From the IMG/VR virus record IMGVR_UViG_3300019378_000501: a stretch of DNA of 64,000 nt; one strand, written 5' to 3'. Source of the stretch: an uncultured virus (IMG/VR IMGVR_UViG_3300019378_000501). Its lineage: Duplodnaviria; Heunggongvirae; Uroviricota; Caudoviricetes. Below the pieces are notes generated by a model. That model worked only from the letters and a program-made list of their open reading frames with translations. It did no database searches and was not told where the DNA came from. The position numbers and the translations under genes were made by a program. Positions 1 through 64,000 of this stretch are shown here, in pieces (positions within the stretch are counted from its first letter, which is position 1; every line of letters starts with the position of its first letter).

Positions 1-130
1 AGCAACTCACGAGGGATACCTCCTGTCTTAGGTTTGTTTGGTCACTTACCAGTATAGCAGGTTCCCAAATGAGTTGCTATTTTATTCTCTACAAGGTGTT
101 GCACTTACTATGATAATCCGCCACTAAAAT

Positions 131-171
131 GTCTACTAATGGTAGAATATAAGTGACTACCCAAAGTAGAC
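131..171. promoter_or_regulatory. Candidate BlaI-family operator pair
   Basis: Two CTAC-N5-GTAG dyads (TCTACtaatgGTAGA 132-146; ACTACccaaaGTAGA 156-170) just upstream of the BlaI-like gene. Confidence 0.5.
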
Positions 172-187
172 AAAGGGGGATGATCCA

Positions 188-547
188 ATGGCAGAATATA
201 AGCTTGGCGAAGTGGAATCCATTTTTGCCGACATTATCTGGAATAACGAGCCTCTTTCTTCCCGCCGTCTGGCGGAACTTGCTGAGGAACGTCTGAACTG
301 GAAGCGAACCACCACTTACACCATTCTGAAGCGGCTCTGTGACCGGGAATTGTTTCAAAATGCCGGGGGAACGGTAACCTCCCTGGTCAGCCGGGAGGAA
401 TTCTATGCCCGGCAGAGTGAGCAGTTTGTGGAAGAAACCTTCCAGGGTTCGCTGCCTGCATTTTTAGCTGCTTTTGGCCGCTGCAAGAAACTGTCCGACT
501 CCGAAATCGATGAACTGCAGAAGGTCATCGAGGAAATGAGGGGGTAA
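188..547 (+). CDS. BlaI/MecI/CopY family transcriptional repressor
   Basis: WKRTTTYTILKRL wHTH motif, F.GSLPAFLAAF and LS..EIDEL C-terminus; followed by an M56 gene. Confidence 0.9.
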   Translation: MAEYKLGEVESIFADIIWNNEPLSSRRLAELAEERLNWKRTTTYTILKRLCDRELFQNAGGTVTSLVSREEFYARQSEQFVEETFQGSLPAFLAAFGRCKKLSDSEIDELQKVIEEMRG

Positions 548-551
548 TCCC

Positions 552-3002
552 ATGTGTAATCTGTTTTCGCAAGTATTGAATATGAGTATGACGGGCAGTG
601 TTGTGATCCTTCTGGTTATGCTGTCCAGACTCATTTTGAAACGGGCTCCTAAGATCTTTTCCTACGCCCTCTGGTCGGCGGTGCTGTTCCGCCTTCTGTG
701 CCCGGTGGCGTTTACTGCACCTGTCTCGGTTCTGAATGCATTGAAACCGGAAGTTCAAGAAGCTTCGGAATCGACCAGTGTGGTCTATTTCCTTCCTGCA
801 GAAGTCAGCCAGAATCTGGATTTCACTTTTGTTCCGGCTGAAAATCAGTCTGGAACGGAAGGTGTGAAAGCAGGGGAGTCTGAGCATACTCACTTGGATC
901 TTATAACGGTTATTTCTTATGTCTGGATCATCGGTACCGGTACCATGATTCTTTACAGTGTTATCCAGTACATTCGGCTAAGAGGGAAACTCGTTGGAGC
1001 TGTTGTCTACAGAGGAAATGTATATCGCGCTGATTATATAGACACCCCCTTTGTTATGGGTATTTTCAGCCCCAAAATCTATTTGCCTTCTGATGTACCA
1101 ATGAACGAACGAAAGTACATCATTACTCACGAGCGGCACCATATCCGCCGCTGTGACCATATCATCAAATTGCTGGCCTATTTTGCCCTGTGTGTCCACT
1201 GGTTCAATCCGCTGGCGTGGGCAGCATTCATTCAGGCCGGCAAGGATATGGAGATGAGCTGTGATGAGGCAGTGATCCGGAAAATGGGTTCCCAGATCCG
1301 GGCAGACTATTCTGCATCTCTTCTTAGACTTGCGACTCATAAAAAGATCATTGCCGGCATGCCCCTGGCCTTTGGCGAGGGTGACACGAAAGGTCGCGTA
1401 ATGAATATGGCAAAATGGAAAAAGCCCAGGTTATGGGTAAGTTTGATTTGTTTACTGCTGTGTACCACCATTTTGGTAGCCTGTGCAGTCAACCCGCAAA
1501 CAGCGGGCTCCACAGAAAGCACGACCACTGGTAAGGTAAGCACCTCCAAAGGTCTTAACATCCGTCAGGAACCCTCAACCATCGGTGCTGTCGTTGGTAA
1601 CTACGATGACGGTACAATTATTACCATCCTGGAGATCAAGGACGGCTGGGGCCGTACCAATCAGGGCTGGGTATCCCTGAACTATGTTACAACGATGGAT
1701 GGCACCCCCATGGTTGATATCGCTCAGATGGAGCCTTCCGTTGACAGCTCTGCACCTACTGATATTGAAACCGAATTGAAACCTTTGAATATCCGTGAGA
1801 AGCCCGATAAGTCCAGTGCTGTTGTTGGAGCGTATCCCAATGGAACGATTGTTACGATCCTGGAGACCCAGGACGATTGGGGCAAGACTGACCAAGGCTG
1901 GATACACATGGACTATGTTACAACCGTAGATGGAAATACTGTGGTTGATACCAGTAATTTTCAGCCTGCTGTGGATGGTTCTGCTATCATCACGGATACG
2001 GTACTGATTCAGTGCGGTTATCTTAAAATGTTGCTTCCTTCCGACTTTGCTGCCGAGGAGCAAAATGGTGTTATGGTGCTAAAAAAGGAATCTGTAGCAG
2101 TTGGCGGTATCATGCAATGGAAATATCCCGAATTCCAGCCCTCCGATATCGTGGAATTAAGGAAGGAGGAAACCGGTGCCCCCATTGGCTATATGTCCGG
2201 TAGCTCCGCCTATGGAGATATTGAATATGAAGTCTTCTGGGATGGAAATCCGGAAAGTTTGAATGAGCAGCATACTTTCTTCATCGATGGCGATGTCATC
2301 TATGATGTATGGTATGACCAGAATCTGATTTCGGATGGTATTGCTGAGCGGTTCCTGAAGACTGTTGCCATCAACGCAGATCCTGTAGTTGTAACAGCCC
2401 CCGGAGAACAGGAGGCATTTACAAAGTGCCGCGCAGTATTGGAGGCCGTTCAAAAGGGCAGCTATAAAATAGTCACGCGCCATGTAAGCGGTCGCGGCGA
2501 GAATATTATGGCACATGAGCGTATCTATACTAGAACGGGTGAGGACTGGCTCAGCGTTACCAATGCGCTTCCTGCTGGTGAAGATTTTACTGGAGAAGAG
2601 GAATTCGCAACAACCAAATCTGCTCTCCGGGTAAATGGTAAACACTATAACTACACCGGTACTGAATGGGTAGAGACAGCCGATGTTGCAAATACCCGCT
2701 TGCCCTGGCTTGCTGAGTTCACATGGGATGATAATATCGTTGCCTATATTGATACCCTGACAGACGAAGACGGCGAATGCGTCATGCTCCGCGTAGATGA
2801 GAAGTATATTGAATCAGATGAATATGATCCCCATTACTTCCTGTACTTCAATTTTGATCCTGATGGTAACTTTATCCATGCACAATTGCAGGTGAATCTC
2901 TTTAGGGATAACGAGATCAACATTACAGAGTCCATCGCTTCTCTGGATCCGGAAATCGTTCAGGGAGAAATACAGAAAGAATATCAACGGGCCATTGGAT
3001 AA
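552..3002 (+). CDS. BlaR1-like M56 metallopeptidase sensor with two SH3_3-like domains
   Basis: TM segments, HERHHIRRCD zincin motif, HWFNPLAW, DMEMSCDE; two LNIR..P......VG.Y..GT..TILE....WG.T.QGW repeats. Confidence 0.85.
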   Translation: MCNLFSQVLNMSMTGSVVILLVMLSRLILKRAPKIFSYALWSAVLFRLLCPVAFTAPVSVLNALKPEVQEASESTSVVYFLPAEVSQNLDFTFVPAENQSGTEGVKAGESEHTHLDLITVISYVWIIGTGTMILYSVIQYIRLRGKLVGAVVYRGNVYRADYIDTPFVMGIFSPKIYLPSDVPMNERKYIITHERHHIRRCDHIIKLLAYFALCVHWFNPLAWAAFIQAGKDMEMSCDEAVIRKMGSQIRADYSASLLRLATHKKIIAGMPLAFGEGDTKGRVMNMAKWKKPRLWVSLICLLLCTTILVACAVNPQTAGSTESTTTGKVSTSKGLNIRQEPSTIGAVVGNYDDGTIITILEIKDGWGRTNQGWVSLNYVTTMDGTPMVDIAQMEPSVDSSAPTDIETELKPLNIREKPDKSSAVVGAYPNGTIVTILETQDDWGKTDQGWIHMDYVTTVDGNTVVDTSNFQPAVDGSAIITDTVLIQCGYLKMLLPSDFAAEEQNGVMVLKKESVAVGGIMQWKYPEFQPSDIVELRKEETGAPIGYMSGSSAYGDIEYEVFWDGNPESLNEQHTFFIDGDVIYDVWYDQNLISDGIAERFLKTVAINADPVVVTAPGEQEAFTKCRAVLEAVQKGSYKIVTRHVSGRGENIMAHERIYTRTGEDWLSVTNALPAGEDFTGEEEFATTKSALRVNGKHYNYTGTEWVETADVANTRLPWLAEFTWDDNIVAYIDTLTDEDGECVMLRVDEKYIESDEYDPHYFLYFNFDPDGNFIHAQLQVNLFRDNEINITESIASLDPEIVQGEIQKEYQRAIG

Positions 3003-3011
3003 ACCGACATA

Positions 3012-3048
3012 ACAAAAGTGCAGTTTCCCGTGGGAAGCTGCACTTTGT
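3012..3048. terminator. Bidirectional intrinsic terminator
   Basis: AAAGTGCAGTTTCCC-gt-GGGAAGCTGCACTTT between convergent genes. Confidence 0.7.
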
Positions 3049-3067
3049 TCTATATTTGACGGCAAAA

Positions 3068-4357
3068 TCATATTTTCTTGCCGATCATGGCGGTTATGGT
3101 AAACAGCCGCTTTTCCGGGTCATAGTTCCAGTCATAGTCGCCCTGGTATTTCTGCAGGGTCTGGGCCACGCTTTTCAGACCAAATCCGTGATAGTCCTTA
3201 TCTTTTTTGGAGGAAATCAAGGATTCTCCTTCTGTATGCGGGGATAAGTCGCTGCTGTTTCGGATGGTAAGGATCTGATAGGCATTGTGTCTGGACGTTT
3301 CCAGACATATTCTCTTTGCTTCGGAACTTTCAGCTGCTGCCAATGCGTTGTCCATCAGATTGCCAAGGATGGAAACCAGATCAATGTCCTCAACGTCTGC
3401 AAGGCTGCACAGCTTTACATCATACTGAAATTCGATGCCCTTACTGCGGCAGGCCAAGGTATACTTGTGGATCATAATGTCCAGCATTTTGTTGCCGCTG
3501 TGGCAGAATCGGGTATAATCCGCCAGCTGCTGAGACAGCGAACCGATGTACTGATTGATCTGCGGGTCATCGGTCAAGCTCTGGATGGCCGCCAGATGAT
3601 TCTTGGCATCATGGGCGTAGATCCTCAGTTTCTGATTCTGCTGTTCCAGAATATCGTAGTAGGATTTTTCAACACGCAGGCGCTCCACTTCATTCTGCAT
3701 GTGAATGGCTTTGCTTTCCTTTTCCAGCTGATGCTGATAGGTGATAAACAGCAGAATGGTCGAAACCATATGCAGAACGCTGGCAATGGACAGCCGGAGC
3801 TGGATGTTCAGAGACAGGCCCGGTCGGGTAACGATCTGCCAGAAGAGAATCAGACAGATGGAACAGGCCACCGGATATAGAAACAGATTCAGCGGAAGCT
3901 TCTTCATGCCGCTGTCCGGATTGGCGATTCTGGAAAACAGCAGCGTTATCAGAAAGTAGATGATCTTGCTGGTGGAACACTCCATGATCAAGACCGTCAG
4001 ACTGTGATTATAGGCCAGAAATTCTACACCCATGATACGGGAAAAGGTTGAGATCACAAAAACCTCTGTGGTTCCGCCGATCACCACCAGAATCAGCGAA
4101 TAGAAAAAGCTGATATACAGTTTGGTGTGAAAGCAAAGATAGGCAAAGGTACACTGTACAAGGGTGGATGTAATGGTATTGATCGCACCGCTGTTTTGAC
4201 TCAGCAGGTTACAGAAAGCTGCGAACACAGCACCTGCGGCACCACACAGAAAGCAAACAAGGTTTGAGCGTTTTCTTCCAAAAGTATTGGAAAAGAAAAT
4301 ATAACAAATCAGCATTTCCAGACCGAATACACTGATTGCCACCAAGGGATTCATCAT
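3068..4357 (-). CDS. AgrC-like GHKL sensor histidine kinase
   Basis: Multiple TM helices, HDAKNHL H-box, GNLMDNA N-box, HGFGLKSV G-box. Confidence 0.9.
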   Translation of the reverse strand: MMNPLVAISVFGLEMLICYIFFSNTFGRKRSNLVCFLCGAAGAVFAAFCNLLSQNSGAINTITSTLVQCTFAYLCFHTKLYISFFYSLILVVIGGTTEVFVISTFSRIMGVEFLAYNHSLTVLIMECSTSKIIYFLITLLFSRIANPDSGMKKLPLNLFLYPVACSICLILFWQIVTRPGLSLNIQLRLSIASVLHMVSTILLFITYQHQLEKESKAIHMQNEVERLRVEKSYYDILEQQNQKLRIYAHDAKNHLAAIQSLTDDPQINQYIGSLSQQLADYTRFCHSGNKMLDIMIHKYTLACRSKGIEFQYDVKLCSLADVEDIDLVSILGNLMDNALAAAESSEAKRICLETSRHNAYQILTIRNSSDLSPHTEGESLISSKKDKDYHGFGLKSVAQTLQKYQGDYDWNYDPEKRLFTITAMIGKKI

Positions 4358-4359
4358 GG

Positions 4360-5058
4360 TTACCGCCTCCTCAGGTATTCAAACCAGTATTTGTGAAATG
4401 CGGACTGCCGTCTTGGTGCAATGGGGATCTTTGTTCCGTCATTCAATGTCAGTTCCCCATAGGAATAACGGTTGATGTAATGCAGATTGACCAGAAAAGA
4501 TTTGTGAACGGGATAGAAGAAAAGGGGAGGAAGCTTCTCACACCACTGGTCAAAGGTTTCTTTGGTGGTCAGTTCTCCGGCTACGGTGACCATTATTACC
4601 TTGCGGTTTGCCCGGGTGATATAGAGGATATCATCCACCAGTACCCGCTGCTGGGCACCGTCCGTATATAAATATACGTCTACATAAGCGCCATCGATAT
4701 ATTCCATGGCTTTGTCCAGACCTGCATAAAGCCGTTTTACATCAAAGGGTTTTTCAAAGAACCGGAATGCCTGCAGATCCATGGCATCATCCTGGTATTC
4801 TTCGTAATTGGTCACAAAGAAAAGCGCCAGCTTGCTGTTTCTCTTACGTAGCTCCTTCGCCAGAGAAATGCCGTCCATTCCGTCCATCTGAATGTCAAGA
4901 AATGCAAGGTCATATTTCTGATCACTGCCGGTAATGCTGAGAGGATCCGTTGTGGCGGTAATTTCGCAGTGGATATAGCGTTCGCTCATATATTGACGGA
5001 CATGGGCAGTTAATTCTTCCAGATATACTTTTTCATCATCGCAGATCAGTATTGTCAT
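4360..5058 (-). CDS. LytTR family response regulator (AgrA-like)
   Basis: ICDD...FLDIQM receiver domain; VHKSFLVNL LytTR motif. Confidence 0.92.
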   Translation of the reverse strand: MTILICDDEKVYLEELTAHVRQYMSERYIHCEITATTDPLSITGSDQKYDLAFLDIQMDGMDGISLAKELRKRNSKLALFFVTNYEEYQDDAMDLQAFRFFEKPFDVKRLYAGLDKAMEYIDGAYVDVYLYTDGAQQRVLVDDILYITRANRKVIMVTVAGELTTKETFDQWCEKLPPLFFYPVHKSFLVNLHYINRYSYGELTLNDGTKIPIAPRRQSAFHKYWFEYLRRR

Positions 5059-5279
5059 AAGGGGACCTCCTGGACAAAACGGGTATTTCTTCTGCTGTTA
5101 TTTTATCATCCATGTATGTCCCCGTCAAATTTTTACATTGGTTTTTGACCCGTAAAACTGCATGATTTCCTTGCAGTTTTGCAGAACCTATTGAAATCCT
5201 GGCATCTTTCGTTATGCTGAAGATAAATCGAAGAAAATTCAATTAGAGCCTGAATAGAAAAATAGTGGAGTGTGGCATT

Positions 5280-5594
5280 ATGAGTGGATATATGCTGCTG
5301 GGTTTGGTGGCGGTTCTGCTGCTGTACCTGCTGAGTGACGTTTGGGGCGGATTTCGCAGTAGCAAGATCCCGTCCAAAACCAGTTATGTGAAAGTGATCA
5401 TGCGGTATGCAGAAATTAGAAAAAGGCACAGCTGGAATCAGCGGGAAAAGATCTATCTGGTATTGCTTCAGATGAAGGATGGAACCATGCGGGAATTTCA
5501 GGTCGGCGAAGGGGAATACAATGTTCTGCAGGAAGGTATGACGGGTCTGCTTGTCTGGCAGGAAAACCGTTATATCAGCTTTGAAGAATTCTGA
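5280..5594 (+). CDS. Small membrane-anchored protein (DUF2500-like)
   Basis: N-terminal TM then beta-rich domain ending EYNVLQEGMTGLL.WQ..RYISFE; start uncertain. Confidence 0.5.
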   Translation: MSGYMLLGLVAVLLLYLLSDVWGGFRSSKIPSKTSYVKVIMRYAEIRKRHSWNQREKIYLVLLQMKDGTMREFQVGEGEYNVLQEGMTGLLVWQENRYISFEEF

Positions 5595-5638
5595 GGGGTG
5601 AAGATAACGCATACATACGATCAGGAGGTAAATCAATT

Positions 5639-5704
5639 ATGGAAATTATTTTGATCGCAATGCTTTCTGCGGTAGCCATTGCATTTCTGTATTCCAAGAA
5701 GTGA
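5639..5704 (+). CDS. 21-aa hydrophobic peptide MEIILIAMLSAVAIAFLYSKK
   Basis: Strong AGGAGGT RBS upstream; single TM-like stretch; below ORF-track cutoff. Confidence 0.45.
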   Translation: MEIILIAMLSAVAIAFLYSKK

Positions 5705-5842
5705 GAATATATTCCGGTAAATATAGTGTGCAAGGAATGTATGGAGTGGTACATTGGGAAATAATCTGGTGATTATGTGCTTGTAAAGAGTTGTCCGCTG
5801 TAGTACACTTTAGGTATGATCGGAAAAGATAAGGAGATTGCT

Positions 5843-6547
5843 ATGAAATCTGTTGGATCAGCCCTGATACTGTTGGCTGGATGTCTGGCTATTATCCTGT
5901 GCTTCATGCATGGAAATGAGAAAAATGATTCAGAAGTTACAGAATCCGAGGATATGCTCAGCGCGTCCACTGCTACGGCAGCAGAAACGGGTTCAATGGG
6001 ATCCGGGGAGAATGTACAGGGTATGTTTGAAAGGGTCCTTTCCGGAGAGGAAGACTTTTTAGACCGGGATCAGGCACAGCGCATGACTATCAAAGAATAC
6101 TGTGAAAATTTCGGTATCATCTCCAAGGTGGATGTTGCCATAACCAGGTACGCTGCGGCTGATCTGGATGCAGACGGAATGCAGGAATTGCTCCTTTGGA
6201 TAACCATTAACGAAACAAATGACTACGGTGTTCTGGCTCTTCGGTATGATGGAAACGTAACTGGCTATACCTTTGCCTACCGACAGCTGTCTGATCTTAA
6301 AAAGGACGGTACATTCCACTATTCCGGCGGTGCAGCCAATCACGGAACGGCCAGACTGAAATTTTCTGACCTCGGTTGGGAATATGTGATCATTGGTGCC
6401 GTTGAAGAGAATGATTCTGCAATTTCCTTCTCCTGGAGTGGTGAGTCCGTATCGGAGGATGAATTCTGGGCATGTTTTAATGCACAGAGTGAAAAAGAGA
6501 ATGTGGAATGGCACCCATATCTGGCTGATATAGACATCTTCGGATGA
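5843..6547 (+). CDS. Exported/membrane-anchored hypothetical protein
   Basis: AAGGAG RBS, N-terminal hydrophobic segment, DLDADGMQEL Ca-binding-like motif. Confidence 0.6.
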   Translation: MKSVGSALILLAGCLAIILCFMHGNEKNDSEVTESEDMLSASTATAAETGSMGSGENVQGMFERVLSGEEDFLDRDQAQRMTIKEYCENFGIISKVDVAITRYAAADLDADGMQELLLWITINETNDYGVLALRYDGNVTGYTFAYRQLSDLKKDGTFHYSGGAANHGTARLKFSDLGWEYVIIGAVEENDSAISFSWSGESVSEDEFWACFNAQSEKENVEWHPYLADIDIFG

Positions 6548-6875
6548 CATTGCCACTGGTGTGAGATTTCTTTGGTTTCCTTTAGATGCAATCCCAAGAG
6601 AAAAGCCCGCAGTTGAAAACTGCGGACTTTTCATCAAAGGGGTTTTAGAAAGAGGAGAGGTAGAAAAGAGGATCTACATTGAAAGGTAACGAACCACGGC
6701 CTTTCGTTTCCTTTCATGTCTATAGAATAATGGCAGATTGTGTCCAATACATAACGGATCTGCAAACTTTCCGCAACATATTTGTGACAAAATGATGCAG
6801 AAGATTCAAGTGATTGTATAATTGGCGGAAATAACTGGAAGAATATCTGTATCACGATTGAAGGGAGTGGTGTGC

Positions 6876-7541
6876 TTGTTTAAGCACGAAAAACAGTTAT
6901 TTCATCCGGTGGCGGTGGAACGGCCCAATCCGCAGTATGCGGCCTTGCTGCAGGAACAGCTGGGCGGCGGCAATGGGGAACTGAAGGCAGCCATGCAGTA
7001 TATGTCCCAAAGTTTCCGCATCAAAGATCCCAAAATTAAAGACCTGTTTCTGGATATTGCGGCAGAAGAACTGGGGCATATGGAGATGGTGGCCCAGACC
7101 ATCAATCTGCTGAACGGTCATGACGTGGCTGCGGCTCAGGTACCCTGCGGAGAGATCCAGAGTCATGTGCTCCTTGGTCTGAATCCCGGTCTGATCAATG
7201 CGTCCGGTTACTCCTGGACGGCAGATTATGTCACAGTGACGGGAGACCTTTGTGCGGATCTTCTGAGTAATATTGCATCGGAACAGCGGGCCAAAGTTGT
7301 TTACGAATATCTGTACCGTCAGATCAATGACAAGAAAGTCCGGGAAACCATTGATTTTCTGCTGAACCGGGAGGAGGCACACAATCAGATGTTCCGGGAT
7401 GCTTTTAACCAGGTACAGAACTCCGGCTCTAACCAGGACTTTGGTACCACCAGGGCAGCGAAAATGTATTTCTCCATGTCCGACCCCGGTCCGAACGCCT
7501 TTGCCGGAAATAACGTAAATCCCCCGCGATTCTCCAACTGA
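6876..7541 (+). CDS. Manganese catalase family protein (CotJC-like)
   Basis: EQLGGGNGELKAAMQY, DIAAEELGHMEMV, REEAHNQMF; TTG start after GGGAG RBS. Confidence 0.9.
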   Translation: MFKHEKQLFHPVAVERPNPQYAALLQEQLGGGNGELKAAMQYMSQSFRIKDPKIKDLFLDIAAEELGHMEMVAQTINLLNGHDVAAAQVPCGEIQSHVLLGLNPGLINASGYSWTADYVTVTGDLCADLLSNIASEQRAKVVYEYLYRQINDKKVRETIDFLLNREEAHNQMFRDAFNQVQNSGSNQDFGTTRAAKMYFSMSDPGPNAFAGNNVNPPRFSN

Positions 7542-7612
7542 AAAGAAAACCGGACGAAGGAAGGCCCAATAAAACGATTTCAACTTGTTTCCGGGAAACG
7601 GCATGATTTTGG

Positions 7613-9283
7613 TCATGACGGCAGCAGAATGCTGCTGAAAAGCACATTTTTATCGTTCTTTAGCAAATAATTGAGTCCACCCTTTTGAAGCAATGTCTTT
7701 TGGACATTGACACAAAAGGGTGGACTTAAATTTATGGTGGACACGAGCGCGCGGCATCCGAACTCGTTTTCCCCACTTAAAGCCTTGAAATCCGTAAACT
7801 TTATAACTGATTTATCGCCGCCAAAGTTGAAATTGATCGTCAATTCGTCGTCTGTGATGAAAATTGAGTTCACAAACACGTCAATAAGCCGCTGCTGACA
7901 CTTTCGGTCGGTGAAATCCATTTCCCGGAACTGTTCAAGGAAAAACTGAATATGATCTTTCTGTAATCTGAAACCGCCGTCGAGCTGAGTTTGTGCAATG
8001 GCAGCATTTAACGCCTGTTGTTGCCCGTCCAGTTCGGTCAGGCGGTTTTTTGTCATTTCAGTTAAGGGCATACCGGCTTCGATAGCCCGCATGAGATTAT
8101 TGATCGCTTTCTCCACCTCTGCGATTTGAGCTTTAAGGCTCGTCACCTTGTCTCTTTGCTGATCTTGTCGCAGATAGTATTCCCAAACGTTGTTGGTGAT
8201 GTACTGGATTACCTCGTCGTCCATAATCAACTCTTGAGTTTTGGTCAGCACAAAAGGTTCAAGCCAGTCTTGCCGGATCGCTTTGCGTGCGCAGGTGTTT
8301 CCTCGTTTGTGGTTGATGCACAGGTAGTAATTGTACTTGGCTCCTGTCTTACTTGTTCCGCTTTCTCCGACCATTTGCGCGCCGCAGGAACCGCAAAAAA
8401 GTTTGTTGGTGAGCAGATAGTCGGCCCTGTTCCATTTGGCAGCAGGGGCGCGTTGATTGATCGCCAACAGCTTTTGAACTTTGTAAAAAATCTCTTTGTC
8501 GACGATAGCCGGTACGCCATCTTCGATGCGGATCTCGCCGTTCTTGAAATCGTAGATGCCGATATACTTTTCGTTCTTGAGGATTGTACGCAGGCTGTTC
8601 TTGGTGTAGCGGTTGCCTTGACCCGTCCTCAGGCCCTCGGCATTAAGCTGGTCAATAATCTCTGTGATAGTCTGACCCTCTGCGTACATCGCATAGATCC
8701 GACGAACAAGTGGGGCCGTGTCGGGGTCAATGACAAATTGGTGGTCTTTGTCGAGTTTGTAGCCCAGTGGTACACGCCCGCCGGTGAACCGACACTTTTT
8801 TGCGTTCTCACGATTGCCGCGTCGAATATTCTGCGAGAGCTGCAAGCTGTAATACTCAGCCATACCCTCCAACACGCTTTCCAAAATGACGCTTTCGGGG
8901 CCTTCTCCCATGTTCTCAGCAACGTACTCCACCCGAACGCCGTGTTTTTTGCAATGGTATTTGTTGAACGTGATCTCCTCGCGGTTACGTCCAAAACGAT
9001 CAACTTTCCACACGATAATCACGGAGAATTGTTTTTTCGTGCAGTCGGAAAGCATCTGTTGAAATTCATCCCGGTTGTCGTTTCGGCCAGTCATTGCGCG
9101 GTCGATATACTCGTGGATGATCTGGTATCCGCGTGCCGCTGCGTAGGCGTGGGCTGCCGCGAGCTGCCCCTCGATGGACTGTTCACCTTGCTTGTGGGAG
9201 GAGAACCGTGCATAAACCACAGCCAATTCACCGGGGCCGTACGACTGTTGCCAAGCCGTTCCGTTGTATTTAATTTTTACCAT
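7613..9283 (-). CDS. Large serine recombinase (prophage integrase)
   Basis: YARFSS..Q catalytic motif, VWKVDRFGRN, recombinase domain, CGSCG...YYLC zinc ribbon, coiled coil. Confidence 0.93.
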   Translation of the reverse strand: MVKIKYNGTAWQQSYGPGELAVVYARFSSHKQGEQSIEGQLAAAHAYAAARGYQIIHEYIDRAMTGRNDNRDEFQQMLSDCTKKQFSVIIVWKVDRFGRNREEITFNKYHCKKHGVRVEYVAENMGEGPESVILESVLEGMAEYYSLQLSQNIRRGNRENAKKCRFTGGRVPLGYKLDKDHQFVIDPDTAPLVRRIYAMYAEGQTITEIIDQLNAEGLRTGQGNRYTKNSLRTILKNEKYIGIYDFKNGEIRIEDGVPAIVDKEIFYKVQKLLAINQRAPAAKWNRADYLLTNKLFCGSCGAQMVGESGTSKTGAKYNYYLCINHKRGNTCARKAIRQDWLEPFVLTKTQELIMDDEVIQYITNNVWEYYLRQDQQRDKVTSLKAQIAEVEKAINNLMRAIEAGMPLTEMTKNRLTELDGQQQALNAAIAQTQLDGGFRLQKDHIQFFLEQFREMDFTDRKCQQRLIDVFVNSIFITDDELTINFNFGGDKSVIKFTDFKALSGENEFGCRALVSTINLSPPFCVNVQKTLLQKGGLNYLLKNDKNVLFSSILLPS

Positions 9284-9356
9284 GTTCCTTCCCTCACAAG
9301 ACGAATAATGTTTCTGTCGTATACGGCCCTAACCGTGGTTCCGTCACGCGCACGAA

Positions 9357-9824
9357 TTACGCGTGTTTTTTCCCGACATCAGGCTGAACAGTGTACTTGT
9401 CTTGCGCGAGAAGCCCTTGCATAAAGGCTTCGGCCTTTCCTTTATCAATGCCGTCGAGCTGATTATAAAGCGTAACGCCCATCGGTGTAGCTTCGCGCTG
9501 CCGATCCTGCGCAATCGCCTTTTGCAGCGCGACGGCCTTTTTTACATCTCCGTCAAAAGCGTCGAGCTGCGGGCCTGCGACCTCTGCGATCAAATCAGGA
9601 TTCGTGTAATCGGTAGGGTCGTCTGTGCGGCACAGCAAGTAGTCGATAGACACATGGTAAACGTCTGCAATGGCGATCAGGTATTCCGTCTTAGGAGGTT
9701 TGCCGGAAGTTTTCCACGCGGATATTGTGCCGCGATTTGTACCCAGTGCTTGAGCCGCCTGCTCAGATCCCGGTTTGTACCCTTGCGAAAGGCAGAGTTT
9801 TTCATAGCGCTCAAAGAAGGTCAT
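9357..9824 (-). CDS. XRE-family HTH prophage repressor (CI-like)
   Basis: AQALGTNRGTISAWK HTH, IADVYHVSIDYLL; divergent from cro, upstream of integrase. Confidence 0.85.
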   Translation of the reverse strand: MTFFERYEKLCLSQGYKPGSEQAAQALGTNRGTISAWKTSGKPPKTEYLIAIADVYHVSIDYLLCRTDDPTDYTNPDLIAEVAGPQLDAFDGDVKKAVALQKAIAQDRQREATPMGVTLYNQLDGIDKGKAEAFMQGLLAQDKYTVQPDVGKKHA

Positions 9825-9844
9825 AGTAATCCTCTTTCCCGCCA

Positions 9845-10054
9845 GTCAAAAATATTTCACTACAATCAGTCAAAGAGTATTGACAAGTCAAAAGATTTAG
9901 GCTATTATAAGTGCGTAGCAGTCAAACGACTTTGACAAAAGCAAGCGCCGTCGCATTGTGGAAGGTGAGGACGGGCCGCAGTTTGTGGTACTGGCTTTTT
10001 GAATTGTATCACAATAGTCAAAAAGTTTCAACTGTTTAGGCAAATATTTTTGAC
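9845..10054 (+). promoter_or_regulatory. Lysis/lysogeny switch: sigmaA promoter plus GTCAAA-N4-TTTGAC operators
   Basis: TTGACA(9880)-17-TATTAT(9903); operator-like sites at 9845, 9869, 9887, 9921 (perfect), 10017, 10039. Confidence 0.8.
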
Positions 10055-10078
10055 TTCATAAGAAAGGAGGACAAACGC

Positions 10079-10288
10079 ATGGACGCAAGAATTGTCGATG
10101 CCGTGGGCCGTATGCACGTCGCACGGATCACCGGGCAGATGTTGGCGAAGGAGAGCGGGTACAACGCCTCTTATGTTTCCGAAGTGTTAAACGGCAAGCG
10201 CGGAACCGAAAAGACGGTACAGAAGATCCTCGATGCCTTGTCCCGTCTGGAACAGAAGCAGGCCGAGGCCAAAGAGGATCAGTCCTGA
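10079..10288 (+). CDS. Cro-like HTH protein
   Basis: LAKESGYNASYVSEVLNG HTH; strong RBS; first rightward gene. Confidence 0.8.
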   Translation: MDARIVDAVGRMHVARITGQMLAKESGYNASYVSEVLNGKRGTEKTVQKILDALSRLEQKQAEAKEDQS

Positions 10289-10467
10289 TGGCCGCGCCGA
10301 AGAAGTCTCGCTTTGACCTGTCGCAGATTGGTGAAGCGGACAAGCATAATCTGTCGGTCACGTTTTTAGACGCTGTAAAACGGTTCTATGAAGATCCTGT
10401 AAACCGTGAGCGTTTCGAGCGTTGGCAGGCACAGCGACAAGCCCGCACTGTCGCAACTAAAACGTAA
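10288..10467 (+). CDS. Small phage protein (59 aa, MAAPKKSRF...)
   Basis: TGATG coupling with cro; own translation. Confidence 0.6.
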   Translation: MAAPKKSRFDLSQIGEADKHNLSVTFLDAVKRFYEDPVNRERFERWQAQRQARTVATKT

Positions 10468-10492
10468 TCTATTTTTGAGGAGGCAAATCAAA

Positions 10493-10942
10493 ATGGCAGA
10501 TTTCACCATTACCCATCGCGTTGAGGCTCCGGCGCTGGTCGAAGCTATCAACAACCTTGCGGCGGCTCTGAGTAAGGCCCTTGCACCCGTTTCTCCCGTC
10601 AACATGACTGCGCCCGCCCCTGAAAACGCGGCTGCACAGTCCGCGCCTGCGCCCGTGGTAAACCCTACCACCCCGGCCCCTGTTTCCTCTGTGAGCGCGC
10701 CCACCCCTGCGGCCACTCCCGCTGCCCCGGTAGCTGCGGCTGCGCCCTCTCCCGGTGCTGAGGCAAAAGCTGTCACCTTCGACGACATCGTTTCTGCCGG
10801 TTCTCAGCTTCTCGATGCGGGCCGTATGACCGATCTCATGGGACTGCTGAAAGGCTTCGGCGTACAGGCCATTACCCAGCTCAAGCCTGAGCAGTTCAAC
10901 GACGTTGCGGTTGCTCTGAGAGGACTGGGCGCGAAGATCTAA
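10493..10942 (+). CDS. Ala/Pro-rich phage protein
   Basis: GAGGAGG RBS; low-complexity linker with a C-terminal domain of the kind often found upstream of DUF2800 genes. Confidence 0.7.
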   Translation: MADFTITHRVEAPALVEAINNLAAALSKALAPVSPVNMTAPAPENAAAQSAPAPVVNPTTPAPVSSVSAPTPAATPAAPVAAAAPSPGAEAKAVTFDDIVSAGSQLLDAGRMTDLMGLLKGFGVQAITQLKPEQFNDVAVALRGLGAKI

Positions 10943-10957
10943 CGGGAGGTGCGGAAG

Positions 10958-12175
10958 ATGGCAACACCTAAAGCACACGCCACCGTTACCGCCTCTGGCT
11001 ATGAACGGTGGTCGCATTGCACCGCCGCCCCTCGTTATGAGGAACAGTTTCCCAGTGAATCGTCGGTTTACGCAGACGAAGGAACCCTCGCACATAGCGT
11101 GTGTGAGTTGTACGGCCAAAAGAAATTCTCCGTAATGACTACCCGGAAGTTCAATGCCGAACTGAAAAAGCTCAAGGCAAATCCGCTCTGGCAGGATGAA
11201 ATGATTAAGACCGCTGAGGCTTATGTTGATTTCCTCACTGAAAAGGCGAACACATTTGAGCGTACCCCCAAGGTCATGTTTGAGGTTCGCGTGGATCTTT
11301 CCGAGTATATCCCGGAGGGCTTCGGCACTTGTGACAACGCTATGGTCGGCGACGACACGCTGCGGATCACCGACTACAAGCACGGCAAGGGCGTTAAGGT
11401 ATCCGCGATCAACAACGGCCAAATGCGGCTCTACGCGTTGGGCGTGTTGAAGATGCTGTATCCCATCTACGGCGACACGATTAAGCGCGTTTGCACGGCA
11501 ATCGTTCAACCTCGCATCTCTGAGGAAGTCGAGGAAGAATGGCTGACTGTGGAGGAACTGAAAGCGTGGGGCGAAAACGAGGCCAAGCCGAAAGCACAGG
11601 CCGCATATTTCGGACTGGGTACTTTCTGCGCCGGTGAGTGGTGTCGGTTCTGTCGTGGCAAGGCTGAGTGTCGCGCCCGCGCAGAATACTACGCAGGCTT
11701 CTCCCAGTATGTCGGCACTATCCCCGAAGGTCTGGCAGAACAGGAGGACGCTACACCCGGCGAAAACATCACGATCCTGTCTGATACGGAAGTCGCGGAG
11801 CTGCTGCGGTCGGCGCAGGGCTTGGTCGGATGGTACGAGGATTTGCAGAACTATGCCCGTGATGCGATTCTCTCTGGCCGGGAGATCCCCGGTTGGAAAG
11901 TTGTAGAGGGCCGCAAAGTCCGCGCGTTTAAGGATGGGGACAAAGCCCTTGACATCATGCGCGGTGCCGGATACGACGACGCTGTTCTGTATGAACGCAA
12001 GCCCTTGACCCTTGCCCAGCTTGAAAAGTTGACCGGCAAGAAACGGTTTGCGGAGCTGATGGACGGCGAAATCATGTGGCCGCCCGGTAAACCGACGTTG
12101 ACCACGTTCGACGACAAGCGCGAGGCGTACTCGCCTGTCGGCCCCGGTGAATTTGCAGGTGTCTCCAATGAGTAA
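10958..12175 (+). CDS. DUF2800 family PD-(D/E)XK (Cas4-like) nuclease
   Basis: EGTLAH, FGTCD, DYKHGKG, QMRLYALG, WCRFCRGKAEC. Confidence 0.85.
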   Translation: MATPKAHATVTASGYERWSHCTAAPRYEEQFPSESSVYADEGTLAHSVCELYGQKKFSVMTTRKFNAELKKLKANPLWQDEMIKTAEAYVDFLTEKANTFERTPKVMFEVRVDLSEYIPEGFGTCDNAMVGDDTLRITDYKHGKGVKVSAINNGQMRLYALGVLKMLYPIYGDTIKRVCTAIVQPRISEEVEEEWLTVEELKAWGENEAKPKAQAAYFGLGTFCAGEWCRFCRGKAECRARAEYYAGFSQYVGTIPEGLAEQEDATPGENITILSDTEVAELLRSAQGLVGWYEDLQNYARDAILSGREIPGWKVVEGRKVRAFKDGDKALDIMRGAGYDDAVLYERKPLTLAQLEKLTGKKRFAELMDGEIMWPPGKPTLTTFDDKREAYSPVGPGEFAGVSNE

Positions 12176-12647
12176 CGACCTCGTAATTGTTATTCGTTGC
12201 TTTGACAACTGCGTCTACCGGCTCGCGTATCCTGCGTTTTTCTTGGAGGCAAAGAAACCCGCAGTGCGCAAAATCTTACGGTATCTCTACGAGTTCGATT
12301 GGAAAAACACCGAGACGATTGCTGTTGTCGAGCGTGAGTTTCCTCAGTTCGTAGATACCGTCAAAGCCCTCGGCAATGAACGGGTGTCTGAGTTTGAGCG
12401 GCGTTTACAGGAATGTGTCGAGGATTATGAGCGCGACTTCCTTGATCCTGACCCGGCAACGTTCCCGTCCGATTGGCCCGCTGTGAAAAAGCGCGCCGAA
12501 ATCAAATCCCGCAAAGAATGGAACACGCCTCGTATGCAGCGGGTGAAAAACGCAAAAGTGAATCTCGAACAAGCGAAGAAGCAAGCAAAGAAAGACCTTG
12601 AACGCGCCAAAGAGGTCTACGAAATCTATCTCGCCGAAAAACGGTAA
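12168..12647 (+). CDS. Hypothetical phage protein
   Basis: ORF overlapping the upstream stop, in operon. Confidence 0.65.
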   Translation: MSNDLVIVIRCFDNCVYRLAYPAFFLEAKKPAVRKILRYLYEFDWKNTETIAVVEREFPQFVDTVKALGNERVSEFERRLQECVEDYERDFLDPDPATFPSDWPAVKKRAEIKSRKEWNTPRMQRVKNAKVNLEQAKKQAKKDLERAKEVYEIYLAEKR

Positions 12648-12668
12648 CTTTGAAAGGAGAATATCTCT

Positions 12669-13283
12669 ATGTACATGAATCAGGCAAACAAGTCCCTCAC
12701 TGGTGAAGTCCGGCTGTCCTATGTCCATCTGGCAGCTCCCTACGTCAATCCTCAGCAGCCTAACGCCGACCCTAAGTACAGCGTGACCCTGCTGATCCCC
12801 AAGTCCGACGTGACCACCAAGACCGATCTGGACAACTCCATCAATGCAGCGATTAACGCAGCAGTCAACGGCAAGTCTTGGAAGGGCGTTCGTCCTCCCA
12901 TCATCCCCATTCCCATCCATGACGGCGACGGCGTAAAGCAGGACGGCACTGCTTACGGCCCTGAGTGCAAGGGCCATTGGGTTATGACCGCCTCCCGCCG
13001 CCCTCAGGACGGTAAGCCTTGGGTTTGCGACATCTCCAATCCCAACGTCGAGCTGGCCCCTCAGGACAGCTACAGCGGTATGTACGCCCGTTGCACCGTA
13101 CATTTCTTCGGCTACAACACTGCCGGTAAGAAGGGTATCGGTTGCAGTCTGGACGGCGTTATGAAAACCCGCGACGGCGAATCTCTGGGCGGCGCGGTTA
13201 AGCCTACTGCGAACGAGTTCGCTCAGTTCGCTCAGAATGACGCGCAGCCTCAGATTAACCCCCTGACTGGTCTGCCCATGTAA
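12669..13283 (+). CDS. DUF2815 family ssDNA-binding protein
   Basis: VRLSYVHL, KYSVTLLIPK, PIHDGD, YSGMYAR, KTRDGESLGG. Confidence 0.85.
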   Translation: MYMNQANKSLTGEVRLSYVHLAAPYVNPQQPNADPKYSVTLLIPKSDVTTKTDLDNSINAAINAAVNGKSWKGVRPPIIPIPIHDGDGVKQDGTAYGPECKGHWVMTASRRPQDGKPWVCDISNPNVELAPQDSYSGMYARCTVHFFGYNTAGKKGIGCSLDGVMKTRDGESLGGAVKPTANEFAQFAQNDAQPQINPLTGLPM

Positions 13284-13351
13284 TCGAGATCCGGGCAGGC
13301 AAAGCTACACGAGAAGCAATGCCTGCCCGGATGTTCTTTGGAGGCTAAAAT

Positions 13352-15352
13352 ATGCACAGACTGAGTATCGACCTTGAAACGTATTCCAGTATTCCCATTG
13401 CGAAAGCTGGCGCGTTTCGTTACGTCGACAGCGATGATTTTGAAATACTGCTGTTTGCTTATTCACTTGACGGAGGCCCTGTCAATGTGATCGACGTGGC
13501 AAGCGGCGAAACCGTCCCTGATTGGCTCACATCCGCTTTACATGACCCGGAATACATCAAGTCGGCTTACAATGCGGCGTTTGAATTTGGCTGTCTGAGC
13601 AAGGTCTACGGCCCCATGCACCCGGAGCAGTGGCGCGACACGATGTTGCACGGCCTGTATGCCGGATATACTGCGGGCCTCGATGCTACGGGCCGCGCGC
13701 TGGGCTTGCCAGAGGACAAGCAGAAGTTGAACACCGGCAAGGCGCTGATCCGATATTTCTGCGTCCCATGTAAGGCGACCAAAGCGAACGGAGGCCGAAC
13801 CCGAAACCTCCCGCACCACGATCCTGACAAGTGGCAGCTTTTCAAGGACTACAATGCGCAGGACGTTGTTACAGAGATGGAAATTGCAAAGCGGCTGTCC
13901 GCTTTCCCGGTTCCCGATTTTGTGCAGCGACAGTGGGAAACGGATCTGCGCATCAACACGCGCGGCGTTGCCGTAGATATGGAATTTACGCGCGGCGCGC
14001 TTTATGTGGGCGATGTTGTTTCTAAGGAACTGACCGACGAAGCTATCAGCATTTCAGGGTTGGACAACCCCAACAGTGTTAAGCAGCTTATGGGCTGGCT
14101 GAACACCGAAACCGCCGACGGCGTTTCCGTGGAAAACCTGCGGAAAGAAACGGTAACGGATCTGTTGGCTGTCGGAGGCCACAGTGAGGCAGTACAACGA
14201 ATGTTGGAAATCCGGCAGGAGCTTGGCAAGACTTCTACAAAAAAGTACGACGCTATCGAATCTTGCGTGTGTTCCGATGGCCGGGTACGCGGGTTGTTGC
14301 AGTTCTACGGAGCAAACCGTACCGGCAGATGGGCGGGCCGTCTGGTGCAGGTGCAGAACCTCCCCCGGACGTACATAGGTCATTTGGACATGGCTCGCAA
14401 TTTTGTGAAGCAGCACAAAAAGGAGCATCTGCGCATGGTCTACGGAAATGTATCCGATACCCTGTCGCAGTTGATCCGAACGGCGTTGACCGCTACACCG
14501 GGCAATGTGCTGATTGACGCGGACTTTTCGGCAATCGAAGCTCGCGTGATTGCATGGCTCGCCGACGAGAAGTGGCGACTGGACGTGTTCAACACCACCG
14601 GCAAGATCTACGAAGCGTCCGCAGCCATGATTTATAACGTCCCTGTAGAAACCATTGTCAAAGGACATCCCAACTACGCTCTGCGACAGCGCGGTAAGGT
14701 TGCTGAACTGGCACTGGGTTATCAGGGCGGCGTAGGAGCTATGCGTCGTATGGACGTTTCCCATGCGCTGGATGATATGTCTGACGACGAAGTGCAGGAG
14801 ATCGTAAACAACTGGCGAAACGCAAGCAGCCGTATCCGGGATCTTTGGTACGACATGGAGAACGCGGCGCTTGAGGTTATCTCTTATGGCGGCTCCCGGC
14901 AGGTGCGTTGCTTAACCTTGGCTCGTGAGTATGACATCATGCAGGGAACGCCGGTGCTTTCGATCCGGCTACCTTCTGGGCGCAAACTCTATTACATCAA
15001 TCCGCAGCTCACAGAAAATCGGTGGGGCGCACCGTCCATCTCTTACATGGGCGTTGACCAGACCTCTAAAAAGTGGAAACCCATTGAAACCTACGGTGGT
15101 AAGCTGGTGGAGAACTGTGTTCAGGCAATCGCGCGCGATTGCTTGGCCGAAGCTATCGAGAATCTGGAACGCAACGGCTTTCCTATCGTGTTCCATGTTC
15201 ACGACGAAGTGGTGATCGACGTAAAGCGATTTGCTGACGACGAAACCATGTTGGAGAAAGTTAAATCTATTATGGCCGCTCCTATTCCGTGGGCGCAGGG
15301 CTTGCCCCTCAACGCCGACGGTTGGGTCGGAGACTTCTTTAAGAAGGATTAA
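13352..15352 (+). CDS. Phage family A DNA polymerase
   Basis: SIDLETYS exo motif, RTGRWAGR, DFSAIEARV (motif A), RQRGKVAELALGY (B), HVHDE (C). Confidence 0.93.
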   Translation: MHRLSIDLETYSSIPIAKAGAFRYVDSDDFEILLFAYSLDGGPVNVIDVASGETVPDWLTSALHDPEYIKSAYNAAFEFGCLSKVYGPMHPEQWRDTMLHGLYAGYTAGLDATGRALGLPEDKQKLNTGKALIRYFCVPCKATKANGGRTRNLPHHDPDKWQLFKDYNAQDVVTEMEIAKRLSAFPVPDFVQRQWETDLRINTRGVAVDMEFTRGALYVGDVVSKELTDEAISISGLDNPNSVKQLMGWLNTETADGVSVENLRKETVTDLLAVGGHSEAVQRMLEIRQELGKTSTKKYDAIESCVCSDGRVRGLLQFYGANRTGRWAGRLVQVQNLPRTYIGHLDMARNFVKQHKKEHLRMVYGNVSDTLSQLIRTALTATPGNVLIDADFSAIEARVIAWLADEKWRLDVFNTTGKIYEASAAMIYNVPVETIVKGHPNYALRQRGKVAELALGYQGGVGAMRRMDVSHALDDMSDDEVQEIVNNWRNASSRIRDLWYDMENAALEVISYGGSRQVRCLTLAREYDIMQGTPVLSIRLPSGRKLYYINPQLTENRWGAPSISYMGVDQTSKKWKPIETYGGKLVENCVQAIARDCLAEAIENLERNGFPIVFHVHDEVVIDVKRFADDETMLEKVKSIMAAPIPWAQGLPLNADGWVGDFFKKD

Positions 15353-15369
15353 GAAAGGACACGCGAAAA

Positions 15370-15675
15370 ATGAAAAAAGGAAAATCGATTATCGTTACCG
15401 TTTTGGTTGCCGCAATGTTGGCAGTCATTGACTGCTGTTTTTACGTCCTGTGCGTTCCCGCCTTTGCTGTTTTAACTGGGGCGTTCGTGCTTTATGGCTA
15501 CGTCCACTGGGCTGCTGACTTTTGCCGTTGGATGCGCAAAGTCGAACCCGAAGCAAAGCACCTTGCGCCTCAGCAGGGCGGTGAGGTTTACGACTGGGCG
15601 AAAGACGAAGCCCCGGATCAGCACGACCCCGAAAAGAGTGAATCTCTTATGCGCGTACTGAGCGAGGACATCTAA
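15370..15675 (+). CDS. Membrane hypothetical protein
   Basis: Two N-terminal hydrophobic segments. Confidence 0.6.
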   Translation: MKKGKSIIVTVLVAAMLAVIDCCFYVLCVPAFAVLTGAFVLYGYVHWAADFCRWMRKVEPEAKHLAPQQGGEVYDWAKDEAPDQHDPEKSESLMRVLSEDI

Positions 15676-15693
15676 AACACGGAGGTCTTTACC

Positions 15694-16038
15694 ATGAAAT
15701 GTACTGTATGCGGAACTGAGTTTCCCGCAATTCGGGAGAGACACTACATCTCCCGCAATCTTACCAAGACCGGCGTTGCCGCCGCATTTTCTTCTACTGA
15801 CGAGCCTGAGATCTTCGACAGCTTCGATTGTCCGAATTGCGGCTGTCAGGCTATTGCACAGACGAGAAAGCGCGATTTCATTCCCTGTGACTGCTGTGAC
15901 GAAGATCTGCTTGAGGATGTGGACAACAGCACGCTTGCGGCCCATTTAGGAATCACCGAGCGGCAGTTGGAAACCATTTACGCCGCCAAAGCAGAGGGCA
16001 GACGGCTCCATATCGGAAAGGAAGGTAAGCACAAATGA
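15694..16038 (+). CDS. Zn-ribbon hypothetical protein
   Basis: CTVC...CPNC; GGAGG RBS. Confidence 0.65.
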   Translation: MKCTVCGTEFPAIRERHYISRNLTKTGVAAAFSSTDEPEIFDSFDCPNCGCQAIAQTRKRDFIPCDCCDEDLLEDVDNSTLAAHLGITERQLETIYAAKAEGRRLHIGKEGKHK

Positions 16039-16670
16039 AAATCATTAAACCCGGTTTCGAGTTTATCACGCCTATCAACGGCGAAGTGATCCTGTCCCGC
16101 ATTGAACAGTGCGGCAGAGTTTGTTACAAATCCGAGGGCAAGATCAAAGACGGCAGCGCAGAAGCGTTCTGTCGTGGTCTTATTAAGCGCGGGCATGAGG
16201 CCGTGTTGGAGCATTGCAGCTTCACAGTTAAGTTCATCGTCGACCGCGGCGTTTCTCACGAGATCGTGCGTCACCGTCTGGCAGCCTATTGTCAGGAAAG
16301 CACCCGCTATTGCAACTACAGCAAGGGTGAGTTCGGCGGCGAAATTACGGTCATTGAGCCGCTGTTCTTTGCCGAAGGTACGGCAGGCTACCGTATGTGG
16401 AAAGGCGCTTGCGAGCGTGCTGAGGTCGCGTATTTCGATCTGTTGAACGAGGGTTACACCCCGCAGCAGGCCCGCGCGGTTCTCCCCAACAGCCTGAAAA
16501 CTGAGGTCGTTATGACCGCCAACATCCGCGAGTGGCGACACTTCTTTAAGCTGCGTTGCTCCGAGGCCGCGCACCCGCAGATCCGCGAGGTAGCTACACA
16601 ACTGCTGAGAGCGACCCGCGAAAAGATCCCTGTCCTGTTCGACGACATCTTCCCTGAGGTGGGCGCATGA
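16035..16670 (+). CDS. thyX: FAD-dependent thymidylate synthase
   Basis: GHEAVLEH, RGVSHEIVRHR...QESTRY, ARAVLP, N.REWRHFFKLR. Confidence 0.93.
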   Translation: MKIIKPGFEFITPINGEVILSRIEQCGRVCYKSEGKIKDGSAEAFCRGLIKRGHEAVLEHCSFTVKFIVDRGVSHEIVRHRLAAYCQESTRYCNYSKGEFGGEITVIEPLFFAEGTAGYRMWKGACERAEVAYFDLLNEGYTPQQARAVLPNSLKTEVVMTANIREWRHFFKLRCSEAAHPQIREVATQLLRATREKIPVLFDDIFPEVGA

Positions 16671-17011
16671 GCGGCGGTCACTTCGAGTATCTGGACAGCC
16701 AGTTAAAGTCAGAAATCTTCGGTTGGGACGACCGCCCGCGCAACGCTTTTGAGGATCGTGAGATCTCCGAGTTGGTGTGGGACGTTCTGAACCTGATCCA
16801 CGACTACGACTGGTACAGATCCGGCGACACCTGCAAAGAAACTTGGCTCAAGAAAAAAGCTGAGTTCAAAAAGAAATGGTTTGGCGGCAACCGTGGCGTT
16901 CGCGTGAGACGGATCGTGGACACAGTTCTGGCCGAAGCCAAACAGGAACTTTATGAAACCTACGGTTTGGAGCAAGACGCTCCCGGAGAAAGTGAGGTAG
17001 ACAATGGCTAA
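16667..17011 (+). CDS. Hypothetical phage protein
   Basis: ATGA-coupled ORF. Confidence 0.65.
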   Translation: MSGGHFEYLDSQLKSEIFGWDDRPRNAFEDREISELVWDVLNLIHDYDWYRSGDTCKETWLKKKAEFKKKWFGGNRGVRVRRIVDTVLAEAKQELYETYGLEQDAPGESEVDNG

Positions 17012-17166
17012 GATGCTTATTTCGATCATGTTCGCCGTGCTGGGTGTTATCCTCACGCTTGGCTGTGTCGGAGAGAAGGACTACCAGAACAAAAAGCTGT
17101 ACGCAGTTGTGGCGTTTGCTCTGTTTGTCCTGCTGCTGGTGAGCGTGATCGTATGAGGAGAACCGA

Positions 17167-17496
17167 ATGAAAATCCGTATTTTGGATTCTGAATGGTCGG
17201 TCATTGAACGCTCAGAGGCAGATGATCCCCGATTAAAAGAGTGCGACGGCTATTGCGATTGGACGACCCGCGAAATTGTCGTGGAGCGCGAAATCACAGG
17301 AACCCTTGGCGACATGGACAACTATGTACGCAAAGTGAAGCGCCACGAGATCGTACACGCGTTTTTAACAGAGTGCGGTTTGCACGAGTGTTCCGGCGCG
17401 ACCGACGCTTGGGCCTTAAACGAAACCATGGTCGACTGGTTTGCCCGCATGGGCGCAAAAATCTATAAAGCGTGGCAGGATGCAGACGCGATTTAA
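17167..17496 (+). CDS. HExxH-motif phage protein
   Basis: RHEIVHAFL...NETMVDWFA. Confidence 0.65.
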   Translation: MKIRILDSEWSVIERSEADDPRLKECDGYCDWTTREIVVEREITGTLGDMDNYVRKVKRHEIVHAFLTECGLHECSGATDAWALNETMVDWFARMGAKIYKAWQDADAI

Positions 17497-17508
17497 GGAG
17501 AAACAGTT

Positions 17509-17877
17509 ATGAACAGACCTGAAATTCTGGATACCGCAAAGAAGTGTGTTTGCGGTCAGCGTGAACAGGATTACGGCAAGCCGGAGGATAATTTCAGCAC
17601 CATCGGTCTGCTGTGGGGCGTTTATCTGAGAGCTGCCCACCCTCAGTTGCAGACGGTCATGGGCGCAAACGCTATTACGCCCAAGGACGTGGCTATGATG
17701 ATGGCCCTGCTGAAAGTGGCTCGTATTGCTACCGGCGACACCCCGGACAGCTTTGTGGATCTGGCTGGGTATGCAGCTTGCGCGGGCGAGATAGCTACAC
17801 AGGACGCAGCGACGGATCTGAAACTGCCCAGCGTCCCGGCCCACGTTGTCGCGAACATGGCTGCGCGAGGCAGATAA
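17509..17877 (+). CDS. DUF6378-like protein
   Basis: R..DYG.PEDNF..I..LW, DVAMMMALLKVAR, DSFVDLAGYAAC. Confidence 0.7.
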   Translation: MNRPEILDTAKKCVCGQREQDYGKPEDNFSTIGLLWGVYLRAAHPQLQTVMGANAITPKDVAMMMALLKVARIATGDTPDSFVDLAGYAACAGEIATQDAATDLKLPSVPAHVVANMAARGR

Positions 17878-18611
17878 TGAGGTACGTCGCAAGTTGCTCA
17901 TTTGGCAAAGACAGTGTTGCCACGGTGATCCTTGCGAAAATACATAATGAACCACTGGACGAAGTTGTGTATTGCGAGGTTATGTTTGACGAGCGCACTT
18001 CCGCAGAAGTGCCGGAACACGCAGAGTTCATCCATAATGTCGCAATACCGACTTTTGAATCTTGGGGGATAAAAGTAACGGTGTTGCGCGCTCCCGGAAA
18101 GCATTTCATTGAGCGCTTCAACCATCGTGTGGGCAGCGGCCCGCACACGGGTAAAATTTGGGCTTGGCCGCTTTGTGGCCGGTGTTATGTCCAACGTGAT
18201 TTGAAAGTACGACCCATTGAGAGATGGAAACGGAGTATTGACAAAGACACGGTACAATACTTGGGCATCGCGACGGACGAACAAGATCGGCTTATGCGGC
18301 TCGACGGCGTGCAAAAAATCTCCCTCTTAGACAAGTATGGGTTGACAGAGGAAGATGCAAAACAACTCTGTAAAGATTGGGGCCTGCTATCCCCGGTTTA
18401 CGAGTTTACGGAGCGGGGGGGGTGTTTCTTTTGCCCCAACGCGAAGGACGACGAGCTGAGGCATCTGTGCGAACATCACCCCGAACTGTGGTTGTCATTA
18501 CGTCTACTGCAAGGGCAGCCGGATAAAACGACCGAACGTTGGAACCGCACTGAGACATTTTTCGACGTAGATAAACGAATAAGGAGGGCAATCAAAGATG
18601 ATCGCTGTTGA
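17877..18611 (+). CDS. Phosphoadenosine phosphosulfate reductase family protein
   Basis: SCSFGKDS PP-loop; RGGCFFCP; true start taken at MRYVAS. Confidence 0.8.
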   Translation: MRYVASCSFGKDSVATVILAKIHNEPLDEVVYCEVMFDERTSAEVPEHAEFIHNVAIPTFESWGIKVTVLRAPGKHFIERFNHRVGSGPHTGKIWAWPLCGRCYVQRDLKVRPIERWKRSIDKDTVQYLGIATDEQDRLMRLDGVQKISLLDKYGLTEEDAKQLCKDWGLLSPVYEFTERGGCFFCPNAKDDELRHLCEHHPELWLSLRLLQGQPDKTTERWNRTETFFDVDKRIRRAIKDDRC

Positions 18612-18787
18612 AAAGCTGAATGGCGAAATCACGACTTTCGAGGACGTGAAGGAGCCTCAGGCAGACGAAAAAGCATCCGACACCCACGAACCCGTTAAGT
18701 GTGGTTGTATTTCCTGCGGCGGTAGAGAGATCCCGGCAGACGATATTGAAACCCGACGGAAGATCGAGCGCTACAGGAAGAAATATC

Positions 18788-19147
18788 ATGGGTAAAGGTG
18801 CAAGACAGCGCGCACAGCGCCAAAAAGAAGAATCTGAATACAAGCTGACCGGGCCACAACGTAAGGCCATGAACAAGGAAATCAACGCCCAAATCCTTGA
18901 AAAAGATATGGGGTACTACTTCGACATGGACGCTGCGGTTTTATGGGTACTGCATCGAAAGTTCGGTTTTGGGAAAAAGCGGTTGCGCCGATTTTTCGAG
19001 GAGTTCGCTGCATCTCACGAGGAGCTGCGGCAGTATTACGAGTTGGACGACGACGATAACGGCATCTGGCTATGTAGAAAACAGCTCAAGAAGTACGGCG
19101 TGGACGTAGAGGCTTGGGAAAAGGAGAATATGCAAAATGGAAAATAA
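18788..19147 (+). CDS. Hypothetical phage protein
   Basis: LHRKFGFGKKRLRRF motif common in Firmicutes phages. Confidence 0.6.
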   Translation: MGKGARQRAQRQKEESEYKLTGPQRKAMNKEINAQILEKDMGYYFDMDAAVLWVLHRKFGFGKKRLRRFFEEFAASHEELRQYYELDDDDNGIWLCRKQLKKYGVDVEAWEKENMQNGK

Positions 19148-19532
19148 TAAACCCTTGACCGTGACCGAACTGGTTCAGGAGGCCCACGGTAACGCCGTCA
19201 AGCACGGCTTTTGGGACGAACCACCTGAGTTTGGTACGTCTATCGCCCTAATTCACTCCGAACTGTCCGAGGCTCTGGAAGAAGTTCGGGCAGGAAACCG
19301 TATTCGCCCCGGTGAGCCTACCCCGGCTGTATATTACAGCGGCGGCGGTTACGTCGCTACGGCCCCTACCGCTTGCGCGAAGAAGCCCGAAGGATACGCT
19401 ATGGAACTGGCTGACGCGGTTATCAGAATCGCGGATCTGTGCGGATATATGGAAATCGATCTCGAAGCAGTGATCCGGGAGAAGATGGAATACAACGCTA
19501 CACGACCTTACAAACACGGTAAGAAGTTTTGA
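19137..19532 (+). CDS. MazG-like NTP pyrophosphohydrolase
   Basis: LIHSELSEALEE...ELADAVIR...KMEYN..R.YKHGK. Confidence 0.75.
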   Translation: MENNKPLTVTELVQEAHGNAVKHGFWDEPPEFGTSIALIHSELSEALEEVRAGNRIRPGEPTPAVYYSGGGYVATAPTACAKKPEGYAMELADAVIRIADLCGYMEIDLEAVIREKMEYNATRPYKHGKKF

Positions 19533-19542
19533 GGATGATCCG

Positions 19543-19752
19543 ATGGCTGAGTACGATATGAAACGAAATGCGGAGGGCTACGTCGATCCTACCGCATACG
19601 CCGCGCTGAAATCTATCGCGCGTGATGAAAAAGTGGAAAAGAAAGCTGCTTATGTCATTTCAATCATAAAATTCATCGCGAAAGAATCTGGTTTCGAGTT
19701 GATGAACCGTATTGAATTGAGGCACAAACAGTCTGGACGTACTTTCCGTTAA
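19543..19752 (+). CDS. Hypothetical phage protein
   Basis: NAEGY.DPTAY motif. Confidence 0.6.
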   Translation: MAEYDMKRNAEGYVDPTAYAALKSIARDEKVEKKAAYVISIIKFIAKESGFELMNRIELRHKQSGRTFR

Positions 19753-19766
19753 AAACTTTTTGCTCA

Positions 19767-19828
19767 GTCAAAGGCTCTTGACCGACAAGGGCCTTTGACC
19801 TATAATAAAGTAGTCAAAAGAAATTGAC
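19767..19828 (+). promoter_or_regulatory. Operator-covered promoter of the primase gene
   Basis: TTGACC(19778)-17-TATAAT(19801) with operator-like sites at 19767, 19784, 19813. Confidence 0.8.
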
Positions 19829-19868
19829 CGCCCCTGCTGGCACGAGCGAGGGGGGGGGAGGACAACCT

Positions 19869-22334
19869 ATGAACTTAACCTACGATAAACAACTGAATGT
19901 CGTGGTCGGTAACAGCCGGAAAGCGACCGTTTGGAACCCGTTGACGCTGACGGTATCCGAGCTTTACTCTCGTCTGGAATCGCCTCTGCGCGGCGCTGAG
20001 ACGCTTGCAGACTACCTTGCACTTTCCAAGGCAGATCAGGACAGCAAGAAGGACATCGGCGGTTTTGTGGGCGGCAGATTGAGCGCGCCGCGCCGGAAAG
20101 CCGATAATGTCCTTGACCGCTGCGTTGTGACGCTGGACTTCGACACCATCCCACCGTTTGGCACGGAGAAGGTGTTGGCGGCTCTGGACGCAAAGGGGTT
20201 TGGCTACTGCGTTTACAGCACCCGTAAGCACAGACCCGAAGCGCCGCGCCTGCGTATTGTCGTCGTCACCGACCGTGTTATGACCGTTGACGAATACGAC
20301 GCAGTGAGCCGCCGTCTGGCTGCTGACATCGGTATTACGATGGCCGACCCGACCACTTTTGAGGCGAGCCGCCTCATGTACTGGCCCTCTTGCAGTGCAG
20401 ACGGTGAGTACATATTCAAGTACAAAGACGCGGAATTTATGAGCGTGGATCAGACGCTCGCAAGCTACACAGACTGGCGCAACTGGTCTGAGCGTCCGCA
20501 GGTTCCGGGCGCAAACAACTATCAAAAATTGGCCGTCCGACAGGGAGATCCCGAAGCAAAGACGGGCTTGATCGGCGCTTTTTGCCGGGTGTATGACATA
20601 TTCGGCGCGATGGCAGAGTTTCTTCCCGGCATCTATGAGCCGGTGGACAACGACCCCCATCGGTACACCTACTTAAACGGCAGCACCACCGGCGGTGCGA
20701 TCATCTACGACAACGGTAAGTTCCTGTATTCCCATCATGCTACCGACCCCTGCGGCGGCAAGCTGGTGAACGCGGCAGATCTGGTGCGCCTGCATAAGTA
20801 CGGCCATTTGGACGCAAACGCCGCATTGGATACGCCGGTAAACAAGTTGCCCTCATATAAGGCTTTCTTGGAGTTCGCCAACGCCGACAAGCAGGTATCT
20901 ACGTTGCTGATCCGGGAACGGTACGCCGCCGGTCAGCAGGAGTTCGCGGGGGTGGCGGCGGGAGGCGCTACACCGACGAACAGCGCCGGAGCTGCGGCAG
21001 ACATCGAAGATCCCGACGCTTGGATGGCTGAATTGAAAACCACGCAACAAGGCGCGATTAAATCTACCATCGATAACATTTGCATTATCCTTGACGGTGA
21101 TCCTCTCTTGAAAGGCAAATTCGCGCTGAACAAGTTCGCTGGTCGCGGTGAGGTGTTGGGGCCGTTACCTTGGGACGCGGAGGGTAAACGCCGCCTGTGG
21201 TCGGACACTGATAACAACGGTCTGTATTGGTACATGGAAAAGCGCTACGACATCACCAAGCGCGGAAACATCGACGCTGCGCTTGATCTCCACGCCAACA
21301 CCCACGCGTTCAATGAGGTGCAGGATTACTTGAACAGCCTCGCATGGGACGGAGTTCCCCGGCTGGACACCCTGTTCATCGACTGTTTGGGCGCAGAGGA
21401 TAACGAGTACAACCGCGTGGTTTGCCGTAAGATCTTTACGGCGGCAGTGGCTCGCGCCATGAACCCCGGCTGTAAGTTCGACTGTATGTTGATTCTCTGC
21501 GGCAATCAGGGCTGGGGTAAGTCGACCCTGATTAACAAAATGTCTCGCGGTTGGCTCAACGACAGCATCCGCACGTTCGAGGGCAAGGAGGCATCTGAGC
21601 TTTTGCAGGGCGTGTGGTTGGTCGAGGTGGCCGAGCTGGACGCTTTCAGACGCACCGACGTTGCCCGCATCAAGCAGTTCCTTTCCTTGCAGGTCGACCG
21701 CTACCGCGCGGCCTATGGCCGTCACGCCAAGGAGCAGCCCCGGAGCTGTGTTTTCTTCGGCTCTTGTAACCAGATGGATTTCTTACAGGATACCACCGGC
21801 AACCGTCGTTTCTGGCCCGTCGACGTGAACGTTATTCCCCGGAAGAAAAAGGCGTGGGATTTGACCGACGACGAGATCTCGCAGATTTGGGCAGAAGCCA
21901 AAGCCCGCTGGGTCATGGGCGAGAAGCTGTTCCTGTCCCCTGAGGAAGAAGAACAGGCCAAGGTTATGCAGGAGGCACACCGAGAGACAAGCCCGAAGGA
22001 GGGCATGATCGAAGATTTCGTAGCAAAGGAAATCCCGGTCGACTGGCAGAAGTGGAGCATCGACCGGCGGCGCGATTGGTGGGCGCAAGCTACACACGGG
22101 GAGATCCAGACTGTACCGCGCGATCGGATTTCGGCAGTCGAGGTTTGGTGTGAGCTGTACAACGGCAATCAGAAGGATCTTCGACAGACAGATACCCGCG
22201 AAATCAACAACATTCTTGCAAAAATGCCCAATGTTAAGCGTGCAAACTCCAATTTCCGTTGTGGCCCTTATGGACGGCAGCGCGGTTTTATCATCGACAT
22301 GAGTGTCAACAAAGTCGTGGCAACAGATGGGTAA
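19869..22334 (+). CDS. Primase-helicase with VapE-type P-loop domain
   Basis: N-terminal AEP-like (LDFD, YSTRKH, PRLR); GNQGWGKST Walker A; DTTGNRRFWPV. Confidence 0.88.
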   Translation: MNLTYDKQLNVVVGNSRKATVWNPLTLTVSELYSRLESPLRGAETLADYLALSKADQDSKKDIGGFVGGRLSAPRRKADNVLDRCVVTLDFDTIPPFGTEKVLAALDAKGFGYCVYSTRKHRPEAPRLRIVVVTDRVMTVDEYDAVSRRLAADIGITMADPTTFEASRLMYWPSCSADGEYIFKYKDAEFMSVDQTLASYTDWRNWSERPQVPGANNYQKLAVRQGDPEAKTGLIGAFCRVYDIFGAMAEFLPGIYEPVDNDPHRYTYLNGSTTGGAIIYDNGKFLYSHHATDPCGGKLVNAADLVRLHKYGHLDANAALDTPVNKLPSYKAFLEFANADKQVSTLLIRERYAAGQQEFAGVAAGGATPTNSAGAAADIEDPDAWMAELKTTQQGAIKSTIDNICIILDGDPLLKGKFALNKFAGRGEVLGPLPWDAEGKRRLWSDTDNNGLYWYMEKRYDITKRGNIDAALDLHANTHAFNEVQDYLNSLAWDGVPRLDTLFIDCLGAEDNEYNRVVCRKIFTAAVARAMNPGCKFDCMLILCGNQGWGKSTLINKMSRGWLNDSIRTFEGKEASELLQGVWLVEVAELDAFRRTDVARIKQFLSLQVDRYRAAYGRHAKEQPRSCVFFGSCNQMDFLQDTTGNRRFWPVDVNVIPRKKKAWDLTDDEISQIWAEAKARWVMGEKLFLSPEEEEQAKVMQEAHRETSPKEGMIEDFVAKEIPVDWQKWSIDRRRDWWAQATHGEIQTVPRDRISAVEVWCELYNGNQKDLRQTDTREINNILAKMPNVKRANSNFRCGPYGRQRGFIIDMSVNKVVATDG

Positions 22335-22441
22335 CGCCGTTTTTGACAATGTTGACGTGTTGACAACAGAGGGCAACACGTCAACACCGTGTCAACAGTT
22401 AAGTAGTGACGGAAAAATCCTTGTGTATCAATGGTTTTTTC

Positions 22442-22562
22442 TATTTGTCAACACTTCAACACTTATTTCTAATAGACTTATAAAAAGTATAATATAGGCG
22501 TTATAGATCCCGCCTAAAACGCCTGAGCGCACATACGAGTACACGCGCGTGCGCGAGTGTTG
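22442..22562 (+). repeat. Origin-like non-coding element, copy 1
   Basis: Shares a 32-bp exact block and three further blocks with 53849-53967; preceded by TCAACA/TGTTGAC repeats. Confidence 0.8.
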
Positions 22563-22661
22563 CACGAAAGGAAATTAGGACATTCGGGGTTGACGGGAAA
22601 CGGGTAAGCCCGCGCCCCGTGTGCCGAAATTAGACACGCGTATGCGCGAGAGAGGTTCCCT

Positions 22662-22964
22662 ATGCTTGAGAAGGAAATCGAAAAGAAATTGATTCGTCCA
22701 ATAAAAGACTTGGGCGGTCTGTGTTTGAAATTTGAAACGCCGGGTTTTACTGGCGTGCCGGACAGGATCGTTTTGTTACCCGGCCCCAACATCGTCTTTG
22801 TGGAAACGAAGCAACCCGGCAAAAAGGAGCGCGCGCGGCAAGTGTATGTGCATGGGCTGTTGCGGGCTTTAGGCTTCACCGTTTACAGTACGATTGACAG
22901 CGCGGCAAAGGTGGAGGCCGTTGTAGAAGATTGCAGGAGGCTTGTATATGGCGAAAGTTTATAA
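22662..22964 (+). CDS. VRR-NUC domain nuclease
   Basis: EKEIE, GVPDRIVL, FVETK.PG. Confidence 0.85.
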   Translation: MLEKEIEKKLIRPIKDLGGLCLKFETPGFTGVPDRIVLLPGPNIVFVETKQPGKKERARQVYVHGLLRALGFTVYSTIDSAAKVEAVVEDCRRLVYGESL

Positions 22965-24330
22965 CCCCTATCCCTATCAGCAATATGCGCAGAACGCTAT
23001 TATCGAAAATCCGGCAATCGGTCTGTTTCTTGATATGGGCTTAGGTAAAACCGTGATAACTCTGACGGCGTTGAATGAGCTAAAGTTCATTCGTTGGGCG
23101 ATCAATAAGATCTTGATTATCGCCCCAAAAAAGGTCGCTGAGGACACATGGCAGGTCGAGGCGAAGAAATGGCAGCACCTACAGCATTTACGCGTGGTTG
23201 GTGTTTTGGGATCTGCTGTACAACGCGTGGCAGCTCTGGAAACCCCCGCCGACATTTACGTTATCAACCGGGAGAACACACAATGGATTGTGGAGTATTT
23301 CGGTAGACATTGGCCGTTTGATACCGTCGTGTTGGATGAAAGCAGCAGTTTCAAAAACCATCAGGCCAAACGGTTCCGCGCCTTGCGCACGGTGCGCCCA
23401 AAGATTAACCGTATGATCGAGCTGACCGGCACGCCGAACCCCCACGGGCTTATGGATTTGTGGTCGCAGGTCTTTTTGTTGGATGGCGGGCAGCGCTTAG
23501 GCCGGACAATATCGGTCTACCGGGATATGTATTTTGTCCCGGATAAGCGGAATCGTACCACGATCTTTTCCTACGCCCCAAAGGACGGAGCCGAACAGGA
23601 GATCCACAAACGTATTTCCGACATCTGCATTTCCATGAAATCGTCTGATTATCTGGATTTGCCGGAACTGGTCTATGAGGACATCCCCGTTGTGCTGGAC
23701 GACAAGGCGCAGAAAGCCTATAAGCGTTTGGAGCGCGACGCGGTGTTGCAGATCGACGAAGAAACCATAACGGCCAACAATGCGGCTACTCTATCCAGTA
23801 AGCTATTGCAGCTCTGTAACGGCGCTGTTTACGACGAAGATCACGAGGTTATCCCCGTGCATGACTGTAAACTTGAGGCTTTTATGGAGGCCGTGGAGGG
23901 CTTGAACGGGCAACACGCTATTGTGTGTTACTACTTCAACCACGACCGCGACAGGCTGCTACAGGCTCTCGCAAAGTCTGGCTTGCGCGTCCGCGTGTAC
24001 AAGGACACCAAAGACAAGGACGATTGGAACGCCGGTCTAATTGACCTGCTGTTGATACATCCCGCGTCTTGTGGCTACGGTCTGAATCTGCAAGAGGGCG
24101 GGCATCACATCATTTGGTACGGTTTGACATGGAACCTTGAGGAATACCAACAGGCCAACAAGCGTTTGCACCGGCAGGGCCAAGCCCACCCCGTTATCGT
24201 TCATCACCTGATTGTGAAGGGTGGGCGCGACGAGGACGTTATACACAGCCTTGAGAACAAGGACAGCGTACAAGAAAGCCTGTTGCAATCTCTCAAAGTG
24301 CGGATAAGAGAAGCTAAGGAGGCCATATGA
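22948..24330 (+). CDS. SNF2-family helicase
   Basis: DMGLGKT, DESS, LTGTP, GLNLQ, QANKRLHRQGQ. Confidence 0.9.
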   Translation: MAKVYNPYPYQQYAQNAIIENPAIGLFLDMGLGKTVITLTALNELKFIRWAINKILIIAPKKVAEDTWQVEAKKWQHLQHLRVVGVLGSAVQRVAALETPADIYVINRENTQWIVEYFGRHWPFDTVVLDESSSFKNHQAKRFRALRTVRPKINRMIELTGTPNPHGLMDLWSQVFLLDGGQRLGRTISVYRDMYFVPDKRNRTTIFSYAPKDGAEQEIHKRISDICISMKSSDYLDLPELVYEDIPVVLDDKAQKAYKRLERDAVLQIDEETITANNAATLSSKLLQLCNGAVYDEDHEVIPVHDCKLEAFMEAVEGLNGQHAIVCYYFNHDRDRLLQALAKSGLRVRVYKDTKDKDDWNAGLIDLLLIHPASCGYGLNLQEGGHHIIWYGLTWNLEEYQQANKRLHRQGQAHPVIVHHLIVKGGRDEDVIHSLENKDSVQESLLQSLKVRIREAKEAI

Positions 24331-24529
24331 AAAAGCTGAAACGAGCCTTGCGTATTATCGCACAAGCGGCGTTGGGGGTACATTCCCCCTCGTTGCGGCG
24401 GCGTATTCGGGTGAGCGATATTTGGCGACACCCTAACTGGAATTGAGACATTGAACGAGAAGCGACAACCGACAAGCGGCAGAAAACCCAACACCACCGG
24501 CGCAGATGTGCGCACGAAAGGAGAAAACT

Positions 24530-24958
24530 ATGACGCTGAAAGAGTTGTCGCAGCTCTATTATTTGACCCGTGAGATCGAGGCCGACCAAAAGCGCCTTGA
24601 TGAATTATCCCGGACGGCCTATGCACCGTCTACCCCCAGTCTGTCGGGTATGCCCCGCGCCCCGCACAGTGTCGACAGCAAGGTTGAGCGGTTGGCTGCT
24701 GAAATCGTCGACCTGCAAGCAATCATTGCCGCCCGACAGATCCAGTGCATCCACGAGCGCGCGCGACTGGAACGGTGGATTAACGAGATCCCGGACAGCC
24801 TGACCCGGCAGATCTTCCAATACCGTTTCGCCGAGTGCATGAGCTGGCTACAGGTGGCCTACAAAGTCGGCGGTAACAATACCGAGGGCAGCGTGAAAAT
24901 GATTTGCTATCGGTATTTGAAAGACGAAGAAAACGCGAGCGCAGTTGTCGAGGGTTGA
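24530..24958 (+). CDS. RinA/ArpU-like late transcriptional activator
   Basis: MT.KELSQ...RQIFQYRF...SW.QVA HTH; last gene before packaging region. Confidence 0.65.
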   Translation: MTLKELSQLYYLTREIEADQKRLDELSRTAYAPSTPSLSGMPRAPHSVDSKVERLAAEIVDLQAIIAARQIQCIHERARLERWINEIPDSLTRQIFQYRFAECMSWLQVAYKVGGNNTEGSVKMICYRYLKDEENASAVVEG

Positions 24959-25007
24959 CACAGCAACACGAACGGCAACACTTTGTTTCGTTTGTTCCGT
25001 GCCTATG

Positions 25008-25157
25008 TGCTATACTGCCATGTGTGATATAGCACCGTGAGGGCGTAAGAGAACGCCTCCGCTCTTACACGTCCGACATAGAGGACAGCCTGAGACGGTC
25101 GGGCATGGTATCACACATGAAAATGGAAACACGTCGGAAACGGCGTGTTTCTTTTTT
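25008..25157 (+). ncRNA. Candidate structured RNA/leader ending in an intrinsic terminator
   Basis: TGcTATACT extended -10; 12-bp closing stem 25019-25030/25108-25119; terminator GAAACACGTCG-gaaa-CGGCGTGTTTC-T6. Confidence 0.45.
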
Positions 25158-25175
25158 CACGAGCAGGAGGCAACA

Positions 25176-25799
25176 ATGCAAGTATATCGACAGTCCCGAA
25201 ATTATGAAAATCTGAATAAGAGAATGTTTCCGGGCGTGGGTGAATATGGCGTACCGGCATTGAAAAGCGCGATCTTAACGGTTGACAACTGGATCAGCTT
25301 TAACTTTGCTAAGGGCTGCGAGGAACCCGGCAAGCACGGAATCCATTTCTTTATCGACGACTATCAGTTTATGCGGCTCTGGAAGAACCCGGACGCGTAT
25401 CTACCCATGCTACAGCAGTTTCAGGCGGTATGCACCCCGGATTTTTCCACATACACAGACTTCCCTAAGGCGATACAGGTTTATAACCACTATCGCAAGC
25501 ACTGGTTAGGCGCATACTGGCAGGAACACGGCATTAAGGTCATTCCCACCATTTCATGGAGCGACGAAGCGAGTTTCGATTGGTGCTTTGACGGTGAGCC
25601 GGTCGGCGGCATGGTCGCCGTGTCCAGCGTAGGAACGCAGGGCAATAAAGTGTCGGCGCAGCTCTTTGAGGCTGGCTATCGTGAGATGAAGCGTCGGCTA
25701 AGGCCGGAACTGATCGTCATGTATGGCAGCGTCCCGGAGTTTTGCAAGGACGACAACATTATCTCCGTCAAGGCTTTTCAAAGCAAATGGCGTGATTGA
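25176..25799 (+). CDS. DUF4417-like protein
   Basis: HFFIDDYQF.RLW, TPDFSTY.D.P, YNHYR.HW.GAYWQ..GI.VIPTISW. Confidence 0.75.
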   Translation: MQVYRQSRNYENLNKRMFPGVGEYGVPALKSAILTVDNWISFNFAKGCEEPGKHGIHFFIDDYQFMRLWKNPDAYLPMLQQFQAVCTPDFSTYTDFPKAIQVYNHYRKHWLGAYWQEHGIKVIPTISWSDEASFDWCFDGEPVGGMVAVSSVGTQGNKVSAQLFEAGYREMKRRLRPELIVMYGSVPEFCKDDNIISVKAFQSKWRD

Positions 25800-25822
25800 C
25801 GAAAGAAAAGGCAGGTGTTATC

Positions 25823-26566
25823 ATGGGAGGTAGAGGCGGCGCAAGCGGCTTTCCCGCAAACGCACCCGTACCGGCGGCCCCGCAGAACGCGACAGAGACG
25901 CGAGATCTGACGGAGCTGTCTCAGTACATGAAAAGCACACACGGCATACACGTCGATCCTAAGACGTTTGCAAATCAGGATTTTGAGAACGTGAAGAACG
26001 CCGCAGGTGCTATTGAACAGATCGTTCGTGAGTTCCCGCAGGCTGCGGCAAACTTCCACGAGATGCGCGGCGAAGTGTTGAAACACGGCACAATGGCAAG
26101 CGCGTCTTACCGTGGCATCATCCGGCTTGCGGATTACTATTTCCAGTCCAGAAACGGCCTGATGCAGAAATACGCAAGCGCGGAGGCGCACGGTTTCCAC
26201 CCCAAAGGCTCCACCGGCGATCACGTCGCAACCCATGAAGCGGGCCACATTTTGGAGCGCGCTTTGATTGACAAGTACGTTCTGAGCAAAGGCAGCGACT
26301 ATTGGACGCGCGTGGAGGCCGGTAAAGCGTGGGACAAGTGTACATACGCAACAAAGGTCATTTCTGAGGCGTGTAAGATCGCCAAGAAAACCCCCGCCGG
26401 TAAAGGCATGAAGAACGACGCATTGGTCAGCAGTGTTTCCGGGTATGCGACCAGAAACAGATCCGAGGCAATGGCTGAATGTGTTGCCGACTACATTGCA
26501 AACGGCCAGAACGCAAAGCCCCTCTCTGTGGCCGTTTGGAGCGTACTGAAAAAAGAATTAGGCTAA
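25823..26566 (+). CDS. MGGRG-leader protein with zincin metallopeptidase-like domain
   Basis: THEAGH motif and VSGYA....SEAMAE third-ligand segment. Confidence 0.65.
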   Translation: MGGRGGASGFPANAPVPAAPQNATETRDLTELSQYMKSTHGIHVDPKTFANQDFENVKNAAGAIEQIVREFPQAAANFHEMRGEVLKHGTMASASYRGIIRLADYYFQSRNGLMQKYASAEAHGFHPKGSTGDHVATHEAGHILERALIDKYVLSKGSDYWTRVEAGKAWDKCTYATKVISEACKIAKKTPAGKGMKNDALVSSVSGYATRNRSEAMAECVADYIANGQNAKPLSVAVWSVLKKELG

Positions 26567-26580
26567 AGGAGGAAACGTCC

Positions 26581-26754
26581 ATGCCCGCAAAGAAAACCCC
26601 GCAGAAATCCAATAAGAAGCCCTCTAACAGCATGAAGCTGTCCGATAAGGAGCGCGAGAAGCTGAGGAAGGGCGCAGAGGCCGACATGAAGAAGCACGGT
26701 TTTAAGACTGTCGACGAGCTGATCGACCACTATGACAAGAAGCGCGGCTATTGA
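26581..26754 (+). CDS. Small Lys-rich protein
   Basis: AAGGAGG RBS; MPAKKTPQKS... Confidence 0.6.
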   Translation: MPAKKTPQKSNKKPSNSMKLSDKEREKLRKGAEADMKKHGFKTVDELIDHYDKKRGY

Positions 26755-26765
26755 GGTCGCGCCCA

Positions 26766-26843
26766 ATGGGAAAATGGATTAAGTTACTGCTGACATTGAT
26801 CTCCATTGCAGCGGTATTAACTCTGAAAATTGGTGTTTGTTGA
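26766..26843 (+). CDS. 25-aa hydrophobic peptide MGKWIKLLLTLISIAAVLTLKIGVC
   Basis: GAGGT RBS; followed by an 18-bp hairpin at 26860-26904. Confidence 0.4.
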   Translation: MGKWIKLLLTLISIAAVLTLKIGVC

Positions 26844-26947
26844 CACCGTAACAGAATATACAAAGCCCGAACATGGTTATTGACAGACCGTGTTCGGGCT
26901 TTGTTGCGATTTAACCTAAATTGACTTCACAGTAAGGGAGTGATAAA

Positions 26948-27736
26948 ATGGGAGGCAGAGGAAGTAAAAGCGGCCTATCCGCTGGCGGCGGCTACGGCGG
27001 TTTCGGTTCGTTGCAAAGTCTGATACAGGCTATGCAGCAGGCTACCGCGAACAGTACCGGCGCGGGCAACGGCTCTAACGCTTTCCATGCAGGTGAGGGT
27101 AATTCGACCCCTGATTATACGGACGACAACAACCCGGCGTTGGTTAAATGGCAGGGCCAGACCGACGACGCAAAGGTCGCCGCATACCTCGCCAAGTTGG
27201 GCAAGGCAGCAACCCCCGCGCAGGACGCAGAGGGCTATGCTTATTATCAAAGCCCGTTTCAGAACATGGTCATTGACCAGAATCTTAACGCACCTGTCTT
27301 TGCAAAGCTGTCCGCAACAGATTTCGCGCAGTATTGTCAGCAGAACGGCTTGACCCCGATCTACCGCGGCTGGTCTGGCGGTACTGCGTCCCGCTCTCGT
27401 TTCGAGAACGCCGCAGCATCCCACACCGGCGCAGGTATGTACGGTGAGGGTTATTATTTCGGCGACAGAACAACGGCAGGCAGTTACGGCAGCGCGACCA
27501 CGATTGGTGCGTTGTCTCCGAAAGCACGCGTCGTCGACCTGTCTGTTGTAAGACAGGCGCTTTCCTCTCAGAGTTCCAGAACACAGAAAGCGTTCGCCCA
27601 TAGCGGCAGAACAAATTCGTCTTTCTCAAACAACTCTGGTGAGGCTCAGATGGCTCTTAAAATGGGCTACAACGTAATCCGTACCGATTGGAGTTACGTT
27701 GTGCTGACGCGCGACGCGCTCGTAATTCAGAAATAA
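26948..27736 (+). CDS. MGGRG-leader protein with possible ADP-ribosyltransferase-like domain
   Basis: IYRG...GAGMYGEGYYFG....A.SY resembles the PARP-type signature. Confidence 0.5.
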   Translation: MGGRGSKSGLSAGGGYGGFGSLQSLIQAMQQATANSTGAGNGSNAFHAGEGNSTPDYTDDNNPALVKWQGQTDDAKVAAYLAKLGKAATPAQDAEGYAYYQSPFQNMVIDQNLNAPVFAKLSATDFAQYCQQNGLTPIYRGWSGGTASRSRFENAAASHTGAGMYGEGYYFGDRTTAGSYGSATTIGALSPKARVVDLSVVRQALSSQSSRTQKAFAHSGRTNSSFSNNSGEAQMALKMGYNVIRTDWSYVVLTRDALVIQK

Positions 27737-27750
27737 GTGAGGTAATGAAC

Positions 27751-27927
27751 ATGGCAACAACCAAGAAATCCCCTCGTAAGGCTATGAGCATGGTCGACGA
27801 AGATCGTGCTTTCTTTGAGAACGCCTACAAGAACAACCCCAAAGCCCGTGCCGCTATGGACGCTGAGAAGAAAGCGCCCGAAAAGAAAGCTGCAAAGGCC
27901 CCGGCCAAAAAGACCGGCAAGAAGTAA
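27751..27927 (+). CDS. Small Lys/Ala-rich protein
   Basis: MATTKKSPRK...KKAAKAPAKKTGKK. Confidence 0.6.
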   Translation: MATTKKSPRKAMSMVDEDRAFFENAYKNNPKARAAMDAEKKAPEKKAAKAPAKKTGKK

Positions 27928-28004
27928 GATCCCCTATACCCCGGACACTCGCAGCAGGTAAAACGTGCCTGTTGTGAGTGCTGGGCCGGGAGAGCTACAC
28001 AACG

Positions 28005-28038
28005 AGCGCGCGCCGATCCAGGCGTTGCGCTTTTTTTT
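28005..28038 (+). terminator. Intrinsic terminator before terS
   Basis: GC-rich hairpin followed by T8. Confidence 0.6.
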
Positions 28039-28068
28039 CATCCAACATGAAAGGTGGTGAGCGGCAAA

Positions 28069-28593
28069 ATGGCAAACAGGATGAAGTTTAACAGCCCCGA
28101 AGAAATGCAGGAGAAGATTGACGCGTATTTCGAGGATTGTAAAGGCGAGCTTTTAACCGACGACAACGGACAACCGATCTTTGACAAGTACGGTGAGCCT
28201 ATTCGCTTGGGTGTAAAGCCGCTGACCGTCACCGGCCTTGCACTTGCGCTGGGCTTTACGACCCGACAGGCCCTTTTGAACTATCAGGGGCGCGGCGCGT
28301 ATAAGCCTATCGTCGAAGCTGCAAAGCTGAAAATCGAAAATTATGCAGAAATGCGTTTGTACGATAGAGACGGTTGCAACGGTGCGCGTTTCAACCTCCA
28401 AAACAATTTCCGTGCGTGGGACGCTGACAAGCCCAAAGAGGACGGAAAGAAGGCCCCGGCTATCAACATCATTTGCGACATTCCTCGCACGGCAGCACCG
28501 GCGGCGGGATCGCAGGAGGCTATTGACATCGACCCTCAGACCGTGAGTGATATGCTCAAGGGTCTGGACAAGGACGGCGGTGCAAATGGCTGA
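28069..28593 (+). CDS. Terminase small subunit
   Basis: EEMQEKIDAYF, TVTGLALALGF..RQ.L.NY, F.L.NNF; directly upstream of terL. Confidence 0.8.
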   Translation: MANRMKFNSPEEMQEKIDAYFEDCKGELLTDDNGQPIFDKYGEPIRLGVKPLTVTGLALALGFTTRQALLNYQGRGAYKPIVEAAKLKIENYAEMRLYDRDGCNGARFNLQNNFRAWDADKPKEDGKKAPAINIICDIPRTAAPAAGSQEAIDIDPQTVSDMLKGLDKDGGANG

Positions 28594-29836
28594 TAGTGAA
28601 ACCGCAAAGCTGTCGGACATTATCGCCCCGCAGTTTTACCCGGTTTATTGGGACATCCAGAACGGCGGCCACACCTACTACGATCTGTACGGCGGTCGAG
28701 GCTCTACAAAGTCCTCTTTCATCGGTACGATGCTCCCGCTTGGGATTATGCAAGATCCGCTTGCCAATGGTGTTGTTTTCCGTAAAGTTGCCTCTACTAT
28801 CGGCACGTCTGTCTTTGAGCAGGTGTTATGGGGTATCGAGGCGTTGGGCGTAAGCGATCTGTGGAAAGCTACCACAAGTCCCTATAAGCTGACCTATCGC
28901 CCTACCGGGCAGGTAATTCTATTTCGCGGTCTGGACAAGGCGAAAAAGTTAAAATCCATCAAGGTATCTCGTGGATACCTGAAATATCTGTGGTTTGAGG
29001 AACTTGACGAGTTCGCCGGTGAGGAAGAAATACGAAGCGTTCAGCAGTCCGTCATGCGTGGCGGCTCGCAGTTCGTGGTTTTCAAGTCTTTCAACCCTCC
29101 GATCAGTCGTCAAAACTGGGCCAATCAGTACGTTTTGACCCCGCGCCGAAAGGCGTTGCGACATAGAAGCTGTTACACCGAAGTTCCCCCCGCTTGGCTG
29201 GGCGAACAGTTCTTTGACGATGCAGAGGCCCTAAAAGAAACCAACCTGCGGGCGTATATGCACGAGTATTTGGGTATTCCCGTCGGCACCGGCGGCGAAG
29301 TGTTCGACAATTTGGACATCCGGCAGATTTCGGACGAAGAAAAGTCACACTTCGACAATATCTACATGGGCATTGACTGGGGTTGGTATCCCGATCCTTT
29401 CCACTGGTCGAAGATGCACTACGACAGCGCCCGAAAAACGCTGTACATTTACGACGAATACCGGGCCAACAAACAGGGAAACGCAGAAACGTGGAACAAC
29501 CTTGTCATGCAAAAAGGCGTTACCGGCACAGATCTGATAACCGCAGACAGCGCCGAGCCGAAAAGCGTCGGTGACTATCGCGACTACGGCTCTTTGTGTC
29601 GGCCTGCGGTCAAAGGCCCCGACAGCGTGCGCTACGGTATCAAGTGGCTGCAATCCCTAAAGAAGATCGTTATTGACCCGGTGCGTTGCCCGGAAACTGC
29701 CAAAGAGTTCCAGAATTACGAATACGAACGAACCGACGACGGCGACATTATGAGCGGCTACCCTGACAAGGACAACCATAGTATCGACAGTGTTCGGTAT
29801 GCAATGGAACGTGTTTGGAGACGTAAAGGACAGTAA
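28586..29836 (+). CDS. PBSX-family terminase large subunit
   Basis: GGRGSTKS Walker A, WFEE Walker B, SFNPP, GIDWG, DNHSIDSVRY. Confidence 0.93.
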   Translation: MADSETAKLSDIIAPQFYPVYWDIQNGGHTYYDLYGGRGSTKSSFIGTMLPLGIMQDPLANGVVFRKVASTIGTSVFEQVLWGIEALGVSDLWKATTSPYKLTYRPTGQVILFRGLDKAKKLKSIKVSRGYLKYLWFEELDEFAGEEEIRSVQQSVMRGGSQFVVFKSFNPPISRQNWANQYVLTPRRKALRHRSCYTEVPPAWLGEQFFDDAEALKETNLRAYMHEYLGIPVGTGGEVFDNLDIRQISDEEKSHFDNIYMGIDWGWYPDPFHWSKMHYDSARKTLYIYDEYRANKQGNAETWNNLVMQKGVTGTDLITADSAEPKSVGDYRDYGSLCRPAVKGPDSVRYGIKWLQSLKKIVIDPVRCPETAKEFQNYEYERTDDGDIMSGYPDKDNHSIDSVRYAMERVWRRKGQ

Positions 29837-29838
29837 TA

Positions 29839-29878
29839 GTCAAAAGGATTTGACTTTTGCTGTTTGCTTTGCTACAAT
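29839..29878 (+). promoter_or_regulatory. Moron promoter overlapped by a perfect operator
   Basis: GTCAAAaggaTTTGAC 29839-29854; TTGACT(29850)-17-TACAAT(29873). Confidence 0.75.
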
Positions 29879-29909
29879 GGTGTTATCATAACACCGGGAG
29901 GCGGCAAAT

Positions 29910-30734
29910 ATGGCAATCTGTCCGAAGTGTGGAAGTGATAAGTTCCACTACGAATTGCGTTCAGCAGGCACACGATCTAAGTCGAATTATTATAAAACAG
30001 GGTTTGACGACAACTGGATTATACCCGCCGGACAAAAGACCTACAACAGCGAGCGCAAGCAAAAAGCCGTTGGTTTTTGCCCAAATTGCGGGTATGTTGA
30101 GGAAAAACAGGAAAAAGGTTGCCTTTATTATCTACTCTGTTTGATTTTCTTTCCTATCAGTTTATCTGTCTGGTTTTATAAAACGGATTTATTTCAACTC
30201 GACAAAAAATGGCGGGCTTTGATAATTGCCGTTTGTTGGTTGCCTTTGATTGTTAGCGCGATACTGTCACCCGGTACGGACGTAAATGCTGAGCCGGAAT
30301 CTTTGTGGAGCGCCGAGTACACAGAGCTTTCTTGTTTTGATTATTACATCGACGGCAATAAAATAGTTTTGAAAGACTATAACGGCAGTGATAAGAAAAT
30401 ACGGATAGCGCCGTCTTATAACGTGGACGGAGAAATCTTTCAGGTAGTTGCGTTGGATGGTACTTTCGCTTTAACCTCAGTGGACAGCGTTATTGTGCCT
30501 GAGTCCGTCACGACTATTGCAAGTAACACTTTTAACAGTTGTGGCATAAAGTATTTGTTTCTCCCCGGTTCTCTTATTGATTTTACAGGGTGGAACTATT
30601 TCCACGATGTTCAAGCTATATATTATGGCGGCACAGAGGAGGATTGGCACGCACTCTATACACGAGAACGATCCGATCTTGACGTGGTGCGGATAATATA
30701 CGACGCGACACTTGAAATGATCTTAACACAATAG
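29910..30734 (+). CDS. Moron: Zn-ribbon + 2 TM + BspA-type LRR-like domain
   Basis: CPKC/CPNC, two TM helices, VIVPESVTTIASNTF..C; AT-richer than neighbours. Confidence 0.7.
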   Translation: MAICPKCGSDKFHYELRSAGTRSKSNYYKTGFDDNWIIPAGQKTYNSERKQKAVGFCPNCGYVEEKQEKGCLYYLLCLIFFPISLSVWFYKTDLFQLDKKWRALIIAVCWLPLIVSAILSPGTDVNAEPESLWSAEYTELSCFDYYIDGNKIVLKDYNGSDKKIRIAPSYNVDGEIFQVVALDGTFALTSVDSVIVPESVTTIASNTFNSCGIKYLFLPGSLIDFTGWNYFHDVQAIYYGGTEEDWHALYTRERSDLDVVRIIYDATLEMILTQ

Positions 30735-30746
30735 CTGAATAACGAT

Positions 30747-30771
30747 AGCTCGCCGAAAGGCGAGCTTTTTT
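30747..30771 (+). terminator. Moron terminator
   Basis: AGCTCGCC-gaaa-GGCGAGCT-TTTTT. Confidence 0.85.
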
Positions 30772-30802
30772 ACACCCTTTTTCAAGGTGGTGAGAGAACC
30801 CC

Positions 30803-32296
30803 ATGTTTACAAAATTACTAAATTTTATTCGGGCGGTGATTCACAAGATGATTCCTTACAAGAACATAGAAACCGTCGAACACGTTGAAACGCCGCTTTC
30901 TAACGAAATGGTGAACGCGCTCGACAACTGGTACAATATGTACCTCAACAAAGCGGACTGGCTGAAACCCGATACGGTGAAGTCCCTCAACCTGCCCGCT
31001 TTTATTTCCTCCGAAATCGCGCGGCAGATCGTCCTTGAGATGAAGTGGAGTATCACCGGCAAAAACAAAGACGGTGAAACACAGAGCGGCGACGGCGCAG
31101 ACATTATGAACCCCCGCGCTGAATACCTCAAAGCAGAGTTTGAGAAGTGCATCACTGTTCTGCGGCAGAAGCTCGAACAGGGTTGCGCTGCGGGCGGTAT
31201 GGTCGTAAAGCCCTATTCCAAAGACGGTCACATCTTCTTTGACTGGACGATGGATTGGAGCCTTTACCCCATCGCCTTTGACGACGACGGCAACCTTGCC
31301 GATGTCATTTTCCAAGATACTTTCAGCGAGGGAAAAACGGTATACACCCGCTTGGAGCGGCACACCGTAGAGGGCCAGAACGTCAAGATCACCCAACGGG
31401 CATTTAAGTCCAATATGCGCGATGCCGTCGGCGTGGAAATCAATCTGTCCGAAGTGGCTCAGTGGTCGCAGCTCAAGCCTGAGGCGACCGTTAAAAACTC
31501 CGGCGGTCAGATGTTCGGTTGGTTCAAAGTCGCATCTGCAAACAGTATCGACGTTGACAGTCCTATGGGCGCGTCCTGTTTCTGCAAAGCCCGTGACACG
31601 ATCAAAGAAGCCGATTTGCAGTATTCCCGTCTGCTTTGGGAGTATGAGGGCAGCGAGCTTGCTATTGACGTTGACCCCACCGTTCTGCGGCCTAAGAAAA
31701 CCGAGGGTGGCGGTCTGGAAATGCCCAAGCTGAATCAGCGCCTTTTCCGTGCCGTCGATGCCGACAAGGGCGACCGCGACCTGTATAACGTCTTTTCTCC
31801 TGCTATTCGCGACGGCAGCCTTGTTAACGGTCTGAATCAGCTCTTAATGCGTATCGAGGATCAGTGTGGCTTGGCTCGTGGAACGCTGTCTGACGCAAAC
31901 GTAGAAGCCCGCACTGCAACGGAACTGCGGATCATCAAGCAACGGTCTTACGCCACTATCGCTGATAACCAGAAAGCGTTGGAACACTGCCTGAAAGACG
32001 TTATCAGGGCGATGGACGTATGGGCCGATCTGTACGGGCTGGCCCCTGAGGGTGACTATGAGGTTTCCTTCGAGTGGGACGACAGCATTATCACTGACAC
32101 CGAACAGCAGATGAATGAGCGGCTGATGCTGTTGAACGCCGGTCTTATCAGTAAGGCAGAGTTCCGCGAGTGGTATTTTAACGAAACCAAGGAACAAGCC
32201 GCTGCTGCGGTTTCTGCCATTGCCGAAGAAACGGCGGCAGAACAGATGGCCGGTATGAATCAGCTTTTGCCGAAGGTTCCCACGGGAGAGGAGTAA
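30803..32296 (+). CDS. Portal protein (A118-like)
   Basis: SLNLPAFISSEIAR, YTRLERH, TATE, WDDSIITD; follows terL. Confidence 0.85.
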   Translation: MFTKLLNFIRAVIHKMIPYKNIETVEHVETPLSNEMVNALDNWYNMYLNKADWLKPDTVKSLNLPAFISSEIARQIVLEMKWSITGKNKDGETQSGDGADIMNPRAEYLKAEFEKCITVLRQKLEQGCAAGGMVVKPYSKDGHIFFDWTMDWSLYPIAFDDDGNLADVIFQDTFSEGKTVYTRLERHTVEGQNVKITQRAFKSNMRDAVGVEINLSEVAQWSQLKPEATVKNSGGQMFGWFKVASANSIDVDSPMGASCFCKARDTIKEADLQYSRLLWEYEGSELAIDVDPTVLRPKKTEGGGLEMPKLNQRLFRAVDADKGDRDLYNVFSPAIRDGSLVNGLNQLLMRIEDQCGLARGTLSDANVEARTATELRIIKQRSYATIADNQKALEHCLKDVIRAMDVWADLYGLAPEGDYEVSFEWDDSIITDTEQQMNERLMLLNAGLISKAEFREWYFNETKEQAAAAVSAIAEETAAEQMAGMNQLLPKVPTGEE

Positions 32297-32299
32297 ACC

Positions 32300-32578
32300 A
32301 TGAAGATCCCCAATGATTGCCGAGAGTGTGAGGTTCCTACCGGGTGTAGAAGCTACTACGGCGGCTCCACCTGCAAGCACCGGCACGAAATCCACGAAAA
32401 GGCGGTGAGCGAAATGTTCATGCCGTGGATCACAATTCCCGCTGAGGACGTTCGGGTACAGATGCCCGTGAGCGGCTACGACGGGAACGTCAGAATTATG
32501 TTCCGAGATGCAGCGGCGGTGGAAAAAACCATCGAACAGCTTGAAAATCTCAAGGATCTTCTGGCAAGTAAGAAGTAA
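32300..32578 (+). CDS. Hypothetical protein
   Basis: ORF with RBS between portal and minor capsid. Confidence 0.55.
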   Translation: MKIPNDCRECEVPTGCRSYYGGSTCKHRHEIHEKAVSEMFMPWITIPAEDVRVQMPVSGYDGNVRIMFRDAAAVEKTIEQLENLKDLLASKK

Positions 32579-32590
32579 GGAGGCGTGAAA

Positions 32591-33745
32591 ATGCTGACCG
32601 AAAAGGAGCTTGAGGCTGCTATAAAGCGGATTATCGGACGGTTGGATGAGGTGAACCGCCTGTATATCAAAAAGATTGCGGCGCAGCTCTTGAAAATCGG
32701 TGAGCTGAACGCCTCAAGCATTAACCGAATCATCGTAATGACGGAGATGGGCGCGGATGTTCGGGAAATCTCCCGCGAGTTGGCACAGGCCACCGCAATG
32801 AACATCCGGGACGTCTACCAGATCTACCAAGCGGCGCTGTCGGATAGCTACACAGATCCGAGGTTCGCGGCGGCCCTCCAAAGTCAGCCGCTCACCCCGG
32901 AACAGAATACGCGGATAACGCAATTCGCGCAGAACGTAAGCACCCAAACAGCGCAGACCATGATGAACCTATCCAACACTACGTCTATTATGCCTACCTA
33001 CAAAGACGCGGTTGATCGTGCTATTGTGGCTACTTCGATGGGTTTGACAAGTTACAAAGAAGCTGCGCGTGAAATCATTCGCGATGTTGGCACGAACGGC
33101 TTGCAGGTCTATTATGAAAGCGGCTATCATCGTCGCCTTGACAGCGCCGTGCGCCAAAACATTATTGACGGCGTTAATCAAATCAATCAAAATGCGTCCC
33201 TTGCTATGGGTGAGGCGTTGGGTTTTGACGCGGTGGAGATTTCCGCGCACGCGAACAGCGCGCCGGATCACGAGCCTGTACAGGGGCGCGTATTTCTCAA
33301 AACTGAGTTTGAAAAGATGCAGGCAGGGTTTGATTTTTACGATATTGACGGGAACTTTTATGAGGGTTTCCGTCGACCTATCGGAGAATGGAACTGTATG
33401 CACATCGCTATGGCATTTTCCACTCAGCACTCCAAGCGTCGATACACTGACGAACAGCTCAAGCAGTGGCAGGTCGATAACGCGGCAGGCTGTGACATCA
33501 AAGGCAAGCACTATTCACTGTATCAGGCACGGCAGCTCATGCGACAGCTTGAAACAAAGGTGCGCCGGGAGAAAGATGCGGCCAATGCCGCGCGTCTCAA
33601 TGGTAACGACATGGAGGCGCGTAGATCCCACCAAAAGAACATTAACGCTCTTACAAAGCAGTATTACGCCGTAGCTCAAGCCGCAGGGCTTAAAGCGCGC
33701 GGTGATCGCCTGTCAGTGGAGGGCTTTAAGATGGTCAAAGTGTAA
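32591..33745 (+). CDS. Phage minor capsid protein
   Basis: EISAHANSAPDH...QGR, GEWNCMH, R.LE..VR..K. Confidence 0.8.
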   Translation: MLTEKELEAAIKRIIGRLDEVNRLYIKKIAAQLLKIGELNASSINRIIVMTEMGADVREISRELAQATAMNIRDVYQIYQAALSDSYTDPRFAAALQSQPLTPEQNTRITQFAQNVSTQTAQTMMNLSNTTSIMPTYKDAVDRAIVATSMGLTSYKEAAREIIRDVGTNGLQVYYESGYHRRLDSAVRQNIIDGVNQINQNASLAMGEALGFDAVEISAHANSAPDHEPVQGRVFLKTEFEKMQAGFDFYDIDGNFYEGFRRPIGEWNCMHIAMAFSTQHSKRRYTDEQLKQWQVDNAAGCDIKGKHYSLYQARQLMRQLETKVRREKDAANAARLNGNDMEARRSHQKNINALTKQYYAVAQAAGLKARGDRLSVEGFKMVKV

Positions 33746-33989
33746 AATATCACCGTCACATAAAAATGTGACCTCATATTCCGATTTTTCATAAAAGGGC
33801 GACAAAAGACCCGCCCGAAATAACGGCCCGTCTGAGGGCCTTGCAAAGCGTTCTGCGGCAACGAGCCGTAGGGCGCTTTTTTCATCCCGTTATTAAGGCA
33901 CTCAGCCTTGATATATAAATTATCCCCACGACAAGGGATCTAAACTGTCGACGGCGCAGCACTCAGTTACGCCGGGAAATGGAGGAAGT

Positions 33990-34664
33990 ATGAAACTCAA
34001 CGAATTGCTGTCCCCGGAACTGTATCAGCAGGTACAGGCCAGAATCGACGAAGTGAACGCAGGACAGACCGACAAGACGAAGCACGTCCGCTTTGCGGAT
34101 CTGTCTGAGGGCGGTTACGTCTCTGTGGATCGCTTCAATTCTCAGGTCAACGGCCTCACCCAGCAGGTCAACGACCTCACCGGGCAGATCACCCAGCGCG
34201 ACGCTGACATCACCGATTTGCAGGGCAAGCTGACCGCAGCGCAGACCGACGCAAGCAAGCTGACCGAGGCGCAGACCCAGCTTACCAACCTGCAAACCAA
34301 GTATCAGCAGGATCAGCAGGCGTGGGATGCCAAGGTCGTCAAGCAGCGCAAAGAGTTCATGGTACGCGAACAGGCCAACAGCCTGAACTTTTCTTCTGCT
34401 GCTGCTAAGCGCGACTTTATCAGTCAGGCTCAGGCCAAGGACTTCCAGATCGACGGCGAAACGCTGGTCGGTTATGTCGATTTCCTGACCAAGTACAAGA
34501 CCGATAATCCCGGCGCTCTGGTGGATCAGGCTCCCGCAGATCCCAACAACCCCGGCGACAACAAGCCGCAGATCGTTCTTCCTAAGAACCAGAAGCCCGA
34601 CGGCGACAAGGCTGTTTTCGGCTTCCACTTCAACGGGGTACGTCCTAAGCCCTCTGATAACTAA
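33990..34664 (+). CDS. Head scaffolding protein (GP20-like)
   Basis: Coiled coil, YVSVDRFN; upstream of major capsid. Confidence 0.7.
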   Translation: MKLNELLSPELYQQVQARIDEVNAGQTDKTKHVRFADLSEGGYVSVDRFNSQVNGLTQQVNDLTGQITQRDADITDLQGKLTAAQTDASKLTEAQTQLTNLQTKYQQDQQAWDAKVVKQRKEFMVREQANSLNFSSAAAKRDFISQAQAKDFQIDGETLVGYVDFLTKYKTDNPGALVDQAPADPNNPGDNKPQIVLPKNQKPDGDKAVFGFHFNGVRPKPSDN

Positions 34665-34703
34665 TTAGGGCAAATTTTGTAATTCTGAAAAGGAGAATTT
34701 CAC

Positions 34704-35603
34704 ATGGCAGCTATTAACTACGCAGCACAGTACGCCCGCGAGCTGGCACAGGCTTATCCCTATGCCCTGAACTTCGGCGCTCTGTACGCCACCCCCAACA
34801 ACGGTCGTTACCGTATGGGCGAAGATGGTAAGACCATCTACATCCCCAATCTGTCCACCACTGGCCGTGTTGCCGCTGACCGCGACACCATCGCCACCGC
34901 CACCCGCAACTATGACAACGCGTGGGAACCCAAGGTGCTGAGCAATCAGCGCAAGTGGTCTACTCTTGTCCATCCTAAGGACATTGACCAGACCAACGAG
35001 GTTGCCTCCATCGCGAACATCACTCAGGTGTTCAACGAGGAGCAGAAGTTCCCCGAAATGGACGCATACTGCGTTTCCACCCTGTACAAGCTGTGGTGCG
35101 AGCAGAACCACGAGGCCGACACCACCGCGCTGACCGCAGCTAACGTGCTGGCAGTTTTCGACGCGCTGATGCTGAACATGGACAACGCCCGTGTTCCTGC
35201 CAACGGTCGTATTCTGTACTGCACCAACGAGGTTAAGACCCTGCTGAAGCAGGCAAGCGGTCTGGCTCGTAACTTCGATGTTCAGGGCAAGAAGTCCGCT
35301 ATCGACCGCACCGTTTCCCGTATCGAGGAAGTGGAGATCATCGGCGTTCCCGCTACCCTGATGAAGTCCGCTTACACCTTCACCGCAGGTTGGGCCGTCG
35401 CAGAGGGCGCAGCTCAGATCAACATGATGCTGGTACACCCCAGCGCTGTTATCACCCCCGTGTCCTATCAGTTCTCCCAGCTCGATCCCCCTTCCGCTGT
35501 GACCGAGGGCAAGTATATCTACTACGAAGAGAGCTTCGAGGACGTGTTCATCCTGAACAAGAAGTCCGATGCCCTCCAGTTCAACGTTACCGCCGCAGGT
35601 TAA
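34704..35603 (+). CDS. Major capsid protein
   Basis: INYA.QY..EL, D.DQTN, FPEMDAY, INMMLVHP; strongly biased codon usage. Confidence 0.85.
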   Translation: MAAINYAAQYARELAQAYPYALNFGALYATPNNGRYRMGEDGKTIYIPNLSTTGRVAADRDTIATATRNYDNAWEPKVLSNQRKWSTLVHPKDIDQTNEVASIANITQVFNEEQKFPEMDAYCVSTLYKLWCEQNHEADTTALTAANVLAVFDALMLNMDNARVPANGRILYCTNEVKTLLKQASGLARNFDVQGKKSAIDRTVSRIEEVEIIGVPATLMKSAYTFTAGWAVAEGAAQINMMLVHPSAVITPVSYQFSQLDPPSAVTEGKYIYYEESFEDVFILNKKSDALQFNVTAAG

Positions 35604-35628
35604 TCCGTGCCGGTAAGGAGGACGTACA

Positions 35629-36009
35629 ATGACCTACCTGAGTTTCGACGAGTATAAGGGATACGGCGGCACGGCCTCCAATGCAGAGTTCACGGCGCTG
35701 GAATTTCGGGCGCGGAAACGCATTGACCGTTTGACGGCTTCGAGGGTACAGAACATGAGGGAAGTCCCTGAGGCCGTCAAACTTTGCATGATGTCCCTTA
35801 TCGGGATTGACAGCAAAGCGGGCGTAGAAGCGCAGACAAGTAACCCGGTCGTTACGTCGTTTAATACGGACGGCTACTCCGAAACCTACGGCAAGGCACT
35901 GAGCGTTGAGGACGCGGACAGATCCATGTCCGCGTCTATTCGCTCCATGCTGTACGGAGAGACGGACGACAACGGCGTACCCCTGCTTTACAGGGGGGTC
36001 GAAGTATGA
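35629..36009 (+). CDS. Head-tail connector
   Basis: YL.F.EY..YGG, SFNTDGYS, LLYRGV. Confidence 0.7.
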   Translation: MTYLSFDEYKGYGGTASNAEFTALEFRARKRIDRLTASRVQNMREVPEAVKLCMMSLIGIDSKAGVEAQTSNPVVTSFNTDGYSETYGKALSVEDADRSMSASIRSMLYGETDDNGVPLLYRGVEV

Positions 36010-36416
36010 ATTTATGCAACGACACTATTACTGTGTTTAACGCCAGACTGAATCCCGACACTGACAGTGACGAATATATCGCCACTGTTATTTCCGGCGT
36101 TTCGTGGTTCTGTGAGAACGTTTCGAGCGTGGACAGTTCCGGCCTAAAAGCCGCAAATAAGTTCACGACCCGTATCCCTGTAACCGCCGACTTTGGCGGT
36201 AAGACGTACAAAGCCCCGTTGGATTATGCGAACGCGGCAGACGTGTCCGGGCTGTTTACCCTCCGCAACGGTGACATTGTTGTCCGGGGCGCGGTGACAG
36301 CACAAGGGCTGCGACCCGCTGCGCTGCATAAAAACTACGAGGCGTTCACGATTTTAGGAGTGACGGATAACCGGCGCGCTCCTAACGCGCCCCATTGGAA
36401 GGTGGTAGGCGCATGA
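36006..36416 (+). CDS. Head closure/neck protein
   Basis: Position; PHWKV.G C-terminus. Confidence 0.6.
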   Translation: MNLCNDTITVFNARLNPDTDSDEYIATVISGVSWFCENVSSVDSSGLKAANKFTTRIPVTADFGGKTYKAPLDYANAADVSGLFTLRNGDIVVRGAVTAQGLRPAALHKNYEAFTILGVTDNRRAPNAPHWKVVGA

Positions 36417-36874
36417 TCGAGTTGAAAGTCAAAACCGTTCATATGCCGAAAGACGCGGCTGACCTCCTAAGGAGATGCAACATCAACAAAGGCGGGTTGG
36501 TTCAGCAAGTTATCGACAAAACGGTCATCGACTACAATCTGGAATATGCCCCATGGGATTCCGGCAAGCTCGCAAAGAGTGCATATGGAGCTACACAGAT
36601 CGGCAGCGGGAAAGTGATCTATCCTGGCCCCTATGCACACTATCAGTATTACGGTGAGATATACGGCCCGAACATTCCTGTTTTCGAGGACGACAGCGGC
36701 ATACCGACGCGCTATTTCAGCCCGAAAGGACAGAAGAAACATCCAACTGGACGATCTCTGAAATACGCGACAGATGTAAACGCGCTCGCAGGGCCGTTCT
36801 TCTTTGAACGTATGAAAGCTGATCGTATGCAGGATATTTTACAGGAGGCCAAGAATGTCGCTGGAATTAAATAA
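36413..36874 (+). CDS. Neck (minor capsid-type) protein
   Basis: P.DSG.L..SA, PYAHYQYYG, AGPFFFERMK. Confidence 0.65.
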   Translation: MIELKVKTVHMPKDAADLLRRCNINKGGLVQQVIDKTVIDYNLEYAPWDSGKLAKSAYGATQIGSGKVIYPGPYAHYQYYGEIYGPNIPVFEDDSGIPTRYFSPKGQKKHPTGRSLKYATDVNALAGPFFFERMKADRMQDILQEAKNVAGIK

Positions 36875-37295
36875 CGCTGTCCAACTCCGAAACTGGTTTC
36901 GGAGTTGTCCGGCGCTCGCAGAGGGCAGCCGGTTCCGCATGGACTACCTTGCGGAAAATCCTACGGAGTACGCTTTGTACGCCGTTCCTTCCCAAATCAA
37001 TTACAGAGAAAACGTGTTAGGTGAGGAGATCCCTACCGACGTACAGACCATCAACTACATTTTCGCGAGCAAGGAAAGCTACGGTGCAGACGTAGAACAG
37101 AACCTCGCGAACTTAGGTTTTTACGATGAAGTCGTGGCGTGGATCTTGGAACAGAACAGCAAACGTGATTTCCCTGCAATCAACGAGGGAAGGGTTAAGT
37201 CTATCGTGCCGACGTTGACCGCATACCCGATTCAGGTAGGCAGCGACGCGGCAAAATACCAAATCCAACTAAGAATTACCTACAGGAGGAATTAA
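36855..37295 (+). CDS. Tail terminator-like protein
   Basis: Position; AKYQIQLRITY end. Confidence 0.6.
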   Translation: MSLELNNAVQLRNWFRSCPALAEGSRFRMDYLAENPTEYALYAVPSQINYRENVLGEEIPTDVQTINYIFASKESYGADVEQNLANLGFYDEVVAWILEQNSKRDFPAINEGRVKSIVPTLTAYPIQVGSDAAKYQIQLRITYRRN

Positions 37296-37299
37296 CCTT

Positions 37300-37797
37300 A
37301 TGGCAAAAATGGAACGCAACAGAGGTATGTTCTTCGGCAAGTGGAAGGACGGCACCGAATGGGAGGCCATCGGCAAGGATAACGACGAGCTGACCAAGGA
37401 GCTGAACCCTGATACCGAATCTTCCAAGAACGTCCTTGGTGAATCCACCTTCACCCACTCTGGCTATGAGCCTGAGGTCGATGTCGCACCCTACTACATG
37501 GATCCCGACCGCGCTATGTACGAGCATATGCTTGAGTGCGCTCTGGAAGAAAAGTATGGTGAAGCCGACCTGCTGGGCGAGTTCGCTGAGGCTTTCTTCG
37601 AGAGCGTCGATACCGCCACCAAGACTATGACCGGCTACTGCTATGTGCGCAACGCATGGTTTGTGCCTCAGTCTACCGGCGGCGACACCACCGGCTATGC
37701 AATCCCCTATAAGATTCACCCCGTCGGCGCTATGGTTAAGAAGAACATCTCCTATAACATGGAGACTAACGTCGCTACCATCTCCGACGCGGCCTAA
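37300..37797 (+). CDS. Major tail protein
   Basis: IGKDN.EL..ELNPDTE..KNVLGE; followed by terminator-like hairpin at ~37828-37863. Confidence 0.75.
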   Translation: MAKMERNRGMFFGKWKDGTEWEAIGKDNDELTKELNPDTESSKNVLGESTFTHSGYEPEVDVAPYYMDPDRAMYEHMLECALEEKYGEADLLGEFAEAFFESVDTATKTMTGYCYVRNAWFVPQSTGGDTTGYAIPYKIHPVGAMVKKNISYNMETNVATISDAA

Positions 37798-37886
37798 TAC
37801 GGGACGCGGCCCAAATATTCACACATCGGGCGCGGGGTAGTCAATATTCCGCGCCCATTTTTTAATCATTACGGAGGTATGTAATC

Positions 37887-38393
37887 ATGTCCATCAAGGA
37901 ATACAAGGGTGTTATCGACGACGGCACAAGGGAAATTCCCCTTGTGAACAAATTCGGAAAGCTGATCTGCAATATCTACATCCGGCCTGCTGACCTGTCC
38001 ATTCTGGACAGATATAATCAGCTTTCTGCGGACTTCCACACCATCGTGGAGCCGCTGAAAAACCTGAGCATTAAGAACGACGGCACTGCGTCCTTTGACG
38101 ACGACTGGCAGGTTCTCAAGTCCGTGGAAAACGAGCTGAAACGGCGCATCAACGCCCTGTTCGACATGGACGAGGCTGACGAGATTTTCGCCAAGCGCAA
38201 CCCCTTTTCCAGCGTTGGCGGTAAATTCTTCTGTGAGAGTATTATCGAGGGCATCGGTAATATCATCGCAGAGGCCGTCGAGGACGAAATGGCGCTGTCC
38301 AAGGCTCGGACGGACAAGTATTTGAGCGATATTCAGCCGACCACTACCCCGGAGGTAAGCGGCGATGATAGGAATGTTACCGCATACGCTTGA
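37887..38393 (+). CDS. Tail assembly chaperone
   Basis: Position between MTP and Gp15-like gene. Confidence 0.6.
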   Translation: MSIKEYKGVIDDGTREIPLVNKFGKLICNIYIRPADLSILDRYNQLSADFHTIVEPLKNLSIKNDGTASFDDDWQVLKSVENELKRRINALFDMDEADEIFAKRNPFSSVGGKFFCESIIEGIGNIIAEAVEDEMALSKARTDKYLSDIQPTTTPEVSGDDRNVTAYA

Positions 38394-38955
38394 TGTCTGC
38401 AACAAAACCTATGAAATCCGTTCCGATTATCGGAACATTCTCAGAATTATCGCGGCTTACAACGACAAAGACCTCTCCGATCAGGAGAAGGTCTTTATTT
38501 GTTTAAGCCGGATTTATAAAGACTTGAACAGTATGCCCAAAGACAAGGACACTTATGCAGCCGCGCTCAAAGCGGCGACAGAGTTCATGGAGTGTCGCTT
38601 GTCGAGCGACAAACCCAGTCCGAAGGTCGTGAATTGGGACAAAGACGAACAGCTTATTTTCCCGGCCATCAATAAAGTGGCGGGGATGGAAGTTCGCGCC
38701 GTTCCTTTTATGCACTGGTGGACGTTTTTGGGGTACTTCCAAGCCATCGACCGGGAGGATCTGTGGGGCGTTGTTCTCACGATTCGACAGAAAAAGGCGA
38801 TGGGCAAGAAACTCGAAAAGCACGAAAGCGAATTTTTTGCCGCAAACCGGGATCTGTGCAGCATGGAATTTGCTGCTGAAAGACAGTCCCCGGAAGATCA
38901 GATGCGTGCAATTTACGAAAGTCTTTTGAAGGAAGGAGGTACAGGAAATGGCTAA
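38365..38955 (+). CDS. Gp15-like tail assembly protein
   Basis: IRSDYRNIL, D.QLI, MHWWTFLGYF. Confidence 0.7.
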   Translation: MIGMLPHTLDVCNKTYEIRSDYRNILRIIAAYNDKDLSDQEKVFICLSRIYKDLNSMPKDKDTYAAALKAATEFMECRLSSDKPSPKVVNWDKDEQLIFPAINKVAGMEVRAVPFMHWWTFLGYFQAIDREDLWGVVLTIRQKKAMGKKLEKHESEFFAANRDLCSMEFAAERQSPEDQMRAIYESLLKEGGTGNG

Positions 38956-41900
38956 TAACTCTGACGGCTCCCTCGTATTCGATACCAAGCTGGACAACGA
39001 GGGTTTTGAAAAGGGTTCCGATAAGCTGCTTTCATCGATTGACAGCCTCACGAAGCAGGTCAATACGTTGGGAAGTGATATGCGGACGGCCTTTTCTGGT
39101 ATCACTTCTATTTTGCAGAACTTGGCCGCAGCCTCGCAGGGCGCGGCCAACAATACTGCGAACAGTGCGCAGCAAGCTACACAAGCGGCTCAGGCTACGG
39201 CCCAAGCTCAAGCACAGGCTGCGACTGCAACCACAAACGCTGCAAAGGCTACTGCAAACTACGACAAAGAACTGGCGCGGTTGCAAAAGAAGATCAGCAC
39301 TGCCAAAGGAAATCTGTCGGAGTATTACAAAGAGCTGGACAGTATTCGACAGTCTACCGATGATTCTCTGGCGCAGACGACCAGCGACGAACAGGCCGTG
39401 AACGTGCTTGAGATTGAACAGATCCAGATTGATTCTGTCAATCAGAAGTACGCCGCAAAGATTGCTGTGTTACAGCAACTCGAAGCAGAGTACGCCCGTG
39501 TTGCGGCAGCACGCGACGCAGCCAACCAGCCCGCAGCAGAGCCGACAACAGCCAGTGCAGGTCAAACCGGCGGGCAGAATTTTACCGACGTTTCTCAGGC
39601 GGCTCAGACTGCCACAGGAGGCGTTAATAATTTTCGGAGTGCTTTCCGGGCGGCCTTGCAGGAGATGTTACAGTCTCCCGGTATTGGCGGTCGTATCGGC
39701 AGTGTTTTTTCCAGTCTGAAATCTATAATGAGTACCGTCGGTAGTGCGGCAGCACGCTTAGGAAATAGCCTGAGAAAAATCACGTTTAATGCGATTGCCA
39801 CAGGAGCTAAAAAAGCGGTATCCAGCCTCAAGTCTTTCGCAAAACAGTCTCATAAAACAACCCTGTCTGCTGAGACTTTCGCAAAGTCGTTGACACGGTT
39901 AAGACGAATGTTGATTTCCCGAATTAAAGAGAAGTTCATCACTTCGATTTTTCAGGGCATCGGTGAGGGCCTGCAAAAGCTCGCGCAGTTTGATTCTAAG
40001 TTCAACAGCACCATGAGCAATATCAAGAACAGCGCAACGCAGCTCACGGGCAACATCTCTGTTGCCGCAGCCAACATCATCTCCACTTTGGAGCCTGTCA
40101 TCATGGCGGTTCTGAATCTGCTATCGAAAGCTATCTCTTACGTCAATCAGTTCTTTGCGCTCCTCAGCGGTAAGCGCAGCTATACCGTTGCCAAGAAAGG
40201 CACGGACAGCTATGCAGAATCCGCAGAGAACGCGGCTGCGGCTCAGAAAGAGTTCAACGCGGAATTGTACAGCTTCGATGAATTGAACCGGCAGAGTAAG
40301 CAGGACGACAGCAGCGGAGGCGGCAGCGACCTCGATGAAACAGGTGTGCAGTACGAGGAAGTCCCCATTGACTTGCCTCAGAGCGTGCAGGACTGGATTG
40401 AACGGTTGAAAGAGGCTTGGCAGAGCGGAGATTGGTACGGCGTTGGTCAGGTTATTGCCGAAGGTTTGAACTATGCAATCAAGGCGGTAGACGACTGGAT
40501 CAACAACACTTTGCGACCTGAGGGCGTAAAGTGGGCCGGTCGCTTCGCTGAGATCATGAACGGTCTTACCGACGGCATTGATTGGCCCATGCTGGGAAAA
40601 ACCATTGCCGACGGTTGCAACGCTATCGCGGACATCTACAACACGTTCATGTACGAGTATGACTGGGACAACCTCGGCAAGCGATTGGGCGAGGGCCTGA
40701 ACGGTCTGGTTGATAACGTGGAGTGGGATACAATCGGCAAGGCGTTTGCCGCCAAGTGGCAGGCTCTTGTGCGCCTCATTCATGGTTTCGTTCACGAGGT
40801 AAAGTGGGACGAGCTGGGCAAAGGTATCGGTGAAGGTATTTACACATGGTTTACTTCCATTGACTGGGTAAAGTTGGCCGATTCTGTCGTGACCGGCTTT
40901 AACGGAATAATAACCATGCTTCGCAACGCAATCACTTCCATCGATTGGAACCATATCGGACAAGTTCTTGCGGAAAGCATTAACACGTTATTTACTGGGA
41001 TTGATTGGGGCAACATCGGCGGCCTGTTATCCGACGCAATGATCGCAGTTTTGAATCTGCTTTCTTCGGCTATCGAAAATGTCGATTGGGCGGCGTTAAC
41101 AACGGCGCTGTTCAACGGTCTACTTGACTTCATAAGTAACGTTAATTGGTCTGAGCTGGCATCGGCCATGTTTAGATTGTTAGGAGCTGCAATCGGTGCG
41201 GCGGTAAGCGTTATCGGCTCTCTCGTGGTGAATATTTGGAATATCCTGAAATCCGCATGGGAGAATGTTAAAGCCTACTTCGGAGACTACTTTGACCAAT
41301 ACGGCGGCGACATTGTTGCAGGACTGCTCGCAGGCATTGCAAACGCGCTTGTAAACATCGCTGTTTGGATCTACGATCATGTTTTTAAGCCGTTTATTGA
41401 CGGCTTTAAGGCTGCGTTTGGAATCAATTCTCCGTCTACCGTTATGCAGGAGATGGGCGGTTATGTCGTCCAAGGTTTCCTTAACGGTATCTCCACCACA
41501 TGGCACACCATCACCGACTTTTTCTCCGGCGCGATCTCCAATTTGACCTCTTTCCTTTCCGAAGGGTGGTCGAATATCGTTTCCAATGCAAAGAGCGCGT
41601 GGGGTAATCTGAAAACGAACGTAACGACCGCATTTAATAACGCGAAAACCGGGCTTGCGAATACCGCTACACAGATTGGAAACGGTCTGAGCGATACATG
41701 GTCTAACGTGAAGTCCAGTGCGCAGAACGCGTGGTCGAATCTCCGTTCCAACGTAACGACCGCTTTTGACAATGCGAAAACTGGGCTGGATAACACCGCT
41801 TCGCAGATCAAGAGCAATCTGTCGTCCACTTGGAGCAATGTCTATTCCAATGCGCAGTCTGCGTTCTCGAATATCCGCACCACTATCAGCAACACGTTCA

Positions 41901-42769
41901 ACAATGCCCGTACTTCTGTCCTGAATACGGCATCCAATATGCGCTCCAATCTGTCGACCGCGTTCTCTGGCATCGTGAGCAATGCAAACTCCGCTTGGAG
42001 TAATCTGCGTACAAACACGCTGAACTACTTCTCCAACCTGCGCACCAACGTTCTGAACGCGTGGAACAATCTGCGCACCAACATGAACAACATCAAGTGG
42101 AACAACGTGGGCCACAACCTTGTTGCGGGTCTGAATAACGGTGTTGCCGGTGCTTGGGGCGGCTTTATGAGCAATGTTTCCACCATGGTTAACAACCTCA
42201 TTCGCCGGATCAAGAGCCTGTTCGGTATCCATTCCCCCTCTAAGGTCTTTGCTGAAATCGGTGAGTTCTTGGATATGGGTCTGGAAAAAGGCATCAACGA
42301 CGGCGAACGCAGCCTGCTTTCCACTGCAAAGAACATCGCGACGGCTGTTACCGACGGCATGACCCCGGACAGCCCCAACGTGCAGATGAATGTCGATAGC
42401 GTGGTCGGCAGTATGCAGGCTGTTATCAGCAGCCTTGGTTCCCTCGCAACGACCTTCCAGACCATCGCCAATGCGCTGACCAGCATGGGAGGCTTCACAG
42501 TGCCTCAGATCGCCGCAGGTACGGTCGTACCCTACCAGACCAGAGTAGCCGCGACAACGGCTCCTGCGGAGGACAGCGACGGCGTGACGGCGTATCTACT
42601 GGGTATCCTGTCCGAACTGCAAGCACTGGCCCGCTCCATGCGGAACGGTGACGGTGGGCAGACTGGCGACATCAAAGTCATTATTGATGGTCGAGAGGTA
42701 TTCCAGACTATCGTTGACGAGAACAATCGTGCGATCCGGCGAACTGGCAAAAGTCCTTTGAAGGCTTAA
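38948..42769 (+). CDS. Tail tape measure protein
   Basis: 1273 aa, Ala/Ser/Asn-rich, periodic W/F repeats, FGIHSPS. Confidence 0.9.
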   Translation: MANNSDGSLVFDTKLDNEGFEKGSDKLLSSIDSLTKQVNTLGSDMRTAFSGITSILQNLAAASQGAANNTANSAQQATQAAQATAQAQAQAATATTNAAKATANYDKELARLQKKISTAKGNLSEYYKELDSIRQSTDDSLAQTTSDEQAVNVLEIEQIQIDSVNQKYAAKIAVLQQLEAEYARVAAARDAANQPAAEPTTASAGQTGGQNFTDVSQAAQTATGGVNNFRSAFRAALQEMLQSPGIGGRIGSVFSSLKSIMSTVGSAAARLGNSLRKITFNAIATGAKKAVSSLKSFAKQSHKTTLSAETFAKSLTRLRRMLISRIKEKFITSIFQGIGEGLQKLAQFDSKFNSTMSNIKNSATQLTGNISVAAANIISTLEPVIMAVLNLLSKAISYVNQFFALLSGKRSYTVAKKGTDSYAESAENAAAAQKEFNAELYSFDELNRQSKQDDSSGGGSDLDETGVQYEEVPIDLPQSVQDWIERLKEAWQSGDWYGVGQVIAEGLNYAIKAVDDWINNTLRPEGVKWAGRFAEIMNGLTDGIDWPMLGKTIADGCNAIADIYNTFMYEYDWDNLGKRLGEGLNGLVDNVEWDTIGKAFAAKWQALVRLIHGFVHEVKWDELGKGIGEGIYTWFTSIDWVKLADSVVTGFNGIITMLRNAITSIDWNHIGQVLAESINTLFTGIDWGNIGGLLSDAMIAVLNLLSSAIENVDWAALTTALFNGLLDFISNVNWSELASAMFRLLGAAIGAAVSVIGSLVVNIWNILKSAWENVKAYFGDYFDQYGGDIVAGLLAGIANALVNIAVWIYDHVFKPFIDGFKAAFGINSPSTVMQEMGGYVVQGFLNGISTTWHTITDFFSGAISNLTSFLSEGWSNIVSNAKSAWGNLKTNVTTAFNNAKTGLANTATQIGNGLSDTWSNVKSSAQNAWSNLRSNVTTAFDNAKTGLDNTASQIKSNLSSTWSNVYSNAQSAFSNIRTTISNTFNNARTSVLNTASNMRSNLSTAFSGIVSNANSAWSNLRTNTLNYFSNLRTNVLNAWNNLRTNMNNIKWNNVGHNLVAGLNNGVAGAWGGFMSNVSTMVNNLIRRIKSLFGIHSPSKVFAEIGEFLDMGLEKGINDGERSLLSTAKNIATAVTDGMTPDSPNVQMNVDSVVGSMQAVISSLGSLATTFQTIANALTSMGGFTVPQIAAGTVVPYQTRVAATTAPAEDSDGVTAYLLGILSELQALARSMRNGDGGQTGDIKVIIDGREVFQTIVDENNRAIRRTGKSPLKA

Positions 42770-42781
42770 AGGTGTGAGACT

Positions 42782-43165
42782 ATGGGAATTTGTAAAAAAT
42801 GCACCAATGGATATTGGGCAGTGGACGGGACACCTATTTACGTCCCGTCCTCTGTCGTTATTGAGAACGACAACATTGTCAGTTCTGATTCTGGACGTGT
42901 GGAAAGCGGCCTCATGTACATATCGTGGGTTCGCCCCACCGTCCGCAAAATTAAGCTCACCTTTGACCGGATCACCGGCTTAGAGGTGGCGACGATGCAC
43001 AATCTTATGCAGGGTAAGGAGTTTTCCTTCACCTATTACGACAACGGCATCCAAACAATGTCGGCGTATGCGGGCAAGGATAGCTACACACAGAGCGACT
43101 TGAGCGCGTACGCAAGTGAAGGTGGTCTGTACAAAGATTACAGCATCGACATTATTGAAATGTGA
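42782..43165 (+). CDS. Distal tail protein-like
   Basis: Follows TMP; DSGR.ESG.M motif. Confidence 0.55.
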   Translation: MGICKKCTNGYWAVDGTPIYVPSSVVIENDNIVSSDSGRVESGLMYISWVRPTVRKIKLTFDRITGLEVATMHNLMQGKEFSFTYYDNGIQTMSAYAGKDSYTQSDLSAYASEGGLYKDYSIDIIEM

Positions 43166-43174
43166 GGTGGGCCT

Positions 43175-44713
43175 ATGTATCCGATTAGTACCGCTTTTCA
43201 GCAGGTGTTGGACAGCAGAACAGGCCGAAACCGTACAATCGTTTGGTGGGGAACTCTCACGCTCGCGAATGGCACAGTTTTCAATCTAAATACTGATAAT
43301 TTCGTGCAAGGCACCGGCTCTCTGTCTTGCAACTGTGATTTGCCGGGTGTGGGTGATACCGTTTCTGTGGAGTTTTTGGCCCAACTCATAGTTGCCGCCG
43401 AACCTCGTATGCTGGAAGATGCAGAAATTGCACTCCATGTACGGCTAACCTCTCCTGCTGAGGCAGATACATGGGCAGGCGCTTCGAGCTTCTTTTGGTC
43501 GGACATGAAATCGACTGCATGGGGTGACAACCCTCGAACAGTCTATGCGGACATTCCTATGGGCGTTTTCAAAGTAAAAACTGCGAAACGTGCTATCAAC
43601 AGTATTAAGGTCGAAGCATATGACCGAATGGACGAATTTAATGCTGAGTTGCCTCGCATGGACACCAACCCGCGCACCCCGTTTGAGTGGATGCGTTTTC
43701 TGTGTAACCACTGCGGCGTAGAGTTGGGTATGACAAATAACGAGATCCGGGCGCTTGCCAACGGCAGCAGAAACTTCACCTACGCAGACGTTGACAGCGA
43801 CGTAAAGACCTGTCGTGATTTGCTTTCTCATTTGGCCGCAGCGATGTGCTGTATTGCGATGGTGGATCGCACCGGCAAGCTCGTGTTCGTCCACTACGGC
43901 TCCGAAGCTGTTGCTGAGATTACTCCCGACAACCGTTTTTCTTCGGAGTTCGCGGACTACCAGAGCTACTACACTGGCATACAGGCCCAGTACAAGGCCA
44001 AGGCATTGCAGGAATATTACAAAAACTGCGGCACTTTGGACGACGACGGTTTGATCGTTGACCTCGGCAGCAACGTATTCTTGCAGATCTCCAACGACAG
44101 CAACCGCGCAGCTTCGGTGCAGGCGGTCATTGACGCATTTAAGGACGTGACCTTTACGCCCTTTGACGTGTCCGTACCGTTTAACCCAGCGTTCGACTTG
44201 CTGGACGTTCTGGCGTTCTCAGGCGGCCACACGCCGGAAAACAGTCACGGCCCGATCACGAGCATTACCCGGAAAATCGGCGGCGCTATGACGTTGCAAT
44301 GCGGCACGCCGGACGCACAATCCAACCCCACCCGTGAGACGGTGCAGGTTGACGGTCTTAGCGGCTCCGGCACGCTGACCGGCACGATTTATGCAAGTAG
44401 TGATTTCTGGATTATGATTAACGCTTTCCCCAATGAGGAAACGATAATCGGCGACGATACGCTTACCACTGAGCTGACAGTCAACTGTACGGTTGACAAT
44501 ACCTGTACGCAGATCGCGTGGACGGGCGCGTACTATCTGGACGAGGATGCAACTGTCACCGTCAAGATTTTGGTAGACGACGAAGTGATCTATCAGATTT
44601 CCGACGACCAGACAGCCGGAAACCACGTCCTGAACGTTACCACCGGCCACAACATTTACACGCAGGGCGAACACATCGTTAAAGTTATTTTGCGGGAGGA
44701 CGTAGCAGAATGA
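43175..44713 (+). CDS. Baseplate hub/tail tip protein
   Basis: PMGVF.V, AYDRM, position. Confidence 0.6.
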   Translation: MYPISTAFQQVLDSRTGRNRTIVWWGTLTLANGTVFNLNTDNFVQGTGSLSCNCDLPGVGDTVSVEFLAQLIVAAEPRMLEDAEIALHVRLTSPAEADTWAGASSFFWSDMKSTAWGDNPRTVYADIPMGVFKVKTAKRAINSIKVEAYDRMDEFNAELPRMDTNPRTPFEWMRFLCNHCGVELGMTNNEIRALANGSRNFTYADVDSDVKTCRDLLSHLAAAMCCIAMVDRTGKLVFVHYGSEAVAEITPDNRFSSEFADYQSYYTGIQAQYKAKALQEYYKNCGTLDDDGLIVDLGSNVFLQISNDSNRAASVQAVIDAFKDVTFTPFDVSVPFNPAFDLLDVLAFSGGHTPENSHGPITSITRKIGGAMTLQCGTPDAQSNPTRETVQVDGLSGSGTLTGTIYASSDFWIMINAFPNEETIIGDDTLTTELTVNCTVDNTCTQIAWTGAYYLDEDATVTVKILVDDEVIYQISDDQTAGNHVLNVTTGHNIYTQGEHIVKVILREDVAE

Positions 44714-45564
44714 GTATACGCATGATTCCGGGCGCGGCCCGACTGACCGTGCTTGGCAGCGGTTGGAGTAATACTGCGATTGAATCCGGCGACGGCTTTA
44801 CCGAAGATGGTGAGCTGCTTGACGACATCGCGGGCGATCTCGGTTACGACATCGGCGACGACGTTGACTGGGATCTGATTGCCGGTGACACCGACATCAA
44901 CTGGGACGACATTGTTTACACCGACGAGGACGGCAATATTTATACCGACGAGGACGGTGACGGCATCTGGACTGACCCTCTTACCGGGCTTGAATACCCC
45001 GGTGACGGCATGAAGTGGGTTACGGAAGATCAGCTTATAGATCTGTCCGACCTCATGGACGATTTGGCCGCAAGTGACGCGTCTCTTATGCAGTACAGCA
45101 TCCCGAACGACGTTCTGCCTACGTTATACGGCGGCAAAGTCACCACAGAAATCACGCCCACTGTAACCGGCTCCGACCGTCCCCACTATTACACCCCCGC
45201 CGTTTGGTACATTCAGAACGGCAGCAGCAACGGCATTATCTTCCTTGACGAGCCGTTCTTCCACGGTACTGCAAGCGGCGGCAGCATCACCGTTTACGAC
45301 GAAGCTATCACGATCCGTGACGGCAGCTCTAAGGCGGTCTATTGGTCGAGCTGTACGACCCAGTTCACCACGGCAAACCTGCCCAGCCCCTACAGCAGCT
45401 ACCCCATTCAGTATGTGTGTTGGCAGTGTCTTTACGGATCTCTGAGCGACGCTTTGATTTCCAAAAACGACAACACCATCACAAGCGACGACATCAAGAA
45501 CGGTACAACCGGCTTGAAAACCATGACCTATAACGGCGTAACTTATTACGCCGTCGGTCAGTAA
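44710..45564 (+). CDS. Tail-associated protein with very acidic N-half
   Basis: YTDEDG repeats; ATGA coupling. Confidence 0.55.
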   Translation: MSIRMIPGAARLTVLGSGWSNTAIESGDGFTEDGELLDDIAGDLGYDIGDDVDWDLIAGDTDINWDDIVYTDEDGNIYTDEDGDGIWTDPLTGLEYPGDGMKWVTEDQLIDLSDLMDDLAASDASLMQYSIPNDVLPTLYGGKVTTEITPTVTGSDRPHYYTPAVWYIQNGSSNGIIFLDEPFFHGTASGGSITVYDEAITIRDGSSKAVYWSSCTTQFTTANLPSPYSSYPIQYVCWQCLYGSLSDALISKNDNTITSDDIKNGTTGLKTMTYNGVTYYAVGQ

Positions 45565-45583
45565 GAAGGGAGGCAAACCGAAA

Positions 45584-46231
45584 GTGGCAACCCAAACCAC
45601 AAACTACGGGCTGACGAAGCCTGCGGCATCTGATCCCGTAGACATTGAGGTTCTTAACAAGAACTTCGATGTAATTGACGAGCAGATCAAAAAAGCTGCG
45701 GACGCGATCCCGCCTGTAGCTACACAGAGCGTGGCCGGTATCGTAAAGCCTGATGGAACCACGATCACCGTCGATAAAGACGGCACGATCCGGGGCGCGC
45801 AGACCTATGTGCTGCCTACCGCCTCCGAAGAAGTTCTCGGCGGTGTTAAAGTTGGTGAAAACCTTACCGTTGGCGCAAATGGTAAGCTGAACGCCTATGC
45901 GAATATCGTCAAAGACGACATCCCGACTGCTGGCAGCGAAAACGTTCCGTCGTCTGGCGGCACTTATGCCATGATCGCTGAGGTCAACTCTCAGGTCAAC
46001 AGTCTGAATACGCAGGTTGTGGCCCTGACAACCGGCATCACATGGAAACCGGCAGTCGATACCTACGACAGTATCGCGACCACATACACAACCCCGTCCG
46101 TCGGATGGACAGTGATGTGTCTGGATACCGGCTATGCTTACCAGTGGGACGGCTCCACATGGAACTTTGTCATGGCCTCTCTCGTGGCTGTGGCAAGCGT
46201 CGACGACGTTAAAGCAGTATTGGAGGTGTAA
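45584..46231 (+). CDS. Tail fibre-like protein
   Basis: TTNYGLTKP...LN.NFD.ID, LPTAS...LGGVKVG. Confidence 0.65.
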   Translation: MATQTTNYGLTKPAASDPVDIEVLNKNFDVIDEQIKKAADAIPPVATQSVAGIVKPDGTTITVDKDGTIRGAQTYVLPTASEEVLGGVKVGENLTVGANGKLNAYANIVKDDIPTAGSENVPSSGGTYAMIAEVNSQVNSLNTQVVALTTGITWKPAVDTYDSIATTYTTPSVGWTVMCLDTGYAYQWDGSTWNFVMASLVAVASVDDVKAVLEV

Positions 46232-46235
46232 GCGT

Positions 46236-46529
46236 ATGACCAGAGGAACAACCCCTGTAATTCTCGTAAAGCTCCCTCAGGAGATTGCGTTTGACACGCT
46301 CTACCTTACGTTCAAACAGGCGGGTAAAATCGTCGTGGAAAAGACGTTGGAGGACGTGTCGATTGACGGCGCGAACATCTACGCCCCGTTGACACAGGCC
46401 GAAACACTGGCTTTTAACGGATCTTCCGACGTGCTGATCCAGCTTCGCGGCAAGGTTGGCGAACAGGCTTACGCGTCCAACATTGTCCAGCGCACCGTCG
46501 ACGACATTTTGAAGGACGGTGAGATCTAA
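46236..46529 (+). CDS. BppU-like baseplate upper protein
   Basis: MTRGTTP, LTQAETL.F, ILKDGEI. Confidence 0.55.
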   Translation: MTRGTTPVILVKLPQEIAFDTLYLTFKQAGKIVVEKTLEDVSIDGANIYAPLTQAETLAFNGSSDVLIQLRGKVGEQAYASNIVQRTVDDILKDGEI

Positions 46530-46530
46530 T

Positions 46531-47394
46531 ATGGTTGAATTGACTGTCGAAATCAATGAAACCGAAACCCTTGAAATCAGTGTAAAAACGCTGCACTTTC
46601 TCGGTTTCACGGATCACGCCAAAATGACAAATCGGGATGCAACCGATCAGCACCCCATTGAGGCAATCACCGGGCTTGCGGAAAAGCTGAAAACACAGGA
46701 TGAAACTGCCACCCGGCAGGGAGAAACGCTTGCACAACAGGGCGAAACTCTGACTGCGCACGGCGAGGCGATCACAAAACACGGTGAAACCCTGTCGAGC
46801 CACGCCGAAGCCCTCTCCCAACACAGAGAGGTTATTACTGGACAGGGAGAAATCCTTGCCCAACATGGCAAGGTTTTAACTGCCCATTCTGAGGCACTGA
46901 CAGCCGTTCGTGAGGACGTTACTGCGCAGGGTGAAACCCTCTCCCAACACGGCGAAGCCCTTGTGCAGCAAAACGAGAAGGTCACTCAGCAGGGCGAAAC
47001 ACTCGCACAGCACGGGGAAGCGCTTTCCCAGCAGGGCGAGGAAATCAAAAATCATGGTGAGACACTTTCTCAGCACGGAGAAACCTTGACCGCGAACGGG
47101 GAGGCAATCACTAAACATGGTGAAGCCCTGTCCAAGCACGAAGAAACTCTTGCGCAACACGGGGAGACGATTTCTCAGCATACAGAGGGTATCAATGCCC
47201 ACGGTGAAACTCTCACCCAGCACGGGCAGACGCTTTCTCAGCACGGGGAAACCCTTACGCAGCATACAGAAAGCCTTAACGCCCACGGCGAAACCCTGAC
47301 CGCACACGGAGAAGCTCTTGAAAAGCTCAGTGCTTTTTCCGATAAAAAAATCGCGTCCGTTTCGGACGTACAGGAGGTTTTAACAAATGCCTGA
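46531..47394 (+). CDS. Heptad-repeat (HGETLSQ-type) fibre stalk protein
   Basis: DQHPIEAITGL motif then a long run of 7-aa repeats. Confidence 0.7.
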   Translation: MVELTVEINETETLEISVKTLHFLGFTDHAKMTNRDATDQHPIEAITGLAEKLKTQDETATRQGETLAQQGETLTAHGEAITKHGETLSSHAEALSQHREVITGQGEILAQHGKVLTAHSEALTAVREDVTAQGETLSQHGEALVQQNEKVTQQGETLAQHGEALSQQGEEIKNHGETLSQHGETLTANGEAITKHGEALSKHEETLAQHGETISQHTEGINAHGETLTQHGQTLSQHGETLTQHTESLNAHGETLTAHGEALEKLSAFSDKKIASVSDVQEVLTNA

Positions 47395-48688
47395 TATGAG
47401 CCAAGTCCTTGACCTTGCCGGTGTTGCTGCAATCCGTGATTGGGTTACGGCAAATTTCCTCAAGAAAACCGACGCTGAACAGATGATGGCATCTAAGATC
47501 CAGCTTACGTTCGGCCCGGATTTCGAGGGCAAAACCTACACAATCACCGGCGGCGCGAACGAAACCTATACTGGCACAGTTCCCGCAACCCTGATCGTGA
47601 CACAGACCATTAAGACCCTCAACACCGAATACGTTGTCACCTGCACCAATGAGGACGGTGTTTCCTATGAACGCTCCGTTACCATCGGCAGCTACTACGG
47701 CGTTTACCAGAGTGAGTTCGTTTCCTTCCGCGCTTATCTGGTTTGTACCGCAGACGCAGGCTGTACGGTTATCGCTACCAACGGCAGCAAGACCTACTCC
47801 GGCGTAGCCGACAGCAACGGCGAAGTTACCCTGAATATCGGCGCAACCGGCACTTATTCCGTTACCGCCTCCATGGGCGGCTCCACTACGGAGGCCGTTA
47901 CCGTGGAAGTCACCGAAGCAGGCGCAACTTACACCTGCAAGCTGCCCTCCCTGTCTGGCCCTGAGATCGTTTCTTGGGCTGACGGTACTGACGAACAGAT
48001 CGCAGCTATGGTCGCAGCTCTGGACGACGGTACGATCTCCATTGAGGATACCGGTTGGGCCGTGGGCGACGAGCGCGTTGTTACTCTGTCCGCTATGGCT
48101 GCAACCGGCGTTGGCGAATCCCACGCCGAACAGTCTGTAACTCTGGTGCTGATGGACAGCCAGCACTTCACGCTGACCGAAGCAACCGCTGGTGGCGACA
48201 CCAAGGATCACTTTGTCGTTGGTTTGAAGAACTCTCTGAACGAGAAGGGCTACATGAACAGTTCCAACACCAACAGCGGCTCTTGGAGCGGCTGCGCTCG
48301 TCGTACATGGTGTAACGACGTATTCCGTGCGGCAATCCCTGAAACGCTCCGGGGTTGCTTCAAGCAGTTCAAGGTTCCTACCGCTACGACCTACAATGGC
48401 AGCTCTGTCACTGAAACCGATGATTACTTTGCCCTGTTTGCAGAAAAAGAAATCTTCGGTTCTTGCACCTACTCCAACTCTACGGAGGCTGCGGCCCTGT
48501 CTCAGATCGAGTGGTATGCTACTGCGGCGAACCGTAAAAAGACCGTCAACGGGTCTGCCGACCTCTGGTGGGAGCGTTCTCCTCATTCCAGCACCAGCAG
48601 TTACTTCTGTATTGTCACCTCCGACGGCGCTGCCAATGTCGGCACCGCCAGCAGCACTATTGGCCTCGCGCCCTTCGGCTGTATCTAA
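47387..48688 (+). CDS. DGR target: tail/receptor-binding protein with C-terminal DUF6273/CLec-like variable domain
   Basis: Thr-rich beta domains; WWERSP...GLAPFGCI C-terminus encoded by VR. Confidence 0.88.
   Translation: MPDMSQVLDLAGVAAIRDWVTANFLKKTDAEQMMASKIQLTFGPDFEGKTYTITGGANETYTGTVPATLIVTQTIKTLNTEYVVTCTNEDGVSYERSVTIGSYYGVYQSEFVSFRAYLVCTADAGCTVIATNGSKTYSGVADSNGEVTLNIGATGTYSVTASMGGSTTEAVTVEVTEAGATYTCKLPSLSGPEIVSWADGTDEQIAAMVAALDDGTISIEDTGWAVGDERVVTLSAMAATGVGESHAEQSVTLVLMDSQHFTLTEATAGGDTKDHFVVGLKNSLNEKGYMNSSNTNSGSWSGCARRTWCNDVFRAAIPETLRGCFKQFKVPTATTYNGSSVTETDDYFALFAEKEIFGSCTYSNSTEAAALSQIEWYATAANRKKTVNGSADLWWERSPHSSTSSYFCIVTSDGAANVGTASSTIGLAPFGCI
48551..48685 (+). repeat. DGR variable repeat (VR)
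   Basis: 135-bp ungapped match to TR, 18 mismatches, all opposite TR adenines. Confidence 0.97.
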
Positions 48689-48699
48689 AATCTCAAAAT

Positions 48700-48720
48700 C
48701 CGCGCCCCTTGTGGGCGCGG
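48700..48720 (+). promoter_or_regulatory. DGR target-recognition GC hairpin downstream of VR/IMH
   Basis: CCGCGCCC-cttgt-GGGCGCGG, 11 bp after target stop; absent after TR. Confidence 0.8.
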
Positions 48721-48739
48721 TTCATCAAGGAGAAAAGTT

Positions 48740-49204
48740 ATGTCTGTTCCAACTTGGATGCGGTCAGAATCCAAAACAAAGTTTCTTTGGAGGCTTTACC
48801 GGCTTAATATCCGCATAGGTGAAATCGTTGCAAACCACCCGACAAAGTATCGGGCGAATTACGGCGACAGTCTGATTACCACGGCTCTTGACGCGCTGAC
48901 ACACGCGCAGGTGGGCAACGGTATTTATATGCACGTCGCCATTTCGGAATCCGAATATCAGCTCCGGCGCAGGCATCTTCGCGAAGCGAAAGGCTACGTC
49001 GAAGCGGTGGCTACAACAGCTTACATCTATTTGGAGCTGACCGCGAAAGCGGACGGCGTAAAGAAGGAAAAGATACTGAAACAGGAGGAAGAAATCGGCC
49101 TTGAGTGCGCCGAAATCTCCCGAATGATTAAGGGTGTTTTAGACAGTGACCGACGGATCTACAACGCCCGGTATCGCGGCCAACAGCCTACCTTAACTGA
49201 ATAA
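48740..49204 (+). CDS. avd: DGR accessory variability determinant (Avd-like)
   Basis: MSVP..R..SK start, helical basic protein, SD..R near the end; located between VR and TR. Confidence 0.75.
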   Translation: MSVPTWMRSESKTKFLWRLYRLNIRIGEIVANHPTKYRANYGDSLITTALDALTHAQVGNGIYMHVAISESEYQLRRRHLREAKGYVEAVATTAYIYLELTAKADGVKKEKILKQEEEIGLECAEISRMIKGVLDSDRRIYNARYRGQQPTLTE

Positions 49205-49237
49205 TCAAACTGCGGTTACGTCCTGCAACACACGCTT

Positions 49238-49372
49238 GGGTCTGCCAACAACTGGTGGGAGCGTTCTCCTAATTCCAGCAACAGCAATAACTTCTGTAAT
49301 GTCAACTCCGACGGCACTGCCAATAACAACAACGCCAGCAACACTAATGGCCTCGCGCCCTTCGGATGTATC
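49238..49372 (+). repeat. DGR template repeat (TR)
   Basis: Non-coding, 14 AAY triplets in VR frame. Confidence 0.97.
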
Positions 49373-49562
49373 GTGAAAACGTCAGAAAAGTAGCGACAGT
49401 GAAATTAGACGGGATACATATTATCTTTTTACCCCTTTTTATGATACAGGAGGATGTGACCGCGCCGCCGATGAACGGCGGTGAATTAACACCGTGGCTC
49501 AGTCAGGCGCTTGCACCGGGCTGATACTGCATACGCAGGCACGGAATATGGGGATTTTTCGT

Positions 49563-50600
49563 ATGACTTTTGAAGAAGTCTTTTCAGTAGAACATCTGTT
49601 AATTTGCGCGCGAGAATGTCTACGCGGCGTAACGTGGAAACAATCTGCACAGATGTTTGAAGTAAATCTGCTGCAATGGGTGGCAACGCTTCACAAGGAG
49701 CTTATGCAAGGCACTTACCGCTCACGAGGCTTTCACAACTTCACAATTTGCGAACGCGGAAAGCGACGTGAAATTTCATCTGTCCACATCTCCGAACGAT
49801 GTGTACAGAAATGCCTTGTGAAATTCGCATTGAAGCCCACCATTGTTCCACGCCTGATCTATGATAACGCCGCAACCATAGAGGGACGCGGAACGGAATT
49901 TGCAGTAAAACGACTGCGGGAGCATCTGCGCTACCATTTGGCGCGTTACGGGAGAACCGGCGGGATCTTGACTATCGATTACCACAATTATTTCGGCAGC
50001 ATAGATCACGACCGGCTCTTGGAGATGTACCGCGGGATAATTGACGACGATCGGGTATATGACCTGATCGTCTATTTTATTCGCTGTTTTCCCGGTGACA
50101 AGGGCCTCGGCTTAGGATCGGAGATCTCGCAAATCAGCGCGGTTTTCTACCCTAACAGCCTTGACCACTATATCAAGGACGTGCTTATGGTGCATGGTTA
50201 CGCTCGATACATGGACGACAGTTACATTATCAGCGACGACCTTGATAAGCTACGGGAATACCGGGACATCATCACCCGAAAATCTGCGGAATTGGGGCTT
50301 GAACTCAATGCCAAAGTGACGCAGATAACGAAATTCGACGGCGGCAGCTTTGTCTACTTGAAGAAACGCGTTTTTATCACCGAAGATCATCGGATCGTGA
50401 TGCGGCTCGTTCCGAAAAACATCACGCAAAGACGCAGAGGTATCAAGAAACAAAGGAAAATGCTTGCGGACGGTAAGATTTCGCCCGAATCTATGCGGCA
50501 ATCATTCAATTCTTGGCGTGGATACGCCGAAAAATACGATAGTTATACATCAATCAAACGTCTGGAAACGCTGATGGACACCGTGACCGGCGGGCTATAA
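49563..50600 (+). CDS. DGR reverse transcriptase
   Basis: ERGKRREI, ERCVQ, DYHNYFGSIDH, GLGLGSEISQ, YARYMDD; start uncertain (49494-49563). Confidence 0.93.
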   Translation: MTFEEVFSVEHLLICARECLRGVTWKQSAQMFEVNLLQWVATLHKELMQGTYRSRGFHNFTICERGKRREISSVHISERCVQKCLVKFALKPTIVPRLIYDNAATIEGRGTEFAVKRLREHLRYHLARYGRTGGILTIDYHNYFGSIDHDRLLEMYRGIIDDDRVYDLIVYFIRCFPGDKGLGLGSEISQISAVFYPNSLDHYIKDVLMVHGYARYMDDSYIISDDLDKLREYRDIITRKSAELGLELNAKVTQITKFDGGSFVYLKKRVFITEDHRIVMRLVPKNITQRRRGIKKQRKMLADGKISPESMRQSFNSWRGYAEKYDSYTSIKRLETLMDTVTGGL

Positions 50601-50627
50601 AGCTACACAACGATAAGGAGAAGCCCA

Positions 50628-51131
50628 TTGACTATTTCAGATTTATTCGCCTCCTTCGGAGTGGGAGAGGTGGTGGGGCAGTGCGGCATTGTATTAGTGG
50701 TCGTCTTTTCCCTGCTCCAAATCGCTCCCATTAAAATTAACCCGTGGAGTTGGCTCGGTAAGAAAATCGGAGGTTTCTTCGGTTCTCTTGCCGCCAGAAT
50801 CGGAAAAGCGATAAACGGAGAAGTGATTACTGAGCTGAGCGGTATCAAGGATCGTTTGGCTGAGTTGGAGAAGCACGACCAGCGTCAAGACAAAGACCGG
50901 GGTGAGGACAAGGCCCTTGACGCACGCCGACGAATCCTGCAATTCGCCGACGAGATCCGCAGAAAAGTCCGTCACTCCGAAGAACATTTCAACAACGCCT
51001 TTGAGGACATCGACTACTACAAAAAGTATTGCGATGAACACACCGACTTTGAGAACGACAAAGCGCGTATCAGCATCAAGATCATAGAAGAAACCTATGA
51101 GCGCTGTACGCGCGAAAATGATTTCCTGTAA
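50628..51131 (+). CDS. Holin-like membrane protein
   Basis: QIAPIKINPWSW TM region; RILQFADE...F.N.KA; upstream of lysin. Confidence 0.6.
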   Translation: MTISDLFASFGVGEVVGQCGIVLVVVFSLLQIAPIKINPWSWLGKKIGGFFGSLAARIGKAINGEVITELSGIKDRLAELEKHDQRQDKDRGEDKALDARRRILQFADEIRRKVRHSEEHFNNAFEDIDYYKKYCDEHTDFENDKARISIKIIEETYERCTRENDFL

Positions 51132-51145
51132 GGAGGACAGTACAA

Positions 51146-53197
51146 ATGAGCCTGACTGGAAAAACCAACGCGCAGAAGATCTGGAACTACCTGATCGCAA
51201 AGGGCCTGACCCCCGCCGGTGCCGCCGGTCTGATGGGCAACCTTTACGCCGAAAGTGGTTTCAAGGCAACCAATCTGCAAAACACCTACGAAAAGAAGCT
51301 GGGGCACACCGACGCATCGTATACCAAAGCGGTAGACGATGGCTCTTACACCAACTTCGCAAAGGACGCTGCTGGCTACGGTCTGGCCCAGTGGACTTAC
51401 CACACCCGGAAAGCCGCGCTGCTGGCTTTCGCTCAGGCTGCGGGTAAGTCTGTGGGCGATCTGGAAACCCAGCTCGACTTTCTTATCAAGGAGATGTCTG
51501 AGGGCTACAGCGGTTTGCTGAACACCCTCAAAACGACCACCTCCATTCAGACGGCATCCGACCTCGTGCTGACCCAGTTTGAGCGCCCCGCTGATATGGG
51601 TGACACCGTTAAGGCGAAACGCGCAGGATACGGGCAGGCCTACTACAACGAGTTCGCCGGATCTTCCGCTGCTGCGGAGGAGGAGCGCTACACGGAGGCA
51701 CAGTTCGACATTACCACCCCCATCAAGACTGCGGCCCAGCTCGCGGCAAAAGCAAGCCTTGTAGCCAAGAACTACAAGACCCTGTACGTCATGGGCTGTT
51801 TCGGCGCTCCCATGAACGCCGCAAATAAAGCCCGGTACTGCGCAAACCACAGCTACAACAAGGCTGCGGATCGTACCGCCATGATTCAGGCAGCAAGCGC
51901 CGACACTTTCGGTTTTGATTGTGTTTGTCTTATCAAGGGCCTGCTGTGGGGTTGGAAGGGCGACACCAGCAAGACCTACGGCGGCGCGTCTTACGCGGCC
52001 AACGACGTTCCTGACATCGGCGCGGACAGCATGATTAAAGTCTGCTCTGATGTTTCCACCGACTTCTCCAATGTCGAGGTGGGCGAGGCGGTTTGGTGTG
52101 AGGGCCACATCGGTATCTACATCGGCAACGGTCTGGCCGTGGAATGTACTCCCCGCTGGAAGAACTGCGTTCAGATCACCGCCTGTAACTGTGACGTAAC
52201 TGGGTACAACCGTCGGAACTGGACGAAGCACGGCAAGCTGCCCTACGTCACCTATGACGAAAACTCTACCGAAAAGGTAGAGGATACGAAGTCTGAGGAT
52301 ACGAAGTCTGAGGATGCGGCGGCTCCGAAAGAACTGAAAGTGGGCGACATTGTTACGTTCACCGGCACGAAGCACTACGCAAACTCCAACGCTGCGACCG
52401 GCCCCGCCTGCAAGCCCGGTAAAGCGAAGATCACTGCAATCAACGCAAAGGGCAAGCACCCCTACCACCTGATCCGTGTATCCGGCGGCGGCTCCACCGT
52501 ATACGGATGGGTCGACACCAACGACATCGAAGAAGCAGCGCGGGTCGAAGCTACACAGCCGGAGGCCGCGACAAAGAAAACGAGCTGGGAGGTCGGCGAT
52601 GAAGTGGACTTCACCGGCACGATCCACTATGCGAGTTCCAATGCGACGCGCGGCGTATCCTGCAAACCCGGTAAAGCGAAAATTACCGCGATCTACGCCA
52701 AGGGTAAGCACCCCTATCACCTGATCCGTGTATCCGGCGGCGGCTCTACCGTATATGGATGGGTCGACGCTTCTACTTTCGGCGCGGACGAAGTGGAGGA
52801 CGCTGCGGAGGAGCCTGACCCCGACGACTGGGACAGTATTAAATACTTCAAGAAATCCGAGTTCGCCTGTAAGTGCGGGCGATACTGTGACGGCTATCCC
52901 GCCGAGGTCGATATGACGATGGTGAAATACGCCGACGCGATCCGCGCGCGACTGGGCGTACCTGTGTCCGTCAACAGTGGTTTGCGCTGTAAACAGCACA
53001 ACGCCAACGTGGGCGGCGTGTCCAACTCTCAGCACCTTTACGGCGGCGCTGCGGACTTGGGTTGCCCTGCCGGAAAGACCGTCGCTCAGATGGTTGCTGC
53101 GGCTGAGGCCGTCATGGGCAACACCGGCGGCATCGGTACTTATTCTTGGGGTATTCACATCGATTCCCGGAAAACCAAATCCCGTTGGAACGGATAA
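51146..53197 (+). CDS. Multidomain endolysin (lysozyme-like + NlpC/P60-like + 2 binding repeats + peptidase M15A)
   Basis: AGLMGNLYAES/GYGLAQWT/FERP; FDCVCLIKG...GHIGIYIGNG; duplicated KHPYHL...VYGWVD; SGLRC..HN..VGG..NSQH..G.AAD...IHID. Confidence 0.85.
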   Translation: MSLTGKTNAQKIWNYLIAKGLTPAGAAGLMGNLYAESGFKATNLQNTYEKKLGHTDASYTKAVDDGSYTNFAKDAAGYGLAQWTYHTRKAALLAFAQAAGKSVGDLETQLDFLIKEMSEGYSGLLNTLKTTTSIQTASDLVLTQFERPADMGDTVKAKRAGYGQAYYNEFAGSSAAAEEERYTEAQFDITTPIKTAAQLAAKASLVAKNYKTLYVMGCFGAPMNAANKARYCANHSYNKAADRTAMIQAASADTFGFDCVCLIKGLLWGWKGDTSKTYGGASYAANDVPDIGADSMIKVCSDVSTDFSNVEVGEAVWCEGHIGIYIGNGLAVECTPRWKNCVQITACNCDVTGYNRRNWTKHGKLPYVTYDENSTEKVEDTKSEDTKSEDAAAPKELKVGDIVTFTGTKHYANSNAATGPACKPGKAKITAINAKGKHPYHLIRVSGGGSTVYGWVDTNDIEEAARVEATQPEAATKKTSWEVGDEVDFTGTIHYASSNATRGVSCKPGKAKITAIYAKGKHPYHLIRVSGGGSTVYGWVDASTFGADEVEDAAEEPDPDDWDSIKYFKKSEFACKCGRYCDGYPAEVDMTMVKYADAIRARLGVPVSVNSGLRCKQHNANVGGVSNSQHLYGGAADLGCPAGKTVAQMVAAAEAVMGNTGGIGTYSWGIHIDSRKTKSRWNG

Positions 53198-53250
53198 ACC
53201 ATTCACTGTAAATCGCGCCTGCGGGCGTAAATTTGAAAGGAGATATTATT

Positions 53251-53640
53251 ATGATCCCTGAAATCATCATCGAAACCGTCGTGCAGATCCTCGCCTGCCT
53301 GCTTGTCACCCTGATCGGCGTGCTGGGCGCTTGGCTGACCGCCAAGATCGGCAAAAAGGCAGAACTGACCAACATCGGTCTGGCTACCAATGAGGTTGTC
53401 AGTGCCGCGCAGCTCACCGTTCTTGAGTTGCAGCAGACCGTTGTTGAACAGTGGAAGGCTGCAAGTGCTGACGGCAAGCTGTCCGAAGATGAAATTAAAG
53501 AGTTGGGTGTTATGCTGATTCAGAAAACTATGGAAAAGATGTCTGCATCTGCGAATAACCTGCTTGTCTCTGCGGGCGTGGACATCACCGCCATTATCAA
53601 GGGCGCGGGTGAGGCCATGATCCAGAGCATGAAGAAGTAA
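53251..53640 (+). CDS. Holin
   Basis: N-terminal TM, QQTVV..WK....DGKL; after lysin. Confidence 0.65.
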   Translation: MIPEIIIETVVQILACLLVTLIGVLGAWLTAKIGKKAELTNIGLATNEVVSAAQLTVLELQQTVVEQWKAASADGKLSEDEIKELGVMLIQKTMEKMSASANNLLVSAGVDITAIIKGAGEAMIQSMKK

Positions 53641-53653
53641 TATCCGCACCATT

Positions 53654-53688
53654 GGGCGCACGGGCTTCGGCCTGTGCGCCCTTTTTTT
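53654..53688 (+). terminator. Late operon terminator
   Basis: GGGCGCACGGGC-ttcg-GCCTGTGCGCCC-T7. Confidence 0.9.
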
Positions 53689-53848
53689 ATGCCCAAAATG
53701 TCACCACATGGTTGTCCACACCGCATTTTTAATCTGTTGCAAACTGTTGTTGTGTTGACAAACGCGAGAAACAGATTTTTAAGGTGGTGACGCGAGTGTT
53801 GCCCTAAAGTGACGACAGAAAAAGCCTTGCGGTTCTTAGGTTTTTCTA

Positions 53849-53967
53849 TATTTGTCAACACTTCAACACTTATTTCTAATTGACTTATAAAAAGTAGTAT
53901 TTAGGCAGTATACGCAACGCCTAAAACGCCTGAGCGCACACATCTGTACGCGCGTGCGCGAGTGTTG
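53849..53967 (+). repeat. Origin-like non-coding element, copy 2
   Basis: Homologous to 22442-22562. Confidence 0.8.
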
Positions 53968-53998
53968 TTGCCCTGTAATTTTGGCTTGCATAAATCCA

Positions 53999-54073
53999 GT
54001 CAAATTTTTTTGACAAAACTATTGACAAGTCAAAAGTCTTTTGCTAATATAATGATAGTCAAAAACATTTGAC
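53999..54073 (+). promoter_or_regulatory. Operator-covered promoter of right-arm operon
   Basis: Perfect operators at 53999 and 54058, partial at 54029; TTGACA(54022)-17-TAATAT. Confidence 0.8.
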
Positions 54074-54113
54074 TGAAACGACAATCGAAAAACGACATAC
54101 GGAGGAATTAACC

Positions 54114-54329
54114 ATGGAAAAAACCAATAAGGGCCTGTACATCATCAAGAAGTCCGAAAGCACCGTCAAGGGCCGCAACGTAGTCCTTACCCGCAAGACC
54201 AATTTGGCAGGCGACGTTCTGCATGGCGTGGTTCTGGAAAACACCCGGAACGGTCGTCACCAGAAAATCGGAACCTTCGCCGGTATTCTCCCCGCGTGGA
54301 ACGTCTACAAGGCACTCGTGAAAAAATAA
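54114..54329 (+). CDS. Hypothetical early protein
   Basis: GGAGG RBS; first gene after promoter. Confidence 0.65.
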   Translation: MEKTNKGLYIIKKSESTVKGRNVVLTRKTNLAGDVLHGVVLENTRNGRHQKIGTFAGILPAWNVYKALVKK

Positions 54330-54390
54330 GCCGAAACGGGCAACAGCCCGTAGCCGGGAACCGCCCCACCTGGCCTGACGATGGCAGGGC
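54330..54390 (+). ncRNA. Type II hammerhead ribozyme
   Basis: GCC-GAAA-CGGGC/GCCCG-UA-GCCGGG/CCUGGC-CUGACGA-U-GGC, plus loop GCCC/3' GGGC pseudoknot. Confidence 0.85.
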
Positions 54391-54422
54391 ATCACGACAA
54401 ACGACAATCGGAGGTAACGATT

Positions 54423-54626
54423 ATGTTTCATTACAAAGTTAAATATTCTTGGCTGACCGGGATCGGCAGCGAGCGGGTTTATGAGTACGACATCTACATT
54501 GCAGAGAATTGTCAAGAGGCTGCCGACCTTTGCCGTAACGAATACGGTCATTTGCCCGGTATGCGCGTCGAGTTCATCTGGAAAAGCAATTACGGCTCTT
54601 GGCTGGCCGTCAACGCATGGAGGTGA
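54423..54626 (+). CDS. Hypothetical protein
   Basis: GGAGGT RBS. Confidence 0.6.
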   Translation: MFHYKVKYSWLTGIGSERVYEYDIYIAENCQEAADLCRNEYGHLPGMRVEFIWKSNYGSWLAVNAWR

Positions 54627-54631
54627 GCGCT

Positions 54632-55024
54632 ATGAAGGTAGTAAAAAACGACCGCGAGCTGCGGGTCGCTTATGAAATCCTTACCCTCCTGACCGATGGG
54701 AGCCACACGTTCGCCAACCCTGAGAGGCTGTCCCAGTGCATCATCGAAACAAAGCGCGCAATGCGCCGGTACACTCACCGCGAAACCGGCTACGACCGCC
54801 GGATCATCAAGGACGACGGCATGGATGGTTATCTCAGCCTTGAGCGGCTGCCCGACGACATTCGGGATCTGGAAGAAGCCAACCGTTTCTTTGAGCAGTT
54901 TATGACCTACCATTACCGGCCCTCTGCCTACGATTGCACCGGGCAGGCTATGACAAATTGGTTCAAAGTGTTCCCCCGAAACGGCGGGTTCTACGCCTAC
55001 CATTCTGTCAGCTTCGACGTTTAA
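54632..55024 (+). CDS. Hypothetical protein
   Basis: GGAGGT RBS; YDCTGQ motif. Confidence 0.6.
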   Translation: MKVVKNDRELRVAYEILTLLTDGSHTFANPERLSQCIIETKRAMRRYTHRETGYDRRIIKDDGMDGYLSLERLPDDIRDLEEANRFFEQFMTYHYRPSAYDCTGQAMTNWFKVFPRNGGFYAYHSVSFDV

Positions 55025-55429
55025 GGAGGCGGCAAGGATGTTCGAGAAACGCTTTTGCCCCTACTGCGGCGCTCCGTTATCTGACGGCTGTGATTGCGCC
55101 GCAGAGTTGGAGCGGTACGAAAACGAGCTGATCGAGGAACTGGAAGATCGCCAGTGCATGACAGCTTGGCAGCAGGACTTGATTGACCTGCGCAGGTTTG
55201 AGCGATAAGGAGGTTTTGATATGGCTACCTACAAAGTGACGCGTGAAGGTTATCGCGCAACGATCCTCACCCGCGAGGGTGAAACCCGCGTTTCCCGGCT
55301 CTATCCCCGGTGCGACCGTGAGCTTTTGGAGCAGGCGTGTGAACGCATGAGTAAGATCGGCGAAGCCGTTTCCTATTCCATCGATTGGGTTAGGGTTCAG
55401 ACAGATGCAGGGTAAGGGAGGACAACCAC

Positions 55430-55684
55430 ATGAATGAGTTTAATCAGGGCTACGAAATCATCGCAGCCGAAACCTATCAGATCACCGAGAAAGGCAGAGA
55501 GTGCCGGATCGTGTTAGGCCGCATGGAAACCAAGTACGGCGCGATGTTTGTCACTTGGGAGAGTACCACCGGCGCTATCGGCGGCGACGGATACGCGGAC
55601 TACTTTTGGGGCCATTACCTCGACAACGAGAAAGCGGCTCGCGCCGACTATCACCGCCGACTGCTTGAGAAGTATGAGAGCTGA
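55430..55684 (+). CDS. Hypothetical protein
   Basis: FVTWE...YFWGHY...A..DY..R. Confidence 0.6.
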   Translation: MNEFNQGYEIIAAETYQITEKGRECRIVLGRMETKYGAMFVTWESTTGAIGGDGYADYFWGHYLDNEKAARADYHRRLLEKYES

Positions 55685-55858
55685 GAAAGGAGCTGTCACC
55701 ATGTACGAAATCGTGTACGACTACGACGACGGGTGGAGCGAATCCCGAAACAACGTCGAAACGTTCGAGGGTTCGTGGTCTGAGTTGCAAGACCACATCA
55801 AGAAGATGCGCCGCAACGGTTGCTACAACATTTACGCGACAAGCGTTAAGGAGGGCTT

Positions 55859-56266
55859 ATGAAACGACTGACTTACTGGAACGGTAAGAAATGGATCTTG
55901 CCGCAGGGATCTTGGCGAGAGATCGCCGACCGACTGGCCGCCTATGAAAATACCGGCTTGGAGCCTGACGAGATCGCTCAGTTACAGGCCCACAGTCCTG
56001 TTGAGAACGATTTTCCAGTCGGCGGCGACATCTTTACCGCAGTAATCGTAGCCCGTGAGGGCGGCGGCTATGTCCCCTACATCGACCCGGTAAACTGCTG
56101 TGCTTTCCTCCGTGCGTCGGAGATCCGGGAGCTGGCAGACAATCCCGATGTTATCAACCAGCGCGGCGCAAACCATCTTGTTATTGAGGTTTACCCGGAT
56201 CGTTGGCACGTCGCTCAGGTGGGCGGTTATACCCCGGACAGCGGTATGTATACCAAACTTTACTGA
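55859..56266 (+). CDS. Hypothetical protein
   Basis: RLAAYENTGLEP motif. Confidence 0.6.
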   Translation: MKRLTYWNGKKWILPQGSWREIADRLAAYENTGLEPDEIAQLQAHSPVENDFPVGGDIFTAVIVAREGGGYVPYIDPVNCCAFLRASEIRELADNPDVINQRGANHLVIEVYPDRWHVAQVGGYTPDSGMYTKLY

Positions 56267-56281
56267 TCGGAGGATTTGAAT

Positions 56282-57199
56282 ATGAACTATTACGAGATCA
56301 ACGAAGATGCTGCCAAACGCGCTAAGGACGCGAACAGCTTTTTCGACTACGTTCCCGGTTCCGCAACTCACCACTACCGTGCGGAAGTGGATAGGGCTGC
56401 TGAGATCGCAGCCAAGCAGAAAGAGCGTGTCGACCCTATGTACCACGCCAAGATCGACGGTCTGTTGGAGAAGTTCGCCCGCGAGCTGGCCGAAGTTATC
56501 AATCATCGAAACGAGATTGACGCACGCGTACCCTCTGTGATGGTCGCCGGTGGCAGCAATTTCCCTGTCGCGGCTAAGAATCGGCAGAACGCAGCTCGTG
56601 AGCGTAACGACGCGAGGTATGCAGAGGTTCAGGAGATTTTGCGGAAGATCCAGAGCGTCGGCATGGGCGGCATTATGAGCGACGATAAAAACGCCGTCGC
56701 CAAGCTGACCGCGAAGTTGGAAAAGCTCGAAAAGCATCAGGCACTTATGCGAGCCGCCAATGCTGCGGTTCGCATGAAGGATGTTGAGAAGGGCGACGCT
56801 AAGTTAACGGAGTTGGGTTACACCGCAGAGGAAATCAATCAGCTCCGCACTCCCGATTTCTGCGGTCGTCTCGGATACCCTGATTATGAGATGAAGAATA
56901 ACAACGCGAACATTCGCCGGATTAAGGAGCGTATTGCCGCTTTGGAGAAAGAGGCGCAGCGCGCCGCCGAGAATGTCGACGCGGAGCCGGTCAAGGGCGA
57001 CGGCTATGAGTTGATTGAAAACGCCGAGATTGGGCGTATTCAGTTTGTTTTCGACGGTAAGCCCGACGAGTATACCCGCGCGCTGTTGAAGTCTAACGGT
57101 TTCCGTTGGTCGCCCTCTCAAGGCGCTTGGCAACGGATGCTGAACGATAACGGCAGATATGCGGCCCAGCGGATTATCGAAAAACTGAACGCAGAATGA
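56282..57199 (+). CDS. Conserved phage/ICE protein (DUF3560-like)
   Basis: PSVMVAGGSNFP, NNNANIRR, FDGKP...LK.NGFRWSP...AWQR. Confidence 0.65.
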   Translation: MNYYEINEDAAKRAKDANSFFDYVPGSATHHYRAEVDRAAEIAAKQKERVDPMYHAKIDGLLEKFARELAEVINHRNEIDARVPSVMVAGGSNFPVAAKNRQNAARERNDARYAEVQEILRKIQSVGMGGIMSDDKNAVAKLTAKLEKLEKHQALMRAANAAVRMKDVEKGDAKLTELGYTAEEINQLRTPDFCGRLGYPDYEMKNNNANIRRIKERIAALEKEAQRAAENVDAEPVKGDGYELIENAEIGRIQFVFDGKPDEYTRALLKSNGFRWSPSQGAWQRMLNDNGRYAAQRIIEKLNAE

Positions 57200-57825
57200 C
57201 GGATAAGCTACACGAAAGACGGAGGCGACAAGCGTGAACAACGTTTATGAAGGTTTTGCAATCATCGGTATTTACCTCGCACCGCTTATGGCGGCCCTCG
57301 CTATCGGCGGTATCTTTTCAGATTTCATCTTGCCCCGGTGTCCACGCTTGCTCTGTTTTCTTGAGTGGGTGTTCGGGATCGACTTGGGGCCATGAGAAAG
57401 GAGCTTCAATGTTCATCAAAGCGACCATCAAAGTTACCAAGGAGAACACGATCTGGATTAACCTCGATAACGTCACAATGGTAACTCCCTGCATCAACGG
57501 TACGACATTGCATTTCACCGGCGGCGGGCAGGTCAACGTTGTCGAGGATTTCGACACGATCCGTGAGCGGATCACGTTCGCAGAAGCAATGAGAAAGGTG
57601 TGACAACTGTGGGATATTTCGATACCCTTGCAAAGTTCTTAGGGATGTTCCCTAACTTTCTCGAATCGGTGGCGTTTTGGTCGCCGGTTCGAGACAAAAA
57701 TACTATTCGTGTCGAGCTGAAAAGCGGTCAAAAGCTGCTGTTTACCTACTGGAATGACCGGGAGTGGAGCCTGACCGCCGTAAACGGCGCAGTTCGGAAA
57801 GTTTAACCGTAAGGAGGAATGACCA

Positions 57826-58308
57826 ATGCTTACCGAGATCACCGGCGACCTGTTGACGGTTCGCGCCGGAATTATCTGTCACCAAGTAAACTACTACGGT
57901 GTCATGGGTGGCGGTGTCGCCGCTGCCATTGCTGATAAGATTCTGTCAGCCGAACAATATGCCGCCTACTCCATGTACTGCAAGCAGGCTGGCCGTACAG
58001 CCTTAGGCAGCGTTCAGTTCTTAGGATGCGCCCCCGGTCTGGTCGTCGCCAATATGTTCTGTCAGGACGAAGCTCTTGCCCAGAGAGGCGGCAACCTTTG
58101 CATCACTGACTACGACCTTATGTACCAATGTTTCAAGCGCGTGCGCAATATGGCACAGATCCAAAAGATGCGGGTTTACATCCCGCGCAATATTGGCTGC
58201 GGCATCGCCGGTGGTAACTGGGATACCGTGAAGCAGATCATGGAGGACGTTTTCGGGAAAGGCCCTGTGGACGCTTTCATCGTAGGGCGGGAGGTTGGAA
58301 ATGGCTAA
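57826..58308 (+). CDS. Macro domain protein
   Basis: GDLL, ICHQVN..GVMGGGVA.AI, ANMFCQ, IGCGIAGG.W. Confidence 0.85.
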   Translation: MLTEITGDLLTVRAGIICHQVNYYGVMGGGVAAAIADKILSAEQYAAYSMYCKQAGRTALGSVQFLGCAPGLVVANMFCQDEALAQRGGNLCITDYDLMYQCFKRVRNMAQIQKMRVYIPRNIGCGIAGGNWDTVKQIMEDVFGKGPVDAFIVGREVGNG

Positions 58309-58589
58309 AATCGTCGAATGTGTTTCCGGCATTGATGGTAACGGCTATCAGTATATGTTGGGTTGGCGAGCGCCACTGTGGTTGGATGCACACGGCCTGA
58401 GAAATGGGCCAGCATGGGCGCTCCGACTGCACCACGATAAGAACCGTTCCGAACTGGAAACCTTTATTTGGGTTGGTGGCACACCTCGCAACGGAAAAAC
58501 TGTCGCGGTGTTCAAAGACGAAATCATTACCGAGGGCGAACTTCCGGCACTACTGAAAAAGCATAACATCCCGTTCGTGGAGGTCGAAG

Positions 58590-58943
58590 ATGGCAAGGCG
58601 TAAGAGCTACACGAACGCGGATCAGATCCGCAGCATGACCGACGATCAGTTGGCAAAAGCACTTTTAGATGCGAACGATACCGGCGTTTCCATTCCTTTC
58701 TGTCAAGAGCTGCCGGAGTGTGAGGCGCTGTTGGACACCGGGATTATCCCGGATGAAAAGTGTCTACAGTGCGTCAAGGAGTGGCTGAAACGGCCTGCAT
58801 TTACGAGGGGGGGGAGTATCGCATGGATAATAAACTGGGTAAGGGTGTTCGTTTTGAACGTATCCGTCGAATCACCGGCTATCTGGTCGGAACCTTGGAT
58901 CGCTGGAATAATGCCAAGAAAGCTGAGGAACGTGACCGTGTAA
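58590..58943 (+). CDS. Hypothetical protein (3' end depends on G8 tract)
   Basis: TNAD.IRSMTD..LA motif, Cys cluster. Confidence 0.5.
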   Translation: MARRKSYTNADQIRSMTDDQLAKALLDANDTGVSIPFCQELPECEALLDTGIIPDEKCLQCVKEWLKRPAFTRGGSIAWIINWVRVFVLNVSVESPAIWSEPWIAGIMPRKLRNVTV

Positions 58944-58999
58944 AGCACGGCATTGTTATCAGGAAGGAGGAAGAAAATCATGCCCAACATGAAGTCTGA
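58823..58999 (+). CDS. Stand-alone NrdD C-terminal (glycyl radical) domain
   Basis: FERIRRITGYLVGTLDRWNNAKKAEERDRVKH. Confidence 0.75.
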   Translation: MDNKLGKGVRFERIRRITGYLVGTLDRWNNAKKAEERDRVKHGIVIRKEEENHAQHEV

Positions 59000-59415
59000 T
59001 GAATACTGGCGCGGTAAACCCGGAGCCAAGTACGGTATCTGGAACGATGTCAAAAAGGAGTTCCAGTTCGGTATTTGCGAGGACACGCCCGCGTTGGCAG
59101 AAGCTCGCCTCAGACAACGGATTGGCCGCGACAGCCACAAGTGGAGGTTCCAAGTTCGACGGTTGACCGGCGAGGCGCTACACCGAGCGATGGAGGCGGC
59201 GAATGAAAAGTGAACCGCAGCAGATCCCCGCAGCGAAAAGTTGTAAATGCGGTGAGCGCCCGGTTTACTTTACGTTTGACGATCCCGCCGGTGTTATTTT
59301 CCACCGCATGATGTGTCCGCGTTGCGGAAAGAAGGTAACGAGTTTATCAAAGATTAAAGCGATTTTTCGTTGGAACGAATACATAACGGAGGTGATGTCG
59401 TGGTTGGTGAAGAAA

Positions 59416-59612
59416 TGATTGAGCGCGAGGACAAGCGCCGTCGTCATGCGTTGACATTGGCGCAGGTCGAATGGGCTTACGAGAAATGGTGTTTGGGTTA
59501 TACCTTGGCTCAGATTGCCGAAGCCCTCCACGTCTCGTCCCGCACGGTATCGCGTGCGTTTGAATTGTTGGGCAAGCCACGAGTACGGCCCAAGCTGATT
59601 TATGGAGGCTAA
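59416..59612 (+). CDS. Small HTH protein
   Basis: YTLAQIAEALHVSSRTVSR; start approximate. Confidence 0.55.
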
Positions 59613-59615
59613 ATT

Positions 59616-59999
59616 ATGAGAGGCGTTGTATTTACAACCGATAACCAGATGTACGTCAAGGACTTCGGACGGCCCTTGTATGAAACCATCGGCAAAGAGG
59701 TCGACGGTTGGATCGAAGTCGTTCACCCTGTCGGGCTTAAAAGAGCGCCCAGCAAACTTTGTTTCGTCTGCAATGAAGAAGGTCTGTTGCGCGGTCTGCC
59801 TTTGAACGCGTTCGGCAGTGTGCTTTACGGCACGCAGCACCACGGACACCCTATTGTCGGTAACATCGTGTTTATGCGTGAGGGCATTGTGAACGGCGAG
59901 CCTGATTTTGTCGAGCTGACCGACACTGATATTCAGTGGATTAAAAAGTTGGCTCGTGACGTGTCCGGCGACCTGATCCGGGAAGTTGAAGCGAGGTGA
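59616..59999 (+). CDS. DUF3846-like protein
   Basis: VDGWIEVV, CNEEGLL.GLP.N, IVGNIVF. Confidence 0.7.
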   Translation: MRGVVFTTDNQMYVKDFGRPLYETIGKEVDGWIEVVHPVGLKRAPSKLCFVCNEEGLLRGLPLNAFGSVLYGTQHHGHPIVGNIVFMREGIVNGEPDFVELTDTDIQWIKKLARDVSGDLIREVEAR

Positions 60000-60005
60000 G
60001 ATCTC

Positions 60006-60329
60006 ATGCCTGAAATCGAATTGCAGCGATGCCCCAACTGCGGCGGCCCTGCGAAACTCCACACGAAACACGGAAAGTTCCGCTACGAGTGCGACGGCGA
60101 CTGTTGGACTTCCACCGGCCTGTATAGCGCGCAGGAGGGGGCCGCCCGTGAATGGAACCGACTGAAAGGGCGGGTGCCTGAACGGGATTGTCTGATGTGC
60201 AAGCACTCCATGTCCTGTGATTCTCCTGACGGCCCACAGTTGGTCTGCTTTTGTTGTGCTGGACACGAAGGTGAGGAAACGTATGTTGATGAACCCTGTG
60301 AGAATTATTCGGGAGCATGGTTCTTATGA
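60006..60329 (+). CDS. Lar-like (restriction alleviation) Zn-finger protein
   Basis: EL..CP.CGG.A...EC...C...A...WNR. Confidence 0.5.
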   Translation: MPEIELQRCPNCGGPAKLHTKHGKFRYECDGDCWTSTGLYSAQEGAAREWNRLKGRVPERDCLMCKHSMSCDSPDGPQLVCFCCAGHEGEETYVDEPCENYSGAWFL

Positions 60330-60440
60330 GCGACACCTAAAATCGAAAATCCGTAAGTTTAATCGCGTATTTTGAGAAAAAATCTCAAATTCGCGTAGTT
60401 AAAAACGAAAATACGCAAATTAGGAGGTATCTAAGAAACA

Positions 60441-60770
60441 ATGGGACTTAGCATTACGATCACTCGCCGGAAAGGGAAAAAGTGTCCTCATTGTGGTGAG
60501 CTGGTGGGGTATGAGGTGCTTGCGGATCTGATGGGTGGTGGCCGAAACTGGTATCCGATTTTAGAGCGTTTCGGCTACTATGTACCCTATGAGTCGCGCA
60601 CCGAAGAAAACGACTGGTATGGAAAAGACATGGTGTTGACCGCCGAACAAGCCGATGAACTGTACCGTTATTCTCAGCACCACGAGCTTTATTGTCAGGG
60701 CGGTCTTAGGTCGGTGATCGCTCAGGCGTTGCATGAGGGCGACCAGATCGTAATTAACGCGGATTGGTAG
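60441..60770 (+). CDS. Hypothetical protein
   Basis: AGGAGGT RBS; CPHCG. Confidence 0.6.
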   Translation: MGLSITITRRKGKKCPHCGELVGYEVLADLMGGGRNWYPILERFGYYVPYESRTEENDWYGKDMVLTAEQADELYRYSQHHELYCQGGLRSVIAQALHEGDQIVINADW

Positions 60771-61553
60771 GAGGTAAAACATGGCAGCACCAAATAACTC
60801 CCGATGCCCCCGATGTAAAGCAAGGCTCCGGGTCAGATCCGGGCAGTATGTAAGCTATACCTGCGGACGCTGCGGCTATTCCAAAACAGAGGAGCCGGAT
60901 AATATGACCAAAGAGTTTCTTTGGGGGCCGCTGTTCGAGACGAGGAGGATGAAACGTGGCAAGTGAAAAACCCTCCGTTCATATCGGAGATACTTTGTTC
61001 ATCATCGGAAAGTACAGTTATTCGCCGGACGAGGCCCCGTCAATCATAGAGGTGCAAGTGGCGTACGATCTCCATAAGCGGCATTTCGCCTATCCTAAAT
61101 CGGGTCGTGGCACATTCAGCTTTGCAACCGGCGACATGGGAAAAACGGTATTTACGAACCGCAAGGACGCAGAGCGCGTTTTAAGGAGGATTTTAGATGC
61201 GTCCGATTGATGGCAATGGTAGAAAGTACAAGCTGGAGGAATACGACCTCAAGGCTCTCCGGGAGGCACGGCAGCGAATTATGGTCGTTTACAACTACCA
61301 TTACGGCGCTCCCCGTGCGTCTGGTACGATCAAGCGGATCGAAACCATCCTTGCAAAAATCGATCGTTTGATAAAAGAAAGTGAGGATTAACCCGATGGC
61401 AAACAGATTCTATGCAAAAGGCGAGCTGAAAGACGAAAAAATCGTTGTAGCGCTCAAACGTGCTGCCAACGATTATGAAAACGGCGAGATTGCAGAGGTG
61501 CATGACCTGTTGTTGGAAATCGCCGCAGCTATCGAAGAATGGGAGGACGCGTA

Positions 61554-61922
61554 GTGATTTTTGAAAACGAATCAATACGAAGTCGTTTTACAGCGGCTTT
61601 CCCGAAGTTTTATATCAATCACAATTTGGAGGCGATTGTCCATCCGCGCAGAAATTCTTATTTCCTGCTGTCCGATGTGCGTACCGAAAAGGATCTGATC
61701 GCCAAAATCCTTGAATGGCTTTCCAGAGAGGCGGCCAAATCTATTACTAAAGAATCTCAAAAATATCACCTTGACGGGATCAATGCTTTTCTTGGTACTG
61801 ATTTTTCACAAGAGGACATGATGCAAATTTACACCTATCTTGGAAACAGGTGTAACCATGATAAGACGCTACACTTTATTGATAGCGGGTATGACCTGTC
61901 CGTATTGACGAAGGAGGCCTAA
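61554..61922 (+). CDS. Hypothetical phage protein
   Basis: KILEWLSR, IYTYLGN.CNH motif; start uncertain. Confidence 0.55.
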   Translation: MIFENESIRSRFTAAFPKFYINHNLEAIVHPRRNSYFLLSDVRTEKDLIAKILEWLSREAAKSITKESQKYHLDGINAFLGTDFSQEDMMQIYTYLGNRCNHDKTLHFIDSGYDLSVLTKEA

Positions 61923-61923
61923 C

Positions 61924-62253
61924 ATGGCTAAAGAAAAAACCGCAAAAGAGATCGTGCAGGCAGCGGCTCAGGAGCATCGCCGCAAGGCCAATGAGAACTG
62001 GGAGTATTACCAGACCACGGGCGTAGGTCGCTACGACACCGCCTATTACAAACACGATTCCATCGCTACGGCGCTGGAAAAGTATCTGGCTTCCGAACAG
62101 ATCCGGGAGGATGCGTCTGCGTTCAAAAACATCCTTGCGAATTTTGCAGCAGACGCAGCGGCTACCAAGGGCCTGCCCGATGCTGACCGCCTGAAAGCGC
62201 TGGACAAGCTGGCGCGGGAGCTGGTGTGGCGTGCAAAGATGGAGGGGATCTGA
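61924..62253 (+). CDS. Hypothetical protein
   Basis: AAGGAGG RBS. Confidence 0.6.
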   Translation: MAKEKTAKEIVQAAAQEHRRKANENWEYYQTTGVGRYDTAYYKHDSIATALEKYLASEQIREDASAFKNILANFAADAAATKGLPDADRLKALDKLARELVWRAKMEGI

Positions 62254-62671
62254 TGGAATGTAGAAACTGTCCGAACCTCAAGCATTGTCAAAGGCAGTGT
62301 ATGGATCTGCCCGCCGGGAAAACTTGCGGCGATTGTCGCTATGTGAATTGGTGTATGGTGGCTTACGGGGTCAAGCCCGAAAACACGTCCTGCGACTTTG
62401 AGCCGATTCGATTCAAACCGAAGGAGATGTAAAAAATAATGTTCGCATCGAAAAGAAAGCTGAGAGAAGAAAACACCCGGCTCAAATACCGGGTGGCTGA
62501 TCTGGAAGAACGGCTCTGCCCGTGTGAGAGCCACGCGTGGAAACACGTCGGCACTGACCTTGAGGGCGGCACAGGCAGGGGCGACGAACTGTCCATCTAT
62601 AACTACAGATGTCGTCGTTGCGGTAAAATGCTGCGGTCGATCCAGCCTTTCTTGGATCGGGAGGTTTCAGA

Positions 62672-63111
62672 ATGAATACAGCAGTAATGTTCAGCAGTAA
62701 GACCGACGATTGGGCTACGCCGCAGGAGTTTTTCGACGGCTTGAACCGGGAGTTCGGTTTCACCCTCGATCCTTGCGCCGACGACCGCAATCACAAATGC
62801 GCGAAGTATTACACCCGCGCGCAGGACGGTCTTTCGCAGGACTGGGGGGGGAACGTGTTTTCTGTAACCCGCCGTATGGCAAAGAAATTGGAGACTGGGT
62901 TCGCAAGTCTCTGGAAGAAAGCGCGAAACCGAACACCCTCGTTGTTATGCTTATTCCGGCAAGAACCGACACAAAGTATTTTCACGAGTACATATACGGA
63001 AAAGCGGAGATCCGATTTATCCGTGGTCGTCTCAAATTCGGCGGGCAAAAGAACGCGGCCCCGTTCCCGTCGATGGTCGTGATCTTTGGGGCCGGGAGAG
63101 CTACACAATGA
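62672..63111 (+). pseudogene. Phage N6-adenine methyltransferase (Dam-like), frameshifted at G8
   Basis: Frame A: DDWATPQ..F..L..EFGFTLDPCA...DGL.QDW; frame B: VFCNPPYG...LIPARTDT..FH...RGRLKF. Confidence 0.8.
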
Positions 63112-63365
63112 GCAGATACAAGATCCGTAGCGATGTAGAGTTTTACCCGCACACGAAGAAAAGGAAAAAACCCATCGCCGGTTCAACCGTTGCGACAAGC
63201 CTTTTCCTTGTGGCGGTACATGAGGATCACCCATCGTTCACCATCGCCCAGCTCAGGGAGCTGCTGACAGACAAGACGAAATACATCTTGGAGCCGGATG
63301 CAGTTGCCGTTCTGGACGCGTATATCAAAATTGGCGAAAGCAATATTATTCCAAATTGGAGGTAA
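63108..63365 (+). CDS. Hypothetical protein
   Basis: ATGA-coupled ORF. Confidence 0.55.
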   Translation: MSRYKIRSDVEFYPHTKKRKKPIAGSTVATSLFLVAVHEDHPSFTIAQLRELLTDKTKYILEPDAVAVLDAYIKIGESNIIPNWR

Positions 63366-63369
63366 AATT

Positions 63370-64000
63370 ATGTTTGAAGTAATCGAGAAAGCAACCGGCA
63401 AGCGCCTGAACGTCTACGCGGTAGACGGCGACCATTTTGTTGTCGGCACGGACGACGGCTTTGAGTTCCAGCCCATGGCCCTGTTCGCGCCTGTCACGGC
63501 CCTCAGCGGGGTCGAAGCGCCTACTAAGGTGCAGGATTGCCCCTGTACTGTTTCCGTCACTGAGAGCCGTTCTGCGGATCTGGACGCGGCCCTCACCGAT
63601 CTTGCGTCCGGCAAGGTTCCTGTTGTGTTGGGCAACACCGTTTCCACTCGCCTGCTGGACGGTACGGAAGTGGATCTCGTCGTGACTGACTTCGATGAAA
63701 AGACGATCCGGCTTGAGAGCCGTGATTGCTTGGGGGTCAACACCTCTGCGAATGACCTCAAGGCGTATCTGGACAGAGTGTACGCGCTGCTGCCTGAGGC
63801 CCTGAAAAAGCGCATCGTGGAAGTTGAGCGCGTCCATCTGGACTATAAGGGTAAGAAGTTTACCGACCGCTGTAAACTGTTCGTGCCTGCGGCCTCTGAG
63901 GTATTTCCTCCTGACGATTGCTACGGTGACAAGGGCCTGTACGAGCAGATGGAGTGGTACAAGGACGTACATAACCGTATGCGGGCTGACAGCAAGCGGG
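63370..64000 (+). CDS. DUF6273-like protein, truncated by window end
   Basis: Own translation, open to the end: MFEVIEK...LLPEALKKRI...KLFVPAASEVF...EQMEWYKDVHNRMRADSKR; GGAGGT RBS. Confidence 0.75.
   Translation, partial: MFEVIEKATGKRLNVYAVDGDHFVVGTDDGFEFQPMALFAPVTALSGVEAPTKVQDCPCTVSVTESRSADLDAALTDLASGKVPVVLGNTVSTRLLDGTEVDLVVTDFDEKTIRLESRDCLGVNTSANDLKAYLDRVYALLPEALKKRIVEVERVHLDYKGKKFTDRCKLFVPAASEVFPPDDCYGDKGLYEQMEWYKDVHNRMRADSKR

Follow-up and report, generated by a model that had tools for sequence, protein, structure and literature searches.

A strand-polarised, evenly spaced word in a prophage genome as a candidate lagging-strand priming site of a VirE-type primase-helicase

Why does a prophage of a gut bacterium carry one short word from end to end, almost always on the same strand? 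The window considered here, a stretch of 64,000 nucleotides from an uncultured member of the Caudoviricetes (IMGVR_UViG_3300019378_000501), contains the octamer AGCTACAC 16 times on the + strand and once on the - strand, whereas shuffled sequences give an expectation of 1.09 (largest value 4 in 100). The coordinates of all 16 + copies and of the lone - copy at 9485 in the original prediction proved exact, as did its statement that A or G follows: the next base is a purine in 16/16 + copies (13 A, 3 G). Under an order-3 Markov correction, no 9-mer of the window ranks above AGCTACACA (13 seen, 0.27 expected). An identical 20-mer occurs at 27983 and again at 63089, and the settings given for two of the copies, one in a hairpin loop and one ahead of a terminator-like stem, are likewise as first described (Table 1).

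The word had been proposed to be a selected cis signal rather than a peptide motif. As a codon-aware null, a curated set of + genes was shuffled synonymously for 1000 rounds, and the enrichment stayed (11 copies observed, 1.4 expected, maximum 6). Placement is intragenic for 11/16 copies, in the A-T-x and S-Y-T reading frames, and intergenic for 5/16. A peptide or codon artefact was rejected on these grounds, and the proposal of a selected signal is borne out by the codon-aware enrichment together with the conservation in relatives, removal of reverse copies and even spacing described below.

Table 1. Positions of the word and of associated features in the window
Feature	Position	Strand	Remarks
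AGCTACAC site	13303..13310	+	intergenic, hairpin loop, before PolA gene
AGCTACAC site	16592..16599	+	thymidylate synthase gene, A-T-Q frame
AGCTACAC site	17793..17800	+	A-T-Q frame
AGCTACAC site	20463..20470	+	primase-helicase gene, S-Y-T frame
AGCTACAC site	22088..22095	+	primase-helicase gene, A-T-H frame
AGCTACAC site	27993..28000	+	intergenic; followed by terminator-like stem 28010-28032
AGCTACAC site	32846..32853	+	minor head gene, S-Y-T
AGCTACAC site	36589..36596	+	A-T-Q
AGCTACAC site	39175..39182	+	tape measure gene
AGCTACAC site	43082..43089	+	S-Y-T
AGCTACAC site	45718..45725	+	A-T-Q
AGCTACAC site	50601..50608	+	intergenic, after reverse transcriptase gene
AGCTACAC site	52549..52556	+	endolysin gene
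AGCTACAC site	57206..57213	+	intergenic
AGCTACAC site	58605..58612	+	S-Y-T
AGCTACAC site	63099..63106	+	intergenic
Eight more GCTACAC, each preceded by C	11750, 14492, 19497, 20967, 41666, 51687, 59177, 61868 (11750..61874)	+	
Reverse AGCTACAC	9485..9492	-	sense within repressor gene; orthologous place kept in several relatives
Reverse GCTACAC	8604..8610	-	sense within serine integrase gene
Leftward integrase and repressor genes	7613..9824	-	sole region of flipped word orientation
VirE/VapE-type primase-helicase, 821 aa	19869..22334	+	candidate reader
Putative replication origin	22303..22560		GTCAACA-type iterons in both orientations, AT-rich stretch, hairpin, CGCG tract
Replication module	10949..24330	+	DUF2800 nuclease, SSB, PolA, primase-helicase, VRR-NUC-like nuclease, SNF2 helicase
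DUF4417 protein	25176..25799	+	predicted partial TIM barrel; rival candidate reader
Cargo-like gene 1, N-terminal MGGRG	25823..26566	+	247 aa, weak zinc-protease PHROG match
Cargo-like gene 2, N-terminal MGGRG	26948..27736	+	262 aa, no family

The unit conserved across relatives is the heptamer GCTACAC, with 24 copies on the + strand of the window and 2 on the - strand; some of the eight copies preceded by C may be background. Only 7-9 bases of the word are informative, and in six genomes the flanks hold mostly less than 0.5 bit beyond positions -1 and +7. Spacing is under-dispersed in the window (CV 0.44, p=0.00065, gaps of 1.2-5.9 kb) and GCTACAC is evenly spaced in 11/11 genomes (CV 0.42-0.70, p<=0.041), whose 262 gaps have a median of 1,674 bp and include 11 below 750 bp. 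Three complete relatives have no reverse copies at all (26:0, 20:0 and 24:0) and bear + copies among their leftward genes, and reverse CTACAC is depleted (16 seen, 60 expected). Avoidance of MazF sites was rejected as the cause, TACAT showing no depletion (ratio 0.95). One locus, L346, shows no polarity (2:3 in 14 kb). The earlier remark that the lone reverse octamer lies in sense orientation within the repressor gene points to a real tendency: in the leftward integrase and repressor genes of 26 relatives, with gene strand assigned by homology anchoring, 28 copies are in sense orientation and 5 on the genome + strand (nulls 6.1 and 0.7), the 28 sense copies in 52 kb amounting to the genome-wide density. 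About 12 of 35 reverse copies, counted by eye, fall where the integrase has a conserved G-Y-T peptide.

The word is confined to the prophage. AGCTACAC is absent from the first 7.6 kb of the window, which are host DNA, as had been noted from the start, and on the contig of one relative GCTACAC counts are 28:2 in 58 kb of prophage and 5:11 in 282 kb of host DNA, where the word is thus rare and unpolarised. Chi and KOPS/SRS are short, strand-polarised words over-represented in host chromosomes; unlike them, the present word is neither enriched nor polarised in the host DNA of that relative, and a host Chi/KOPS word was rejected.

All motif-positive loci belong to one primase clade, that of phages with a module of PolA and a VirE-type primase-helicase. 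The primase-helicase of the window has an AEP primase domain at about residues 1-205 (DFD 89-92, STRKH 117-121), a stretch at 231-351 that weakly resembles DnaG zinc-binding domains (Z 4.8-5.0) and a VapE helicase domain at about 490-705. Its N-terminal domain matches the AEP primase 6zp9 (Foldseek E 5e-6; VIA Z 9.0, rmsd 4.6, 153 aligned) and RepB' (VIA Z 8.3), and the catalytic residues D90, D92, R119, K120 and D160 are invariant in 27 sequences, with H121 in at least 90%. Y218 is conserved in 96% or more of 51 motif-positive primases; at this site G018, a lineage of the clade that bears a different word, CGGCACA (38:0), has E. In relatives, the putative origin has the same layout with different iteron words. 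The replication module comprises the sole genes that the window shares with distant phages having other polarised 7-mers. A de novo scan for a polarised, even 7-mer, with thresholds set after the data had been seen, passed in 15/35 VirE genomes, all from two clades, and in 0/16 VirE-less genomes, 10 of which carry a DUF4417 match. The distant VirE words all begin with GC: GCGCAGT (22:0), GCAGCTT (15:0 and 14:1) and, in the cultured phage Bacuni_F1, GCATCCG (20:1). No such word was found in 20/35 VirE genomes, including the sister clade (51-60% identity), Staphylococcus 3A, SJC15 and Adelaide, and de novo scanning of 8 sister-clade and 7 distant VirE genomes gave nothing comparable. The satellite-like element L017/L018 has 0 copies in 13 kb and a primase that differs at only 2/120 conserved N-terminal sites; L017 and L339 do not overlap, and the idea that they come from a single phage was rejected. 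Any co-variation of word and primase, with one clade having this word and distant clades having others, is blurred by the exceptions L017 and L346 and confounded with DUF4417.

We consider it somewhat better than an even chance (about 0.55) that the words are lagging-strand priming sites, recognised by the phage's own candidate primase-helicase. GCTACAC (here mostly AGCTACACA) would be the recognition site of this enzyme, replication would run in one direction, as theta or rolling circle, from the iteron origin behind its gene, and the primase domain would begin primers solely at this long word. Because such a word is too rare by chance, synonymous and intergenic changes in the genome would have created sites at intervals of about 2 kb on the template of the lagging strand, and reverse copies would have been removed by selection. 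In the most parsimonious geometry the fork would travel co-directionally with transcription, the sense strand being the lagging template, and priming would probably begin across from the 5'-terminal GC of the word; copies in reverse orientation within the head-on integrase and repressor genes may serve leading-strand restart. In favour of priming are the even spacing, polarity, reverse purging, prophage restriction, association with one primase clade, independence of head type and AEP fold, the existence of sequence-specific AEPs, the presence of own words in some VirE genomes and their absence from VirE-less ones, and Y218, kept in motif-positive primases and replaced in G018. T7 Okazaki fragments measure 1-6 kb (PMC12839067), a span that includes the median gap of 1.7 kb. 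However, the wordless VirE genomes, the lack of the word in L017/L018 despite its closely similar primase, the sense copies in leftward genes, the unpolarised L346, the restriction of scan passes to two clades, the weakness of the zinc-domain likeness and a perfect in-clade co-occurrence with DUF4417 count against it.

This co-occurrence, together with the MGGRG-tagged effector genes, raises the standing of a reading in which the word is the target of a DUF4417 enzyme that attaches such effectors, or another adduct, to phage DNA. DUF4417 is present in 10/10 motif-positive and 0/9 negative genomes, and at 40/40 motif-positive and 0/22 negative loci of this clade, and GCTACAC is absent from the in-clade lineages without the gene (G018, and L017/L018 as far as sequenced). 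The DUF4417 gene is followed by tandem cargo genes tagged GGRG at the N-terminus, some behind an NLQFF-type leader; the effectors would be ADP-ribosyltransferases and deamidases that travel into the next host along with the phage DNA. Adducts on the non-template strand would spare RNA polymerase, which would account for sense orientation, reverse purging and even loading, and in the leftward operon word orientation does track gene sense. We nevertheless judge this reading unlikely, and slightly more doubtful its specific form, in which DUF4417 would hang MGGRG effectors covalently on the non-template strand, with about 25 molecules packaged, and G018 would run a parallel system of radical SAM enzyme, cysteine tags and CGGCACA. 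The top three VIA matches of the predicted DUF4417 structure are of the TGT family (ArcTGT Z 9.3, QTRT2 9.0, DpdA 8.9; rmsd 3.1-3.6, 165-168 aligned), but a Z near 9 is modest for a TIM barrel; Foldseek gave generic barrels only, with nothing under E 0.001, and the search for a sequence relative with a solved structure found none, the Atlas giving DUF4417 clusters only. The protein may thus share the fold of the DpdA/TGT base-exchange enzymes (PDB 7ui4, 1iq8), but it precedes tagged effector genes, and none of the annotated genes in the window was seen to belong to a 7-deazaguanine pathway. L017/L018 carries the primase with neither cassette nor word, and G018 has changed both, its DUF4417 cassette being replaced by ParB, radical SAM and Cys-tagged cargo; however, CGGCACA in relatives with the radical-SAM cassette (42 vs 25.9) resembles the control set (55 vs 38.9) and was rejected as their signal. 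Against a TGT/DpdA-type target, no polarised, even 7-mer occurs in any of the 10 VirE-less genomes with a DUF4417 match, among them D29, which also has an MGGRG gene, and the de novo scan found no comparable word at 19 DUF4417 loci without GCTACAC, or in D29 and 7 DUF4417 genomes without it. Moreover, distant VirE phages bear similar words without DUF4417 (where searched), G116 has the gene and 0 sense:3 reverse copies in 26 kb, and cargo number is unrelated to site density (rho -0.06, 42 loci), some positives having no cargo. The literature searched describes no DUF4417 function and no MGGRG tag in phages, and in the accessible text of 10.1101/2025.10.10.680097 DUF4417 appears merely in a list, as a ParB fusion partner.

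Sense enrichment in leftward genes also keeps a transcription-linked reading alive, though the three complete relatives have no reverse copies. The word would then be a polar site, at which either a repressor binds as at a stoperator, or an antitermination or RNA-protection factor reloads on the nascent transcript or the non-template strand. All 10 positive genomes share repressor and Cro-like genes, and the stoperators of cluster A mycobacteriophages such as L5 are likewise asymmetric sites, more than 20 in a temperate genome, and are mostly oriented with transcription (PMC9283540). We find this improbable: stoperators are intergenic, repressor-bound 13-mers (PMC9283540), whereas the present word has fewer informative bases, is mostly intragenic and even, and is unchanged across repressors 29-72% identical. 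In addition, 4/4 copies in leftward genes of distant VirE phages are on the genome strand, as are + copies among leftward genes of the three complete relatives, and a sense-only reading would leave the reverse purging unexplained. Similarly doubtful is the idea that a different enzyme of the module (the DUF2800 nuclease, the helicase domain, or the SNF2 helicase together with the VRR-NUC nuclease) uses the word as a Chi-like or loading site, which would give direction to recombination or concatemer processing. Polarity and purging would suit a translocating enzyme, and comparative data cannot part these enzymes from the primase because, as trees and the shared gene set indicate, their genes are co-inherited with it; however, the primase tree separates positives from negatives at least as well as the SNF2 and PolA trees do, and even spacing on the Okazaki scale would be needless for a Chi-like site. 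T5 and phiKMV-like phages are precedents for features of virion DNA, and programmed single-strand nicks, packaging or ejection polarity marks, or a host Chi/KOPS word would likewise be one-strand, genome-wide and sequence-specific. These are very improbable, the word being indifferent to terminase and portal type, the hosts (per record titles) coming from several Clostridia families and host DNA behaving as described above. GCTACAC is found alongside unrelated head modules (portal 26%), and a phage with the same head and a different replication module has 3 copies in 28 kb, which weakens a role in packaging. Among the options of the original prediction, replication polarity is thus the best fit, packaging has lost ground and Chi-like protection in the host is not supported.

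Priming sites of this kind would resemble those of T7 gp4 (5'-(G/T)2GTC-3', active sites 1-6 kb apart) in being short, asymmetric, on one template strand and read by a phage primase fused to a helicase (PMC12839067). However, gp4 is DnaG-like and uses some of 177 abundant pentamers (PMC12839067), whereas the window encodes an AEP enzyme and a rare 7-9-base word seemingly written in at even intervals. Sequence-specific AEPs include pRN1 ORF904 (GTG; PMC2034472) and the NrS-1 polymerase (TTTGGTTA, GTG; PMC8718748), which likewise combine an AEP domain, an accessory recognition domain and a C-terminal helicase, and the reverse strand of the window's word also has GTG after a pyrimidine. They differ in that the accessory domain here is weakly DnaG-zinc-like and not a helix bundle, and in that a separate PolA is encoded; NrS-1, moreover, has two octamer copies only, near the genome centre (PMC7102993). 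Literature searches that did not use the word itself as a query found no account of polarised primase words at even spacing in phages of this type.

If the DUF4417 reading were true, the cassette would represent an undescribed form of protein delivery by attachment to DNA. If the words are priming sites, a widespread and unstudied class of replisome, PolA with a VirE primase-helicase (a protein matched over at least 80% of its length by 339 named phage records), would record both its primase specificity and its Okazaki spacing in the genome. Comparing clades (GCTACAC, GCGCAGT, GCAGCTT, GCATCCG, CGGCACA) would then allow specificity to be deduced from sequence and linked to residues, the choice of priming sites would be directly testable in cultured Bacuni_F1, and long-site primases would be useful tools.

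A temperate prophage of siphovirus-like type occupies the window from 7.6 kb onward (table), and recounting AGCTACAC reproduces exactly every position of the original prediction, 16 forward copies and one reverse. Dinucleotide shuffles give 1.09 copies for the 16 forward ones, and no 9-mer in the window is more enriched than AGCTACACA. With synonymous codons shuffled in the curated plus-strand genes, 1.4 copies of AGCTACAC are expected and 11 seen (maximum 6 in 1000 shuffles), as are 4.9 and 19 for its core, GCTACAC (maximum 12 in 1000), and therefore protein coding does not explain the excess; the enrichment thus survives the codon-aware check that the prediction had proposed. Gaps between the AGCTACAC sites measure 1.2-5.9 kb and vary less than those of randomly placed sites would (CV 0.44, p=0.00065).

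Features of the prophage and of comparable cassettes in relatives
Feature	Position	Strand	Remarks
Serine integrase and repressor	start of prophage	leftward	annotation
Replication module	after integrase/repressor		DUF2800 nuclease, SSB, PolA, VirE/VapE primase-helicase, VRR-NUC-like nuclease, SNF2 helicase
Primase-helicase	19869-22334	+	VirE/VapE-type, 821 aa
Iteron-rich, AT-rich region	22303-22560		putative origin
DUF4417 gene	25176-25799	+	TGT-like fold (model)
DUF4417-MGGRG cassette	25176-27736		
Cargo promoter matches	25796-25824, 26921-26949		extended sigma-70-like
Later prophage genes			head and tail, reverse transcriptase, lysis
Candidate diversity-generating retroelement	47387-50600		reverse transcriptase, 154-aa gene upstream, DUF6273 protein ahead; layout of such an element
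Dam-type methyltransferase match	62672-63082		first 63 residues only; ORF may be frameshifted or truncated
DUF4417-MGGRG cassette, VirE-less genome D29	L403:437-2106		
ParB/radical SAM cassette, relative G018	23765-33064 (L125:3765-13061)		

By their record titles, relatives come from bins of Oscillospiraceae, Lachnospiraceae and other Clostridia. Among 94 loci picked by their primase, 50 are positive for the GCTACAC word (504 forward and 6 reverse copies, 79.5 expected, in 972 kb), 27 are negative (20 forward, 11 reverse, 26.6 expected, 515 kb) and 17 are too short or ambiguous (40:1, forward to reverse). Since the label is itself built on the forward count, the informative observations are the scarcity of reverse copies and the distribution of labels on the tree, where positive loci form a single primase clade reaching down to 58% identity, with two negatives inside it (L017 and L205/G018). 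GCTACAC is the unit kept, at 8.3-fold enrichment, and CTACAC on the opposite strand is depleted (16 against 60 expected). Where positions align, sites are retained in 7 of 10 cases in one comparison and 3 of 8 in another, with a background of 13%, the conservation by which the prediction had proposed to judge its "selected cis signal", an idea also upheld by the codon null and the near absence of reverse copies. Spacing is under-dispersed in every one of the 11 positive genomes examined (p<=0.041), and the median of their 262 gaps is 1,674 bp. The word occurs in phages with unrelated head modules, and a genome with the same head, another replication module and no DUF4417 gene (G008) has 3 copies in 28 kb. 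GCTACAC/AGCTACAC is a genuine polar signal, under selection and evenly spaced, that belongs to one phage clade. In the 340-kb host contig of one relative its counts are 28:2 within the prophage and 5:11 in the rest. For that host, a chromosomal Chi or KOPS word is thereby excluded, and with it the host form of the prediction's Chi-like idea.

Three complete genomes carry 26:0, 20:0 and 24:0 copies, with forward copies retained among leftward genes. Across 26 dereplicated relatives, integrase and repressor genes together hold 28 sense copies against a null of 6.1 (maximum 14) and 5 genome-strand copies against 0.7 (maximum 4); five integrase regions from negative phages hold 1 against 1.7. These genes favour both orientations, each in different lineages, and the flip ends at their borders: the 108 kb upstream contain a single such copy. 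Every model of the word has to account for these observations.

The word is most likely a set of priming sites for the primase-helicase (probability about 0.55). Residues 1-205 of this protein form an AEP primase fold (structural matches to S-2L PrimPol and RepB') with invariant acidic and basic motifs, and residues 231-351 have a weak likeness to the zinc-binding domains of DnaG (Z 4.8-5.0). With one uniform test, whose thresholds were picked after the data were seen, a polarised, even 7-mer was found de novo in 15 of 35 VirE genomes (11 from the GCTACAC clade, 4 from one distant clade) and 0 of 16 without VirE. Distant VirE words are GCGCAGT (22:0), GCAGCTT (15:0 and 14:1) and GCATCCG (20:1, in the cultured Bacteroides phage Bacuni_F1), with even spacing in four of five distant genomes tested and in Bacuni_F1 (p=0.04); one of these phages, G121, has only replication genes in common with the window. 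Polarised 7-mers occur across G120-G124 and Bacuni_F1 (L651), including, weakly, ACTCACA, and nearly all GCAGCT and CAGCTT hexamers of G121 and G122 belong to GCAGCTT. All four words, GCTACAC included, begin with GC, mostly after a purine, which suits a pppG-C primer with the sense strand as template; the product of SP6 primase is pppGC. An alternative register, with an ATP start 5' of GTG on the strand opposite GCTACAC, would also fit by analogy with pRN1, which starts in this way. Sequence-specific AEPs have been described, pRN1 reading GTG (PMC2034472) and NrS-1 (PMC8718748), whose octamer is present in two copies only (PMC7102993), and T7 is reported to use about 14 effective priming sites 1-6 kb apart (PMC12839067). 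The word behaves like a primase recognition site and is a candidate member of that class. However, 20 of the 35 VirE genomes show no word, and L017/L018 has none despite an almost canonical primase. In L017/L018 the replication module runs straight into a small-terminase-like gene, beyond which the DNA does not look like that of a phage; it may be a satellite or a remnant.

The chief rival reading, and the more surprising one, makes the word an attachment site for the DUF4417 protein; it is improbable. When window ORFs are compared across genomes, DUF4417 and a small Cro-like gene are the sole real genes present in 10/10 positives and 0/9 negatives, and DUF4417 occurs in 40/40 positive and 0/22 negative loci (loci with <7 kb downstream and unclassified loci left out). 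Its model suggests a partial TIM barrel, the best three matches being of the TGT family, DpdA among them, and an adduct barred from the template strand would neatly account for sense orientation and purging. G018, with ParB, radical SAM and MC(T/S)-tagged cargo genes in place of DUF4417, carries another word, CGGCACA (38:0; 32 against 11.8 by codon null), but this is not clearly common to radical-SAM relatives. Moreover, no such word turns up in any of 10 DUF4417 genomes that lack VirE, G116 has DUF4417 with the word at 0:3, cargo number is unrelated to site density, and the pattern recurs in distant VirE phages, in five of which DUF4417 was looked for and not found. Trees do not separate the primase reading from one in which the SNF2/nuclease pair uses the word as a Chi-like site, and a stoperator-like site fails on word length and location when set against the system described in PMC9283540. 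The limited library searched holds no account of such an evenly spaced polar phage word.

The iteron-rich region lies 3' of the primase-helicase gene in the window and its relatives, an arrangement comparable to that described for SCCmec Cch2 (PMC7581432). Word polarity is unchanged across the iteron-rich region; if replication starts there, it would run in one direction only. From relative to relative the iteron word varies (GTCAACA, GTTACA, GTCTACA, ATCACA, GTAAAC), but the AT-rich stretch, the hairpin and the CGCG tract persist; the origin-like region of G018 sits instead behind a RinA-like gene.

The DUF4417 gene precedes 1-4 unrelated genes starting MGGRG(S/G/A), several of which, with 10 of 47 scanned genes over Pfam cut-offs, are ADP-ribosyltransferases or papain-fold deamidases. 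This effector-like cassette is widespread (also L306-L382), and the pairing is found in D29 too. In the window, a separate promoter match stands before each of the two MGGRG genes, scoring 10 of 12 and including the TG. A parallel cassette occupies the same place in G018 and recurs in L407-L420, L486 and L498, with cargo that begins with a cysteine tag such as MCTN, MCSN, MGTC or MGSC, ADP-ribosyltransferases included, and one relative's radical SAM gene named DNA repair photolyase; the radical-SAM phages L449, L453, L458, L461, L466 and L469 carry ACCCGGA at 15-18:0 per 20 kb (about 4 expected). In some cargo of the DUF4417 cassette GGRG follows an NLQFF-type leader, suggesting that a free N-terminal glycine is needed. 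Whatever the role of the DNA word, the DUF4417-MGGRG cassette looks like an undescribed system for protein tagging and delivery.

Follow-up and report, generated by a model that had tools for sequence, protein, structure and literature searches.

The experimentally understood phage DGR, that of BPP-1, alters a tail fibre; its cassette has the order mtd-avd-TR-brt, paralleled in the DGR described here with an ORF in the avd position that is a candidate accessory gene, its single target is the trimeric tip of the tail fibre, and to our knowledge it has no target in an early operon. The present DGR was found in a stretch of 64,000 nt, called the window throughout, and resembles that of BPP-1 in its adenine-specific change and in a hairpin downstream of VR, which is required for efficient homing in BPP-1 (PMC3240598). 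This and the other papers cited were available in part, and what is said of them refers to those parts. Non-adjacent phage DGR targets within 50 kb have been described (PMC5758913), and distal second targets have been reported repeatedly, with authors divided between a "receptor-binding" and a "counter-defence" reading.

One such target has a homologue in the window. The product of orf43 of Roseburia phage Shimadzu (LR596903.1) is 37% identical over 162 aa (E 1e-30) to the second target of the present DGR (target 2). Like target 2, orf43 carries a distal VR2 that matches the phage's own TR and is accompanied by a hairpin; it lies among methyltransferase and recombination genes, as target 2 lies near a methyltransferase gene, and the att site of Shimadzu, like the candidate one of the window phage, is inside a serine integrase gene. 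Unlike target 2, orf43 encodes 209 aa without the N-terminal beta domain, the Shimadzu TR is of another family (PVCF-type end), Shimadzu is a myovirus, and orf43 belongs to the main early/replication operon, whereas target 2 sits in a separate operon before att. Both Shimadzu VRs are mutated in virion DNA, where 2% of the reads at the VRs carry DGR-type changes, and VR2 is mutated in 47% of mouse virome reads and in 5/5 ultravirulent isolates, its alleles being under weaker selection than those of VR1; the available text gives orf43 no function (bioRxiv 10.1101/575076).

In Quimbyvirus, too, a second CLec target stands well away from the structural genes, beside methyltransferases, and is interpreted as non-structural and conflict-related (PMC8008677); Quimbyvirus differs from the window phage in its Bacteroides host, frameshifted RT and opposite strand, and the likeness noted here is one of layout. 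FP_Toutatis (bioRxiv 10.1101/2024.10.15.618418), nd4/nd12 (PMC10743442), Lelie and CP11 (PMC11792537) resemble the window phage in having two DUF6273 targets served by one TR, one of them small with the VR at the C-terminus of the domain; in FP_Toutatis the second target lies 17.5 kb from TR (bioRxiv 10.1101/2024.10.15.618418). Toutatis, nd4 and nd12 pair the small target with an Ig-bearing tentaclin or Hoc-like protein, whereas the partner in the window phage is a tail-module protein with a C-terminal DUF6273, and the small targets of these phages are supposed to be receptor-binding (bioRxiv 10.1101/2024.10.15.618418, PMC10743442). Four induced gut prophages also have a second VR distal from RT and near DNA methyltransferase genes (PMC12629997), a likeness to target 2 in position. 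One DGR with a tail-region target and a distal small target is thus already known from other gut phages; the additions made here are the operator evidence and the separate lineage of target 2. In the literature searched, outside which most subscription papers lie, we found no distal DGR target with an assigned function, with proteomic data from virions or with a link to a repressor.

The cassette and its two targets are laid out as follows; positions are those of the window, except where they refer to the IMG/VR contig L001, which continues it.

47387..48688, + strand: target 1, 433 aa, last in the tail module, C-terminal DUF6273
48551..48685, + strand: VR1, by homology to TR
48700..48720, + strand: GC hairpin after VR1, 8-bp stem and 5-nt loop
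48740..49204, + strand: accessory gene (Avd position), 154 aa, labelled from position and size alone
49238..49372, + strand: template repeat (TR), common to both VRs
49494..50600, + strand: DGR reverse transcriptase (RT), YMDD motif, uninterrupted (RVT_1, 49.7 bits)
63370..64000, + strand: target 2, second DGR target gene, its 5' 210 codons, with ATG and upstream GGAGG
L001 10656-10765 (25-134 nt past the window end), + strand: VR2, 110 nt, codons 220-255 of target 2
L001 10786-10804, + strand: GC hairpin after VR2, 7-bp stem and 5-nt loop, 20 nt downstream of VR2

The RT is 368 aa long without internal stops, target 1 passes the Pfam DUF6273 cut-off at 50.6 bits, and the ORF at the Avd position has no Pfam or PHROG match. 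VR1 is identical to TR at 98/98 non-A positions and changed at 18/37 adenines. Directly upstream of target 1, a 291-aa ORF (46519-47394) contains a long heptad-like repeat and is a candidate coiled-coil stalk.

An earlier note on this DNA had claimed an ORF running off the window end, and this was confirmed: it starts with an ATG preceded by GGAGG at 63370, is still open at the edge after 210 codons and contains the motifs that had been quoted. The parallel drawn there with a segment of target 1 held for the motifs and failed for similarity beyond chance: the truncated protein matched target 1 by BLASTP with 21% identity over 76 aa (E=0.02), and the local score of 38 compares with 33+/-4.8 (maximum 55) in 500 shuffles. 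In-window pairwise similarity, being at chance level by BLASTP and shuffles, was rejected as proof of a second target. The continuation was read on L001, which shows 0 mismatches to window positions 53370-64000 over 10,631 nt and extends 571 nt beyond them; it completes target 2 as a protein of 259 aa with its stop at L001 10780, 149 nt past the window end. Among contigs compared from 4 of 21 listed runs, the junction at the window end is also spanned by a contig of run X3 (record 14, 10,284 nt, 4 differences overall), which comes from another run and is not flagged as a possible source of the window; an exact-pattern scan of viral contigs for further copies of the strain recovered no contig besides L001. 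The complete protein scores above the Pfam DUF6273 cut-off (30.6 bits versus 23.5), and the truncated 210-aa form has no Pfam match.

VR2 begins 24 nt (8 codons) beyond 64000 on L001, in agreement with the expectation in the earlier note that a VR would follow within a few codons, and its mismatches to TR are restricted to adenines: against TR 49263-49372 all 78/78 non-A positions are identical and 13/32 adenines are changed (P=1.3e-8 that all 13 changes fall on A). VR2 is without the first 25 nt of TR and lies 14.7 kb away from TR. Within one genome VR1 and VR2 differ at 17/110 positions, all at TR adenines. The GC-rich hairpin that had been sought downstream is present after VR2, with a 17-nt core identical to that of the VR1 hairpin and found nowhere else in the window; such a hairpin follows both VRs and is absent after TR. 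Contig G002 carries TR, VR1 and VR2 together, and the window contains no further TR-like site, the best other non-A match being 48/98. At 49366 a TR adenine is replaced by C in both VRs and also in the G001 allele; because this change is common to both VRs and a like A-to-C change near the 3' end recurs in relatives, it is probably a fixed IMH-type difference.

Natural alleles bear out the activity of the DGR at both sites. Over 20 kb, record G001 departs from the window at 20 positions; VR1 accounts for 18, every one of them a TR adenine. All 12/12 members of the target 2 cluster at 90% carry VR, each a different allele, and the mean p-distance of the cluster is 0.31 in VR versus 0.022 outside; among these 12 alleles 18/19 A-variable codons vary and 0/17 other codons do, with 7/432 VR residues unreachable from the window TR by A changes. 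The corresponding figures for target 1 (seven members) are 17/22 A-variable codons, 0/23 others and 0/315 unreachable residues. Judged from sequence and population alleles together, one TR serving two genes, as the earlier note had supposed, is established; target 2 is almost certainly a DGR target, and on these grounds it is a real and active second one.

Several alleles show additional patterns. In P0001/P0068/P0069/P0077 and in P0079/P0081/P0082 the 3' part of VR is common and the differences are confined to a 5' patch or absent, which suggests partial replacement or recombination between alleles. P0060, an allele of target 1, and P0001, an allele of target 2, agree in a stretch of varied residues where the common VR part begins; this hints at one cDNA or a gene conversion reaching both sites, or at chance. 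Apparent frame shifts occur inside VR2 in the close homologues L017 and L018 (75%) and near its end in L053, and are possibly homing-derived indels or assembly errors.

A profile scan found 43 viral loci with a target 2 homologue. The RT search took in 33/43 of these (3 had already been handled and 7 were short contigs) and 3 others, covering 34 records, and gave an RT match in 18/34, including 14/16 near-complete virus records; the remaining 2/16 have the homologue and no RT match. In 17/18 RT-bearing records the 3' end of the homologue shows a match of 63-87 non-A positions to the TR of that same record; taken together, these matches have differences at 299/535 adenines versus 17/1,268 other bases, the 17 arising by construction from a search that tolerated one non-A mismatch per segment. 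Clustered at 70% identity, the 17 homologues fall into 8 groups, and 9 of the 17 are near-copies. Record G035 (L061), the one without a TR match, has a weak RT match (E 5.6e-4). Compared with the window's TR, the longest run is 10-13 in every one of the 18 RT-bearing records. The homologues of G003, G004 and Shimadzu orf43 likewise match their own TRs. A GC stem lies near the stop of the homologue at 39/45 related loci versus 8/900 random windows. Labelled neighbours of the homologues include replication, partition, methyltransferase, PAPS-reductase, antirepressor, kinase, ADP-ribosylglycohydrolase, integrase and endolysin genes, and no head or tail family is among the matches listed for 31 hand-picked neighbour ORFs at 11 related loci.

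The earlier note had called target 2 a paralog of target 1. The two do belong to the same domain family (DUF6273), and to that extent the term stands; it misleads in that the core of target 2 groups with the second targets of other phages, far from the tail target. A tree of the non-VR core was built with midpoint rooting from 32/35 rows; in the three left out (P0067 and the G003 and G004 tail targets) the trimming motif was not found. It separates 25 second-target proteins, including Shimadzu orf43, from 7 target 1 relatives at 100/100, and because of this split target 2 is, as far as the tree goes, an old separate lineage and not a recent copy of target 1; a recent duplication of target 1 was rejected on the same tree. 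VR end types are mixed within the second-target lineage (P0024 stands beside P0011 at 99/88), and this switching between close relatives suggests re-templating after a change of cassette. P0063, P0064 and P0066, short proteins (256-261 aa) of the target 1 lineage with almost no N-terminal region, would be a second kind of small DUF6273 target.

Target 2 consists of an all-beta N-terminal domain (residues 1-41), a flexible linker (44-55) and a DUF6273/C-type-lectin domain (~70-259). The model (48-row alignment; pLDDT 90.5, pTM 0.72) has VR2 at the C-type lectin fold's C-terminus, on the last strands of the globular domain. The best structural match is 9qa6, the N-terminal part of a Thomasclavelia IgA protease (Z 15.2, rmsd 2.3, 162 aligned), whose matched region is DUF6273 (PMC12402451). 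Legionella Lcl (Z 9.0, rmsd 4.0, 123 aligned), the DGR target TvpA (2y3c; Z 8.3, rmsd 3.9, 131 aligned) and many C-type lectins are also among the matches. The solved DUF6273/CLec matches are, we assume, mostly surface or secreted proteins. Foldseek against the PDB gave none at E<=0.001 (best 9qa6, 2.9e-3), and PHROG gave one weak unlabelled family. Mtd is not among the 50 matches listed, which carries no weight against kinship with Mtd. For the N-terminal domain, SH3-like matches at Z 5.5 and ESM Atlas matches <0.9 are leads only; N-termini are swapped among the homologues, several of which are without this part, and PF04014, which we take to be an AbrB/MazE-type DNA-binding domain, occurs on 1/67 homologue matches. 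A crude hydropathy scan of target 2 detected no hydrophobic export signal or membrane segment, the maximal 19-residue hydropathy being 1.15 overall and 0.45 in the first 40 aa. Two named architectures were considered and rejected: a tentaclin has an N-terminal CLec followed by Ig, and in target 2 the CLec is C-terminal and ends the protein with nothing after it in sequence or model; a Mtd-like tail-fibre tip is at odds with a 41-residue beta domain alone before the CLec and a gene 15 kb from the tail module.

The genetic setting of target 2 is given by the following features.

53654..53681 (L001 285-312), + strand: terminator-like 12-bp hairpin ending the lysis genes, before the target-2 operon
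53998..54074, + strand: operon head, promoter-like TTGACA-17-TAATAT (54022-54050) with three 18-bp operator-like palindromes
54114..64000, + strand: ~30 small co-oriented genes with target 2 penultimate; phosphatase-like, Lar-like, DNA methyltransferase, many without label
9844..10055, no strand: region between the CI-like repressor gene (9357-9824, - strand) and the cro-position gene, with six palindrome copies
7731..7756, no strand: candidate attL core, 26 nt, inside the 3' end of the serine integrase gene
L001 11177-11202: candidate attR, the same 26 nt, at the end of the contig

Between 54114 and a point 454 nt beyond the window end, 30 RBS-led ORFs fill 89% of the sequence. Among 15 of its ORFs scanned with PHROG besides target 2, the labels are phosphatase, Lar-like, DNA methyltransferase and "primase", with 0 structural labels; a methyltransferase gene lies two genes upstream of target 2, which is outside the structural module. 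The palindrome pattern was read off the site at 54057 and scanned with up to 3 mismatches, giving 14 sites in the window versus 2.75+/-1.51 in shuffles, with 0/100 shuffles reaching 14. Six are between the CI-like and cro-position genes, three at the promoter of the target-2 operon, two at 19766-19829, one, a perfect copy, at 29838 in the head module, and two are stragglers; with the copy at 29838, the motif extends beyond early operons. The promoters of cI/cro and of the target-2 operon have 17 identical nt around their -35 boxes. In G004, palindrome clusters occur at the repressor region and at the head of a small-gene operon that includes a methyltransferase-like ORF and ends in the homologue; record G003 begins 249 nt before its homologue, and the comparison of operon heads thus rests on G004. 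The palindromes and the -35 context common with the cI/cro region lend real support to the early type that had been ascribed to this operon, and because its promoter carries the palindromes of the cI/cro switch, early, repressor-controlled expression is likely.

Other sequence elements deserve mention. The palindrome pair at 19766-19829 flanks a promoter-like site before an 836-aa ORF at 19824, and the perfect palindrome (29838-29855) lies between the large terminase and a 274-aa ORF at 29910. An imperfect, AT-rich intergenic repeat of 154 nt (83%) occurs at 22408-22562 and 53814-53967; the second copy directly precedes the target-2 operon promoter, and the repeat may be origin- or promoter-like. 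A Dam-like methyltransferase (62672-63111), two genes upstream of target 2, changes frame at an eight-G run (~62844-62851), with the NPPY motif in the second frame and the same arrangement in L001; a phase-variable tract or a shared assembly error is possible. The endolysin gene contains a 159-nt direct repeat (84%; 52358-52516 and 52610-52768), probably repeated cell-wall-binding domains.

From the position of the att cores, the prophage appears to span from 7731-7756 to the identical core at the end of L001. The candidate core lies 39-47 codons before the stop of the integrase gene (7613-9283), so that prophage and excised forms would differ in the integrase C-terminus, as is likewise described for Shimadzu (bioRxiv 10.1101/575076). 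Between the VR2 hairpin and att is a 74-aa ORF (L001 10861-11085, 230-454 nt past the window end); it falls in 242 nt that are skipped in X10 and X19 contigs.

We propose that the DGR would copy TR RNA into adenine-mutated cDNA, by a mutagenesis presumed to be RT-dependent as in BPP-1, and that this cDNA would be written into two sites, VR1 in the tail-module protein and VR2 in target 2, each homing site being marked by the common 3' sequence and the GC hairpin. Target 2 would be transcribed from the repressor-controlled promoter at ~54050, silent in the lysogen and switched on early in the lytic cycle, presumably through binding of CI and with read-through over 9 kb. Because it has no export signal, action in the cytoplasm is most likely: target 2 would be a free binding module whose lectin-fold scaffold, with ~19 randomisable residues, may bind a host protein and inhibit or redirect it; the most plausible candidate is a factor of defence or regulation that differs between host strains. 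Its gene context and the missing hydrophobic export signal lead us to infer that target 2 is intracellular and non-structural, and we lean moderately towards its being an intracellular binder of a host factor. The perfect palindrome in the head module, the weaker selection on Shimadzu VR2 and the surface roles of the solved matches speak against such a binder.

Alternatively, target 2 could be a virion accessory, an early-made receptor-binding or decoration protein attached via its small N-terminal domain. CLec domains of DGR targets are usually adhesins, and the separate N-terminal beta domain with its flexible linker could provide an anchor. A receptor-binding role is also what has been supposed for the small DUF6273 targets of other phages (PMC10743442, bioRxiv 10.1101/2024.10.15.618418). 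We consider this unlikely for target 2: the gene is outside the structural module, preceded by a terminator and by a promoter with operators on its flanks; the N-terminal part, not conserved in the family and missing in several homologues, is a poor fit for an anchor; and no Mtd-type beta-prism/beta-sandwich or Ig domain is found in the model.

It has also to be considered that an early-made target 2 acts after release, as a soluble decoy or receptor-masking protein at lysis, or inhibits a protein of a co-infecting phage. VR1 and VR2 come from one template, so both proteins sample the same surface chemistry, and without an export signal any role outside the cell needs lysis; but VR1 and VR2 differ at 17/110 positions, so the same ligand is not required, the scaffolds of the two targets are only ~21% identical, and the early timing better suits an intracellular role, which makes action after release rather improbable. 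Nor does it seem probable that VR2 is a weakly selected passenger or store of diversity, with the function of the gene constant and its tip mutated through the homing signals. Such a passenger would accord with Shimadzu VR2 alleles that differ among isolates, none being dominant in one of two viromes (bioRxiv 10.1101/575076), and with related records that have no RT match; against it, homing signals and a match to the resident TR have been retained in ~11 sequence groups whose TRs differ, and the switching of VR end type between close relatives means that targeting was regained after template changes. That target 2 is only a domain homologue, the window's assembly continuing otherwise and without VR2, could appeal to a window that ends before VR2 and to chance-level similarity within it, and is scarcely credible given the identity of L001 over 10,631 nt, the contig of another run bridging the junction and the VR in 12/12 cluster members.

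Intracellular binding of a host factor is thus the reading we carry further. It is tentatively suggested that an old lineage of cytoplasmic lectin-fold binders under repressor control persists in temperate phages of gut Clostridia and is templated anew by the DGR cassette that happens to be resident, as an antibody-like library that may act in the first minutes of lytic growth by neutralising strain-variable host defence or regulatory proteins. To the reports of distal second targets the present case adds a clue of timing, the operator-like sites that the operon has in common with the lysis-lysogeny switch and that occur also in a 38%-identical relative, as well as sets of natural alleles and a homologue in a cultured phage for which in vivo data exist. 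If target 2 is an intracellular binder, phages would hypermutate counter-defence proteins besides adsorption proteins.
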